Origin: Azolla caroliniana | Taxonomy: Eukaryota > Plantae > Polypodiophyta | NCBI GenBank assembly: GCA_043228905.1 | Contig: JBHGNT010000002.1 | Span: 12,152,001-12,216,000 of the forward strand | DNA length: 64,000 nucleotides | Direction of reading: 5' to 3' | In this document: positions 1-64,000 of the stretch, piece after piece | Position numbering within the stretch: the first letter of the stretch is position 1 | Layout of the letters: the number at the start of each line of letters is the position of its first letter | The notes under the pieces: generated by a model | What the model saw: only the letters and a program-made list of their open reading frames with translations | What the model was told of the DNA's origin: nothing | Database searches by the model: none | Made by a program: the position numbers and the translations under genes

Positions 1-726
1 TCCGTATCATCGAGTGCATCAATTTCGTCGCCTTTCGGCTCGCCCTTCCATCCCACTTCCGGATTCATGATGTTTTTCATGTCTCCCTCCTCGAACCCCA
101 TTATGCTTCACAACTCCCAGGACGTCAGGCCCCTCCACCACCACCTGTGCAATTGACGACAGGGGAGGAATACGAGGTCGACCAAATCCTTGACTCGCAT
201 TGGCACCGTCGACACTTGCAATACCTTGTCCTATGGAGGGGTTACCCCATTTCTGAGGCCACGTGGGAACCATCGGAAAATTTACAAAATGCCCCAAAGG
301 TCGTCCAAGATTTTCATCACCGATATCCCCACAAACCAGCGGCCGATTTGGGAAGGCAGCATCGGAGGGGGGATAATGTCAAGATTCGAACTCTTGACAC
401 GACCATGTTATAATATAGTATCATGGGTTAACCAATATATCTAGTACACAGTTATGTATGTAATTGGTCCTTATTGTTTTGCTAGCATCATGTGCATAGT
501 TGCTCCCTTGTAGTATTTACACTTGGCACATGCATGCATATCTACATGCTCTATTGTAGATTCACATGCGTGCAACAAGTATGCATGCCATGTGGTATAA
601 ATAGAGGAGTTCACCTTGAAGGAATTCAAGGTGAACAACACCAGTTATGGAGTCTTTCCGTTAATACTACTCATCCATTTGTCTATCTTCTTTCTTGTCT
701 CTTGAGCTTATGATCTATCTATGACA
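1..726 (+). mobile_element. 3' end of chromovirus Ty3/gypsy element: integrase C-terminal chromodomain, PPT and 3' LTR (377-726)
   Basis: ORF 147-413 reads EEYEVDQILDSH..LQYLVLWRGYPISEATWEP (chromodomain). Purine tract GGAGGGGGGATAA precedes TGTCA(377)...TGACA(726), with a TATAAATA box at about 596. Confidence 0.9.
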
Positions 727-2715
727 GCTGATGTACAACAAGCACATTTTTCTATCTAAAAGGTATTTCTTCTCGGAATACAACCCTCTGTACTTCCTCA
801 GTCTTTTCGGGTTGTTTATGCATGCGATTTTCCCAGAATATAACATCATTGCTATGTATTATTTTTCTTTTCTCGGGATCCCACAATCTATACCCCATTT
901 CACCCTCGTCACCATATCCTAGGAAAATACATTTGTAGGACTTTGGCTCAAGTTTGTTGCGTTCTTCTTTACGAATGTGCACAAAAGCCTCACAACCAAA
1001 CACTCTCAAGTGAGCATATGAAGGTGGCTTACCCGACCACGCTTCTTGGGGTATTCCCCCTCTCAACGACCTGTTAGGTGACCGATTAATCAAATGAACA
1101 ATTGTCATTATAGCCTCTGCCCAAAAACCATGGGGTAACACAGCATGAGACAACATAGTACGAACCTTATCTTGAATAGTCGGATTCATACGTTGTGCAA
1201 CTCCATTTTGGGGTGGATTATAAGGGGCAGTGAGTTCCCTCTTTATCCCTTTGCTATCACAAAATGCTTGAAAAGCCTTGGACACATATTCCCCACCATT
1301 GTCAAAGCGAAGACACTTAAGTGTCTTATCAATTTGATTCTCAACTAATGCCAAAAATGTTTGAAACTTGTCAGGCACTTCATCCTTGCTACGAATAGGA
1401 TAAACCCATACCTTCCGTGTAGCATCATCGACAAAAGTGACTAAGTATTTCTTTCCCCCTAATGATAGCCCTGGCATCTGACATACATCTAAATGTACTA
1501 ACTCAAGCGGGGACGACTTCAACGAAAGAGACTTTTTACGAGATGTTTGTACATGTTTACCATAAATGCACTAATCACAATGTTCAAAATCAGCATAACG
1601 AAGACATGGCAAGTAACCCAAATGAGACAATACTTTCATACCAGTTTCACTCATGTGTCCCAACCAGCCATGCCACAAAGAAACACTAGGCTACTCGGTT
1701 ATGGCAACTTTCTGGCAGTCCTGAAAGTATCCCAACTTTCTTGCAAGGTGCAAAGTAAAAACGTGGCCTTAAACTCATCATCAATGATGAATTTCAAGGC
1801 AATCAGCTGGCTGAAAATGGAATTGAACTCACTTAGGTGAGTTGACATGGGTGTGCCCTCTATCATGTGCAAATCTAAAAGTTTTTTAAGCCAATAAACT
1901 TTGCTAATTGCCGTCTTTTGGGCACACAGTTCCTCTAGTCTAGTCCATATAGAATAGGCACAGTCCAAACCTTCAATATTAAACAGCAAGGCATCAGAAA
2001 TCGAGAACTCAATAGTCGAGCGTGCAAGCTCGTTCAACTCTTGCCAATCATCTTGGTCCATATCTATAGGCTTTACCCCTTTGACTTTAATAGGCTTTGC
2101 ATGCTTCTTCTGCAGCAGGATGTTGTAGCACTGCTTTTTCCAAACCGCAAAGTTATGTGCACCCTCAAGCTTCTTGATGGGCATAAGTTGGCTACTGTCA
2201 CTGCTGCTAGTCATGATTTCTTAGCCCAAACGGAGGACCAAACCTGCTCTACAGAAAATGTGACCTACTCTGCAGAAAACCCTAAACTTTGCTCTGTAGA
2301 AAACCCTAAACTCTGCTCTGATATCAGTTTGAAGGCAACACGAGGATTAGGGCTTAGGTCAAAAATAGAGAGGGAGAGAGTCTGAGTGAGAGACAAAGGG
2401 AGAGAGAGATGCACGTTGTCTTGGGTACAAAGAGTGTACCTCTTTTTTTGTTTTTAGATATTCTGTATATACAAGTCAAAAGTGTGCTACGAGTGCGTTC
2501 ACACTCGTGCACTAATAAAAGGCACGATGGCCCTTTATTCCCAACAGTTCCGAGTTGTGTATTCAGCGTATTCTTCTTGTGAGTTAACGATTGTTTTCTC
2601 TACACAAATGCGAATTATATTAGTCACTCTCTCTCTCTTATATCATAACATATGCATATATATTCGCCCGGTTTCCGTCTAATGTTCCACAATTTATATA
2701 GCCTATTGTGCTTCA
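727..2715 (-). mobile_element. Truncated Ty1/copia: 5' LTR 2330-2715, PBS-Met 2315-2326, gag, internal deletion, integrase
   Basis: LTR termini TGAAG...CTTCA; GCTCTGATATCA is the reverse complement of a degenerate TGGTATCAGAGC. Gag 1699-2214 joins directly to GAG-pre-integrase (LWHGWLGHMSE), so the zinc knuckle and protease are deleted. Confidence 0.88.
752..1522 (-). pseudogene. Copia integrase core (rve)
   Basis: LELVHLDVC...FVDDATRKVW...LRFDNGGEY...PPQNGVAQRMN...LRVFGC motifs. Confidence 0.92.
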
Positions 2716-3597
2716 ACTACTACCCCTAATTCACGGCCTTTATTCTCAGCTGCATATCCTCGGCTATGAGTGCTCGGCCGATTCCCTTTTTACATAGTTG
2801 ACCTACTCGTCTCTTTAGATTTGTTTCACACCTCATGCCTTTTGTCCCACGGATAACATCCTCGACTAGCAGCATCGACTGTAGATCGGAGGGAGGATTC
2901 TCCCTCGCGAGGACTGCCGACCGATTAGCTCCGTACTGAGGTGCTAAGCCTCCGAGGTAAATCTGCACCATTTCATAGTCGTCAATGCTAACATTGATCG
3001 ACCCGAGGGCATCACACAACTCCTTGATTTTCAAGGTGTAGTTGCTGATTGACATGTCCCTCTGTTGTATATCGTTCAACTCTTGATGGAGTTGAAGCTT
3101 TCTTGTGGTTGTATTGGCCGCGAAAATCTTCTTGAGGTTCCCCCACACCTCCTTTGGCATTTTTGAATCTCGGATGTAACCGAGCATGTGATCATGGGCG
3201 CATGATGCAAGGCTATACAACATATGACTCGCCGCTTGCTCCCAAGCTGGGTAGTCGACATGTGTTGGGTTGGGTTGATTTGTATTTTCTCCTTCGACAT
3301 AACTCCAATAGCCTTGGCCGACAAGGTATTGGTGCATCTTGTACTCCCAAGATGCAAAGTTGTTTTTTTCGAACATCTCGGTAGGAAGAGCGTTTCCCAT
3401 CTGAGTGTTCATTGTCGTACTTCTTCTTCTTCTTCTCCTCTTTGATACGAACTGCACAGGTTGCTGCTCCAGCGATCAACCGGTTCTTTCCAAACATGGG
3501 ATTAACCACAACACATGCAGAGGCGATGGGCTTCGATCAAGAAACCATGTGCACTGATATCATGTGAAGAATCAGATGGATTTTGTGCAACGGAAGA

Positions 3598-3633
<36 letters not shown>

Positions 3634-3682
3634 CGCGCGCGCGTGTGTAGATAGATAGATAGAGAGAGAGCTCAGCCCAGGA

Positions 3683-3751
3683 GGATGTAACTTAGTTGGT
3701 AAGGTTGCCCAATGGAGACCAGGTGGTCATGGGGTTCAACCCCTACATTCC
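3683..3751 (+). other. tRNA-derived pseudo-unit (A box + B box)
   Basis: GGATGTAACTTAGTTGGTAAG...GGGGTTCAACCCCTACATTCC; partial acceptor and T stems, no proper anticodon arm. Confidence 0.6.
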
Positions 3752-3815
3752 ACAGTGGCATCTAGTGAATTAAGAGATATATATGAAGTATATAATAGAG
3801 AAAAGTGAGAGAATT

Positions 3816-3875
3816 AGGTTTCGAACCCAAGACGCAGTGCTTATAGTGTTAACAACTTACCACTAGGCTAAACTA
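3816..3875 (-). other. tRNA-derived pseudo-unit (A box TAGCCTAGTGG, B box GGTTCGAAACC)
   Basis: Near-consensus Pol III type-2 boxes at tRNA-like spacing on the minus strand. Confidence 0.65.
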
Positions 3876-4591
3876 CGTACGAGAAAAAAAAGGAGAGAGA
3901 GAGAGAGCTCAAGATTACAAAAAAACATAAAGTTGTATTAACAAGGACACACGAATAACCGACATTACAAAGAGAAGGAGAAGGTGCTTATGTAGTCACC
4001 TTCTCTCCAAGTTCTCTTACTAGTACCGCCTCTTGGGAAAGAGGTCGTGTCTTAACTACCTAAAGAATATGTGTCATAGGACATTAACTTCTATGACACA
4101 CTAGTTAGTAAACAATGATGTGGGGTGTTCATACACTTGAGTATCCGAGAGTGTGTTCCCACTCATGGGGAGTTGAGTTTGATTCTCAACATTTTGCATA
4201 ATGTATAAGCAAGTAAATGGGAATAACGACTTAAGGTATTAGGCGTACGTGCAATGAGGTTGAATCTTCAACATTGTTTCTAATTCACCTGAATGCGATT
4301 GGTCTAGCCATGAGCACATTGAATCAAGCTCTCCATAGAGGCCTTGGAGGATTGAACTCATGTATGTGGCAAAATATATGTTTAATTCATGCCTAGGGGT
4401 GAATCAAAGAGCTACAACTCCGTCATTCCTTAGCTTTAGGTGGAAATTAGAAATGTGAGTTTGTGTTAATCTCTATGAATATGTAATGTTTATGAGCATA
4501 TTGTATAGATATACTTTGGTGTGTGTAGGGTTATTTAGAGAAATAATGGTTCTTTTCCTTTATCCTATGGGTAGGATCCTTGAACTAATTG

Positions 4592-5680
4592 AAATGTGAG
4601 CAAGGGAAAGTACAATTGTAAGGAAAGGTAACTGGTGATGTGGTAGCAAGTGACATAGCGGGTTTGTCACGTACAGTACCTTGTTGGTGCTAGTAGAGAC
4701 ATAAGCAAGTGCGTGTGGACCAAGTAGAGGGGTTGTGTAGAATCTTCACATGATGACAAACCACTTAAAACCATAGAAAGCTTCAAACATATTGGGCTTT
4801 AAATCCTATCCAATCATCGAAAAATACGAGTAAGGTGTGCGGAGATATGTGGAATTGCTTCAATTTAATAGAAAACAAGTCCATAAGCGTCATATTGAAG
4901 GGTTCACAATGTTGGTGTACAAGGTCTTTGTGAGGATCATGAAGGAAATTTCCAAATGTGAATTTGAGCTCCAAGGGAAAAGTTATGTGAGAAAAAATGA
5001 GATTTAAACAACAAGAATCAAGCCAAGTGACATTCAACACCAATGAGACATTTTTGTGGATTTTCGGAAATCGAGAAATCCTCAAGGTCAACTCTCAAAG
5101 ATTCAATTCCCTAAAGCGGGGAATCAGCCCCATTAGTAGAAGGCGATGCAAGCCCCCAAAGAGGGGAAAGGTGCAGACCCCCCCTCTCCTAGGTGTGTGC
5201 GCTTGCTCTACAAGGGACACCTGTCTCTAAGGCCACATGCTCCCTCATCAATAGACACACCCACTTTTCTGGGGCCATGTGCTCCTCCTTGGCCTACACA
5301 ACCCCTCTGCTTGGTCCACACGCACTTGTTTATGTCTCTACTAGCACCAACAAGGTACTGTACGTGTCAAACCCGCTATGTCACTTGCTACCACATCACC
5401 AGTTACCTTTCCTTACAATTGTACTTTCCCTTGCTCACATTTGGAAATTTCCTTCATGATCCTCACAAAGACCTTGTACACCAGCATTGCGAACCCTTCA
5501 ATATGACGCTTATGGACTTGTTTTCTATTGAATTGAAGCAATTCCACATATCTCCGCACACCTTACTCGTATTTTTTGATGATTGGATAGGATTTAAAGC
5601 CCAAGATGTTTGAAGCTTTCTATGGTTTTAAGTGGTTTGTCATCATACATTAAAACCATGATGACAAACCACTTAAAATC
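4592..5680. repeat. Two-block inverted duplication (A 4592-4740 / A' 5294-5442; B 4750-4961 / B' 5435-5646)
   Basis: Near-identical reverse-complement blocks; the ORF track shows the same peptide on opposite strands (4783- and 5146+). Confidence 0.9.
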
Positions 5681-5973
5681 ATGCAGAGGGGTTTTAAGTG
5701 ATTTTTCTTTACTAGAATCTTCGCATGCATAACATTCCCTTCGGACCTACTATGCAACAAATGCATATTTATAAATTATGACAATATATTAGTTATTGCA
5801 TATATAAATCTCATCATCCATTTGAAAACATAAAACTAAAACTTTTCCAATGTGATAATATCTAGAATTTAAGGGGCACATTTTCTCATATTAAAAGTAC
5901 TAAAAATATGAACTATAAATCTACATTCACAATTGTCTTAGCAAAAGTAAATGGCCACCTTCAGTGGATGCAC

Positions 5974-6306
5974 CCATAATGTATGTTACAATGGAGCATA
6001 ATCTCCTCCATAATGTATGTTACTATAGAGCATAATCTCCTCTTGATAGGACATACATTCAAACAACTTATGTTACTTGCGTATCATGCTACCTTTTTAA
6101 ATTATAAATTATTTATCTTGATTGGAAGGTGATTCACTATTCAAACAAATTGGTTTCAATAACCATCATACTTCATCATTACTATAAGAGCCATGGATAT
6201 ACATTTGAGCTCTTCCTTTAGTTCCCTTGTAACAATTATACGTCATCATTACTATAAGAGTCATGGACATACATTTGAACTCTTCCATTAATTCCCCTGT
6301 AACCAT
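5974..6306. repeat. Two short tandem duplications (about 34 bp x2 at 5974-6043; about 70 bp x2 at 6173-6306)
   Basis: CCATAATGTATGTTAC..GAGCATAATCTCCT occurs twice; TCATCATTACTATAAGAG..CATTTGA occurs twice. Confidence 0.8.
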
Positions 6307-7495
6307 CACAGTTCATCAATACCACTAATTGTTGGTCGGTTGACTAGCCAAAGTACATGGGTCGACAAGGTAGTCGAGGTATAGTCGTAGTCGTAGTATG
6401 CAGGATAGTGGTAGTCGAAATGAAGTATAGTCGTAACAAGTGTGAAAAGGAATAGTTGAATAATTAGTATGAGTGCCAAGTAGGAAAATAGGGCAGTTAG
6501 TTGTAACTGTACACTTCTTGCCGAATAGCTAGTTGTATATTCTTGGTAGAGTCTCTTAGGTCGCCTAAAAAGGGACCGAGAACATTGTAACAACATCGAT
6601 CTGTATTGCTAAGTTTAATATAATTTTGAGTTAGGGTATATTCTGTATGAATATGTTATTCTGTATTCTTAACTGTTATTCAGTATTCTGTGTTAACTAC
6701 TAATCCGAATTTCCGATTACTCATGAGCTATACAGTCGATCGAAGAGATTATTGGTAATTAAAGTGAGTTAACTAAGTAATTTAGTATCTGTATATGTTT
6801 TAGTGATAATCAACGTTGACCAACTCCAATCTCCGACCATAATCTTATTGATAGGATGACTCTCATTAGTCATTCGACCTATGTGTGTTAGTCGACCTTA
6901 GTGATTAGTTGGCAAGGAACAACACTTAACCCTTGCTTGTTTCCCTTCCCAATTTGCTGTCATCAATAACTGGTAGTCCATGTTTATGTGTGAACCTAGC
7001 AATCCATTCACAAAATACTTTCCACCTAAAACAAACCTAACGCACTAATAAAAAATTTCACCCTAGCTTGAAGAAATTGTCATATCAAAGTGCTAGGGAA
7101 TTGTGGGAGAAACTATAACATATTAATGCTACAATGGAAATAGACACGTAAATAATATATTTTCAAGTCTCCCATGTCTACATACATGCTACAAACCCCT
7201 TATATGGAAACTACTTACTATCTACACAATATAATTGTCAATAGTGGAACACTTTCTGTTTAAAAAGTAAAATCCCTTTCATAAATGCAAATATCGCTGA
7301 AAATGACCATTCATTGCAATCGCGTCAAAAATGCATTTGCAGTGAAGCAAAAATGAAGTACCCTCATACACCATTACTTCATGAGTAGAAAAAATCAATT
7401 TTTGACATTCGTATGTGTGATTAGATAAGATTACAAATATGTATCAACAATAGACTCTATAAGACAACATTACAATCTCAAAGGGGTCTTTTATT

Positions 7496-9481
7496 TCATA
7501 GTACTCCAACAGACGCCATCAGCTTTTCATACTCAGGATCAACCTCAGGTGTATTCACACTTTCATCAACCCACAGTTTTTTATCCGTATTGCCTTGAGA
7601 CTGTCTCCATACATCTGATCTATTTGAGTTCACACTAAGATGCTCCATGGAACCACCAATCCTTTCTGATGCTGGCACAGGATGCGTAACCTTGGAAGGC
7701 ATACATGAATCCAAACTGAAGCCTAAATAGGGAGATGAAAGATAGGGAACCTTTCTGTCACCAAAAGCCGATGGAAAATCAGCCTCTTGTGGCATTGGTT
7801 GGATATGAAGAGAAGCCGGAAAACTAGTTTCTTGTGGTATCCGAACATTGTGGGTGACTGGAAAACTAGCCTCTTGAGGTGTCCGCATATGAGAAGCAGC
7901 AGGATAACCAGATAGTTTCCAGATATGCGGAGAAGCTGGAAAATCAACCTCTTGTGGTGGTGGGACATTATGTGTAGCTACAAATATAGCCTCTGGCTGT
8001 GGTCGGAAATGATGAGGAACTGGAAAACCAGTGTCTTGAGGCAGCCGGATGTTATGGAATCCCAAAGGAAATGCACCCCTCTGAGGATAGTTTTGTGCTC
8101 TCACCGCTTCCTGAGGCAAATAAGAGTAACCTTGCTGAAGAGCGTTTATCTGATGTTGGTTAATCGATGATGAAAATGGCATGTATGGAACTGGAATCTG
8201 AGCACTGTGTCCAGAGGGGGGGAACCGGAAGTTTGGTTTTGAGTAGTTCGACTGCTGATGAGTAGGCGCTAGTAACTGGTGTCCTTGTGGGCTTGGAGGA
8301 ATAGCTGGTCTAAAGCTTTGTGGTTGAACTGGGGGTATGTTTAAGCTAGGCACAATGCATGGGATTTGTGATATTTGTACTGGAGCACTTGGAGTTGGCA
8401 TAGATGGGTTCATACCTGATGATGATGATGATGATGATGACAATCGTAGTGGTGCAGCGGGTGGATTAGTAACCCATGGTCTTAGAGGGAATGAACCACT
8501 CTCAGGACCTATATACATGTTCCGGGTTGTTGAAGGGGTGTACCCCATGGATATTGATGCTCTCTCGGGATGAAGAGAAGACTGTGTTTGACTTGCACCC
8601 AAGTTACTCACTCCTGGCCATGATGGAGATGGCTGAGTGTTATTACTGTTATTGAGTATATTGATACTTCCATTTGATGAAGCATTATCCTGCCTTTCAC
8701 CTGCCAATTGTGCAAAACCAGAACCTTGCAGTGGAAGAAGAGCAGCAGGTCTAACAGATGGCAAAGCAAATCTGATTGGAGCTAAGACTGGTGGTCGTAA
8801 GGGAATAGTGACATGTGATTGAGGCAGTCTTTCTGTTGAAGATGGATTTCTCACCGATAATATTGATGTTGTTTGTGATGATGTATAGACAAGTGGACTT
8901 CCTCCTACACAAGAGTGAAATGGCATATTCGCTGAGGTAAAAGGTGCCAATGGAAAGTGAGACGTTGCCATCAAAGAAACCGTAGATGCATCCTGATTTT
9001 CTCTTTCCTGCAATCTGATTTCACCTGCTTGTAATGGCTGCTGCCCTGTAAAGACTTCTGTTTGCAAAGATGATGACAATCCCTCGGTGGGGAAAGGCAA
9101 TCTAACATCAGGCCTCAATCCAGGAGGAGGAAAAGGGAATCTCTCCCTAAATGCCGAAAGCATCCCCACCATCATGGGAAAATCTGGTACAGGAATAGGA
9201 CCATCTCTAAAAAGCCCATGAAAAAATCGAGGAAAGAGGTTGCATGCATTCATGTCTTGGGTCTCCCCAGGGATATGAAAGGGAAACCTTGGAATTCCTC
9301 CATCACCAAGACCCTTGGTCATATTTTCAGATATCATCCATTTTGGAGGCATAGGTTGTGCTCCTGATGCAGTAAGAAGCATTGGCTGGGATACATCAGT
9401 AGCACTTGTCTTTCCTGCATCCCTCAACCCAGTCCTGAGCTCCTCTAGAAAATTTAGATACTCCTTATCAATCAGGTTGCC
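7496..9481 (-). CDS. SF1-like exon 11 (long Pro/Ser/Gln-rich tail to stop)
   Basis: AACAG acceptor; 1986-nt open frame containing the 643-aa ORF. Confidence 0.88.
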   Translation of the reverse strand, partial: GNLIDKEYLNFLEELRTGLRDAGKTSATDVSQPMLLTASGAQPMPPKWMISENMTKGLGDGGIPRFPFHIPGETQDMNACNLFPRFFHGLFRDGPIPVPDFPMMVGMLSAFRERFPFPPPGLRPDVRLPFPTEGLSSSLQTEVFTGQQPLQAGEIRLQERENQDASTVSLMATSHFPLAPFTSANMPFHSCVGGSPLVYTSSQTTSILSVRNPSSTERLPQSHVTIPLRPPVLAPIRFALPSVRPAALLPLQGSGFAQLAGERQDNASSNGSINILNNSNNTQPSPSWPGVSNLGASQTQSSLHPERASISMGYTPSTTRNMYIGPESGSFPLRPWVTNPPAAPLRLSSSSSSSSGMNPSMPTPSAPVQISQIPCIVPSLNIPPVQPQSFRPAIPPSPQGHQLLAPTHQQSNYSKPNFRFPPSGHSAQIPVPYMPFSSSINQHQINALQQGYSYLPQEAVRAQNYPQRGAFPLGFHNIRLPQDTGFPVPHHFRPQPEAIFVATHNVPPPQEVDFPASPHIWKLSGYPAASHMRTPQEASFPVTHNVRIPQETSFPASLHIQPMPQEADFPSAFGDRKVPYLSSPYLGFSLDSCMPSKVTHPVPASERIGGSMEHLSVNSNRSDVWRQSQGNTDKKLWVDESVNTPEVDPEYEKLMASVGVL

Positions 9482-12400
9482 CTGTTAAGGAATCAACATG
9501 TAATGATTGAACCAGAAAGGATTAAGCAAATTTAATGCTTGAATACAAGAAAAGTTCATACAAACCTGTCCAATAACCTTCCGAGGACAATCAAAAGTTG
9601 GATGTCCACCATCACCACAAAGCAAGCAAATGACCTGAATGTCAAGAAATAACTGATTATAAAGGAAGGTATCTATAGAGATATACATATAGCTTGGCAT
9701 TTTAACTATTCTGTTTTTGTTTTGGGAAGATCAAACATAAACGATAACATACAGAATTTAGCAAAAAGTAATGTTTGATCTCAATTAGTCAGCTTAGTAG
9801 GAACTCCAAATTTTCTAGTTTATCCTGTTATCATGTTACCATTGGTTGCAAAAATTATTCAACTCAGAGGACGCAAATCTTGCAATGTACAAGGTTTATC
9901 AGATTCTATATGAAAGAATGACATAAAATAGGCCGTGCACACATGTTGTCAATGGTTAAACATACCTTTGCTTGAAAAGTTTGGAGTTCATCTTTGGGAT
10001 GTTGCCACTCTCTATGCCCAGGTTCACCATCAGTTCTTGCGGAGTCCCTCAGAGTACCTTCACGAACAACACAAACCAAAACAATAAAATACAAGATTAT
10101 TTGTAGCTTCTTTGTAAATTTAGCTGGTAAGGTTAAATAGATATTGACATAGAAGAAGGCATTTCATGTTAATTTTTCCAAAATTGCATATTACAGTGTT
10201 TCTAGAGACACCAAAAATGTTTTACTAACCATTCATTTCCCCCAGCTCTCTAAGCTGCTTCATTTTCTGGATATTACAGTCTTCCTTGATATTATTAGGG
10301 AAGCGGACCATACAAAAGAAAGGAATTACATAAAAATTCTGATTTAGGAAACAAAAAATGAGAGAACTTCCAAGTTTTTAGAATCTCTTACATTGATGGG
10401 TCTCAACAAAGATTCAACCATTGCTACTGCTGCATCAACTTTTTCAAATGTGTCAGCTGAAATATGCACATGCAAGTCCTCTAGAGCATCATCCATATCC
10501 TTCCCATTCCAAGAAGACAGCTGCTTCACAATTATATATCTGAAGTAAGATAGAAGCAATAAATGTTGATATTTCATTTCAAATCTAAAGCATCTCTAGC
10601 ATTTAGATTTGTTTTAAATAAAGAATCCATACTCTAGATACTCTAGTCCAGTTAAAGGTAAATTCTGCTTTTGCTTTTTACCAAGTCTTTAAGGATGTGC
10701 CACAAAACAGCTCTCATTAAATCAGTATGTTGCCCCTTTTCCAAAGATGAAGAAAGTTCTAGTTTCCATGTGATCAAGATGAATGCATGCGAATATGCCC
10801 AGTCAAGGTACCATTATTGCAAGCCTAGAGTTAAGCAAATAGCTGTGTTCATTAAATGTACAGATGTTTCTTTCAATAGGTTAGAATGTCGGAAACCAAC
10901 AAATAATTTAAGTTTTCACATGATCAATTAAGGAAGTGAACACATAAAGCGCTTATTTGGTTGTTTGGCATTATCCTGATAACACAATAATAAAAAGGTC
11001 ACATAGAGAAATCTATCCAACAAAGGATGCTGACTTTAATACTTGGGCACTTTCTGCTAGTTTTCAATAATGACCTATCATCTGTTGGTTACAGACCACT
11101 TAGTTCTTACAATTAGGCTCCATGAAAAACTCTACAACATATGTTACAGCTAGTTTCAACAAACACAAACTTGCAGACTTTAAAAATATATCATACCTTT
11201 CCTTCTTTCACGGCCCCCTTTCCCTGCACGGTAATCTTTGTGCCAGTTTCCTGTGATTGCATGATATGTAATATCAAGATCAAGAACAGATAATAAAAAT
11301 ATAATAACTCCATGTATTAAAGAATCTTACCGCTTCCATCCATTTCTGTGTATTTCCAAGATGTTCCAAAATAAAACTTATAAAATTATATCCAGGATAG
11401 TCCTTTGTCTGCAAGTAGACAAACTTCCAGTGAGCATAAAAAGAGAATGGAGCATCGGATGTAATATACAAGTGATATTAACTTTGATTGTGAAGGCTCA
11501 TATACACCCTCATCCTTATCAATATCATCTACTATATTGTTTCTAGGCTTGCAAATTTTGAGTCGTATGTTTCTGTTTGAAGTTATTGAATATCTATAAT
11601 GACTAATGAACTCAAGTGCATGCACGCATTAAGCATATCATATGTGCATTCAATGTGTGCATCTACCTATCATTGTACACACACACTCTCTCTCTCCAGT
11701 ATCTATAATCAGAGTTTGAGATGGATTTAGGGGTTCTCTGCTTGAGTTTTGAAAATATAAATATGAAGAAATATATACGCTAGGGGGTGTACTATTGAAA
11801 TATATTATGATTATTGGACTCAAGTGCTTGCATTAAGCATATCATATGTATCTACGTATCATTGTAAATTTCTCTCTCATAACCATAATCAGAGTTTGAA
11901 ATGGATCTGGGTGCTCTTCACTGCAATTTGAATATAAATATGAAGAGATATGTACTCTAAGGGGATGTATCAAGAAGCAGCATCGAAAAACAGCAAAATA
12001 TGAATGAGCGGGAAAAATGCAAAATTGGTTTAATGCTGAGATGAGAGTTATTCAATATCTTGTATAATGAAATTTTCACCCAAGATCACAACAATAACAC
12101 ATGTCATACAACTAAGACCACCAAATATATAATGAGATCGCTTAAAATCTATCAACACTTTTATATAAATACATAGCTTATAAAATATATCCGCTTGTAA
12201 ATATTCATATATACATGCGGAAATAATGCCAAAAGTTGATGCAGTGGAAAGTAGAGATGTTAGGACACGAATTGAAGGGGATTTATGTAAATGCATTCAG
12301 AAGGCTCCACTGTTATCGACATAATTGAATGTATATAAGTTTTTATTATTCTTTTATGTGAATCACTATGAAGAGTGAGGAGAGTTTCTAGCACGTTCAA

Positions 12401-14508
12401 TTTAAGAGGAATGGATGACCAATTTTCTAGCACATTTATCCAGTTATATTGTCACAACACATATAGTTATGTATAGGTAGGAGGGCATAAGAGCACAGTG
12501 TGAAAGAAATTTATTTCGAGATATTAGCTGAGTGTTTTTTTGCTCCAAATGCATGCACGTTACAAAACCATATGCCATTCACAAATGAAAGAATTATAAA
12601 AAGTACACACCGCTAGTGTTGCTGAAACTTCAGAGATTTGTTTTGAGACATTAAACATTGATACAAGAGATACAAAATGTTCAAAAATATATTAATATTA
12701 CTTACTGGAATATACAATTTGGCCTCTTTTGGAACAGGCTTGAATCCTGATGGTGGTTTATAAGATGGATTCAGCTTCATGCATTCTTCTGCAAGCAATG
12801 GAGATCAGTTACAAAAATTGCAAGCAATCAAAGTCATTCCATTGTCAAAAGAATGTGATCGCATGAAAATCACCAATAGCTATACGCCTTTCAAAGTCTA
12901 GTTGCTCTTGTCTCTGTCCCTGAAACAATTATTAAAGGCAAAAGTTAAGTTAAAACTCAACGAAGCTTGTCACCCCATGAGCATAAATTGCACTTGAGTT
13001 CTAGAAACTTTTGGGGTTCTGGATGATATAACGAACCTCTCTCATGTTCATACGGTGACCAAGGGAATCATAAAGAGGAGGGGGGGGAGGGGAGCAGGTC
13101 GTATCATTGTTGTCAATGTCCAAGTTTCCTGAATCCAGCTGTGCCACAAGTTGCTCTACACGAGTCTGCTTAAAATTTGTAGCACCACACAGCCAGCAAC
13201 ATCACTTAATGCACATTGCACCTGGATTATATTCATAAGCTGATGATGTCTCACCTTACCGCCCTGGCCCCTAACACCTATACCCAAGCCCATCATGCAT
13301 CATAACTATCTAGCTTAATACATACATACATATAGATAGATATCGTACACTTTCCCTATGATCAAACCAAGAATTTATTCTGACAAGAGAACCCCTTAAA
13401 GAAGAACAAGGCAAGAAAAAACCTTAATCAATATTCTCCAAAGGAAGGCATGAACCAAAAATATCATAAAAAGCATAATTAAATGGGCCAATGGTTTCAC
13501 CAAGCAAACCTGTAATGGAAGCACCCCTATGACTCTACAAAGAAAGCCATCAACAAACATAAGTGACCAAAAACTACAAAGCAGCAAGCAAACCTGCGAT
13601 GAAAGACTCTTATTTCTCTACATAGAAAGGTCTCAACAAACAAAAACATCAAAAGCATGATTGAATGTGAAAATTTAGTGTTTTAACAAGAAAATATATA
13701 ATGCAAGAACTCTTATTACTCAGAAAGCGGTGTAAACAAACAAAATCATCAAACGGACATTGAAGGTGGAAAACTTAGGGTTTTACAAAAAGGCTAACAA
13801 AAAAATTAACAGGTAAACCTATATTGCCACAGTACTTTTTTACTAGACAGGAAAAAGTGGGGAAAATAGAGTTTAGGAAGAAACCGTATAATGCAAATGC
13901 TTTTTTTACTCTACAAAGAAAGGCATAAGCAAACAAAATCATAAAAATATTCATTTAAGTGCACATTAGGTTGAAATGAAAAACCCATTTCTCCTCTACA
14001 AAGAAAGGTATTAGCAGACATAAGCGGCTAGAAATTGGGGTTCATCTATGAACTTCAGGCTTTCTAAGCCCACACAAAAGAGAGGCATAATTAGGATTTT
14101 CGCAAAGAAACCTATAAAGCATGGTAATAGTAAATATAAGTGAGAAAATTAGACTTTTCACAAAGCCAAGATAGAAGTAAAGATTTTACAGACAAACATA
14201 AAGCGGCTAAGTTTAGGGTTTTAGAGAAGAAAACCTGTAAAGCAAGAGATCTTCCTCTTCTAACATGAATATCTTGACTCAAATCAGCGCCCCATTTGGT
14301 CTTTCTTGATGGAATCTTCTGCAATACTTCTTCTTTCATGGTCTCTGTAGGATCCCGTTTACTATTATTTCTCGTAACTGGGACCAAACCTCCTGAAAGC
14401 TTATTCTTTGGTATGACAAAGTTAAGTTTAGATTTAGCCATCATGGATAATTTAGGATTTTCGTTCACCGTAGATATAATGTTAGAGCCAGTATTAGTAT
14501 TCTTAGTG

Positions 14509-14550
<42 letters not shown>

Positions 14551-14669
14551 AGGTTTCTATCGAGTGATTCCTGATCAACTCCAGTTACATTTGTGGATGA
14601 AGGAGTGACTGAGAATGTCTTGTCCTTCTCGCCTTCGATCGGAATAGAGGGAATGGAGGTCGCTTCCAT
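7496..14669 (-). CDS. SF1/branchpoint-binding-protein-like KH-QUA2 zinc-knuckle protein (At3g32940-type paralog), 11 exons, about 1051 aa
   Basis: All introns are GT-AG and the exons join in frame (3156 nt). Motifs: FVIPKNKLSGGLVP, RKTKWG, SPPPPPLYD..GHRMNMRE, KLYIP..YPGYNFI, EDLHVHI, QLREL.EMNGTLRD, CLLCGDGGHPTFDC, DKEYLNFLEEL, and C-terminal DPEYEKLMASVGVL. Confidence 0.9.
9566..9634 (-). CDS. SF1-like exon 10 (CCHC zinc knuckle)
   Basis: TTCAG acceptor, GTTTGT donor; VICLLCGDGGHPTFDCP. Confidence 0.88.
9966..10057 (-). CDS. SF1-like exon 9 (GTLRDS...TFQAK; degenerate first zinc knuckle)
   Basis: GAAG acceptor, GTATGT donor; 92 nt. Confidence 0.82.
10230..10284 (-). CDS. SF1-like exon 8 (QUA2: EDCNIQKMKQLRELGEMN)
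   Basis: CAAG acceptor, GTTAGT donor; 55 nt. Confidence 0.82.
10392..10520 (-). CDS. SF1-like exon 7 (…EDLHVHISAD…LLRPIN)
   Basis: AAGCAG (NAGNAG) acceptor, GTAAGA donor. Confidence 0.85.
11197..11250 (-). CDS. SF1-like exon 6 (ETGTKITVQGKGAVKEGK)
   Basis: ACAG acceptor, GTATGA donor; 54 nt. Confidence 0.88.
11331..11408 (-). CDS. SF1-like exon 5 (TKDYPGYNFI...MEA), start of KH domain
   Basis: TGCAG acceptor, GTAAGA donor; 78 nt. Confidence 0.88.
11605..11970. repeat. Diverged intronic tandem duplication (about 200 bp x2)
   Basis: CTCAAGTGC..GCATTAAGCATATCATATGT...ATAATCAGAGTTTGA...ATATAAATATGAAGA occurs twice. Confidence 0.75.
12706..12788 (-). CDS. SF1-like exon 4 (EECMKLNPSYKPP...KLYIP)
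   Basis: TGCAG acceptor, GTAAGT donor; 83 nt restores the frame. Confidence 0.88.
12874..12919 (-). CDS. SF1-like exon 3 (GQRQEQLDFERRIAI)
   Basis: TTTCAG acceptor, GTGATT donor; 46 nt. Confidence 0.82.
13037..13165 (-). CDS. SF1-like exon 2 (TRVEQL...SPPPPPLYD...MRE)
   Basis: GCAG acceptor, GTTCGT donor; 129 nt, SF1 helix-hairpin region. Confidence 0.85.
14235..14669 (-). CDS. SF1-like exon 1 (MEATS...RSLALQ)
   Basis: ATG at 14669; CAG|GTTTTC donor; poly-Ser encoded by (AGT)n. Confidence 0.85.
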
Positions 14670-14796
14670 AGTGCAGCAGGGTTGGTTAGTTAGTTAAAGG
14701 AAAAGATGGAGGCAGAGACCTCAATCAATCTTCTCCCTTTTTGGGAGACGATATGCGGGAGCAAGAAGGAGAAGACCGCTCGCTACTTACTATGTA

Positions 14797-14815
14797 ACTA
14801 CTACTACTACTACTA

Positions 14816-14872
<57 letters not shown>

Positions 14873-14974
14873 ATGGATGGATGGATGGATGGATGGTTTG
14901 TTTGTTAAGGGAAGAAGGGACAAAGGGGGAAAAGAGGGGGATGGGGGGGTCATCTTCAACGAAATAAAATAAAA

Positions 14975-15007
<33 letters not shown>
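14797..15007. repeat. Compound microsatellites (CTA)n-(CT)n-(GGAT)n and (CT)n in the 5' region of the gene
   Basis: Visible directly; (GA)n on the gene's sense strand. Confidence 0.95.
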
Positions 15008-15011
<4 letters not shown>

Positions 15012-15479
15012 AAAACACACAATTATATACATACATATATTATATTAATGAGTGTGTGTAAAAAACAGTATGTATGTAGTTAGAATAATGGGAGGAGGGA
15101 GTATGGTTGCCCACTAACTACACTACATGGGGTAGTGGAACATGTTGAATTGCCAATAATGGGGCACGCACGCACGCAGACGAACACTCCACTGAGGAAA
15201 GGACTTCCACTTGCTCCAATAAAGAAATTTGTCACATTGGTATTCCCTTCAACTTTTGTATATATGTTTTGACTCCATGTCTACCATCAAATACAAAAGC
15301 ATTGTGTGTACCCCAATTATGACACATTACTCAATACCTTAGAAATAGGAAAACAATCTCTATCTCTTATTTTGGGTCAACCTATGTGAATTGTGCAAAC
15401 ACCCACTGTCTAGGCATCAAATAACACCGTGATCAAACTTGCCAACTTTAAGAAACATAACTCCAAATTTGACAAGCAA

Positions 15480-17100
15480 CCGTACATTATATGAAACGAT
15501 GAGTACTATCTTCCATTTGAACAATGCAAAATAAGCAATCGCCCAAGTCGCTTTAGAGTTAATCTAAAAGGCAAACCCCCAATCAAAACTCTCCTAATGA
15601 GGACATTTGCTACAAGTGGCAATTTAGAATTCCAACTGCGTTTTAAGATCTACCACCATCCATGATCTGAGTTATGTATTTTCCACTCTTCTCCAGTCTT
15701 AGATGATAGGCATCGAAGAGAGTCAACGGAGCAATGATACAAAAAATTAGTAGTCACGCTTGTAAAAACGATGTTTGACCATGTAAACATCAATCAATCC
15801 ACGGTTGCTCGTCTATTTGTAAAGGTAAAGGACCTTGCATCAATGCAATATTTTCTAGTTGTTGCCAAATAAACCAATAATTATACGGGATGCATATTAA
15901 TCGTTGCACTTCAACAAACTCCAAAATTCTTTGAGATGGAGCCTCAACAATATCTCCCACCTCTTTAACCCCCATACGAAACAAACGATTAAACTGAGAA
16001 ACAAACGAAACAAACGATTAAACTGAGAAACAAACGAAACAAACGATTAAGCTCTCCTTTCTAGGACAACATAATAACATAGAAGACACAAGTAACTCTT
16101 GTTGCAAATAATTACAATGTTCTCTACTCGATGATGGTTTTTATACACGTAACAATAGCGCTTCTTGCCATGAGATAACCAAGTATTGAACACATGAAGA
16201 GCTAGGAATCTTATGTGAAATACATCCATTCACTAATTGCCACCATGAATCCTTAATCGTTGTCCTCCCATGTGTTAAACCCTTGTTCTCCATGAAATAT
16301 TAAGCAATAGATATCCATGGTTGTGAGTGTGAACACATGTCTTGCAACAATGAAAATCTGCAAACTATCATATGCATTGATAAGTCCAATATTCCAACTC
16401 CCCCTAAGCGCTTAAGGTTACTGGAAGACTCCACGCAACCCATATGATTCCTACCTTATCCCTCTTCCTCCACAACAAATACTGAAGAGGTTGTAAAACA
16501 AAATGTAAAGCCTTCGTTGTCTATGACAACAATGACAAGTAATATGGGTCCCATACATTGTATGACCTTCAAGTGTACATGAAATGACCAAGGTTGTGAC
16601 TTCCAATATATGAACTTATCCCTTAACTTACTAGACATCCATTCAATCATTTGACCATTTGTAACATTCATTCCTAATGGATACCACCCCAAGTGTTGAA
16701 AAAATAGAGTCTTTCCTAACCACAAATCCTTGCTATCCTAAACTTTCGAAATCCCTTTCAATACATGATATGAGACTAGACTTCCTCCAATTAATATATA
16801 ATCAAGAAGCCAATGTAAATTGGTGCAATATAAGCACCCCCTTCTCATGATTCTCTTGTAAAGCTCGTAGAGACATGAAAGAATCATCTACCAAAGCATG
16901 TGCTACTAGTTGCCCTCTAGATGGAAAGTGTAGACCCACAAATTCACTATTTGTTGCAATCCTTGATAACATCACCAACAAGGGATGAGTAACAATAGCA
17001 AACAACAATGGGCGTCCTTGACAAACAGATCTTGTGAGGCCAATAGCCATGTAATTCCCCCATTAAGCATTACTCAAGACACTACATCTTGTCATGATAA
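15480..17100 (-). mobile_element. Degenerate LINE (L1-like) ORF2 remnant
   Basis: RSVCQGRPL.LFAIVTHPLL...ALVDDS (RT motifs), YPLG...KLRDKFIYWKS; many stops; boundaries approximate. Confidence 0.75.
15978..16050. repeat. 29-bp tandem repeat x2.5
   Basis: AAACAAACGATTAAACTGAGAAACAAACG repeated. Confidence 0.85.
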
Positions 17101-17153
17101 AAATATGAGGTGAGACATATGTGGTCCAAAACCCATTGTATGCATTAACCCAG

Positions 17154-17620
17154 TGTCGCGGTATTCCCGCAAGTACATGTAGGAATGGAACAGGACCACC
17201 GGAGTCTCAGACCAAGGAGCTGTTGAGGGAAGAAGGTTGTCTAGATCGGCTTCCGGAAATCTTCGCTGAACCAGAGTCTGGATGACTTTGCTTGGTAACG
17301 TGTTTGCGATCCAGACCAACCTCTAGATGATGGGAACTAAGCACACGGGTTGAGGGGCGTATACGGTTCCGGACATGTTGCCGAAAGCAACAATGAGCTC
17401 AGGGGCTCACACTCTCGGGAATGCACGAGCAAACGAAAGGGGACAGAGATAAGGTCGCGGGCAGAGACAGGAAAGACAGAAAATAAAAAACAAAGAGGTA
17501 TCTATTAATCATAAATAGGAGATTACAACCAAACTCAGCCAACAAGAGGGCCTCGAGCTGCCAACACTCGCACACACTGACAATAGCCAACCTCCGATCG
17601 GGGGCACACGGGCTACCAAC
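17154..17620 (-). mobile_element. LTR fragment of the Trp-PBS gypsy superfamily
   Basis: Begins TGTCGCGGTATTC; about 230 bp are homologous to LTR 23180-23430; left flank CCAG. Confidence 0.7.
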
Positions 17621-17623
17621 ACG

Positions 17624-19590
17624 GGTAAAGGGGTTTCAACAGAAGAAGGCCGTGGACTTTGACGAGATATTTGCCCCGGTAGTAAAGATGACTTCCATCC
17701 AGACGGTACTAAGCATAGCGACGGGCATGTATCTCGAGGTAGAGTAGTTAGACGTGAAGACGACGTTCCTCCACGGCGACCTCGAAGAGGAGATCTACAT
17801 GCAACAACCGGAGGGATTTGTGAAGAAAGGGAAGGAGCACCTGGTTTGCCAGTTGAAGAAGAGCTTCTACGGTTTGAAGTAGGCTCCCCCCCGGCAATGG
17901 TACTGGAAGTTCGACTCCTTCATGACGGATCAAGGATACCACAAGACGTAGGCCGATCACTGCATGTTTGTGAAGAAGTTTGAAGATGGAGACTTCCTGA
18001 TACTCCTCCTGTACGTGGACGACATGTTGATCGTCGGACGAGACCAAGTCAAGATACGGATGTTGAAGAAGGCTCTGAACCGGACCTTCTCAATGAAAGA
18101 CTTGGGTCCAGCAAGACAGATACTAGAGATGCATATCATCCGGGACCGGTCAAAGAAGCAATTGTGGCTGTCACAGGAGAAGTACCTGACAAAGGTACTT
18201 CAGCGGTTCAACATGTCAGATGTGAAACCGGTCGGATCGACACTCTCGGCAAACTGCAGATTATCCGGTAAGCAAAGCCCGAAGACGAAGGTAGAGAAGG
18301 CGGATATGATGAAGATACCATATGCCTCTACCGTCGGAAGCTTAATGTACGCAATGGTGTGTACCTGACCAGATATCGAATACGCAGTCGGCGTGGTGAG
18401 CCGGTTTATGAGCAATCCCGGCAAGGAGCACTTGAATGCGGTAAAATGGATACTCTGATACTTGAAAGGCACCCCAAGTATGTAACTCCGATTCGGCTCC
18501 GGTAAACCCCAACTTGACGGTTTCACAGATTCGGATATGTCGGCTGATGTGGATACCAACCGGTCAACATCGAGATATGTTATGACATATGCAGGGGGAG
18601 CTGTTTCGTGGTAGTCGAGGCTGCAAAAGACAATTGCGTTGTCAACCACGGAGGCAGAATATATGGCGGTTGTGGAAGCCAGCAAGGAAATACTATGGAT
18701 GAAGGACTTTATTGAAGAGCTAAGGATCTGGCAAGAGGAATACCGGCTCTATTGCGACAGTCAAAGTGCCATCCACCTTGCGAAGAACGTAGCGTATCAT
18801 TCCAGGACGAAGCACATCTAGAGGAGGTACCACTGGATCCGGGAGAGAGTAGAAGATCGAGAGTTTGTGCTGACGAAGATCCACACGAAGGAGGACGGGT
18901 CGGATATGTTGACCAAGGTGCTAACGCCCGACAAGCTGGACGCATGCTGGAAGTGAATTGGACTAACCAGACATCCCATGCCGGAGTGAAGGGGGAGTTT
19001 GTTAGGATTTCAGTCCCTCCGGATAGGATGATGAAGGCCCAGTGAGAACCGGATGATGAGTACCCGACAAGGAAGACCCGGTGAGAACCAGATGTTGCAG
19101 GCCCGGTGAGAACCTCTCACCGGATGAAGGGACATATATGTAAATATGTTCCAGAGAGCCCATTGGGACTATATTTGTAAATAGCCCGAAAGTCATATTA
19201 GTATAAATATGACCTAGGGCAAACTCTTGCAAGAGTTTTCATTATTTTGTTGTATAGTGTTATTGAGTGTAACTGTTGTACAAAGCGTAACAGAGAGCGA
19301 GTGAGAGAGAGAGAAATAGAGTAAGTCTCTGTCGTAACCGCTGCCAGGCGAAGAGAGTGAGGACAAGGTCATTGCCTCTGTGTTCTTCATTGTATTCTCC
19401 TCATATAGTGATAGTTTGGAGTCTGTGGGCTCCTGTGGTTTTTCCCATTTAGGGTTTTCCACGTTAACATCCTATGCATTATCTTATGTTCGTGTACTTA
19501 CTTCCATTTCTCCATTTTTACTGTGTTTTATTATCATTAAGTGATCTAAGTCTCGGTTGTGGTCGAAGATTATTCCGCATATTCTCGTCA
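17624..19590 (+). mobile_element. Ty1/copia 3' half: RT-RNaseH, PPT, 3' LTR 19000-19590
   Basis: VKGFQQ..FAPVVK, LLYVDDML, ALSTTEAEY, HSRTKHI; PPT GAAGGGGGAG then TGTTAGG; LTR related to 47240-47929. Confidence 0.9.
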
Positions 19591-19840
19591 TGAACTTCCT
19601 CCCTTTCTTCAATAAGCCGTAGAGTAGCTCGACGATGTGTGCGTAATGGGGAATCCATATGTGGTAGAAGGCACCGCTTCTAGGAATCGTCGAACTTCCG
19701 TGACCGACCTGCATTCCTCCTTCATCGCTAAGATGGCCTCTACCATTGTCGGGGATGGTTTCCGCCCATAAGGTCCGCATAAGTGTCCAACCACTGACTT
19801 CTCCTTGGAGAAGATAAACTGAGCACCCTCAAGCCTCTAC
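19591..19840 (-). mobile_element. RT/RNaseH fragment of the Trp-PBS gypsy family
   Basis: VVGHLCGPYGRKPSP, AFYHIWIPHYAH match 32180-32791. Confidence 0.85.
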
Positions 19841-20133
19841 TGTCATGATTTGACAAGACTCAAACCCATAACCTTATGTTACATGGGTCAAGCTCTTGAC
19901 CATTAGACTATATGTTGTAATACGAAGGATATTATTTTCATTTAAATTTTACTATAGAAAATTGATGTATATTCCAGATTTCTCTGGAACATTCTAGAAA
20001 CTTCAAGAGTACTCCTGAGAACACTATAAAAGGAGGCACAAGGCATTATTTCAAACCAAATCAATTCAACACTAGTCTTAAGCCTCCAAGCCATCCTTGT
20101 ATATTCTTTTCACATAATATATCGTTGTCATCA

Positions 20134-20172
<39 letters not shown>

Positions 20173-21460
20173 TGTTCTACATCCTCTTTTCCTCTTAGTA
20201 CTAATATTCATCTCTTAGTACTAATTTCCTCTTTGTCTCAGTACTATTCCTGACAGTTTGATCCGATTTCTCACCTCTTTCCTCCTCTTCCTTTTATCTT
20301 CTTACGTTCCCTCCCTTCGTACTAATATCTTATTCCTCTTTCCTCACATCCTATGGCCATTGTCAACGCTCAAGAATATCAATCCGTTTTCTTGGAGCTG
20401 CAATGCTTGAAAGAGAAGTTCCTTGCTTTGGAACAAGAAAATCAACGGTTGTTGGGGGATCTTCAACAAATCTCCTTAGAAAACCAGTAGATGCAACAAC
20501 AACATGGGGAACTAGCGTTACGCATGCAACAACTTGAAGCAACCATAGTACTGATACAACAACAAGGACCCATTACACAAGGGATTCATAAAGAACCCAA
20601 GCTCGGCCTTCCCATGAAATTCGATGGAACACGATCGTAGTTTAGAGGATTCCTACATCAGGTACAATTAGTCATTCAAATGAATCCTTCCCGATATCCC
20701 ACCGATGCATCATGAGTGGGTTTAGTAGGCACGTTGTTAAGTGGCTCAGCTTTGGCATGGTTCGCTCCGTTGTTAATGATAGGGCGTATAAGACAGATGA
20801 TAGTCGTACACGATATGGGGGCTTGACCAAACCGATTAGATGGAGTTATGAATTATAATAGATTATATAGATCTAGGTAACTACGATTTAGAGAGGAAAA
20901 CTCAAGAAATTAAGATAAAAGGTAGGGAAGATGAGAAAGAGATAAGAATGTTACAATATTCCACTTCAAGTCAATCCAAAGAGGATAAACTCCACAATGA
21001 ACTTAAAAACCAAAGACCTTCTTACTACCCATCACTCAAACCCACTACTAAGGACCATCTTCTTCCACTAAGATACCTCTTCCTAAGACTCCTCTTCTTC
21101 TATTTGGACCTCCACTTCTTCTTTTATAATTTTCTTCTTCTTCCTTGTTAACGCTATGTCAAGGTGATCGTCTATCCTCCGCATACGCTGCATATTTCCG
21201 CCTACTCGCCTCCGATATCCTCTGGGATGACCAAGCACTAATGGAGCAATTTCGTTATGGTCTACGTAATGTTGTCAAGGATTTACTCTTGACCTTCCCC
21301 GAAGAACCAAGGTCATTGACAGTAGCAATCAGTTGCGCGGTGAGATGCGACAACCGTCTTCTCGAACGACGTTCGGAACATTAGTTCCAGTTGCCAAGGG
21401 CAAGATCGGACCCCACCTACGACGCAGTGGTAGCAAAACCTTTTCCTTGGCTAGTGTTCA
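19841..21460 (+). mobile_element. Chromovirus (Tcn1-like) 5' LTR 19841-20255 and decayed gag from 20353
   Basis: TGTCA...TGACA; gag EPKLGLPMKFDGTRS..LLSGSALAWF..WDDQALMEQFRYGL; interrupted at 20771 to about 21152 by an unrelated LTR-like insert. Confidence 0.82.
19987..20004 (+). promoter_or_regulatory. Perfect 4-unit heat-shock element upstream of the LTR TATA box (20025)
   Basis: GAAcaTTCtaGAAacTTC. Confidence 0.7.
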
Positions 21461-21469
21461 ATTCGAGGG

Positions 21470-22400
21470 GTTTCCGGGACTCGCAAGCGTGCACTCGACC
21501 GTTCCACAGGTACGATATGTTGAGGTCGGAACACTAGCCGAGGGGGAATGAAGCGGTTAATGGAGGAAGCCGCGACACGATATGTTGAGGTCGTCCACTA
21601 CTCGGCATTGACCGGGATCTGAGTAGGTGGAGAGAAGGGCACCGGCTCCAAAACCGACACCGGGTTCTGGCCGGTGGTGCTTCAAAGGTTCTCGGGAAAG
21701 AAGCTAAAGAAGGGGAATGTGGACCACATAGAGAAGTGGGTCCAAGAGGTCATAAGGTGGAGTGATCTGGTGGAGGAGAAGACCAACTTCGTGGAAGAGG
21801 CGTGCCAGAACTATGAGGTTCTAGTGGAAGACAAGTGGGCCGGAAAGGCCGGAGGGGCCGGTCCTTCGAACTGATACGAGACGCAAAACAACCTGAGGAA
21901 GGCGGATGTTGATTTGGTTGGCCGACAAAAGAAGGAAAGGGGAAAGGGGGAATTTTCCAAGTTTCCGACTAAGCTTGGAAATTGAGAAGACGGTTGACCT
22001 ACGAAAGGTCTTAGAGGAGCGGATCCTCAATAGTCAAGTGGAACTCATGTTGCGAGAACTGCTTGGGATAGTGAAGGAGTTCAACCACAACATCATCGAT
22101 CTAGTGAAGAGGAAGAGGCTGTCAACAAAACTAGAAGCAAAAAAGCTGGTCAAGGTGAGGAAGACCTTGATTGACATAGTGGCGGTAGAAGATGAATACG
22201 CCGAAAGCCACTACATGAAGCCACACTGGGCAAGAGCTACGATAGAGACACCGATCCGGATCGTTCACGTGCAGGAGCCAGTGGTGGCTGATCAACACTA
22301 AGCATGGGTGGAAGATACGTGCGGCGACCCACACAACGGAGTAGCTCCATGGTGCATGCCCGAACATAAGAGTGAAGATCGGTGATGTCGAAATTGACCA
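21470..22400 (+). mobile_element. Gag/protease fragment of the Trp-PBS gypsy family
   Basis: ERILNSQVELMLRELLGI..HWARATIETP homologous to 30380-30763. Confidence 0.85.
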
Positions 22401-23766
22401 ATGCTTCCGGGCCCCTTTACCACGTCGGCCGGAACCACACCCGACTTGAGCCACTATCTCATCTCTACCGTCTGTGTCGGAATCGGTTCCCTTAGCTTCT
22501 TCGCGGAAGTCGGGCCAACCAACATCGCGTCCTCGTTGTTCCATTCTTGCCGTTTATTGAAATGGTTGTAGATGTCCTTTACAACAGTCCAATCGGTTGT
22601 GAGTCCGCCATCCGTCTCCAATAGGAGACCAACATTTTTCCGATTCAACGGGTCGACTGACTTGATGAATAACAAGACTTTGCTCGTATCGAGCATGGTA
22701 TGGTCCAACGCTGAAAGGCGTGCGAATCGCTTCTCAAATTCCGGGAGAAGCACCAATGTGTTTCATCCTTTTTCGGGAGCTCAACCCACTCCATGAACTC
22801 CCTCTTAGACAACCTGAGCGAGTTGTCGAAGCCCTACCTTTCAAGGAGCCGCTCCTCAAGCTTCGACCAATTCTGGTAGTCGGCTTGTATTGCGAGCACC
22901 TCTACGTGAATGCTCGGCGTGACAACTCGGGGAAATCCGGAGAACCGCATGTCCTCTGGGATGTCTCGCATGAACATCTCGGCCTTATAGGCCTCCAAGT
23001 AGCTCAAGACGTCCATTTCGTTGAATCGGCCCGTTGTGCTGACTGTTGTTTCTATAGCCTTGTCAAGGCCACCTGTGCTCTCCCTCACATTCACTCTACG
23101 GTTGAAGACCACCACCATCGCCTTTGCAAGTTCGCTTCTACTCATCTTCAGACTTTCACGTCGGGTGGTTCACCAAAGATGTTGTGGTATTCTGCGGGTA
23201 CGTGTAATACTGCGGGTACGTGTAGGAACGGAGTGGGACCACCGGGGTCTCAGACCAAGGAGCCGGTGAGGGAAGAAGGTTGTCCGGATCGGCTTCCAGA
23301 TATCTTCGCCGGGCTAGAGTTTGGATGACTTTGCCTGATAATGCGTATGCGATCCGGACTAGCCTTCATATACCGAGAACTAAGCACACGGGCTTAGGGG
23401 CGTATACAATTCCGGACCTGTTGCCGGAAAGCACTTCGTCCTCCAAAACCGTGGATCCCTTTCTCCATCTTCTCTCTCTCTCCGTTTATAGCTCAAGGAG
23501 AGAGAGATAGTTACATCATATTGTCAAGAAAACCGCTTTCTGTCCTTGATTCTCTCCTCCACTCTCTCACATCATATCTTCTAATTCCTCTCTATACGTG
23601 TGGTACATTAAAGTACCCGTCTCAATCACTCAGCCTAGTACTTTAAATACTTTACTCATATTTATATGTATTTTTACACAAAGACATTTTCGTGTGCATC
23701 CGTGCACACCCCTGTTCACGCACATCTGGCTCCTCTTTCTCCCTATGCCCGGAATCCTTCAAGACA
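22400..23766 (-). mobile_element. 5' part of a Trp-PBS gypsy: LTR 23180-23766, PBS, gag
   Basis: Gag MSRSELAKAMVV..LSGFPRVVTP; PBS TGGTGAACC(ACC)CGACGTGA; LTR ends TTCAAGACA followed by CTGG. Confidence 0.82.
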
Positions 23767-24497
23767 CTGGAAACAAAGGGCTAATTAACATGATCATAAG
23801 CTTTCTCCAAATCTAATTACACCATAATCACTTCTTGATGAGTATGTCGTGCATAATCCATAGCCATTTGAACATTTAACACATTATGCATTACGTTATT
23901 TTGTGCCGCTTCATCATAGAGTCTTCTTGCCCAACCTTTTTGTTAGTAGTGTTTGTAGTAATGGGTGTAATCTCCCCCTAGGTCTCCGGTTTCACTTCTG
24001 CTACTGTAATGACATGTGCCCATACTTCCGCCCGCGCAAGCAAGCAAGCAAGAGGCAAAGAATTAGCAATGTCCACAACCTCGGTAGCGTAGCAAGATCT
24101 TCCAGTGAGTGTTGAATAATCAATATTCCTACCCTCAATAAAACCATATATGGGCGAGATGTATCAACTTTGTGTTGTGGGGTTAGGGTTGGGGTTGATG
24201 ATTATGATGATAATAGGGTAGTGATGAGGATGGAGATGGTGAAGATGTTGAGAAGCATTGCAGGGTGATAACATGATTGCGATGTGCATTGAGACGCATT
24301 GCGGGGTGAGGGGTGGTGCCTAGAATGACTCCACCCCCTCCCAAGGGGGTTCAATGTAAGGGAGGGCGAGAGAGAAAGAGAACGTCAAGGAGAGAGATAA
24401 ATGAGAGAGAACTTTTTTTTTCATTCATTCCCCCACGAGGGATTAAATAGTTACAATAAGATTAGATACATAGGGGCACATGCCCCTATAGCTATCT

Positions 24498-24752
24498 TGT
24501 TGAGCGGACAAGCTCAACTGGATCTGGATTGGTTGAATAAGCCATAGTCGGATCGGAGTCTGGAACGAAGAACCGGATCGGAGTCTGGAATGAAGAATCA
24601 GATCGTAATGAAACCGGTAGGCCGTTGGAGGCCTACGGCCCTAGCCTAATACGTAGGCATATTTTTGGGAGTCTATGTCTGATGCTTTGTATGAGCATTG
24701 AAGTACATATTAGTACTTCTGTCAGTCCTTAGAAGGAATTGGATAAAAGTGC
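24498..24752 (+). repeat. Partial copia LTR inverted relative to the adjacent LTR 24765-25174
   Basis: TGTTGAGCGGACAAGCTCAA... is the reverse complement of ...TTGAGCTTGTCTACTCAACA. Confidence 0.8.
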
Positions 24753-26056
24753 TCACTCATCACATGAAAAGTGTAGCGTGCGGAAGCTTATAGATGAAAC
24801 CGGCTTCACTAGATAGTAACAGAGAGTAAGCACAACTTCAATGGAAGCTTTAGAATAGAGAATACACAAAGAGACAAAGAGAGCATAATGCATAAAATCA
24901 ATTAAAAAATAATAACATTATGTACATACAAATGTCTTACAAAACACTTTTTATACAAGTCCTTAAAAGGACTGACAGAAATACTGACAAGTCCTTCAAT
25001 GCTCATATGAACTACTAACACTAACTCCAAGGAATATATCTACATATTACGCTAAGATTGGAGCCCTCTAACGGCGTATCAGTTACAATCCGATATGGCT
25101 CTCCGATCCGTCTCTTGGTTCCGGCTCTGGCTTATTCAACCGATGCAGATCCGGTTGAGCTTGTCTACTCAACAATCCCTCTCAAGCTCAACTTGAGGTC
25201 GGATCGCTGAGTTAGTGTTTGTCAAACCTTGTATCCAGCTTCTCCTTGCGTGTTCCCGCCTTCCTTGCGCTCCTCGATCCGTCTGATTCCGCTTTCCACA
25301 ACCCGTCCAATCTTGGGCACCTCGACCTTCTCGGTCGGCTTGTCTGCTCATAAGGCCCATCTCAGCTCCTTCACTGTTGTGACTCCGGCGCTTCTCAACC
25401 CGTTGGTTCCTCTGTGTCGGTGCCGACTTCTGTTGCGTCCTCGTCCATTTGGCTTACAGTTGATCCGGTTCCTCCAAATCAAACACCTCTTCCGAATTGG
25501 GTACCTCCGATTCGTTCCAACTCTTGTGTGAAATGGTTGTCTCCAATTCGTCCTCAATCTTCATGCCCTTCACAACATCAAAACACATCCGGGTCTTGGA
25601 TTTCTCCTTCCGGTCGACTCTGTCCTTCATAACTTTGTTGTCGTCGACGGTTGTTCCAACTTGTTTGGATGTGCCGACTTCTTTAGTCGACTCGACTCCC
25701 TTTTTCTTCTTGTCTCCCTCTCTTTCGGTTTCCTTCTCTCCGGCTCTGTGTCTGGTGCCATTGCCCGCCTTTCCAGTTTCTGTTTTGGTTCTCCTCGTAC
25801 CACTACCGGTTCTCCCCCTCAAGTGCGGTATGTCGAGATGCTGAAGACCAAGCATCTCTGAGAAATGCTGCAACTTGTCGGTTCCGCGTGCCTTGGTGAA
25901 GATGTTGGCAACCTGCCAATCCGTTCGGACATACTCGGGTTGGACTTCACCGCTTAGGACCTGCTCGCGTACAAAGTGGTAGTGCAATTTTATGTGCTTT
26001 GTCCGAGCATGGAACACGGGGTTCTTGGCGAGTAAGGTATGGGTTATGAGTAAGAT

Positions 26057-26298
26057 ATGGCTTCCGTAAGGAAATTATGGTTTACTTGAGAGATAGCTTC
26101 CTTCCCGTATGGAGAAATTGGAATTATTAGTGATCAATGGCTTCCGTAAGGAAATTAGGGTTTACTTGAGAGATAGCTTCCTTCTCGTATGGAGAAATTG
26201 GAATTATGAGTGATCGATGGCTTCCGTAAGGAAATTAGGGTTTACTTGAGAGATAGCTTCCTTCCCGTATGGAGAAATTGGAATTATGAGTGATCGAT
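26057..26298. repeat. 80-bp tandem repeat x3
   Basis: Units start at 26057, 26137 and 26217 (ATGGCTTCCGTAAGGAAATTAGGG...). Confidence 0.92.
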
Positions 26299-26589
26299 CC
26301 CCTTCCAAGAATTCATATCCTTCCTTTTGTCTCTTCCCCATACACTTGCTTGAAGGAACTTCAATTTGCATCTCTCATTCCTTTGCATACTTTCCCCATG
26401 GCGTTTTTTACTTTTTGCATGATCTCTCCACTTTTTCTTTTCTTGCCTTCCATATGATCTATACTTTATGCATGCCCTCCAAATTTAGTTGCATGCGTCC
26501 ACATGGCCTCTACTTTAGTCTCTTTTACTTTTCTTTAATTAGCCACATGATCCTTTCATTCGTCTATCTCGATCGCCGGTTCCATCTAG

Positions 26590-26880
26590 TCGCCGATTTC
26601 CAGTTTGCTTTCCAGCCGGTTCCGGTTTTGCTTACCGGCCGGTTTTAGTTTTGCTTTCTGGTTTTGCTTACCGACCGATTCTGGTTTTGCTTACCGGCCG
26701 ATTCCGGTTTTGCTTTACGGCCGGTTCCGGTTTTGCTTACCGGCTGATTTCCAATTTTGCTTTCCGGCCAGTTCTAGTTTTGCTTATTGGCCGATTTTCG
26801 ATTTTGCTTTCCAGTCGGTTTCTGATTTTGCTCACCAACCGGTTCCGGTTTTGCTTACCGGCCTGTTCCCGATTTTGGGG
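26590..26880. repeat. About 21-bp minisatellite (CCGGTTCCGGTTTTGCTTA..) of roughly 13 units
   Basis: Visible degenerate array. Confidence 0.85.
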
Positions 26881-28741
26881 AACTTGGCCACCATCATCCA
26901 TCAAGACAAAGTGGCCAAAGTGTTCTTAGCACACAATTGAAAAATGAGGGATCTCAAGGTGCTTATATAGCTAGAGCCTTAAGTTTCCTATCTATGTGGG
27001 ATAAATCATAGTTCTATTTTCCCTATCTTCTCAAATATCCATCTTTCTATAACATGCCATTAAGCTAATATAAAGTACTTATTTTATTATTTATTTATTT
27101 ACATAGTGTGAGAAGATTCACACGACACTGGCCCAATCGGCATATGTAGATCCGATTAGCTTCTCAGTTATACCATGTCAGTATGACAGTCCCCGGTCCT
27201 TAGTGCTGCTAACATACCTCAATATTCAATGCACGCATTGAAAATGCTCCACAGTTGGCTTCTGCATGAATTGATTGATCATCCTGACCAGATAGTTGAT
27301 ATCGGGTTGGGTGATTGTTAAATATATAAGGCTTCAGACAATTTTTCGGAACCGTCTCTCATTGCAGGCCGGTCTAGGGGCAAAACGTAGCTTGAGGTTC
27401 TGGTCTAGAGGTGTCGAGATCGGTCGGCAATTCGTCATGCCCACTACTTAACTTGTACAACATATTCAACACATAATGTTGTTGAGATAACAATATGTTG
27501 TCGAAGGTATGGATCACTTCGATCTCGAGGAAGTAATGAAGGTCCCCCAAGTCCTTCATTTCGAAGGCATCCGACAGTTGGGACTTCACTTGGCTGATTT
27601 CAGCGAGTCCGGGTTCAATGATGACTAGATCATCCACATATAGCATGATACATATCGGACCATCCGAACGTTTCCGGATGAATAGTGAAGATTCCGACTT
27701 CGAGGCTACAAACCTCATTCTACGCAACTGGTGCGTGATCTTCGAATTCCAGGCACGGGGAGCTTGCTTAAGGACGTAAGAGACTTATTGAGTTAACACA
27801 CTGCCGAATTGTTCTTCAAGGTTGCCTTGAAGAAATGCATTCTTCACGTCCATTTGGTGAAGATGCCACCCCCTTTCTGCAACAACCGCCATCACCATTT
27901 GAAACGTCGTCGTCTTTGCTACCAGAGCAAAGGTCTCGTGGGTTTGTGCATATCCTTTGGCCACTAACTGGGCCTTGTACCGGTTGACCGAACCGTCAAC
28001 AATATACTTTACCTTGTACACCCACTTGCAACCGATCAGGTTTGCAATGTCGGGGAGGGTCAATCAGGTCCCATGTGTCGTTGGCATCGAGTGCCCACAT
28101 CTCTTCCTCCATAGATTATGCATCCTTTGCGGCTTCTGCGTAGCTCTCCGGTGTCGTGAAGAAAACCGGCCATAGGCGGAATCAGACGAAAAGGCGCATG
28201 AACCGGCTCTTACACGGATGGACACGTGAATTGATATTTTGATATTGATTCATAAATGGATCGGCTGATGTGAATACTAAGTAGTACACATTTATTAGGG
28301 AATTGTGCATATCTCTGTCAGGAGGGGATAGGGAATAAAGCAATTTGACTAGGGGAAAGGGGGCACCCCCTTTTGGGAACTATTTAAGGAGAGGTAAGAA
28401 GGAGAGGTGGGGGATCGCGCGTTAGGGAGGACGAAGTGCTGCGGCAGAACCGAGTGTCGAGCTCTCTCCTCCAACGGTCATTCTCTGTGGGTACTGGGAG
28501 TCCGACGCCTCTGCTTCGTGGGTAGCCCGTGCGTTTCCAGTAGAGGCTCCCCCCTCTATGTTTTTTGGGTTTAGTGTGTTCCGCCTGTGTGCGTGAGTAG
28601 GGTCCCCGTGTCGGGTCCATCGCCGCCTTGCCGGTTGTAACCTTCAGAGTTTACAATCTCTGAATATTGTAATCTACTGTTACTGTAATTAAGGGTGCCG
28701 TTTGTTTCCCTTTTCCCTCTTTCTGTTGCGCGTCTGCAAGA

Positions 28742-28778
<37 letters not shown>

Positions 28779-28850
28779 CTCGCTCCTCGGTTCAAGGCCC
28801 TTGTGGTCCCGCCTCTTTCTACACGCACGCGCATAACAATGCAACATATT

Positions 28851-28867
28851 TGGTGAACCCGACGTGA
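28851..28867 (+). promoter_or_regulatory. Primer-binding site complementary to the tRNA-Trp 3' end
   Basis: TGGTGAACCCGACGTGA is the reverse complement of TCACGTCGGGTTCACCA, the plant cytosolic tRNA-Trp end as I recall it. Confidence 0.8.
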
Positions 28868-28891
28868 ACATGGCGGCAAAGGAGTCGAAAG

Positions 28892-31030
28892 ATGAGGGGA
28901 TCAGAGCTAGCAGAGGCAATGGCGGTAGCCGTCGACCGGCTGGTAAGCGCTCGTGAGGGGACGAGTACCCTTGATAGGGCCATCGAATTGATCATCGGCA
29001 CTATAGGCCGGTTCGGAGGGAAAGACGCCACAAGTTATTTGGAGGCTTATCGGGCCGAAATGATCATGAGGGATATCCCGGTGGACAAGCGACTGTCTGG
29101 ATTCCCTCGGGTGGTGACGCCAAGCATCCACGCGGAGGTGCTCGAGGTGCTGGCCGGATGCCAGACTTGGGAGGAGTTCGAGCTGCGGCTCCTCGAGAAG
29201 TATGGGTTTGATGACTCGCTTCGGCTGTCAACGCGGGACTTCATGGCGTGGGTCGAAAGCCCCAGAAAAGGGAGGAACACGTCGGCGCTCCTCCAGGTGT
29301 TCAAAAAACAGTTCGCGCAGCTGTCGATGCTGGACCGGACCGTGCTCGAAACGAGTCGAGTACTACTGTTTGTTAAGTCGGTGGATGCGCTCGATAGGGA
29401 AAAGGTGGGTCCCCTATTGGAAACGGACGAAGGGCTCACGACAAACTGGGCCGTGGTAAAACGGGTCTGCAACCGTTTCGACAAACGGTGCGATTGGAGC
29501 GACGAAAGTTCGTCGGGGTCAGGACCGGTCCCGGGGAGGAGGCTTGAGGAGCCGGTATCGGTGCCGGCCAGTAGGAAGGAAGAAACCCGGATCTGGCCAG
29601 AGTCGGGGTTAGCATCGAAGGACGTGGTCAGAGGCCCATCCAGAGGAGCGGCTCTGGAGGAGCTGACACAGATGGTGCGCGACCTGCAGATCGCATAGGC
29701 CCGGAGAGATAGCGGCGAACAACCTCGCGACCGGAGGCCGCCGGCTGGGCAGCGGTGCATGTGGTGTGACACGATCGGTCACATTCGGAAGGATTGCGCG
29801 GATTTTGTTGACATGCTCAGGACCAACGTGGTGTACCTCTGGAACAGACGGGTGCACGCGAGTGAGACCCGGAGAGCCCTAGAACTAAATACGGGGCACG
29901 ATAGAATGAAGAGGTTGATGGAAGAGGCCGTGGCATGGCACGTTGAAGCCGTTAACTACTCTGTGTCGGCGGGAATTCGGGTCGGGGGTGATGCGACCCG
30001 GAAGGCGAAGGACTCCAGATTCTGGCCGCTAGTGCTAGAAGGCCTCTCCTGAGTTCGGCTGAAGAAGGAAGAGGTGGACCGCGTAGAACAACGGGTCCAG
30101 GAGGTCACCGGTTGGGACGATCCGGTCGAAGAGAAAACAGGCTTCGTAGAAGCCGCTTGTCAGAACTACGAGGTTCTGGTGGAAGACAAACGGGCAGGGA
30201 AGGCCGGAGGGGTCGGTCCCCCGCAGAGGTATGAGACCCGGTTCGGACCGAAACCGATCGGTGCCGACAACCCAAGCGCGTCGGACGGAAAGAAGCAGGC
30301 GGGGTTTTGGTTGAGCACCGAAATTGAAAGGACCACAAACCTGTGAAAGGTCCTGGAGGAACGTATCCTCGACAACAAAGTGGAGTTGTCGCTGAGGGAA
30401 GTGCTCGGGATCGCCAAGAAGGAGTTCCACGACTCCATCGTAGACTTGGTGAAGAGGAAAAGGCTGTCGACGGAGCCGGAAACGGAGAAGCCGGTGGAGG
30501 TGCGGACCACGCACTTGGAAGTCGTGGCCCTAGAAGACGAGTTGGCGGAAAGCCACTACACGAAGCCGCGTTGGGCCAGGGCAACTACAGAAACCCTTGT
30601 ACGGATCGGCAACGTTCTGGAACCGGTGGTGGCCTTGGTAGACCATGGATCCGAAATCAACCTGATGTCCATGGATTTCTACAAGAGTGGTAAATGGCCG
30701 ATCAACACCAAGCATGGCTGGAAAATACGGGCAACGACGCGCGCCACGGGAAGAACTACATGAAGCCTGTCTGAACGTATGGGTGAAAATCGGCAATGTC
30801 GAGATCGACCAACACTTCTTCGTGCAGGAGACGTCCTCGCATCCGGTTATACTAGGAGAGCCATACATCACGGCGGCATGGATGGAGACCAAGGTGCTGG
30901 ACAACGGTTCAGCCTATGCAAGAGTCAAGAGCCAGGACGAGCGTCACTCGGTCCAATTCTGGACGGTGCGACCAAACCATGAGCATAACCGCGAGGCCCT
31001 CGGCGGCTATCAAGGCGTGGGGATTTTTAG
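28892..31030 (+). pseudogene. Gag-zinc knuckle-protease ORF (interrupted)
   Basis: ORFs 28892, 29759, 30074, 30380 and 30687 are consecutive fragments; CMWCDTIGHIRKDC. Confidence 0.85.
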
Positions 31031-34000
31031 AGAGGGCTATCAAGGCGTGGGGCCACGATGGTCCGGACACCCGGGAAAAACCCCACAAATGTACAGTACG
31101 AAAGAAGACCTGTACCATAGGTAGAAAATTTTGGTTCTCCGACAACGAAGGTTGTACTATGGCCGGCGTCAACGGCCGGGAAAGGAAGCGAGCGGAGGAG
31201 CGGCTCAGGGGATGCAGAGTCCTCTTTCCTGACGAAGACATCAGCGGCACCGTGAAGGCGGTCTCTTTTGACAACACCTTGGGCGAGTTGCGAAAGGTGA
31301 TCGGTGAAGACCTTAGAGAAGACCGGACCGTTCCGGTAGGTTCGATGGGAATGTACGAAGTCATCGCGGACTTTGGGGAAAGGATCGGGTCGGATCGGAC
31401 GGCCCGTGTAGATACAAAGTACGAGACTGTGGACCGGAAGGTGAGGCCAGTCGCGGCACCCTTGCCGGAGGGCAGCGAGGAGCGGATAAAAGGGGTCACG
31501 TCGGACCCGAGTTTACGGAATCCGGCTGGCATAGGGCACCGGTTCACCGACATAACTGTACGGGAGCTCAAGGTTGGTGGGGGTGGCTTTCTACTGCCGG
31601 CGGAGGAGAACAGGTTTTGGAGAATGCTGGGAAGGTATGGGAAAGCCTTCGCGTTCTCGCCGGAGGAGATTGGGTGCGTGGACCCGACGATCGTTGAACC
31701 GATGGTGATCTTCATGGTACCGCATGTACCGTGGAATCTCAAACCGATTCCGGTGCCGAGAGCTCACATCTTGAAGTTGATGGGACTTCTGAAGCAAAAG
31801 GTGGAGATGGGCATCCTCGAACCGTCGAGTGCCCCGTATTCGAATCGGTGGTTTACGGTGCCGAAGAAGAACGGCACATTGCGCTTCATTCAGGACCTGC
31901 AACCGGTCAACAAAGTGACCATCCGTAACGCAGGAATCGGACCAACCATAGACGAGTTCACGGAGGCCCTCGCTGGACGGTCGATCTATTCGGTCGGCGA
32001 CTTATACTCGGGGTACGACTAGTTCCAGCTAGCCATGGAAAGCAGGGATATCATGACGATGCGAACTCCTCTCGGTCTGGTACGAATGTGTACCCTACCA
32101 CAAGGCCGGACAAATTCGGTGGCGCATATGGTGAACGCAATGAACAAGGTGCTAAGGGACTGCATCCCGGACATCACCCATGCCATTCTTGGATGACATC
32201 CCGATAAAGGGGTGTTCGGTGGATGACGCGGACGAGATCGTCGGGCCAGACGGATGCCGGAGGTTCGTCGTGAACCACATCAATGACTGCGAGAAGGTGC
32301 TGCAGAGGCTTGAAAACGCACGACTCACCTTCTTCGGAGAAAAATCGGCGTTCGGACAGTCGGAGATCTTGGTGGTCGGACACCTGTGCGGGCCCTATGG
32401 TAGGAAACCATCTCCGGCAAAGGTAGAGGCCATCTCCGCAATGAGGGACGATTGCGGGTCGGTCACGAAGGTCCACAGATTCTTGGGGGTATGCGCGTTC
32501 TACCACATCTGGATTCCGCACTACGCGCATGTTGCGGAGCCTCTCTATGGGATATTGAAGAAAGGGCGTGGGTTCGAGTGGAGGACGGAGCACACGGAGT
32601 TGGTCCGGAGACTAAAGGAGGCGCTTACGGTAGCGTGGGCCCTCCGTAAAGTGGTTTACGGCAAGGGTGTCCCCATTTGCGTGACGGTGGACACGAGCCC
32701 GACCGGGATCGGGTGGGTAATCAGTCAGGAGGACAAGGACGGCATACGATTCCCGATCCGGTTCGGGGCGAAGGTATTGAGCGAGCGGTAGCGAGGATAC
32801 GCCCAAGTTAAGCGTGAGCTTTGGGGTATCGTTTCGGTTGTCAAGGCCGACAAGGACTATCTGATCGGGACGGAGGTGATCATCGAGGCGGACTGCCTAC
32901 CGATACTCGGCATGGTTTCCGGATGCGCGACGCCGGACCTAGCAATGCTCCGGTGGATAGCGTACCTTAAGTCCCTGAACCCGGAGATACAGCACATCTC
33001 CGGAAAGGACAACGCCATGGCCGACATGCTTTCGAGAGCGAGGTTCAACGACGAAGACGACATGGTTTCGGATGACGAAGAAGTCGGCGAGGACTTCTTC
33101 GGGTCGGCTAACGTAATGACGAGGAAAAGGGACACTCCGGCACTCAACGAATTTGACGAAAGCAGGTACGATGGGGAGTGGCTCCAAATCGGGAGGTTCC
33201 TACGGACGATGACGACGGATGCAACATGGACGAGAGAAGAGGCGAGCCGGGTACCAAAAAAGGCGTATCGATTCTTCCTGCGGGACGAGCGCATATGGAG
33301 GCACCCAAAGAAGAGAAACGGCATCCCGCTCTGAGTAGTGGCAAAGAAAGAAGAACAGGAGGAACTACTAGCGGCATTTCACGAGAGTTCCTGGGCCGGG
33401 CACTTCGGAATGTGGGCCACGTTCGAGAAGCTGAAGGAGAAGTACTGGTGGCCGGGGCTGTACTAGGACATGCATCGGTTTGTAATGACTTGTGAAAGCT
33501 GTCAGATGCACTCCATAGTCTGACATCGGGACGAGCTACACCTGACTTACCTGCCTGCGGTCCATTTCAAGTGGATGGTGGACTTGGTGATGATGTCGAT
33601 GGGGGTAGGACAGATGCGATACCTGGTGCTTGCGCAGGAAGACTTAACGAACCAGGTGGAAGGCCGTGCACTACAGAACAAGACAACCGCGGCGGTACGC
33701 CGGTTCCTGATTGAAGAGGTAGTGTGTCGGTACGGGTGCGTCGGGAGGATTGTGGCGGACCGGGGAGAGCTGGATACGCGAGAAGCTGAGGAGCTGTTCG
33801 ACCGGCTGGGCGTCAAACTCTCTCTCACTACGGCATACAATCCGGAGGCGAACGGGAAGGTAGAATGTGGGCACAGGCCGATCGTAAAGGCGTTGGTGTG
33901 TGCATGCGGAGGGCAAGTCGGGAATTGGCCGCGACTCCTTCCTTACGCACTATGGGCAGACCGAACTACGCACAGTTCGGTGACAGGGTTTATGCCGGCA

Positions 34001-34560
34001 GAGCTGATGTACGGACAAAAGCTGATCATGCTGGTGGAACGGACGATTTCTTCATGGGCGGCGGTAGATTGGAAGGACGAGATGAGCCGGGAGGAGTTGC
34101 TGGTGGCGCGGATTCGGCAACTCGAGCAGAGGCCGGAAGACATAAAAAGGGCAAAGGAAAAGCTGCGGGCGACAAGGGAGCGGAAAAGGACCCGGTTCAA
34201 CCGGACACACTGGTTGCGACCGAAGAAGATCGAGGAAGGCGACTGGGTCTTGGTGTACGAAAACAGCCTCGACAATCAACACAAGGCGGTGCGAAAGTTT
34301 GCTAGGAGGTGGTTCAGGCCCTACTCGGTGACGAGTGCGAACGACAACGGCACGTACCACCTCGCGGAACTCGACGGGACACGGCTAGCAGTGCCGATTG
34401 CCGGGAAGTGGATCAAAGCGTTCAAGAAGCGGTTCGAAGACGAGCCAGAGCCTGCGAGCGAGAGCGACAACGAGTGGTTGGGCCCGGCAGAGAATCGGAG
34501 AGCGACGAATGAAGCCGGTTTTCTTCGGTATCTACCCGTCTCTGGCGCATGCCGGTGGAT
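31021..34560 (+). pseudogene. Pol (RT-RNaseH-integrase), interrupted, in the -1 frame
   Basis: ORFs 30916, 32180, 32876 and 33575. Confidence 0.88.
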
Positions 34561-35969
34561 GCGCGGTTTGGTGGGGGTGGATGTCGTGAAGAAAACCGGC
34601 CATAGGCGGAATCAGACGAAAAGGTGCTTGAATCGGCTCTTGCACGGATGGACGCGTGAATTGATATTTTGATATTGATTCATAAATGGATCAACTGATG
34701 TGAATACTAAGTAGTACACATTTATTAGGGGATTGTGCGTATCTCTGTTTGAAGGGGACAGGGAATAAAGTGATTTGACTAGGGGAAAGAGGGCACCCCC
34801 TTTTGGGAACTATTTAAGGAGAGGTAAGAAGGAGAGGTGGGGGATCGCGCGTTGGCGAGGACAAAGTGCTGCTGTAGAACTGAGTGCTGAGCTCTCTCCT
34901 CCGACGGTCATTCTCTGTGGGTGTTGGGAGTCTGACGCCTCTGCTTCGTGGGTAGCCCGTGCGTTGCGAGCAGAGGCTCCCCCCTCTATGTTTTCTGGGT
35001 CCAGTGTGTTCCGCCTGTGTGCGTGAGTAGGGTCCCCGTGTCAGGTCCATCGCCGCCTTGCCAGTTGTAACCTTCAGAGTTTGCAATCTCTGAATATTGT
35101 AATCTACCGTTACTGTAATTAAGTGTGCCGTTTGTTTCCCTTTTCCCTCTTTCTGTTGCGCGTCTGCAAGAATTCTCTCTCTCTCTCTCTCTCTCGCTCC
35201 TCGGTTCAAGGCCCCCGTGGTCCCGCCTCTTTCTACACGCATGCGCGTAACAACGCGACACCGGCTCATGCACTTCCGCCACTTTCATCATGTACACATA
35301 GTGGTGCGCCATGTACTCATTATACCCATACTGCTTTACGGGATTCTTCTAGCAGGTCGATCGACGTAACTTCTCATGAGCCAATTTCAAGGCCCTCTTG
35401 GCTGGCTCGAACTTCGTTCTCGAAGGTCTATCTTTGTTCTTTCCGAAGTCGGTCTTGCTCCGATCCGACTCTTCTCTATCGGTGTCATAGTCCAACATCT
35501 TCTTCTTGCCTTTGTCTTTGCCTGTGAACCGTCTCCTCGGTTCCTTACGCGGGGAGAGCACGACCGAGTCTTCGCTGCTCGCCGGTTCTTCATCTTGCTG
35601 GTCTTTCCGACTCAGCTCTTCATTTGGCCCACTCAGCTGAAATGAAATCAGACTCTCATTTGGAGTACCGAGTCCTTCTTCATGTTCTACCCCGATCGTT
35701 TCGGGCTCACTGGGCTCATCTTCCGAAATCGGGTCGGAGTCAGTAGAGAATACCAGTATGTCGACTCGTCAAATTCAACATCTTGGCTTACTCATACTTG
35801 CTTAGTTCAGGGGTTATAGCACTTGTACCCTTCTGGTCATGAGAGTACCCGACAAAAATGCACTTCTCTGACTTTGGGTCTAGCTTTCTCGCATCTCATC
35901 CGGTACATGCATATAGGCAATGTTACCGAATATCCTAAGGTGCCTTAGATTCGGCTTCCGTCCGAATCG

Positions 35970-35998
35970 TAAATCCTAAATCCTAAATCCTAAACCCC
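35970..35998. repeat. Telomere-like filler (TTTAGGA)3 with TTTAG/GGGG context
   Basis: TAAATCCTAAATCCTAAATCCTAAACCCC inside copia integrase. Confidence 0.7.
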
Positions 35999-37311
35999 GA
36001 TCCGGGTTTGGATGTAAATGGCCGCCCGGACTACTTCGGCCCAATAGAACTTGGGCATGCTCTTCTCTTCCTGCATCGCCTATGCCGCCTCCAAAATCGA
36101 CCGGGTTTTCCTTTCGGCCACAACGTTTTGTTCCGGTGTGTATTGGCAGTTGAATGCTCTCCGAATTCCTTTCTGCTTCAGATAACTATTGAATTGGCCA
36201 GAAAAATATTCTTTTCTGCCATCTGACCGTAGACACTTGATCTTCCTCTCCGTTTCCCTTTCAACAAGACTTTGTAAGTTCCAGAAACAATCGAAGAATT
36301 CACTTTTCTTCTCGATGAGGTAGATCCATGTGTGTTGGCTATAGTCGTTGATGAAGGAGACGAAATATCGGCTCCTACCAAGACTAACGTTTTGTGCAGG
36401 CCCCCATACATCCAAATGTATTAGATCGAGCTTGTTACAGCTCTGGTTTCTTTCGGTGGGGAAGGGAAGTCGGTGTTGCTTCCCGATTTGGCAGGCTTCA
36501 TAAATTTGGGCCTTCCGGCCACTAAATTTCAGCAATATGAAAACAACTTGTTTCGATTGCAGGTCCTGAAGCCTCCGATGGTTGACGTGGCCGATCTGCT
36601 TGTGCTAGAGATCGATGTCTGATTCAATCTTCTGTCCTTTTGCGAACATAGCGGTGCCGACGTCATTGGTGTTAAGGATGAACATCCTCCCGTCCCTGTG
36701 CCCTTGTGCAATTATTTGGCCTTCTTCCTCTATGAAGCACTCGAGGAGCGTGAACCACACTTGCAAACCCTGGTCAATGATCTACCCGACCGACACCAGG
36801 TTCTTTGTGATTGTCGGAACATGTAGTACATTCATCAGCTTTCTGTTCTGTCCGACATGGCTTAAAGGGACTTCTCCGACACGCACGACGTCTCTGGTTT
36901 CGACAACTCCTGGTTGCTCCGGCTTTTCTAGAAACAAGAACCACTCTTCGTGTCTCATCATGTGGTTAGATGCTCTGGAGTCAACGTACCATACTTATCC
37001 GATCCAGAAGTGGTTTTCTTCATTGAGTTCGCCTTGTGCTTCATCACAAAGGCTGGCTCTTTTCTGGTCTTTCCAGTTTCAGATTCTTCTGTTCCTTATA
37101 TGTAGTGCGAGCTTTGCCGGTTCCTTTGTCTGGCCTTGCCGGATCCGGATTTGTCCGAATCAACACGCTTCTTCTAGCACTCGTTCTCCCGGTGGCCTTT
37201 CTCGCCACAATACCAACATTCCAGCTAGGCCTTCCCTTGCCGGTTCCCAGCGCCACTTTGACTTCCCCTGCTTGTGGAGGGTCCGGAACTGTTGTCGGCA
37301 TCATCTCTATG

Positions 37312-37817
37312 TGTCACAGACACACCAAGCGCGGACTAGGATGGGGCACAAATGATGGGGCTACGAGTGACGAATGAACTTGGAGCTAGATGTGATGAGG
37401 CTAGGAACTCTAGATGTTGTGAGCTACATGAGGGCATGAAGATAGAAATAAAGATCAAGGAGACAAAGACGAGGCAAAATGGGAATACTAGATTGATGTG
37501 TCAATGACTGGTGTTGAATCCCTTGAAAGGGACCAAGGAGGTTCAAGTATTTATACATGTTCCGAGATTGAGTATATCTAGAATATACCTGACAAATATC
37601 TCTAGAATATACTCGTCTAGAATACACCATAGAATATTTCTAGAATACACTAAAGGCTCTAGAATATTTTAGAATCTATATATGCTAGAATATACAATAC
37701 TCTATTATAATACAAATACATTCTCATATCCAGATGTTTGAGCATGAGCTCTTGTAGATGTGAGGTTGCAAGTTCGATCCTCACCAACTACGTATTTGAC
37801 GTTATAATGTCGTGACA
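37312..37817 (-). mobile_element. Solo LTR (chromovirus-like) in copia gag
   Basis: TGTCAC...GTGACA; 5-bp TSD CTATG/CTAGG; TATA on the minus strand at about 37548; many CTAGAA motifs. Confidence 0.78.
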
Positions 37818-38531
37818 CTAGGCCTCCGATTCTACTCTTGCCGGCCGCTTCTATTGCGTGTTGACCCATCTCATCCTCCATGCCCATGGGGCCAATCTGC
37901 CTCCGTGTATAACATACGGCTATCCGATTGAGTGGTCCTTGACCCACTCACGTGGTTTTCGTCGACCATGAGCAACGATTGTAGGTCGAAGAAGGACAAT
38001 GGCTTCTCCCGGGTGCAAATTTCCATCCAGATTGGCCGGTATCGTTGTGCTAGACCACCGAGGAAGATCTGGACCATCTCGTCTTCGTCCACCATCACAT
38101 TGATGGACCCGAGCGCGTCACATATCTCCTTGATTTTGGTGGTGTAGTCGGTGATCGACATGTCCCGTTGCAGGATACTGTTGAGCTCTTGCTGGAGCTG
38201 CAACTTCCGAGCCGTGGTACTTGCAACGAAAATCTTCCAGAGATTTTCCCAGGCCTCCTTCGGTGACTTTGCGTCTTTGATGTAGCCAAGCATCTGGTCG
38301 TGCACACTCTGCGTGCTCCTTGCTCCCATACTGGGAAGTCCCTATGTGCTGAATCCAGCGTTGCTTCATTTGTCCCTTCCATGTAGCTCCAGTATCCGTG
38401 CCCCAACAGGTACTGGTGCATTTTATACGACTAGGACGCATAGTTGCTCTGGTCGAGCTTTTCTGTAGGAAGCGAGCTTGCAATGCTTTTGTCCATATCT
38501 TTCTTTTCTCTTATGTTCTTTACTGGTGATT

Positions 38532-39047
38532 AGGGTTTTTTTGTTTCGAGCAGTTGTTGGCAGTAGAGGTTCTCAACCCTCGCGCTTTGATACCATGAAA
38601 AGAGTAGCATGCAGAAGCTTATAGATGAAACTGGCTTTACCGGATAGTAACAAAGAGTAAGCATAGGCTCAATGGAAGCTTCGGAACAAAGAATACACAA
38701 GAGAGGGTTTTTTTGTTTCAAGCAGTTGTTGGCAGTAGAGGTTCTCAACCCTCGCGCTTTGATACCATGAAACGAGTAGCATGCAGAAGCTTATAGATGA
38801 AACTGGCTTTACCGGATAGTAACAAAGAGTAAGCACAGGCTCAATGGAAGCTTCAGAACAAAGAATACACAAGAGAGGGTTTTTTTGTTTCGAGCAGTTG
38901 TTGGCAGTTGAGGTTCTCAACCCTCGCGCTTTGATACCATGAAAAGAGTAGCATGCAGAAGCTTATAGATGAAACTGGCTTTACTGGATAGTAACAAAGA
39001 GTAAGCACAAGCTCAATGGAAGCTTCAGAACAAAGAATACACAAGAG
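38532..39047. repeat. 172-bp tandem triplication spanning U5-PBS-leader
   Basis: Units start at 38532, 38704 and 38876; each contains GCTTTGATACCA. Confidence 0.93.
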
Positions 39048-39829
39048 AGATAGAGAGAGCAAAATAGCATAAACTAAATTAAAACATAATAACACTCTTT
39101 ACATACAAATGTCCTATAGAACACTTTTTATATAAGTCCTTAAAAGGACTAACAGAAGTACTGACAAGTACTTCAATGCCCATACGAGCGACTAACACTA
39201 ACTCCAAGGAATATGCCTACCTACTAGGCTAAGATTGTAGGCCTCTAATGGCCTATCAATTACAATTTGATCTGTCTCTTGGTTCCGGACACCAATCCGG
39301 ACACCAATCCGGTTCTCCGTTCCGGATACCGATCCAGCTCCGAGTTAATAAACTGATCCGGATCTGATTGAGCTTGTCTGCTCAACAACACATTGTATGT
39401 ATAGAGTCTTTGAGTAATTTTGAATTTGAGTTTTGTTCTGCCCTAACTTTGAATCTCCCATTGTTGTCCGCCGGAGTCAGACAAGTGGGATACGAGATGA
39501 GGGACCAAGTCAGACTAATGGATAAGCGTAGCATAGTAATGATGGAAGTGTAAACATTATGTAACGATTCATGCACTGAGAGTAACCATCCACGCCCTGT
39601 ATGTAAAGGGCATGGGAACCTTGTAAAAGGGTAGCGTAGTGTTGAGTGTCGAACTCAACCTCCCATAGAGATAGGTTTCACACTAGCTCATGGACATACC
39701 AGGCTAGTCTTGTAAATAGTAGAAAGGGCCCTTGCCCTAGTTTAGTTGGTATTTAAACCAACCCCTTGTAACTTAGTTACTGTTGGAAGTATTTTGGTTA
39801 ATGTAACATACATTCTTTTATCTCTGTCA

Positions 39830-39875
<46 letters not shown>

Positions 39876-40936
39876 GTTTTGCCTTATGTACACACACACA
39901 CACAGAGACCTTCCGCTGCATCTCAGCCACTCTTGCTCCTCATTTCTTTACGTGGTATCAGAGCGTGTGGTTGCTTAATCGAATCTATTCAACTGTGTTG
40001 TGGTACACGCCGACGATCAACAGAACCGGTTCATCAACAGAGAAGAAATCGACATAATGAACACTAAGATGGGAAGGGCTCTTCCTACCGAGAAGCTTGA
40101 CAAAATGAATTTCGCATCTTGGGAAATACAAGATGCATCAATACCTTGTCAAACAAGGTTACTGGAGATACATTGAAGGAGCTCACGAAACTCAACCCAA
40201 CCCAACACACGCCGACTATCCCACTTGGGAGCATGCCGCAAGCTGTGTGTTGTATTGCCTTGCATCATGCGTTCATCATCATATGCTTGGCTATATTCGA
40301 GATTCGAAAACACCGAAAGAAGCTTGAGGAAATCTCAAGAAGATTTTTGCGGCCAACACGGCTGCACGAAAGCTCCAACTTCGATAGGAGCTAAACAACA
40401 TGCAACATAGGAACATGTCGATCACATGCTATACCTTAAAGATCAAGGAGCTGTGCGATGCCCTCAGTTTGATTAATGTTGTAATCGACGATGACGAGAT
40501 GGTGCAAATATGCCTCGACGGCTTAGCACCCTGATTTGGATCGATTAGATCGACGATCCTTGCAAGAGAGAACCCTGCTTCATTTTTCGATCTCCAATCA
40601 ATATTGTTGGTTGAGGAAAATCACGCCCGACAAAGGAGCAATGCACCAGAGGGTCATATGCTCTACTCCCAGTCGGATGATAGAAGAAATTTCAGCCGTG
40701 GAAATAAAGATCGATCCGAACAAGGCAATAATGGTCAGCAGACTCAAGAGCGTAACTCCCACCAATGGCAAGCGGACAGGAACAATCCTAGAGAGTTCGG
40801 CAGAAGAGGGAGCCATCACGCCGGACTGAGCAATCGTAACAACCCGATCGAATGCAGGTACTGTGGAAAACACGGCCACAATGAAGAGGAGTGCTAGAAA
40901 AAGGTACGAAACTTGGCTTCAACTAGCCGACAGCTC

Positions 40937-41080
40937 ACAAACTACGCATCAAACTCCGACTACGACAATCGTAGCGGAATGTTCATGAATTACGCATCGA
41001 ATTCCAACTACTACGATGAAGCAGAATGTTTACAAATTACGCCACGAATTCTAGCTACGACGACCGTGGCGGAATGTTCA
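40937..41080 (+). repeat. In-frame degenerate triplication (NYASNSDYDxRxGMF) between zinc knuckle and protease
   Basis: AAYTACGC..C.AAYTC....TAC...GAATGTT occurs three times. Confidence 0.75.
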
Positions 41081-41780
41081 TAATGAGGCACGAAGCACAC
41101 TCGATGTCAGCACGGGCCTCAACTAGTGCCTCCGCCTCAAATAACGTATGGTTTGTTGACTCAGGAGCATCTAACCACATGATGTCTCATGAAGATTGGT
41201 TTCGGGAATTACGAAAACCCAAATGACCCGGATATGTCAAGACATGTGATGTCACGACTCATCCAATACAACATATCCGGAACGTCCCATTCAGAAACAA
41301 CGACAAACAAACCTATCTCAAGAACGTACTGCATGTCCCTACCATCACGAAAAAACTGGTCTTGGTCGGCTAGATTGTCGAATAAGGAATGCAGGTACGA
41401 TTTAACAACGACGAGTTCCTCATTGAAAGGGGCGGACAAGTCGTAGCCCACGGTCGACGAGAAGGCCGTATGTTTATCCTCGAATCAAACGAGGTAAAGT
41501 CAGCCATTTTCGCAAAGGGCCTTAAAGTTGAAACTGACATAAATATGTGGCACAAGAGAATTGGCCACATCAATCTCCAGAAGCTTCAGAACATGCAATC
41601 AAAAGGAGTCGTAATCGGACTCCTGAATTTTACCGTGAAGGAGATTACGGGCGTATGTGAAGCGTGCCAGTTCGGAAAGCAACGCCGACATCCATTCCCA
41701 AAAGAACGAAATGTGAGCAAAGGGATCCTGGATGTCGTACATTCAGATGTATGGGGACCAGCCCAGATAAGCACACTCGG

Positions 41781-41818
41781 TGTCATGATATGGCAAGACT
41801 CGAACCCATAACCTTATG
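41781..41818 (+). mobile_element. First 38 bp of the chromovirus LTR family seen at 19841
   Basis: TGTCATGATATGGCAAGACTCGAACCCATAACCTTATG. Confidence 0.8.
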
Positions 41819-44540
41819 TGTTAGCCAGCCGGCATGGAGTGGAGGACAGTCCAGAAATAATCAGAGGTTGTTATTAGGATATTAAGTAATTAAGTAGATT
41901 TTAGAGAACTGAACGGACGGACCGGAATCGGTATGCCGATCCGGATCCGGACCGGTTCATATTGGTGTGCCAGTTGGCACCGTTTTGTAGGCAGGGCCAG
42001 TGATCTATAAAAAGGCCCGGTTACATTGTAAATGACGATGGATAATTAATAAAGCTCTATTGTCTTATCTCTGTGTATTGATTACCATTCTATGCTAATT
42101 ACTTTCTATCTTACACATGTATTAAGATTAAGGATCTATTGCTTAAGTAACCGATTAAGGTCTGATTAATCGTCGGTCTAACTCTGTTTCACCGTAACAC
42201 CCTTTGGTGAAGTGTCTTCTACAGACACCCTATGTTAGGCTATTGTCCAGCCCTAAGGAGTAACACAGTTTTTGGCGACCACGATTCTTGCATAAGCGCA
42301 ACGAACAGCGGCGGGAATGGATGACTAGACCAGCGAGCAGACCGGTTACGGATCGAGCAAGGAGACTCGCTGAGCGGCTGCGGAAGTGAGAGGCCTTCAA
42401 GCAAGTGGCGGAAGAAATTTGTTCGGATCAATCATTTTCCAAAGTGATCCGGCAAGTGGTTGAGGAGTCACTCCGTTTGCAACAAGATTTCCACCCCGAC
42501 GAAGGAAGCAGCTTGAGTAGTCTTCGGGAAACGGAACCCCTGCTGCAGGCATTAGCTGCAGGAGATGGCGATTCAGAACCATTTTTGGCCTTTGAATCGG
42601 ACTCGGACGACGAATATAGCGCTCATTCTAATTACTGCAGCAGTCACGACACCCCAGACGGACCGGTGGAAGAGGAATCAGATACCTCACCAACACCGGA
42701 ACCAGAATTGACAGGGCTGGAAGCCACAGATCGGCCAATGACTGAGCAAACCCCAACAACCAAAGCAGAGGTGGAAAGACCTCCCACAGAGGAAGAAAGA
42801 ACTCCGACAGAGGAGGCGGAGAGACCTCCGACGGAGGAGGAAGAGAGACCTCGGACACCACTAGCCCGCGTTCCAACACCGGACGACGACATGTCGTTTC
42901 AATATCCCAAGTATCGGGATGATCCGGACGTAGAGGCCCACGTCTATGCATTTCAGCAGACCTGGAAAGCGAATCATGTGTCACAACACTTAACCGTGGC
43001 CAAAGCAGAACGCTCAAAGATGGCGGAGTTCGGCATGACCCTGGGGGGGCCCGCCGCTAGATGGCGCCTGACACAAGATCCCAATACCATCACGGAGAAA
43101 ACTAAATTTTTTCATTTTTTTCACAAGGAAGTGGATCAACGAGAAATGGTCGGCCTATTCTATACCATTAGGCAGGAGCCCACAGAGAACATTCAACAAT
43201 TTGTAATCCAATTCCAGAGAATGCCCAGCCAACTCAGTCGAGCACCACCGGAGGAAGAGACAAAGGCGATATTCCTAGAAGCACTCTGGGAACCCCTACG
43301 AACGGTGTGCACAATTATTGATTTCCACACGAGTTCCGTCGACCAGGTCATAGACCGAGTCAGGGAAATGGAAAACTCCAGCTCATGGCTGACGATGGGG
43401 GCACTCCAAAGAAGGTTACCGACTGATGAAGACCTCCGCTTTCGACAAGTAGTTCAATGTATGACTTGCATGAATGCCGGACATTCGGCGTTGGAGTGCA
43501 CCATGCGTTCTCAATGCCTGCTTTGCCATTCTAGAAACCACACAATGGATCGGTGCGAGTATAACTTGCTGAATCGGCAAGCACCACTGGTCCGGTAAAT
43601 CGAACCACGAAGCAACCAGAAGGAGGAAGAAGAGTGCTGGCGGCGAGAGGAGCGTTACCGGCTGGCACAAGATGTCCGGTACGGTGATCGAAGAAACGCT
43701 TATGACCGCGACCGGTATGATAGATATGATAGATATCGGGACTATAATGGGGAACGGAATGAGCATTACAACCGGGATCACTCCCCCTGTTACAACCCCC
43801 AAAGGGAGGACTATGGCAAGTACGATGACCGACTCCGACAGGATTTCTGGAACAAAAAGAATTTCAACAAAAAATGGCATTTCAATAAAAAAGGGGGTCA
43901 CCAACGGGAGCCAGAACTGGGTACATCAAGCAACCAACCGGACCAAGGCCAAGAACTTACCACAGAACCTCAACCAGGTGCCGGGGTGAAAGCAGAATCC
44001 AGCAACATCCGGAAGGCATACTGCTACTATTGCCGACAAGAGGGACACTACAGTAACCAATGTCCGGTGAAAAGCTACGATAAGAGACTAGCGGTAAACA
44101 TGGTGGTAGCGGAGGTTGCGGACATACAACAAGTGACCACGAGGGCAAAAGGAAAATCAACGGAATTGGAAACCCAAGAAGCCATTCGGAAGCAGGCCAC
44201 GGAATGGGTAAAGAAGGCAAACGAGTAGAATGTGGCAGAATTGGAACAACAAAAGGAGAACCTAGAGGAACTAACAGGCAATAGCCAAGCGGAAAACCCA
44301 ACATGGCAGGCGTTGCAAGAATGCCAAATCATGTTGCCATTAGGTCGGCTATTGGAGTTAGTACCTCGGTTTACGAAAGGACTGAAGACAGGAATGACTG
44401 CGGTTGGCACGCCACCGGCTCCGGCATTCTTTTCTAATCCGGAGGAAGGACCGACGGTAGTGGACACGAGCAGTCCGGCTATCACAACCATCGTCAAGGG
44501 ACGAGAGCTACCCGGAATGATTATAGACGGAGGATCTGGC
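41819..44540 (+). mobile_element. Non-chromovirus gypsy 5' part: LTR 41819-42199, gag 42405-43598, zinc knuckles, start of protease
   Basis: TGTTAG...GTAACA; FQYPKYRDDPDVEAHV; CMTC..GH..C/CLLCH..NH..C; CYYCRQEGHYSNQC; IIDGGSG. Confidence 0.82.
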
Positions 44541-47500
44541 TTTGTATCTTGGGGGGTTGCCGGCATCTCCCGGTTTCAACTTGTACACCCACTTGTTTCG
44601 GAGTGCCCGCTTACCTTTCGGCAACTCCACCAATTCGTACGTATGGTTCTCATGCAGGGAATCCATCTCATCCTGCATGGCACTTAACCATTTGTGGCTA
44701 TGGGCGTCACTTTTAGCTTCCTTGAAGCTTTCTGGCTCGCCTCATCGGTTAGCAGCACATGCTCTGCATCTGGAAATCTCTGGGGGGGCCTTCTCTCTCT
44801 AAGAGGATATCTCCGTCTTTGTCTTTCGGAAATCGGCTCCTCTATTTGTTCTTCATCCGAATCCGATTCGGGGTCTTGGCCGGTTCAGGTTTCACCTATT
44901 CCTTCTTCTTCGGCCTGTCTTGTCTCCTTACCGTCACCGGGCGGTTCATCGAGTGCTAACCAGTCTCTTGCCGGTTGGGTTCACTCATCGTAGAATCGAT
45001 CCTTACCGGTCGACTCAGAGTTCATTATCTTCTTCTCTGACTCCCAGTCAGTGAGCATCTTGTCCTCCATGAAGATAATATCTCAACTCCGGAATACCTT
45101 CTTGTCGGCCAGGTCCCACACTCGGTAGCCGAACTCATCGTCGCCGTAACCGAGGAATATGTTGGCCGGGTCTTCGGATCTAATTTTCCTCTCTGTTCCT
45201 TAGCTACATGCACATACGCAAGACACCCGAATACCTTCAGATGCCAGTAGGACACTTCCTTACTGGTCCAGACTCTTTGTGGCGTGTCTCCGTCCAAGGG
45301 TACTGAGGGTGATCTGTTTATCACATATGTCGCCGTCGATAGTGCCTCAGCCCAAAACTTCTTGGGTAGTTTTGCATGCGCCAGCATACTCCGGACCCTC
45401 TCCATTATGGTCCGGTTCATCCTCTCTGCCAGCCCGTTTAGTTCCGGTGTCTTCGGTAGGGTAAATTCGAGCCGGATTCCCTTCGAGCGGCAGTACTCCT
45501 TGAACTGCCCCCGGTATTCTCCTCCGTTATCTGCTCGAACCGCCTTCAGCTTCCAGCCGGTTTCTCTTTCTACTCTCGCGTGGAGTTCTTTGAAGAAGAA
45601 TAGCACCTGATCCTTCGTCTTCAACGGTGTGGCCCACAGCTTCTGGTTGTGGTCATCTATGAACGTCACGAAGTACTGCAATCTAGCATGTGACTTCGTG
45701 TCCACTTGACACACATCAGTATGCACCAACTCTAGTGGTGCATTACGTCTCATCGGTGGCCTTGGTCGGAAGGAGGTCCGGTTTTGCTTACCGGCCAAAC
45801 AATCAATGCACTTCTCCAAGTGCACGTTCTTCACTGGAATGAGGTTATTGTCTGCAAGCCTCTTCATTCCCTTCTCACTCATGTGACATAGCCTCTTGTG
45901 CCACAGCTCACCGGCAGTGTCGGAAGCCATGTTCACTTCTTTCGGGCATAACCGGGCATTCATCAAGTACAACGTGTTGACCTTCCGAGCTCGAGCCACT
46001 ATCAGGCTCCCTTTGTTGAATTTCATGACTCCATTCCGGATGCTACCCGTGTAGCCTTCATCATCTAGCCGATCGGCTGATATCAGGTTCAGTAGAACCT
46101 CCAGAACGTGTCGGACATCCTTCAGCAACAACTTGCATCTGGTTGGTGTTGTCAACCACACGTCTCCTATGCCGACAATTCGGCATGTACCTTCATTCCC
46201 CATCCGGACACAACCATGATCACTAGCTGTGTAGGATGAGAAGTATTTACGGTCCGGGGTAAGGTGGAACGACGCTCCGGAATCAACAACCCACGTGATC
46301 TTGTCGCCGGCAAGGTTCAAGTCACTCTCCTCAGTGATGAGCATCAACTCTTCTTCACTTGCCGTGATTGCCGTCGTTCCCTTCCGGTCTGTTCCCCTGC
46401 GGTCTTTACCGTTCCGGTCCGGTGTCCGCTTCGAATCGGTACCGTCAGTTTCCTTGTCTTTTCAGAAGTGCCGACAGTTCTTCTGGAAGTGTCCCGGCTT
46501 GCTGCAATAGAAGCAGGTAGGCCTCCGCCTTGACTTTGACCGTGTCCCCGACTTTTCCCGGTTTTGGGGACTACGGTTCCTTTGTCTTCCACGTTCCGAT
46601 TCAGTAAGGAGCGCTTTGGAGTTAGAGCTCGTATCCTTATCTTTCCGACGCGCCTCCTCATCTAGCAAGCTCGACTTCACTCTTGCTAGGGATAACCGTT
46701 TCCCTTCCGGCCCTGTGTTGCCCAAAGTGACAACCAACGTCTCCCAGCTATCCGGGAGGGAACCGAGTAGGAGTAGTGCTAGTACCTCATCGGCGAGAGG
46801 TACTTCTAATGATGTTGCCTGGTGTATCAGCCCTTGGAAGGCATTCATGTGCTCCGTCATGCTGGAGCCATCTTGGTACCTGAGTCTTACTAGCTTCCGA
46901 AATACCGAAACCTGATTAACAACATTTTTGTTCTGAAACATAATGCCGATCTTCTCCCAGAGCTCATGAGTCTTGCTCTCTTCATTGAAGTTGTTGTATA
47001 GACTCATGTCAATGAAGCACCGTATGTACGCCGTTGTCTTCATGTGCATCACCTCCCATATCGTGGCATCGATTTTGTCCGGTCTCTTGTCCCCGAACTG
47101 AACCGGTAACCAAAGATCTTTAACCACAAGCATGTCCCTCATCTTCGACTTCCACACTGAGTAGTTCGAGCCGGTGAGCTTGGACATGCCTCCCAACGAA
47201 TCATCCATTTTTCTGTGTCGTTTCGCTCTGATACCAGTTTGACACGAAATATGCGGATTAATCTCCGGCCACAACCGAAGCGTAGATCACTTGATGACAA
47301 TCATAAACAGACGAAGTGGGAATGGAAGTAAGTAGACAAAACAGAAAGAGAATACACAAGATATTAACGTGGAAAACCCTGAGAGGGAAAAACCACAGGA
47401 GCCCTCCGACTGCAAAATATCACTATATCAAGATTACAACAATGGGGCATAGAGGCAATGACCACTTGCTCCCTCTCTTCACCACCAAGCAGTTACAACA

Positions 47501-47929
47501 GAGGCAACAACCTCTTCCTCTCTCTCTCTCTCTCTTTCTATCTCACTCTGTACACGGTTGCGCTCTGAATTATCGCCACAACGATAATAATACAACCAAC
47601 TCTACATCATGCTTCTTAAGTTTGCCCTAGGTCATATTTATACTGATATGACTTTCAGGCTATTTACAAATATAGCCCCAATGGGCTCTCTGGAACATAT
47701 TTACATATGTCCCTTCCATCCGATGAAAGGTTCTCACCGGGCCTGCAACATCTGGTTCTCACCGGAGTCTTCCTTGCTGGGTACTCGTCATCTGGTTCTC
47801 ACCGGGTCTTTCGTTGCCGGGTACTCCACATCCGGTTCTCACCGGGTCTTTCATTGCTGGGTACTCCACATCCAGTTCTCACCGGGTCTTCCATTGCCGG
47901 GTACTCGACACTTCTCATCCAGAGGGAGC
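44535..47929 (-). mobile_element. Ty1/copia 5' half: LTR 47240 to about 47929, PBS 47225-47236, gag, PR, integrase, start of RT
   Basis: Perfect GCTCTGATACCA; ORFs 46462-47274 and 45025-46347 (WVVDSGAS, ADNGGEY); RT start WLSAMQDEM...RYKAR. Confidence 0.92.
47749..47910. repeat. About 40-bp tandem repeat x4 in LTR U3
   Basis: CATCCGGTTCTCACCGGGTCTT...GGGTACTC units. Confidence 0.85.
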
Positions 47930-50900
47930 TGTGATGGGTTGATGCGATGAATGAGGAAATGGAAGCATTATGCCAAAACGAGACATGGGATGTCGTCCCT
48001 CACACGTCGCACAAGAAAGCGATTGGCTGTTGATGGATTTACAAAGTGAAACACAATGCCGACGGCTCCATAAATCTCTTTAAAGCACAACTCGTTGAGA
48101 AAGGATACACGCAAACGCCGAGATTAACAAAGTCAAATCACTTCTCTCCGACAGATTTGAAATGAAAGACCTGCACGATCTCCATTACTTCCTAGGCATC
48201 GAAGTAATTCGAACACTAGTCAGAATAATGATCTCTCAATGGCACTACGTTCTCAACTTGCTCTCCAAGTTCAGAATGACCAAATGCAAACCTATGTCCA
48301 CCCCTCTCGATTGTAATTTCAAGATGGATGTCGATTCTGGCACAGCTATGTGCGAGTCAACTTAATATCATCAAATGATTGGCAACTTAATCTATCTCAC
48401 CATTACGCGACCCGATCTCAGTTATTCGGTCGGCCTACTTAGCCAATTCATGCAGAATCTGCGAAACCTTCATCTCAATTGCGCTAAGAGGATACTCTGG
48501 TATGTCAGTATTATGATGGATTACGGCGTTATGTACAAGTCAAATACGACCATTTGACTCGAAGGTTACACAGATGTGGACTAGGCAGGATACAAAGAGG
48601 ATAGACGATCCACATCCGGATTCGTCTTCTCCCTTGGCAGCGGAGTGATCTCCCAAGGCAGTAAGAAGCAGCCGACAGTCGCATTGTTGAGCACGGAAGC
48701 CGAATACAGGGGCGCAATAGTCGCCGCATGCGAATCCGTTGTTGTGTTACTACGCTTTTGCGGGTGAAATGAGATGGGACCAAGGAGCGTGAGAGAGGAG
48801 AGAGAGAGTGTTTTGCTAAACACAGTGAAAGAGAGAGAGAGAAAATAGAACAATTCGATTATAACACCAATAACGATTACAACCGGCACATCAGCAACAG
48901 ACCCAACACGGGAGTCCACCCACACACACTCAACCATCACACGCCAAGCACTGAAACGCGAAGGGAGAGCCTCTGATGGAAGCGCATGGGCTGTCCACGA
49001 AGAAGAGGCGACGATCTCCAAAACCCGCAAAGAATGAAAACCGAAGGAGGAGAGAGAGAGCTCGGTACACGGTTTGGCAACACTTCGTCCTTGCTAACGC
49101 ATGGTGGTTCTGTTCTTCCGTATATAGGTCATTAGGGGGAGTCCGTTCTCCTTCACTCACAGTCACATTACTTTATTCTCTGTCCCTTCGGACAGAGATA
49201 CACATTGATTTCCTAATAAATGTGTCGCACCTAGTATATTTACATCAGCCGCCCTACACATAATTACGTACAAGTTATCAATTCACACGCCCACACATGG
49301 AAGGGCCGGATCGTGTAAGATTTCTTTCGTTTCCTCCTAGGGACGGTTTTCTCCACGACATCCACCCCTACCAAACCGCGCGTCCACCGGTACGCGCCAG
49401 ATACAACACTTGCCGGAGAAAACCAGCCCGCTATCACCCGTCACTGCCCAATTCATCATTCATTTCGAGCCAGTCGTCGTCGTCAGTTGCGCATTCGGGG
49501 TCTAGCTCTTCCTCTTGCCGCTTCTTGAATACCTTGACCCTTTTTCCTACTACCGGCACCGCCATCCGTGTCCCGTCGAGCTCCGCAAGATGGTACGTGC
49601 CATTGTCATTCGCACTCGTTACCGCATAGGGCCTAAACCACCTCCTCGCAAACTTACCCACCGCCTTGTGCTGATTGTTGAGGCTGCTTTCGTACACCAG
49701 CACCCACACACCTTCCTCAATCTTCCTCGGCCTCAGTCGGTGAGTACGGTCGAACCGACCTTTGTTCTTTTTTCGTGCTGTACGCAGCCTTTCCTTCGCC
49801 CGCTCCACATCTTCCGGTCTTCGCTCGAGTTGCCGGATCCTTGCTGCCAACAACTCTTCCCGGCTCATCTCGTCCTTCCAGTCCATCGCGGCCCACGAAG
49901 TGATCGTTTTCTCCGCCAGCATGATTGGCTTTTGCCCGTGCATCAGCTCCGCTGGCATGAACCCCGTCACCGAACTATGCGTAGTTCGATCCACCCATAG
50001 TGCGTAAGGAAGGAGCCCCGGCCAATTCCCGACCTGTCCTTCGCATGCACGTACTAACACCTTCACAATGGGCCCATGACCACGCTCTACCTTCCTGTTG
50101 GCCTCCGGATTGTACGCCGTAGTGAGGGAGAGTTTGAACCCCAGTCGGTCAAACAACTCTTCAGCCTCTTGCGCGTCTAGTTCTCCGCGGTCGGCAACGA
50201 TCTTTCCTACGCACCCGTACCGACACACCACTTCTTCGATTAGAAATCGGCAGATGGCCGCGGTCGTTTTGTTCTACAACGCTCGGCCTTCCTCCTGGTT
50301 CATCAGGTCCTACTGAGCCAGCACCAGATATCGCATCTGTCCTACCCCCATCGGCATAGTCACTAAATTCACCATCCATTTGAAGTGGACGGTCGGTGGG
50401 TAGGTTGGATGAAGCTCGTCTCGATGCCGGACTGTAGAGTGCATCTGGCAATTCTTACAGGTTGTTACAAAAGGATGCACATCCCGGTACAGCCCCGACC
50501 ACCAATACTTACCCTTGAGCTTCTCGAATGTGGCCCACGTCTTGCGGTGTCCGGCCTAAGGACTCTCTTGATATGCCATAAGCAACGCTTTCTGCTCTGC
50601 TCGTCTTCCCTCGCCACTACGCGGAGTGGGGTGCCGCTACGCTTCTTCGAATGCCTCCATATGCGTCCTCCTCGTAGGAAGAATCGGTACGCCTTCTTCC
50701 GCACCCGATTGGCCTCTTCTCTAGTCCACGCCGTGTTCGGCGTCATCGTCCACAGGAACCTTCCTATTTGGACCCACTCCCCGTCGTATTCGCTCTCGTC
50801 GAACTTGTTAACCGCCAGAGTGCTCCCCGTCCCAGTTGCCACCTTAGCTGACCCGAAGAAGTCCTTGCCGACTTCTTCGTTATCCCAAACCATGCTGTCC

Positions 50901-51920
50901 TCGTTGCTGAACCGCGCCCTTGAAAGCATATCGGCCATGGCATTATCCTTTCCGGAGATGTGTCGTATCTCCGGGTTCAGGGACTTGATGTACGCGATCC
51001 ACCTGAGCATCGCCAGGTCCGGAGTTGCGCATCCGGAAACCATACCAAGAATTAGTAGGCAGTCTATCTCGATGATCACTTCCATCCCGATCAGATAGTC
51101 CTTGTCGGCCTTGATTGCCGAAACGATACCCCATAGCTCGCGCTTAATTTGGGCGTATCCTCGCTGCCGCTCGCTCAATACCTTTGCCCCGAACCAGATC
51201 GGGAATCGTACGCCGTCCTCGTCTTTCTAATTGATCACCCACCTGATCCCGGTCGGGCTCGTATCCACCGTCACGTAAATGGGGACTTCCTTGCCGTAAA
51301 CCACTTTCTGGAAAGCCGGTGCCGCGGCGAGGGCCTCCTTTAGTCTCCGGACCGACTCTGTGTGCTCCGTCCTCCGTTTGAACCAGCACCCTTTCTTTAA
51401 TAACCCGTAAAGTGGTTTCGCGACATGCACGTAGTGCGGAATCTAGATGTGATAGAACGCACATGCCCATAGGATCCTTCGGACCTCCGTCACCGACCCG
51501 CATTCATCCTTCATCGTGAGATGGCTTCTATCTTCGCCGGGGACGGCTTCCGGCCGTAAGGCCCGCACAGGTGTCCGACTACTACGATCTTCGGCTGTCC
51601 GAAGGCTGATTTTTCTCCAGAGAAGGTGAGTTGCGCGCTCTCGAGTCTTTGTAGCACCTTCTCGTAGTTGCGGATGTGATCCGTCATGAACCTCCGGCAA
51701 CTGTCGGGCCCGACCGACTCATCCTTGTCCTCCACCGGACATCCTTTGATCTGGATGTTGTCCAGAAACGACATGGTGATGTCCGAGATGCAGTCCCTCA
51801 ACACCTTGTTCATCGCATTCACCATGTGCGCCTCCGAGTTCGTTCTCCCTTGCGGTCGGGTACACATCTGAACTAGGCCGAGAGGAGTCCGCATCGTCGT
51901 GACATCCTTGCTCTCTACGG

Positions 51921-53039
51921 TGTCGTGAAGATTTTCGGCAATGGTGTGAAAATCACATAAAATGTACAAAATCGAGTATGAATCACATAAAACAATAATA
52001 GCGAAGATAACATTTTAAATAACTTTAATATCTAAGTACAAAATGATGGAGGTCTTCAAGAACTTTCGACTGCACTTTATTACACGAGAAACAGATAACT
52101 AGATGTCAAGATATGAGGGTATAAAATTTGTGAAAGGAAAAGAGAAAATTGTGAGATATCCCACATAGGCACGACAAATACGACTCTCATCATATATAAG
52201 GTAGAGCAAAAGTTATTATCTTTGTGTTTATGTGTGGAGCATAGAGAGTTCAAGGTAACTTGAACTAAGAGTGGAGGTGGCCTAGCTACTTGTAAAGGTT
52301 TTGGCCAACCAAAACCGGACCGGTGATGGAGCCGGTGATCCGGCGGTAGCCGGCAAAGCGACGATGGCACACCGGCAATCGGTGATCCGGCGAGGCGACG
52401 ATATCCACCGGTAACCGACGGCATTCGGCGAACTGACATCCGACGACTAGATAAATAAATATATAAATATATATATATACAAGTACGGTAAGTAAGGATT
52501 CGAACCTTGCACCTCCAAGTTAGGAGTCAATTGACTTACCACTAAGCCAAGATATTTAGTTGAAATTATATTTCTATCATTGTACTTTTATATTAAAATT
52601 ATCATACATGAGAGCTAAAATGAGTGACATGGTTATCATGCACCACATGTAATACATGAGCGCCAAATGGCAAACATGCATTTTATGCATGTCTTGAACC
52701 CTCAAATGCATGAGGGCATCTATAAAAGAGGGAATGAAAAAGATCAAAGGGGGATTTTTCTGGCAAAAAAAAGAAAGCTTTGTACTTTAAATCAAAATTA
52801 ATATTAAGAAGAAAATTCGTTATCCTTTTGAGGAATACCTTGTTCTTTAAATCTAAAGTCAAGAGTTCTCAATCTCTCTCTCAATCTAAAATCAGGCGTT
52901 CTATCTTATCTCAATCTCTCTCTTTCAATCTATCTTAATTCCTTTCCCGCTAAAGCTTGGTGCGAACTTTGATACTTCCGGTCCAGAACCCCGGCGGTTC
53001 CGCCTTGTGATCCGCGCCTAGTGACGGATCTTCACGACA
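51921..53039 (+). mobile_element. Solo LTR with 12-bp terminal inverted repeat and 4-bp TSD ACGG
   Basis: ACGG|TGTCGTGAAGAT...ATCTTCACGACA|ACGG; interrupts RT. Confidence 0.9.
52496..52549 (-). other. tRNA-derived A/B-box unit inside the solo LTR
   Basis: TGGCTTAGTGG...GGTTCGAATCC, both consensus boxes. Confidence 0.7.
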
Positions 53040-55120
53040 ACGGTTAGTTGGAACTGATCGTACCCTGAGTACAGATCCCCGACCGAGCAGATCGACCTCC
53101 CTACGAAGGCCTCCGCGAACTCATCAATGGTTTGTCCGATACCGGCGTTTCGAATGGTCACCTTGTTGACCGGCTGCAGGTCCTGTATCAAGCGCAGTGT
53201 GCCGTTCTTCTTTGGCACAGTAAACCACTGATTCGAATGTGGGGCACTCGACGGTTCGAGGATGCCCATCTCCACCTTTTGTTTCAACAACTCCATCAGC
53301 TCCGGAATGTGAGCTCTAGGCACCGGAATCGGTTTGAGATTCCACGGTACGTGCGGTACCGTGAAGATCACCATCGGTTCTACGATCGTCGGGTCTACGC
53401 ACCCGATCTCCTCCGGTGAGAATGCGAAGGCTTTCCCGTGCCTTCCGAGCATTCTCCGAAACTGGTCCTCCTCCGCAGGTAGTAGAAACCCACCCCCACC
53501 AACCTTGAGCTCCCGTAGCGTTATGTCAGTGAACCGGTGTCCTATGCCGGCCGGATTCTGTAGACTTGGGTCTGACACGACCCCCCTTATACGCTTCTTG
53601 TTGCCCTCTGGCAAGGGTGTCGTGACGGGCCTCATCTTCTAGTCCACAGTCTTGTACTTCGCCCTTATGCAGGCCGTCCGATCCGACCTGATCCCTTCCC
53701 CAAAGTCTGCGATGACTTCGTACATTTCCACTGAGCTGACCGGAATCATCCGGTCTCCGCTAAGGCCCTCATCGACTACACCGCATAGCTCTCCCAAGGT
53801 GTCATCAAACGAGACTGCCTCCACGGCGCTGCTAATTTCTTCATCGGGGTGGAGATCCCGGCATGACCTGAGCCGCTCCTCCACCTTCTTCTTCTCCCTA
53901 CTACTGATGCCCGTTAATGTACAACCTCCGTTGTCGGAGAGCCAAAATTTCCTACCTATGGTACAGGTGTGGGGTTCCTCCGACGCGTTCGGACTATTGT
54001 GGCCCCACGCCTTGATAGCCCTCTTTAAAAATCCCCTCGGCTGTCGCCGCCGAGAGTCTCATGGTTACGCTCATGATTTGGTCTCACGGTTAGAAATTGG
54101 ATGGAGTGTCGTTCGTCTTGACTCTTCACGCGCGCGTATGCCGAGCAGTTGTCGAGCACCTATGTTTCTTAGTGCCACTACTGGCTCTTGCACATCTCCG
54201 ACCCGGATAGGGGTCTCGATAGTGGCTCTGGCCCAATGTAATTTAGAATAATGGCTTTCCGCCAACTCGTCCTTTAAGGCCGCATCCTCTAAGTGCGTAG
54301 TCCGCACCTCTACGGGCTTCTCCGGTTCCGGTTCCGCGGAGAGCCTTTTGCGCTTCACCAAGTTCACAATGGATTCGTGGAACTCCTTCTTGGCGATTCC
54401 AAGCACCTCCCTCAGTGACAACTCCACCTTGCTGTCGAGGATCCGCTCTCAGAGGACCTTCCGCAGGTCTGTCGTTCTTTCTATCTCGTTGCTCAATCGG
54501 TACCTAGCAGGCTTGGCCTTGTCCGGTATCCCGGAATGTCGACCCGGTGACTTCTCGGATCCGTTGCTCCGCGCGGTTCGCTTCTTCCTTCTTCAACCGG
54601 ACTCCGGAGAGGCCTTCCAGCACTAGTGGCCAGAACCCGGAGTAGCTTGCCTTCTCTCGTTCATTGTCCCCGACCCGGATTCCTACCGATGCCGCATAAT
54701 TCACGGCCTTACTGTGTCGCGTGGCAGCCTCTTCCATAAGAATCTTCATTCCACCACGCCCGATATTCACTTCTAGGGCTCTTCGAGTCTCGCTGGAGTG
54801 CACCCGACCACCCCAGAGGTACACCATGTTAGTTCTAAGCGCATTTGCGAAATCCGCGCAGTCTCTTCGGGCATGGACGAATGCGTCGCACCATATGCAT
54901 CGCTGCCTTGCCGGTGGCCTTCGGTCGCAAGATTGGTCGCTGGTGTCCCGTCGTGTCTGCACGATCTGGAGGTCGCGCACCATTTGTGTCAATTCTTCTA
55001 GTGTCGCCCCTCCGGAGGGACCTTTGACCACGCCGCTTGACGCCGACCCCGTCTCAAGCGAGTTTCAGGTTTCTTCTTTTCGTGTCGGCGAAGGCTCCTC
55101 GAACTGCCTTGACGGGACGA

Positions 55121-56686
55121 TGTCGTATGTGGCGTGCCGAGAGTGGGAAAAACCAGCGAAAGGGGGGTGTCAAAAATGTGCATGTGCAATGTGTGTTCAC
55201 ACAAAAGCGATTAATTGTGCATATGCAAAATAAAAAAAGAAAAGAAAGGGTGAAAAGGAGGTATAGAAGCTCGTGCAAAAAGTAAGAGAGAGGAGAGATA
55301 AAAGGTAGAGGGGAGACATGCTATGAATTTATAGAGATAGAATTATATAAGAGAGAGTTTGTGGGCTAGTGGATGGTCACATTGACTACTAGCTAGAGGT
55401 GCATGGTTCGAATTTGGACTTACAATGCAACGTGATTTAAGGAATTTTATTCCTTTTTCATTGAAGACAAATTTGGCGACCCCCCCTTCTTTTTTTCCTA
55501 TAAAAGGAGGTTGAGGGGGGTTCATTCGGGAGGGTTTTGGGAGGAGGAGACTATTGCCAATTTTCCTTCGAAGCTCTTCATCTCCTTATTCACCACTTCT
55601 CTTCATCTCATACCCCTTCATCCCCCCATCGCCACGTGCTCGTCTTCTTTGCGTCGGTACTCGAAGTGCTCATGAGCCCAAGCTTCGTTGGTTCGACGTT
55701 GCTCCGCCCCGTTTGTCGTTGTGAGCCCGTGTGCTCGTCGTTCGGGTGTTCGTGGTTTGTTGGGATTGGCATTTTGGTTGTGCTCATGTGTTCATCTTCA
55801 CCGTTTTTGGATTTGCTTTTGTCTCTAAGGGCATTTAATATTTATGTTTTGATTGAGCTTGTGGTTAACTATAATTTGCCATTGTAAACAAAACCCTATT
55901 TTATAAAGGGTCCTCTTGCGTTGGAATCGAACACGTATTTATCTCTTTGGTCGATATCATTCATGTTTCTTTCTCTCCTTCTTTCTTTATTCGTGTCTTC
56001 CTTGTACGTTCGGCCGTCTTGTGACGAGGGGACCGTTTGGGCTTGCCCATGCACCTCTCCTCCTCATAAAGGTGTACGAGCATTTTGTGCGTGTGTTTGT
56101 GTCTTTCTTGTACGTTCGCCCATCTTGTGACGAGGGGACCATTTGGGCTTGCCCATGCACCTCTCCTCCTCATAAAGGCATACAAGCATTTGTGTGTGTG
56201 CTTGTGTCTTCTTTGTACGTTCGGCCATCTTGTGACAAGGGGACCGTTTGGGCTTGCCCATGCACCTCCCCTCCTCATAAAGGTGTACGAGCATTTGTGT
56301 GTGTGTTTGTGTCTTCCTTGTATGTTCGGTCGTCCTGTGACGAGGGAGCGTTTCGGGCGTGCCCATGCACCTCTCCTCCTCATAAAGACCTATGGACATT
56401 CGTGTTTGTGTTATCGTCCCCTTGTGCGTTCATGTTGTGTGCTCATCTTGCTTGTACCCATTTGGTCACTTGGCTCTTGCGGTGATCTCGGAAGGTCGAC
56501 GAGTCGTGATCAATGAGAGCCACGGGCCTCACAAAATAAAGGGCAATGAGACCTTGCTCGGGAAGGGGTCGAGAAGTAGTATTGTCGTAAAGAAAACCTC
56601 GAGTCTTCTCTATCCCTTGAGTACTCCCTAGTCCAAGACCCCCGTGGTCCCGCCCAAGTAACACACGTGTGCGAAACTTCGCGACA
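55121..56686 (+). mobile_element. Solo LTR, 4-bp TSD ACGA/ACGG
   Basis: TGTCG...CGACA; U5 motif CCCCGTGGTCCCGCC shared with 35210-35230; interrupts gag. Confidence 0.85.
55994..56400. repeat. About 105-bp tandem repeat x4
   Basis: TGTGACGAGGGGACCGTTTGGGCTTGCCCATGCACCTCTCCTCCTCATAAAG units. Confidence 0.92.
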
Positions 56687-58724
56687 ACGGGCCTTGCTGT
56701 CAATGACCCTTCATCACTCCATTCCTTCCGTTTGTCGAAACGGCTACAGACTCCTTTAACCACGGCCTAGTAAGTTGTGAGCCCTTCATCGGTCTCCAAC
56801 AAGAGACCTACCTTCTCTCTGTCCAATGCGTCAACCGCTTTGACGAACAGTAGTACCCGGCTCGTATCGAGCACGACTGGTCTAACACTGACAACCGCGC
56901 GAACCGCGTTTCGAATTCCCAGAGGAGCACCAATGTGCTCCTCCCCTTCCCAAGGCTTTTGACACATGCCATGAAGTCCCGCTTCGACAGTTGAAGCAAG
57001 TCATCGAACCCATACTTTTCGAAGAGCGGCTCCCCGAAAACCTCCCACATCTGGCATCCAGCTAGCACCTCGAGCAGCTCTGCATGGATGCTCGGCGTCA
57101 CCACTCGAGGGAATCCGGATAGCCGCCTGTCTTCAGGGATGTCTCTCATGATCATCTCGGCCCGATAGGACTCCAAATAGCTCATGGCGTTCTTACCAGC
57201 AAATCGGCCTATGGTGCCGACGATCGATTCTATGGCTTTGTCGAGGGTACCTGTTCCCTCACGAGCGCTCACTAGCCGGTCAACGGTTACTACCATAGCT
57301 TCAGCAAGCTCAGTTCCCCTCATCTTCAACTCCTTTTCCGCCTCCTTCATGTCGGGTTCAACAAATATGTCGTGTTACTACACTTTCACGGGTGAAATGA
57401 GACGGGACCGCGGGGGCCCTGAACCAAGGAGCGTGAGAGAGGAGAGAGAGAGCATTTTGCTGAACACAATGAAAGAGAGAGAGAGAAAACAGAACAATTC
57501 GATTATAACACCAATAACGATTACAACTGGCACACCGGCAACAGACCCAACACGGGAGTCCACCCACAGAAACGCGAAGGGAGAGCCTCTGATGGAAGCG
57601 CACGGGCTGTCCACGAAGCAGAGTCGACGATCTCCAAAGAGAATGACAACCGAAGGAGGAGAGAGAGAGCTCGGTACACGGTCCGACAACACTTCGTCCT
57701 TGCTAACACACGATGGTTCTGTTCTTCCTTCTGTTCTTCCTTATATAGGTCGTTGGGGGGAGTCCGTTCTCCTTCAATCACAGTCACATTACTTTATTCT
57801 CTGTCCCTTCGAACAGAGATACGCATTGATTTCCTAATAAATGTGTCGCACCTAGTATATTTACATCAGCTGCCCTACACATAATTACGTACAAGTTATC
57901 AATTCACACGCCCACACATGGAAGGGTCGGTTCGTGCATGGTTTCTTTCGTTTCCCCCTAGGGACGGTTTTCTCCACGACACCATATGGCTCAAGCGCAT
58001 ATTGAAGGATCTGGGCGTTCCCATTACGAATCCAATTCGCCTCTTCTGTGACAACATGAGCAGCATATGCCTCGCTCGAAACCCCGTCTTCCACGTACGG
58101 ACTAAACAAATCGAAGTGCACTACCACTTCATCCACGAGCGCATACAGGCTGAAGATATCGATCTACAACATATTAGTACGCATCTCCAAATTGCTGATA
58201 TTTTTACGAAGGCCTTAGGAGTCGACAAGCTCGGACGATTCGCATCAGACCTTGGTCTCACGACATCCACATTGCCGAGTTTGAGGGGGAGTATTACAGG
58301 CGACATGGACTTAACACAGAATGATACGCCACATGCAATGATACGTGAGTACGCAACACATAGTTAATCGAATCGAGCATGAAGCCGAAAAGCCGAACAA
58401 TCTAGTTCGAGGATTACGAATGCTAGAAGCCGGATTCTGAAGAGTGAACTGAAACAACTTTTCAACAGATGGATGTTGTGTTCGAAGGGGCGTGTTGAGA
58501 GTCGAACTCAACTTCCCATAGAGATAGGTTTCACACTAGCTCATGGACAACCCAGGCTAGTCTTGTAAATAGTAGAAAGGGCCCTTGCCCTAGTTTAGTT
58601 GGTATTTAACTCGACCCCTTGTAACTTAGTTACTGTTGGAAGTATTTTGGTTAATGTAACATACAATCTTTTATCTCTATCTTAAGCCCTCTCTCTCTCT
58701 CTCTCTCTCTGTTTTGGCTTATGT

Positions 58725-58756
<32 letters not shown>

Positions 58757-58795
58757 TCCGCTGCATCGCAGCCATTCTTGCTCCTCATTTCTTTA

Positions 58796-61700
58796 GATAG
58801 TTATTTTGTGATTTCGGAATATAATTGTGCTGTCTTTCTGAAACCACGTGTCTATTCTAATATTATGTCTATGTGTGTGTGGTAAATAAGCATGTTTGCG
58901 TAAAGAGACCGGTGCAAAGGAGCTCGGTTGCAGACATCTCTTGTACAACACTCCTTCCCTCGCTTATACCCCGACGACATAAAAATTAGGAACCGTAAAC
59001 CGGTCTAGGCCGTTTACGCTCTCCATTCCTTATACCACAATCTTTTTGAGCTGTACCCCAAAGTACTGAGGGTAGGCCGTGTTAATCCTAAACGGTAACA
59101 CTTTTGGTACACCTGGTGGTCTATGATTCTCACAACCAAACAATAGGGAATGGATGTCTAGCCATCGACCCACCAGGGAACCAATTCGTTAGGATTGACT
59201 GCAGAATCGGTCCATAGCCCGAAAGGCGGAAGAACGCGCTACACGAAAACTACGCCTCAACGACTACTTTTCGACTCTCTCAGAGTATAAGCTAGAATCG
59301 ACGCTCACCGAACAAAGCGGCACTAAGCAGGAGGTCCTATCTTCACTTGAATAGTATAGTGAAACCACCACATCACAGACCCTCCACACCGCGTCAGCAA
59401 TACTTACCCAAGCACTAGCCTATCGACCGGAATGGCTTTCTCATACCCTCGCTTCAATGTAGATACTAACATGCAGGGCCACGCTCGGTCGTTCCTAATT
59501 TTTTGGAACGCGAACCATATGCCACAACGGCTTCCGGAAGCTGAAGCCGACACATCCAAAATCACAGAGTTTGGCTTAACCTTGGATGGGCGTGCTGCCC
59601 GTTGGCATTACCAGCTCGACATTACGTCGTTCGTCTCATTCGACCAACTCCAATCGTCTTTTTTATGCTTCTTTGACCAAAGTATTCCGTAACACGAGGT
59701 TATGGAACAGTTCTATACAATTAAACAACTACCGCAATAGTTTGTGGTTGATTTCAGCCTGTAGTTTTAAAGCTTACGACACCAACTAATAACAGCTCCG
59801 ATGGAGGACGAAGCTAAATAAAGATTTTTGGTGGCACTGCGTCGACCCTTCTAGACACCGTTAAATATGCACAATTTCACGGGCCAAACGGCGGACACAG
59901 TTATAGAACGGTCCCTACCACTCGAGTTAGAACATGAGGATGATGGGATGTCTATGACATCGCTGCATCAAGCGTTACCTAGAGACGAGGAGTACCGCTT
60001 CCGGCAAGCCATTCAGTGCACAATCTACTTGAACTCAGGGCATTCCGCGGTGGATTGCAACATGCGAATCCACTGCACTATTTGTCATTCACGGGCGCAA
60101 ACAGTGGATCAATGCGAATATAACATGTTAAATTGGCCCACACCATCAGTCCGCCGTATGGAGCTTCAACGGACTAATCGCCACAATGACCAAGGTCGAC
60201 AGGAGGAGCATTATTGAAATACACATCGTAATCATTGTCCGGGTTGGCTGAACCATCTTTGCCGCAACAATGATTCGTATTCGGATGAAGAAGAGCCAGA
60301 AGAAGAGGAATACTGAGCAATGACCGTTACAATCCTTGGGGAGGGCATCGCTACGATAACCGCCGTTCCACCAACAATGGCGGCGGCCAGGAGGAGCCAC
60401 ACTCGTATGGAGGAAATCGCCAATCGCGAAATCAGCGGCTCCACGACGAAAGTTCGGAGGAAGAATGGCGTCAGGATAATCGTCATGAGTATCACTAGAA
60501 GGCCCGTAACAATAGGCAGTTTTAGCGATCTCAGGAAGAATAGACGACAGCTTTGGAGCCGGTGGCACCCCCAATTATCGAAAAAGGTGAGTCCGGTATC
60601 CATTGTTTTATTTGTCAACAGCCAGGCTATTACACGACTCAATGCCCACACCGCGATAAGGGAAAAGGGCTAGCGGTGAACACAATCATGTCTGAAGTCC
60701 AACAAGTTACAACCCGCAGCAAGGCGAAAACCACATACTAGGCAGAGCAAAACAAGATCCGCAAAGCTGCAAAAGCTTGGGTAGAGAATGCAAATGAAGC
60801 CAATGTGGAATGCATGCGACAAGAATCCGGGCACATCGCCACCTTTGACCAAGAGACGACATTAGCGCCGGATCCGATATGGCAAGCACTTGCCAATTGT
60901 GAAATCATGCTAACAACAGACAAATTATTAAATCTAGTCCCTCGGTTAGGACAGACTGTGGAAACCCGAATACGGGGCACAAACAAAATAGAAATTCCGA
61001 CGAATTTTATGGAGTCTAACACAGGCCCAATCGTGGTTGATCATTATAATCCATCCATCAAGGTGGTGCTTCAAGGGCAGGAAATCACGGGTTGCATTAT
61101 CAATGGTGGCTCTGGGGTTAACGTCATTAGTAAGGTCACGTGTAACCGCCTCGGCATTACGGAATGGGAAGCCTAACCATTTTGGCTCCGAATAGCGGAT
61201 ACTCGTTCTGTCAAACCATTGGGGTTGGTCCGGGAATTAAGGATCGTAATCGACGGCCATGCCTTTGAAATTACCATTGTTGTTTTGGCTCTGGACGCTC
61301 TAGGGGCGTATCCTATCTTGTTAGGACGACCATGGTTACAATCAACTAATATCAACCAGAACTGGTAGTACAACTGCATTAGCTTTGGGTGAGGTTGAGC
61401 CAAGGTCGAGGTGCTGAAGCAGGAAACCACCTCACCCACAAAAGCGATAATGCCAATTTACGCGGAAGAAATTAACATGTTGGAAGGGCTGGATGACACA
61501 GAACTCGAAGCAAATCTGGAAAAAAATCTGTGGATCTTGCCACTGCTCGAAATAGATATCTTTGAGACCGCTAACGAGTACGTAGCGGTGGCTACACCGA
61601 ACGGGGAGGAGCACGAACCAGATCCCGAATCATTATTGGAGTTGAGCAAAGCACAGGAGGCATTTGAGGGAGAAATGGAGATCTCGCTAAGAGTCACACC

Positions 61701-62400
61701 GTTGACTATGGAAGAAATCAATGTAGGGTCAGTTGAGGCACCATGACCGTTGTCGATAGCAAAGAACCTGACATCTACTGAGAAAACTGCAATGACCGAC
61801 CCACTACGAGAATATAAACCTAAGATGTGTTTGCATGGTCACATGATGATATGAATGAAGATAGATCCTAAATTTTACCAACATAAAATTAATCTAGCCA
61901 CGGATGCAAAACCAGTTCAGCAATGACGCTACCGCATGAATCCTAATTACACGGCACGCGTAAAGGAGGAAATTGATAACCTTTGAGAATTGGGTTTATT
62001 CGGCCAGTGAAGCAAGCAACATGGCTTAGCCCCATTGTAGTTGTACCAAAGAAAAATGGCAAAATCCGAGTTTGCGCCGACTACCGCAAGTTAAACGCCG
62101 TTACGATCACAGACGTATTTCCTTTGCCGTTTATGGATAGCGTACTCGACGCCGTTGCAGGTCATGAAGTGTACAATTTCCTAGATGGGTTTATCGCATA
62201 CAAGTAGATACGCATGCACCCGGATGATCAGGAGAAAACCACTTTCATAATAGACTAGGGCGTGTTTTTGGCCGTAGTAATGATGTTTGGATTAAAGACC
62301 GCCCCGACAACATTCCAACATGTCATCACCAAGATTTTTGACGACTTCATCCTTGCGTTCATGTAGGTTTTCCTCGATGACTTTGCGGTTTATGGAATGC
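58796..62400 (+). mobile_element. Heavily decayed non-chromovirus gypsy (same family as 41819): LTR end at 59100, gag, PR, RT
   Basis: FSYPRFN..; CIINGGSGVNVI; WLSPIVVVPKKNGKIRVCADYRKLN; FLDDF; PBS TGGTACACCTGGTGG (possibly tRNA-Arg). Confidence 0.85.
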
Positions 62401-62551
62401 AAGAACCCAAGATAGCATCAAGCATAATAAATAAGTTTGTCCTCATGTAATTAATGGGCTCCTTGATAATGTCATTCACGTATGTATTCCAAGCTACCCA
62501 TGCTACTTGATGGAGCAAAAACGATATAAGTGTTATAATCCTATAACAAAG

Positions 62552-64000
62552 TGTAAAAACGAAGGTGCGGAAACGTCAAACAAACCGGCTCAGCCGGATA
62601 GCAATAGACTCAGAGAGAGAGAATAGAAACACAGAGTGTACGCGGGACAGATAGAGAATGAGCAGAATGTTAAAAATCTATTACAAAACAATAATAGTTC
62701 TCCCTCACACAATACAACATGCTTCAACAACACTATTTATACAAGTCCTAAGAGGACTGACAGAAGTAAGGTGTACTTCAATGCTCACACAAGCGTCTGA
62801 CACTAACTATGAGTCATTTACTACCTAGCAATGTAGGCTTCTGGTTACTGCTGGATCCGGCTAACCAGCTCCCCAGCTCACCGGCTCACCGATCCGGCTC
62901 AAGCTTATTCAGCCGATCTGGATCCAGTTGAGGTTGCCGCTCAACATTCCCCCTCAAGCTCAACTTGAGTTGGATCGTAGTGTTAGTCTCCATGTCAGCC
63001 GGTCCTTCCACCCGGCTCCTTCTAGCGTCACTCCGCCTCGCTCGTGTTCCTCGTCCGGTCCGGTCCCGTTTGCCGCGACCCTTCTGATTCTACGCACGTC
63101 GACCTCCTCGGTTGTCTTGTCTGCTCAACAGGCCCAATTCAGCTCCCTCGCTGTTGTGACTTCAGCGCTTGCTGATTCGTCGATTCCTTCGTGTTGGCGT
63201 CAACTTTCGCTGCCTTCTTGTCCTCTTGGCCTTGAATTGATCCGGTACCTCCGAATCCATCTATTGAACCGAATCGGCTGTCTTTGATTCTTTCTAGCTC
63301 TTCTCCGAATCGGTCACACCCGATTCATCATCCGGTTCTAGGCGCTTTTCAACAACGGACCATGTCCGGGTCTTGGCCTTTGTCTTCTTGTTTCTCCCTT
63401 TGTCGGTTCTGGTGTCTTTTCTCCCTCTCAAGTGTGGCACGTCTAGATGCTGAACACCAAGCATTTCGGTGAAGTGTTGCAACTTGTCCGATACGAGTGG
63501 TTTGGTGACGATGTCGGCAATTTGCCGATCCGTATGAACATACCGAAGTTCAACTGCACCGCTCAGGACACGCTTACGCACGAAGTGGTAGTGCACTTCT
63601 ATGTGCTTCGTGGGAGCATGGAACACGGGGTTCTTGGTGAGCTGCATGCTACTTATGTTGTCGCAGTAGATCAAGATCGGGGTCGGCACCTCGATCCGCA
63701 GGTCTTGCAGTAGTCGCCAAAGCCAAATGGCTTCACAGGTGGCAACAATAGCGCCCTGATATTTAGCCTCAGTGCTCGAAAGGGCGATTGTTGGCTGCTT
63801 TTTGCTGCTCCACGCAACAGCCACGCTACCAAGGGAAAAAATATAGCCGGAGGTGGATCAGCAATCCGATGCATCACCAGCCCAGTCGGCATCAATGTAG
63901 CCGACTAGCTCTTTGGTTATACCATGCTGGTATAACAATCCCCAGTCCTTCGTGCCGCTCACATATCGTAAAATTCGATTCGCACACAGAAGGAGCTCCA
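62552..64000 (-). mobile_element. Ty1/copia 3' end: RNaseH, 3' extension, PPT, LTR about 62552-62946
   Basis: WSSKKQPTIALSSTEA..TKHIEVHYHFVR; LTR and 3' region related to 24765-26030. Confidence 0.88.

What the first reader, a model, noticed from the sequence alone, without database searches (positions are those of the whole stretch)
28148..57985. Gypsy superfamily inserting site-specifically into CpG-centred tetramers with 4-bp TSDs
Seen: the TSD pairs are CCGG/CCGG (28148, 35261), CCGT/CCAT (48736, 57982), ACGG/ACGG (51917, 53040) and ACGA/ACGG (55117, 56687). Single surviving junctions are CTGG (23767), CTGG (27128) and CCAG (17150). All seven fit a palindromic (A/C)CG(G/T) target, and every deviation is a C>T or G>A change in a CG/CHG context, as expected from methyl-C decay. 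Known: plant LTR elements normally make 5-bp TSDs with weak sequence preference, whereas 4-bp specific targets are typical of insect errantiviruses. Inference: this integrase, which has no chromodomain, reads a CpG (possibly methylated) site, which would steer it into other GC-rich TEs, where most copies here lie.
Basis: partly seen in the sequence, partly recalled or inferred. Interest (0 to 1): 0.85.

Follow-up and report, generated by a model that had tools for sequence, protein, structure and literature searches.

The report
CG-targeting Gypsy elements, likely Phygy lineage
These plant jumping genes insert almost only into four-base sites centred on the letters CG, a real habit already reported for the moss "Phygy" group to which they likely belong, and whether they sense DNA methylation is untested.

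Summary
There are six insertion sites, not seven: 17150 and 23767 are the two ends of one element. All 4 pairs with an empty-site reference overlap it by exactly 4 bp. In related metagenome contigs, 69 of 76 unique 5' junctions and 20 of 21 3' junctions have CG at the centre of the tetramer; background is 3.4%. It is not new for plants. Neumann et al. 2019 report 4-bp NCGN duplications, mostly tRNA-Trp priming and no extra domain for 186 Phygy elements of Physcomitrella. These elements match on TSD, motif and domain layout and are somewhat shorter. No labelled Phygy sequence was available, so membership was not tested on a tree. The likely mechanism is an ordinary 4-bp-stagger intasome that kinks and reads the central CG. 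Methyl-CpG reading and active steering into GC-rich TEs are not shown.

The parts
28152..35260 (+). Element A: full-length, decayed Ty3/gypsy element (7109 bp) inserted in a minus-strand Copia
   Evidence: LTRs 28152-28846 and 34582-35260, 93.1% identical, 38 transitions and 9 transversions
28148..28151 (.). TSD of A, left copy CCGG (right copy CCGG at 35261-35264)
28851..28867 (+). Primer-binding site of A; tRNA-Trp isotype assigned from recall, not from a call
   Evidence: the same PBS follows the LTR in 6 loci (a seventh is cut off)
28976..34465 (+). gag-PR-RT-RH-IN coding region of A, broken by stops and frameshifts; ends after the GPY/F motif with a short acidic tail; no chromodomain, archaeal RNase H or env
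   Evidence: tblastn with P0024 and P0001; Pfam; profile against Ty3
34561..34581 (+). Polypurine tract region before A's 3' LTR
   Evidence: the same tract precedes 37 of 116 family LTR starts in outside loci
48740..57981 (-). Element B: sister of A (70-80% DNA identity over the internal region; 6549 bp without its two nested inserts), inserted in a Copia RNase H; TSD CCGT 48736-48739 / CCAT 57982-57985
   Evidence: (LTRs 93.7%)
51921..53039 (+). Solo LTR (1119 bp) of a related high-copy family, nested in B's RT; TSD ACGG 51917-51920 / ACGG 53040-53043
   Evidence: PPT-like loose ends before its start and a 1123-bp empty-site joint in 4 of 4 runs; overlap 4
55121..56686 (+). Probable solo LTR (1566 bp) of another related family, nested in B's gag; TSD ACGA 55117-55120 / ACGG 56687-56690
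17154..23766 (-). Element C: older, rearranged member (internal inversion, nested inserts, truncated 3' LTR); TSD CCAG 17150-17153 / CTGG 23767-23770, inferred original CCGG
   Evidence: LTR overlap 80.1%; PBS; flanks contiguous in L043 with overlap 4
26033..27127 (.). Element D: truncated LTR-like piece ending CACGACA; single junction CTGG at 27128-27131; left boundary approximate
   Evidence: the Copia paralogue reads CCAG at the same place; family link is weak

Best explanation
These are non-chromovirus Ty3/gypsy retrotransposons, likely of the Phygy lineage, that insert with a 4-bp duplication centred on a CG dinucleotide (VCGB, mostly ACGT), and their integrase likely picks this site by kinking the DNA at the central step and reading its bases directly, probably without needing methylation. 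Shown: LTR/PBS/PPT anatomy, 4-bp TSD, CG centring, avoidance of T at position 1 and A at position 4, no chromodomain. Inferred from known 4-bp intasomes: two active sites join the LTR ends 4 bp apart across a sharply bent central pyrimidine-purine step. Inferred here: bending alone is not enough, because TA is never used, so base-specific contacts probably add the CG requirement. Because CpG is about five times denser in the TE block than in the host gene, insertions would fall into TEs passively. After insertion the TSD CpGs likely decay by methyl-C deamination.
For: Junction census: 69 of 76 unique 5' flanks end NCGN against 3.4% background (binomial p about 2e-92), 5 are NTGN/NCAN and 2 other; position 1 is A48 C17 G10 T1 and position 4 is A4 C9 G18 T45. 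At 3' ends CG lies at +2,+3 in 20 of 21 and at +3,+4 in 0 of 21, which fixes a 4-bp geometry. Central TA: 0 observed against 4.5 expected. No strong CG signal at other upstream positions to -40. In public runs, the majority letters of loose ends before A's LTR end in ACGT in 3 of 4 runs; the fourth gives the PPT. In two runs, 69 and 68 contigs follow the solo LTR's own four flanking bases and then share nothing, agreement 0.34-0.35. Phygy per Neumann 2019: 186 elements, 4 bp (100%), NCGN, tRNA-Trp 81%, no extra domain or extra ORF. Relatives: Riccia (liverwort) 41-71% and unnamed contigs up to 77% over the integrase query, Adiantum (fern) 68% over RT-RH. No chromodomain or separate archaeal-RH family at E<0.1 in 8 relatives and 2 window frames. 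Serrao 2015 (PMC4422553, passages): 4-bp retroviruses favour a central YR step and disfavour T at 0 and A at +3, the same signature in weaker form. Drosophila ZAM-subgroup elements target CGCG (PMC5408687, passage) in a host with little CpG methylation (recalled).
Against: No labelled Phygy sequence could be put in a tree: the REXdb FASTA and element table are too large to read, and no Physcomitrium record was among the listed hits. A (7109 bp) and B (6549 bp) fall below Phygy's 7656-9968 bp. The tRNA-Trp isotype is recalled. The 76 junctions come from one series of assemblies whose LTRs are only about 69-79% like A's, so they sample related families, perhaps in another species, and old fixed copies rather than new insertions. 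Only 3 of 12 contigs holding both ends have matching tetramers, which suggests assemblies chimeric across collapsed LTRs; they were not used as TSD pairs. Nothing here measures methylation at the time of insertion.
Confidence: 0.6

Rival explanations
1. The integrase prefers or needs methylated CpG, so it reads the host's silencing mark on the DNA itself and replaces the chromodomain as a heterochromatin guide.
For: The target is exactly the symmetric CpG step and there is no chromodomain. At least 37 of 76 flanks are TE-like or repeated. Phygy LTR domains are reported enriched at centromeres of the liverwort Apopellia (PMC12885004, passage). An effect of CpG methylation on retroviral integration in vitro is in print (Kitamura 1992; seen only as a reference title).
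Against: There are no methylation data. Flank CpG o/e is 0.74, between the host gene region (0.32) and TEs (0.89-1.07), which does not point to long-methylated DNA. The C>T/G>A decay in TSDs post-dates insertion and says nothing about the target's state. CG-containing targets occur in Drosophila elements.
Confidence: 0.15
2. The elements form a sister lineage to Phygy in seed-free plants (perhaps allied to fungal Ylt1-like gypsy elements) that shares the NCGN target by descent or convergence.
For: They are shorter than Phygy. DUF4100 occurs in 3 of 8 relatives, one above the curated cut-off in two of them. The gag look-alikes include clusters whose commonest taxon is Basidiomycota (a lead only).
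Against: TSD length, motif, domain layout and host group all match the Phygy description. Phygy was defined from a single species, so its size range is probably too narrow, and it is since reported from a liverwort.
Confidence: 0.17
3. Site choice is only DNA bendability or a host tethering factor bound at CG sites, with no base reading by the integrase.
For: A central YR preference is general for 4-bp intasomes. ACGT is also the core of common plant transcription-factor sites (recalled).
Against: Other YR steps are unused or rare: TA 0 against 4.5 expected, CA 2 and TG 3 against 5.5 each, and those five are explicable as decay. The signal is confined to the 4 duplicated bases, which a tether would not usually give.
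Confidence: 0.06
4. The pattern is an artefact of boundary choice, assembly or post-insertion selection.
For: The window sample is small, and metagenome assemblies collapse LTRs (3 of 12 two-ended contigs match).
Against: Internal junctions show the PPT or PBS, not NCGN, at the same boundaries. Empty sites give exactly 4 bp. 5' and 3' junctions agree independently, and methylation decay would remove CG rather than create it.
Confidence: 0.02

Closest known systems
Phygy clade, non-chromovirus Ty3/gypsy (Neumann et al. 2019, PMC6317226; REXdb)
   Same: 4-bp TSD with NCGN preference; PBS (tRNA-Trp by recall); no chromodomain, archaeal RH or extra ORF; coding region fills the interior; seed-free plant relatives; frequent nesting in other elements (PMC6911290, passages).
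   Different: Shorter (6.5-7.1 kb against 7.7-10 kb). The host is unidentified, with no close named match for its gene. The outer bases are resolved here as VCGB with ACGT dominant, where the paper text gives only NCGN. The tree was not tested.
TatI (lycophyte) and Selgy (Selaginella) clades, same paper
   Same: 4-bp TSDs; TatI also uses tRNA-Trp (75% of 4 elements).
   Different: TatI always carries archaeal RNase H, not found here. Selgy uses tRNA-Ala and averages 5 kb. No sequence preference is reported for either.
Drosophila errantiviruses (gypsy, ZAM, Idefix subgroups; PMC5408687, PMC3276498)
   Same: 4-bp TSD with a palindromic target motif (TATA, CGCG, ATAT).
   Different: No env and no room for one (about 100 bp from integrase end to PPT); the central step is CG, whereas CGCG has a central GC. 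A functional analogy, not membership.
Prototype foamy virus and other 4-bp retroviral intasomes (PMC4422553)
   Same: 4-bp stagger, central YR, T disfavoured at position 0 and A at +3; PFV integrase is the best solved match of the integrase core (E 3.6e-6).
   Different: Their preference is weak (YR about 63% above random); here it is near-absolute and CG-specific.

Membership tests
Phygy | Clusters with P. patens Phygy in RT-RH-INT phylogeny | not testable with these tools
   Reference FASTA too large to read. The integrase tree of 110 sequences nests A and B among unnamed and Riccia proteins but has no labelled clade references and no outgroup.
Phygy | 4-bp TSD | tested here: met
   4 of 4 empty-site overlaps; 1123-bp joint; CG at -3,-2 and +2,+3
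Phygy | NCGN target preference | tested here: met
   69 of 76 5' and 20 of 21 3' junctions
Phygy | PBS complementary to tRNA-Trp | tested here: inconclusive
   A conserved PBS is present in A, B (2 changes), C (3-nt insert) and 6 loci. The isotype is from recall; the window holds no tRNA gene.
Phygy | No chromodomain, no archaeal RNase H, no extra ORF; polyprotein spans the interior | tested here: met
   Pfam; median tail after the integrase end motif about 34 aa in 103 relatives, 6 longer than 60 aa and not examined; coding 28976-34465 within interior 28847-34581
Phygy | Size 7656-9968 bp (descriptive, from one species; not a classification criterion per the paper) | tested here: not met
   A 7109 bp, B 6549 bp
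TatI | Archaeal RNase H domain | tested here: not met
   No RVT_3 hit apart from E 0.047 over the ordinary RNase H in 1 of 8 relatives; RH-to-IN span colinear with Ty3
Selgy | tRNA-Ala PBS and about 5 kb size | tested here: not met
   Size 6.5-7.1 kb; PBS read as Trp by recall
Chromoviruses (Tcn1, Galadriel and others) | C-terminal chromodomain | tested here: not met
Errantivirus | env ORF after pol | tested here: not met
   Integrase ends near 34465 and the LTR starts at 34582
Ginger/GingerRoot DNA transposon (for 51921-53039, which has 12-bp terminal inverted repeats) | TIR element without LTR context; GingerRoot has a 6-bp TSD and TA...TA ends | tested here: not met
   PPT-like sequence precedes its start in 44 and 57 loose-ended contigs of two runs; TSD 4 bp; PMC6839031 passages

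The most novel reading that the evidence does not exclude
A chromodomain-less retrotransposon lineage of seed-free plants whose integrase senses 5-methyl-CpG in the duplicated tetramer itself, so that it uses the host's own silencing mark as a landing signal for heterochromatin.
Probability: 0.13. Interest if true: 0.78.

Novelty: new member of a known kind. Interest (0 to 1): 0.27.

Why it matters
As it stands, this extends a one-sentence published observation (NCGN targeting by Phygy) to several high-copy families in another seed-free plant and sharpens the motif to VCGB/ACGT. It is a near-strict sequence-specific plant LTR integrase whose basis appears unstudied: of the 10 searches, the one for NCGN returned only the 2019 paper and one unrelated paper by its listing, and no passage read tested methylation. 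Intact natural pol relatives exist (for example P0001), so the methylation question can be tested directly. If the integrase read 5mCpG, it would be a new route to heterochromatin targeting.

Tried and rejected
No genome is held for the window, so the genome-wide census could not be run. Viral contigs held no relative (3 pattern matches, 0 confirmed). No RNA holder was listed, which is no evidence on expression. The single-sequence fold of A's integrase was unusable (pLDDT 36.9). The alignment-based fold had not finished, so no fold search was run and the PFV Arg329-equivalent was not mapped. In-window controls from other LTR families gave no clean two-sided TSD. Two-ended metagenome contigs were rejected as TSD pairs (3 of 12 match). 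Six pattern matches on contigs of other origin with little LTR similarity were dropped; 2 of 6 were NCGN, so including them gives 71 of 82. Also dropped: 37 PPT junctions and 3 duplicate flanks at 5' ends, and 7 PBS junctions and 2 unreadable rows at 3' ends. The host taxon was not resolved: the host gene's named hits are Adiantum at 41-44% over under a fifth of the query. The ESM Atlas integrase search gave only generic gypsy integrases. Rejected readings: a DNA transposon for 51921-53039; TatI; Selgy; errantivirus; 5-bp TSD.
Full report
Observation. The window is a plant-type nest of LTR retrotransposons from about 17 to 64 kb, beside a spliced SF1/KHDC4-BBP-like host gene at 7.5-14.5 kb. 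There are therefore six sites, five of them two-sided.

TSD length. Each flank aligned separately to a paralogous empty site overlaps it by exactly 4 bases in 4 of 4 cases: B, C and both nested inserts (an earlier scoring test also favoured 4 over 3, 5 or 6 in 2 of 2, narrowly for the second). A had no reference. Contigs from 4 of 4 public runs (3 samples) skip 1123 bp at the first insert, its 1119 bp plus 4. The same call shows PPT-like sequence before this insert's start in other copies, so it is a solo LTR and not a TIR element.

Larger sample. No genome was held. A 20-letter LTR-start pattern gave 120 loci with 122 matches from 31 of 64 parts of the metagenome collection. I set aside 6 matches on contigs of other origin, 37 internal PPT junctions and 3 duplicate flanks. 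Of the 76 left, 69 end in NCGN, 5 in NTGN/NCAN and 2 otherwise, against 3.4% NCGN in the same flanks (p about 2e-92). With the six dropped matches it is 71 of 82. ACGT makes up 28 of the 69; 48 of 76 fit (A/C)CG(G/T); T at position 1 occurs once and A at position 4 four times. At 3' ends, 20 of 21 genomic junctions have CG at +2,+3 and none at +3,+4, which again fixes a 4-bp geometry (7 PBS junctions and 2 unreadable rows set aside). Limits: these contigs are one assembly series, their LTRs are about 69-79% like A's, and only 3 of 12 two-ended contigs match, so they were used as single junctions only. In runs that hold A's own family, majority letters of loose ends before the LTR end in ACGT in 3 of 4 runs (29, 39 and 20 contigs; the fourth, 12 contigs, gives the PPT).

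Anatomy and relatives. A has a PBS and PPT and a decayed gag-PR-RT-RH-IN region filling the interior. The integrase ends after the GPY/F motif; the profile aligns with Ty3 from RT to that point. No chromodomain or separate archaeal RNase H was found in 8 relatives or 2 window frames, and the median tail in 103 relatives is about 34 residues. Named relatives are from the liverwort Riccia and the fern Adiantum; the cluster members read gave no organism names. The host was not identified.

What is known. Neumann et al. [quoted passage not shown] They list Phygy as 186 elements, 4 bp (100%), tRNA-Trp 81%, 7656-9968 bp, no extra domains. Selgy and TatI also make 4-bp TSDs. Jedlicka 2019 (PMC6911290; passages and a supplement search) finds GC-rich centres in 4-bp TSDs and frequent Phygy nesting in Tcn1. 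Phygy is also reported in the liverwort Apopellia (PMC12885004, passages). The elements here match on TSD, motif and domain layout, match on PBS by recall of the tRNA, and are shorter (7109 and 6549 bp). The defining tree test could not be run; my integrase tree has no labelled references. Passages of PMC7466625, PMC12477314, PMC7910972, PMC2864245, PMC6839031, PMC3276498 and bioRxiv 10.64898/2026.09.17.752431 were read and added no test of this motif.

Mechanism. Shown: a 4-bp stagger centred on CG with symmetric outer-base bias. From the literature: retroviral intasomes with 4-bp duplications kink the target at a central YR step and disfavour T at 0 and A at +3 (PMC4422553, passages), the same signature in weaker form. 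Inferred: bending alone cannot explain the data, since TA is used 0 times against 4.5 expected, so base contacts probably add CG specificity. A lead: the residue aligned to PFV Ala188, a target-base contact, is Glu in 31 of 32 relatives, and the CTD loop before GPY has an invariant Lys and two Arg/Lys positions; no usable model was obtained. Methylation is not addressed by any data here. TSD decay happens after insertion; flank CpG o/e (0.74) is uninformative; Drosophila ZAM-subgroup elements use CGCG (PMC5408687, passage) in a host with little CpG methylation (recalled). Steering: 90% of the window's CpGs lie in the TE block, a count that includes the elements themselves, and at least 37 of 76 outside flanks are TE-like or repeated, yet the flanks average 43% GC with 26 of 75 under 40%. 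Passive bias is enough to explain the nesting; active targeting is not shown.

Verdict. A real and strong feature, essentially already described for Phygy. These are most likely new Phygy-type families. What this adds is the VCGB/ACGT refinement and a testable methylation question. Interest 0.27.

Noticed in passing
window 33524-34510 and relatives (P0001 residue 901; 1076-1081): The position aligned to the PFV target-contact residue Ala188 is Glu in 31 of 32 relatives (motif DRGEL), and the second Asp and the Glu of the DDE triad lie 35 residues apart, one fewer than in PFV; the CTD loop before GPY has conserved basic residues. Candidate CG readers.
   Followed up: partly
window 7499-14474 (-): Spliced SF1/KHDC4-BBP-like host gene; its region has CpG o/e 0.32 against about 0.9-1.1 in the TEs, which hints at long-term gene-body methylation in this host.
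   Followed up: partly
window 21546-22407: [quoted passage not shown]
   Followed up: no
window 51921-53039: This solo LTR has perfect 12-bp terminal inverted repeats and belongs to a very high-copy family (thousands of contigs per run) that shares A's PPT but little LTR sequence.
   Followed up: partly
window 26044-26298, 26573-26898, 38532-39049, 47737-47936, 55978-56423: Tandem arrays with units of 80, 23, 172, 40 and about 105 bp inside LTRs or near element ends.
   Followed up: no
P0022, P0024, P0222: Relatives carry DUF4100 in the gag region, and gag look-alikes include basidiomycete clusters; a possible link to fungal Ylt1-like gypsy elements.
   Followed up: partly
window about 41820-44600: Another gypsy-type element (gag with zinc knuckle, different PBS) interrupted by a Copia; not of the CG-targeting family, and its TSD was not resolved.
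   Followed up: no
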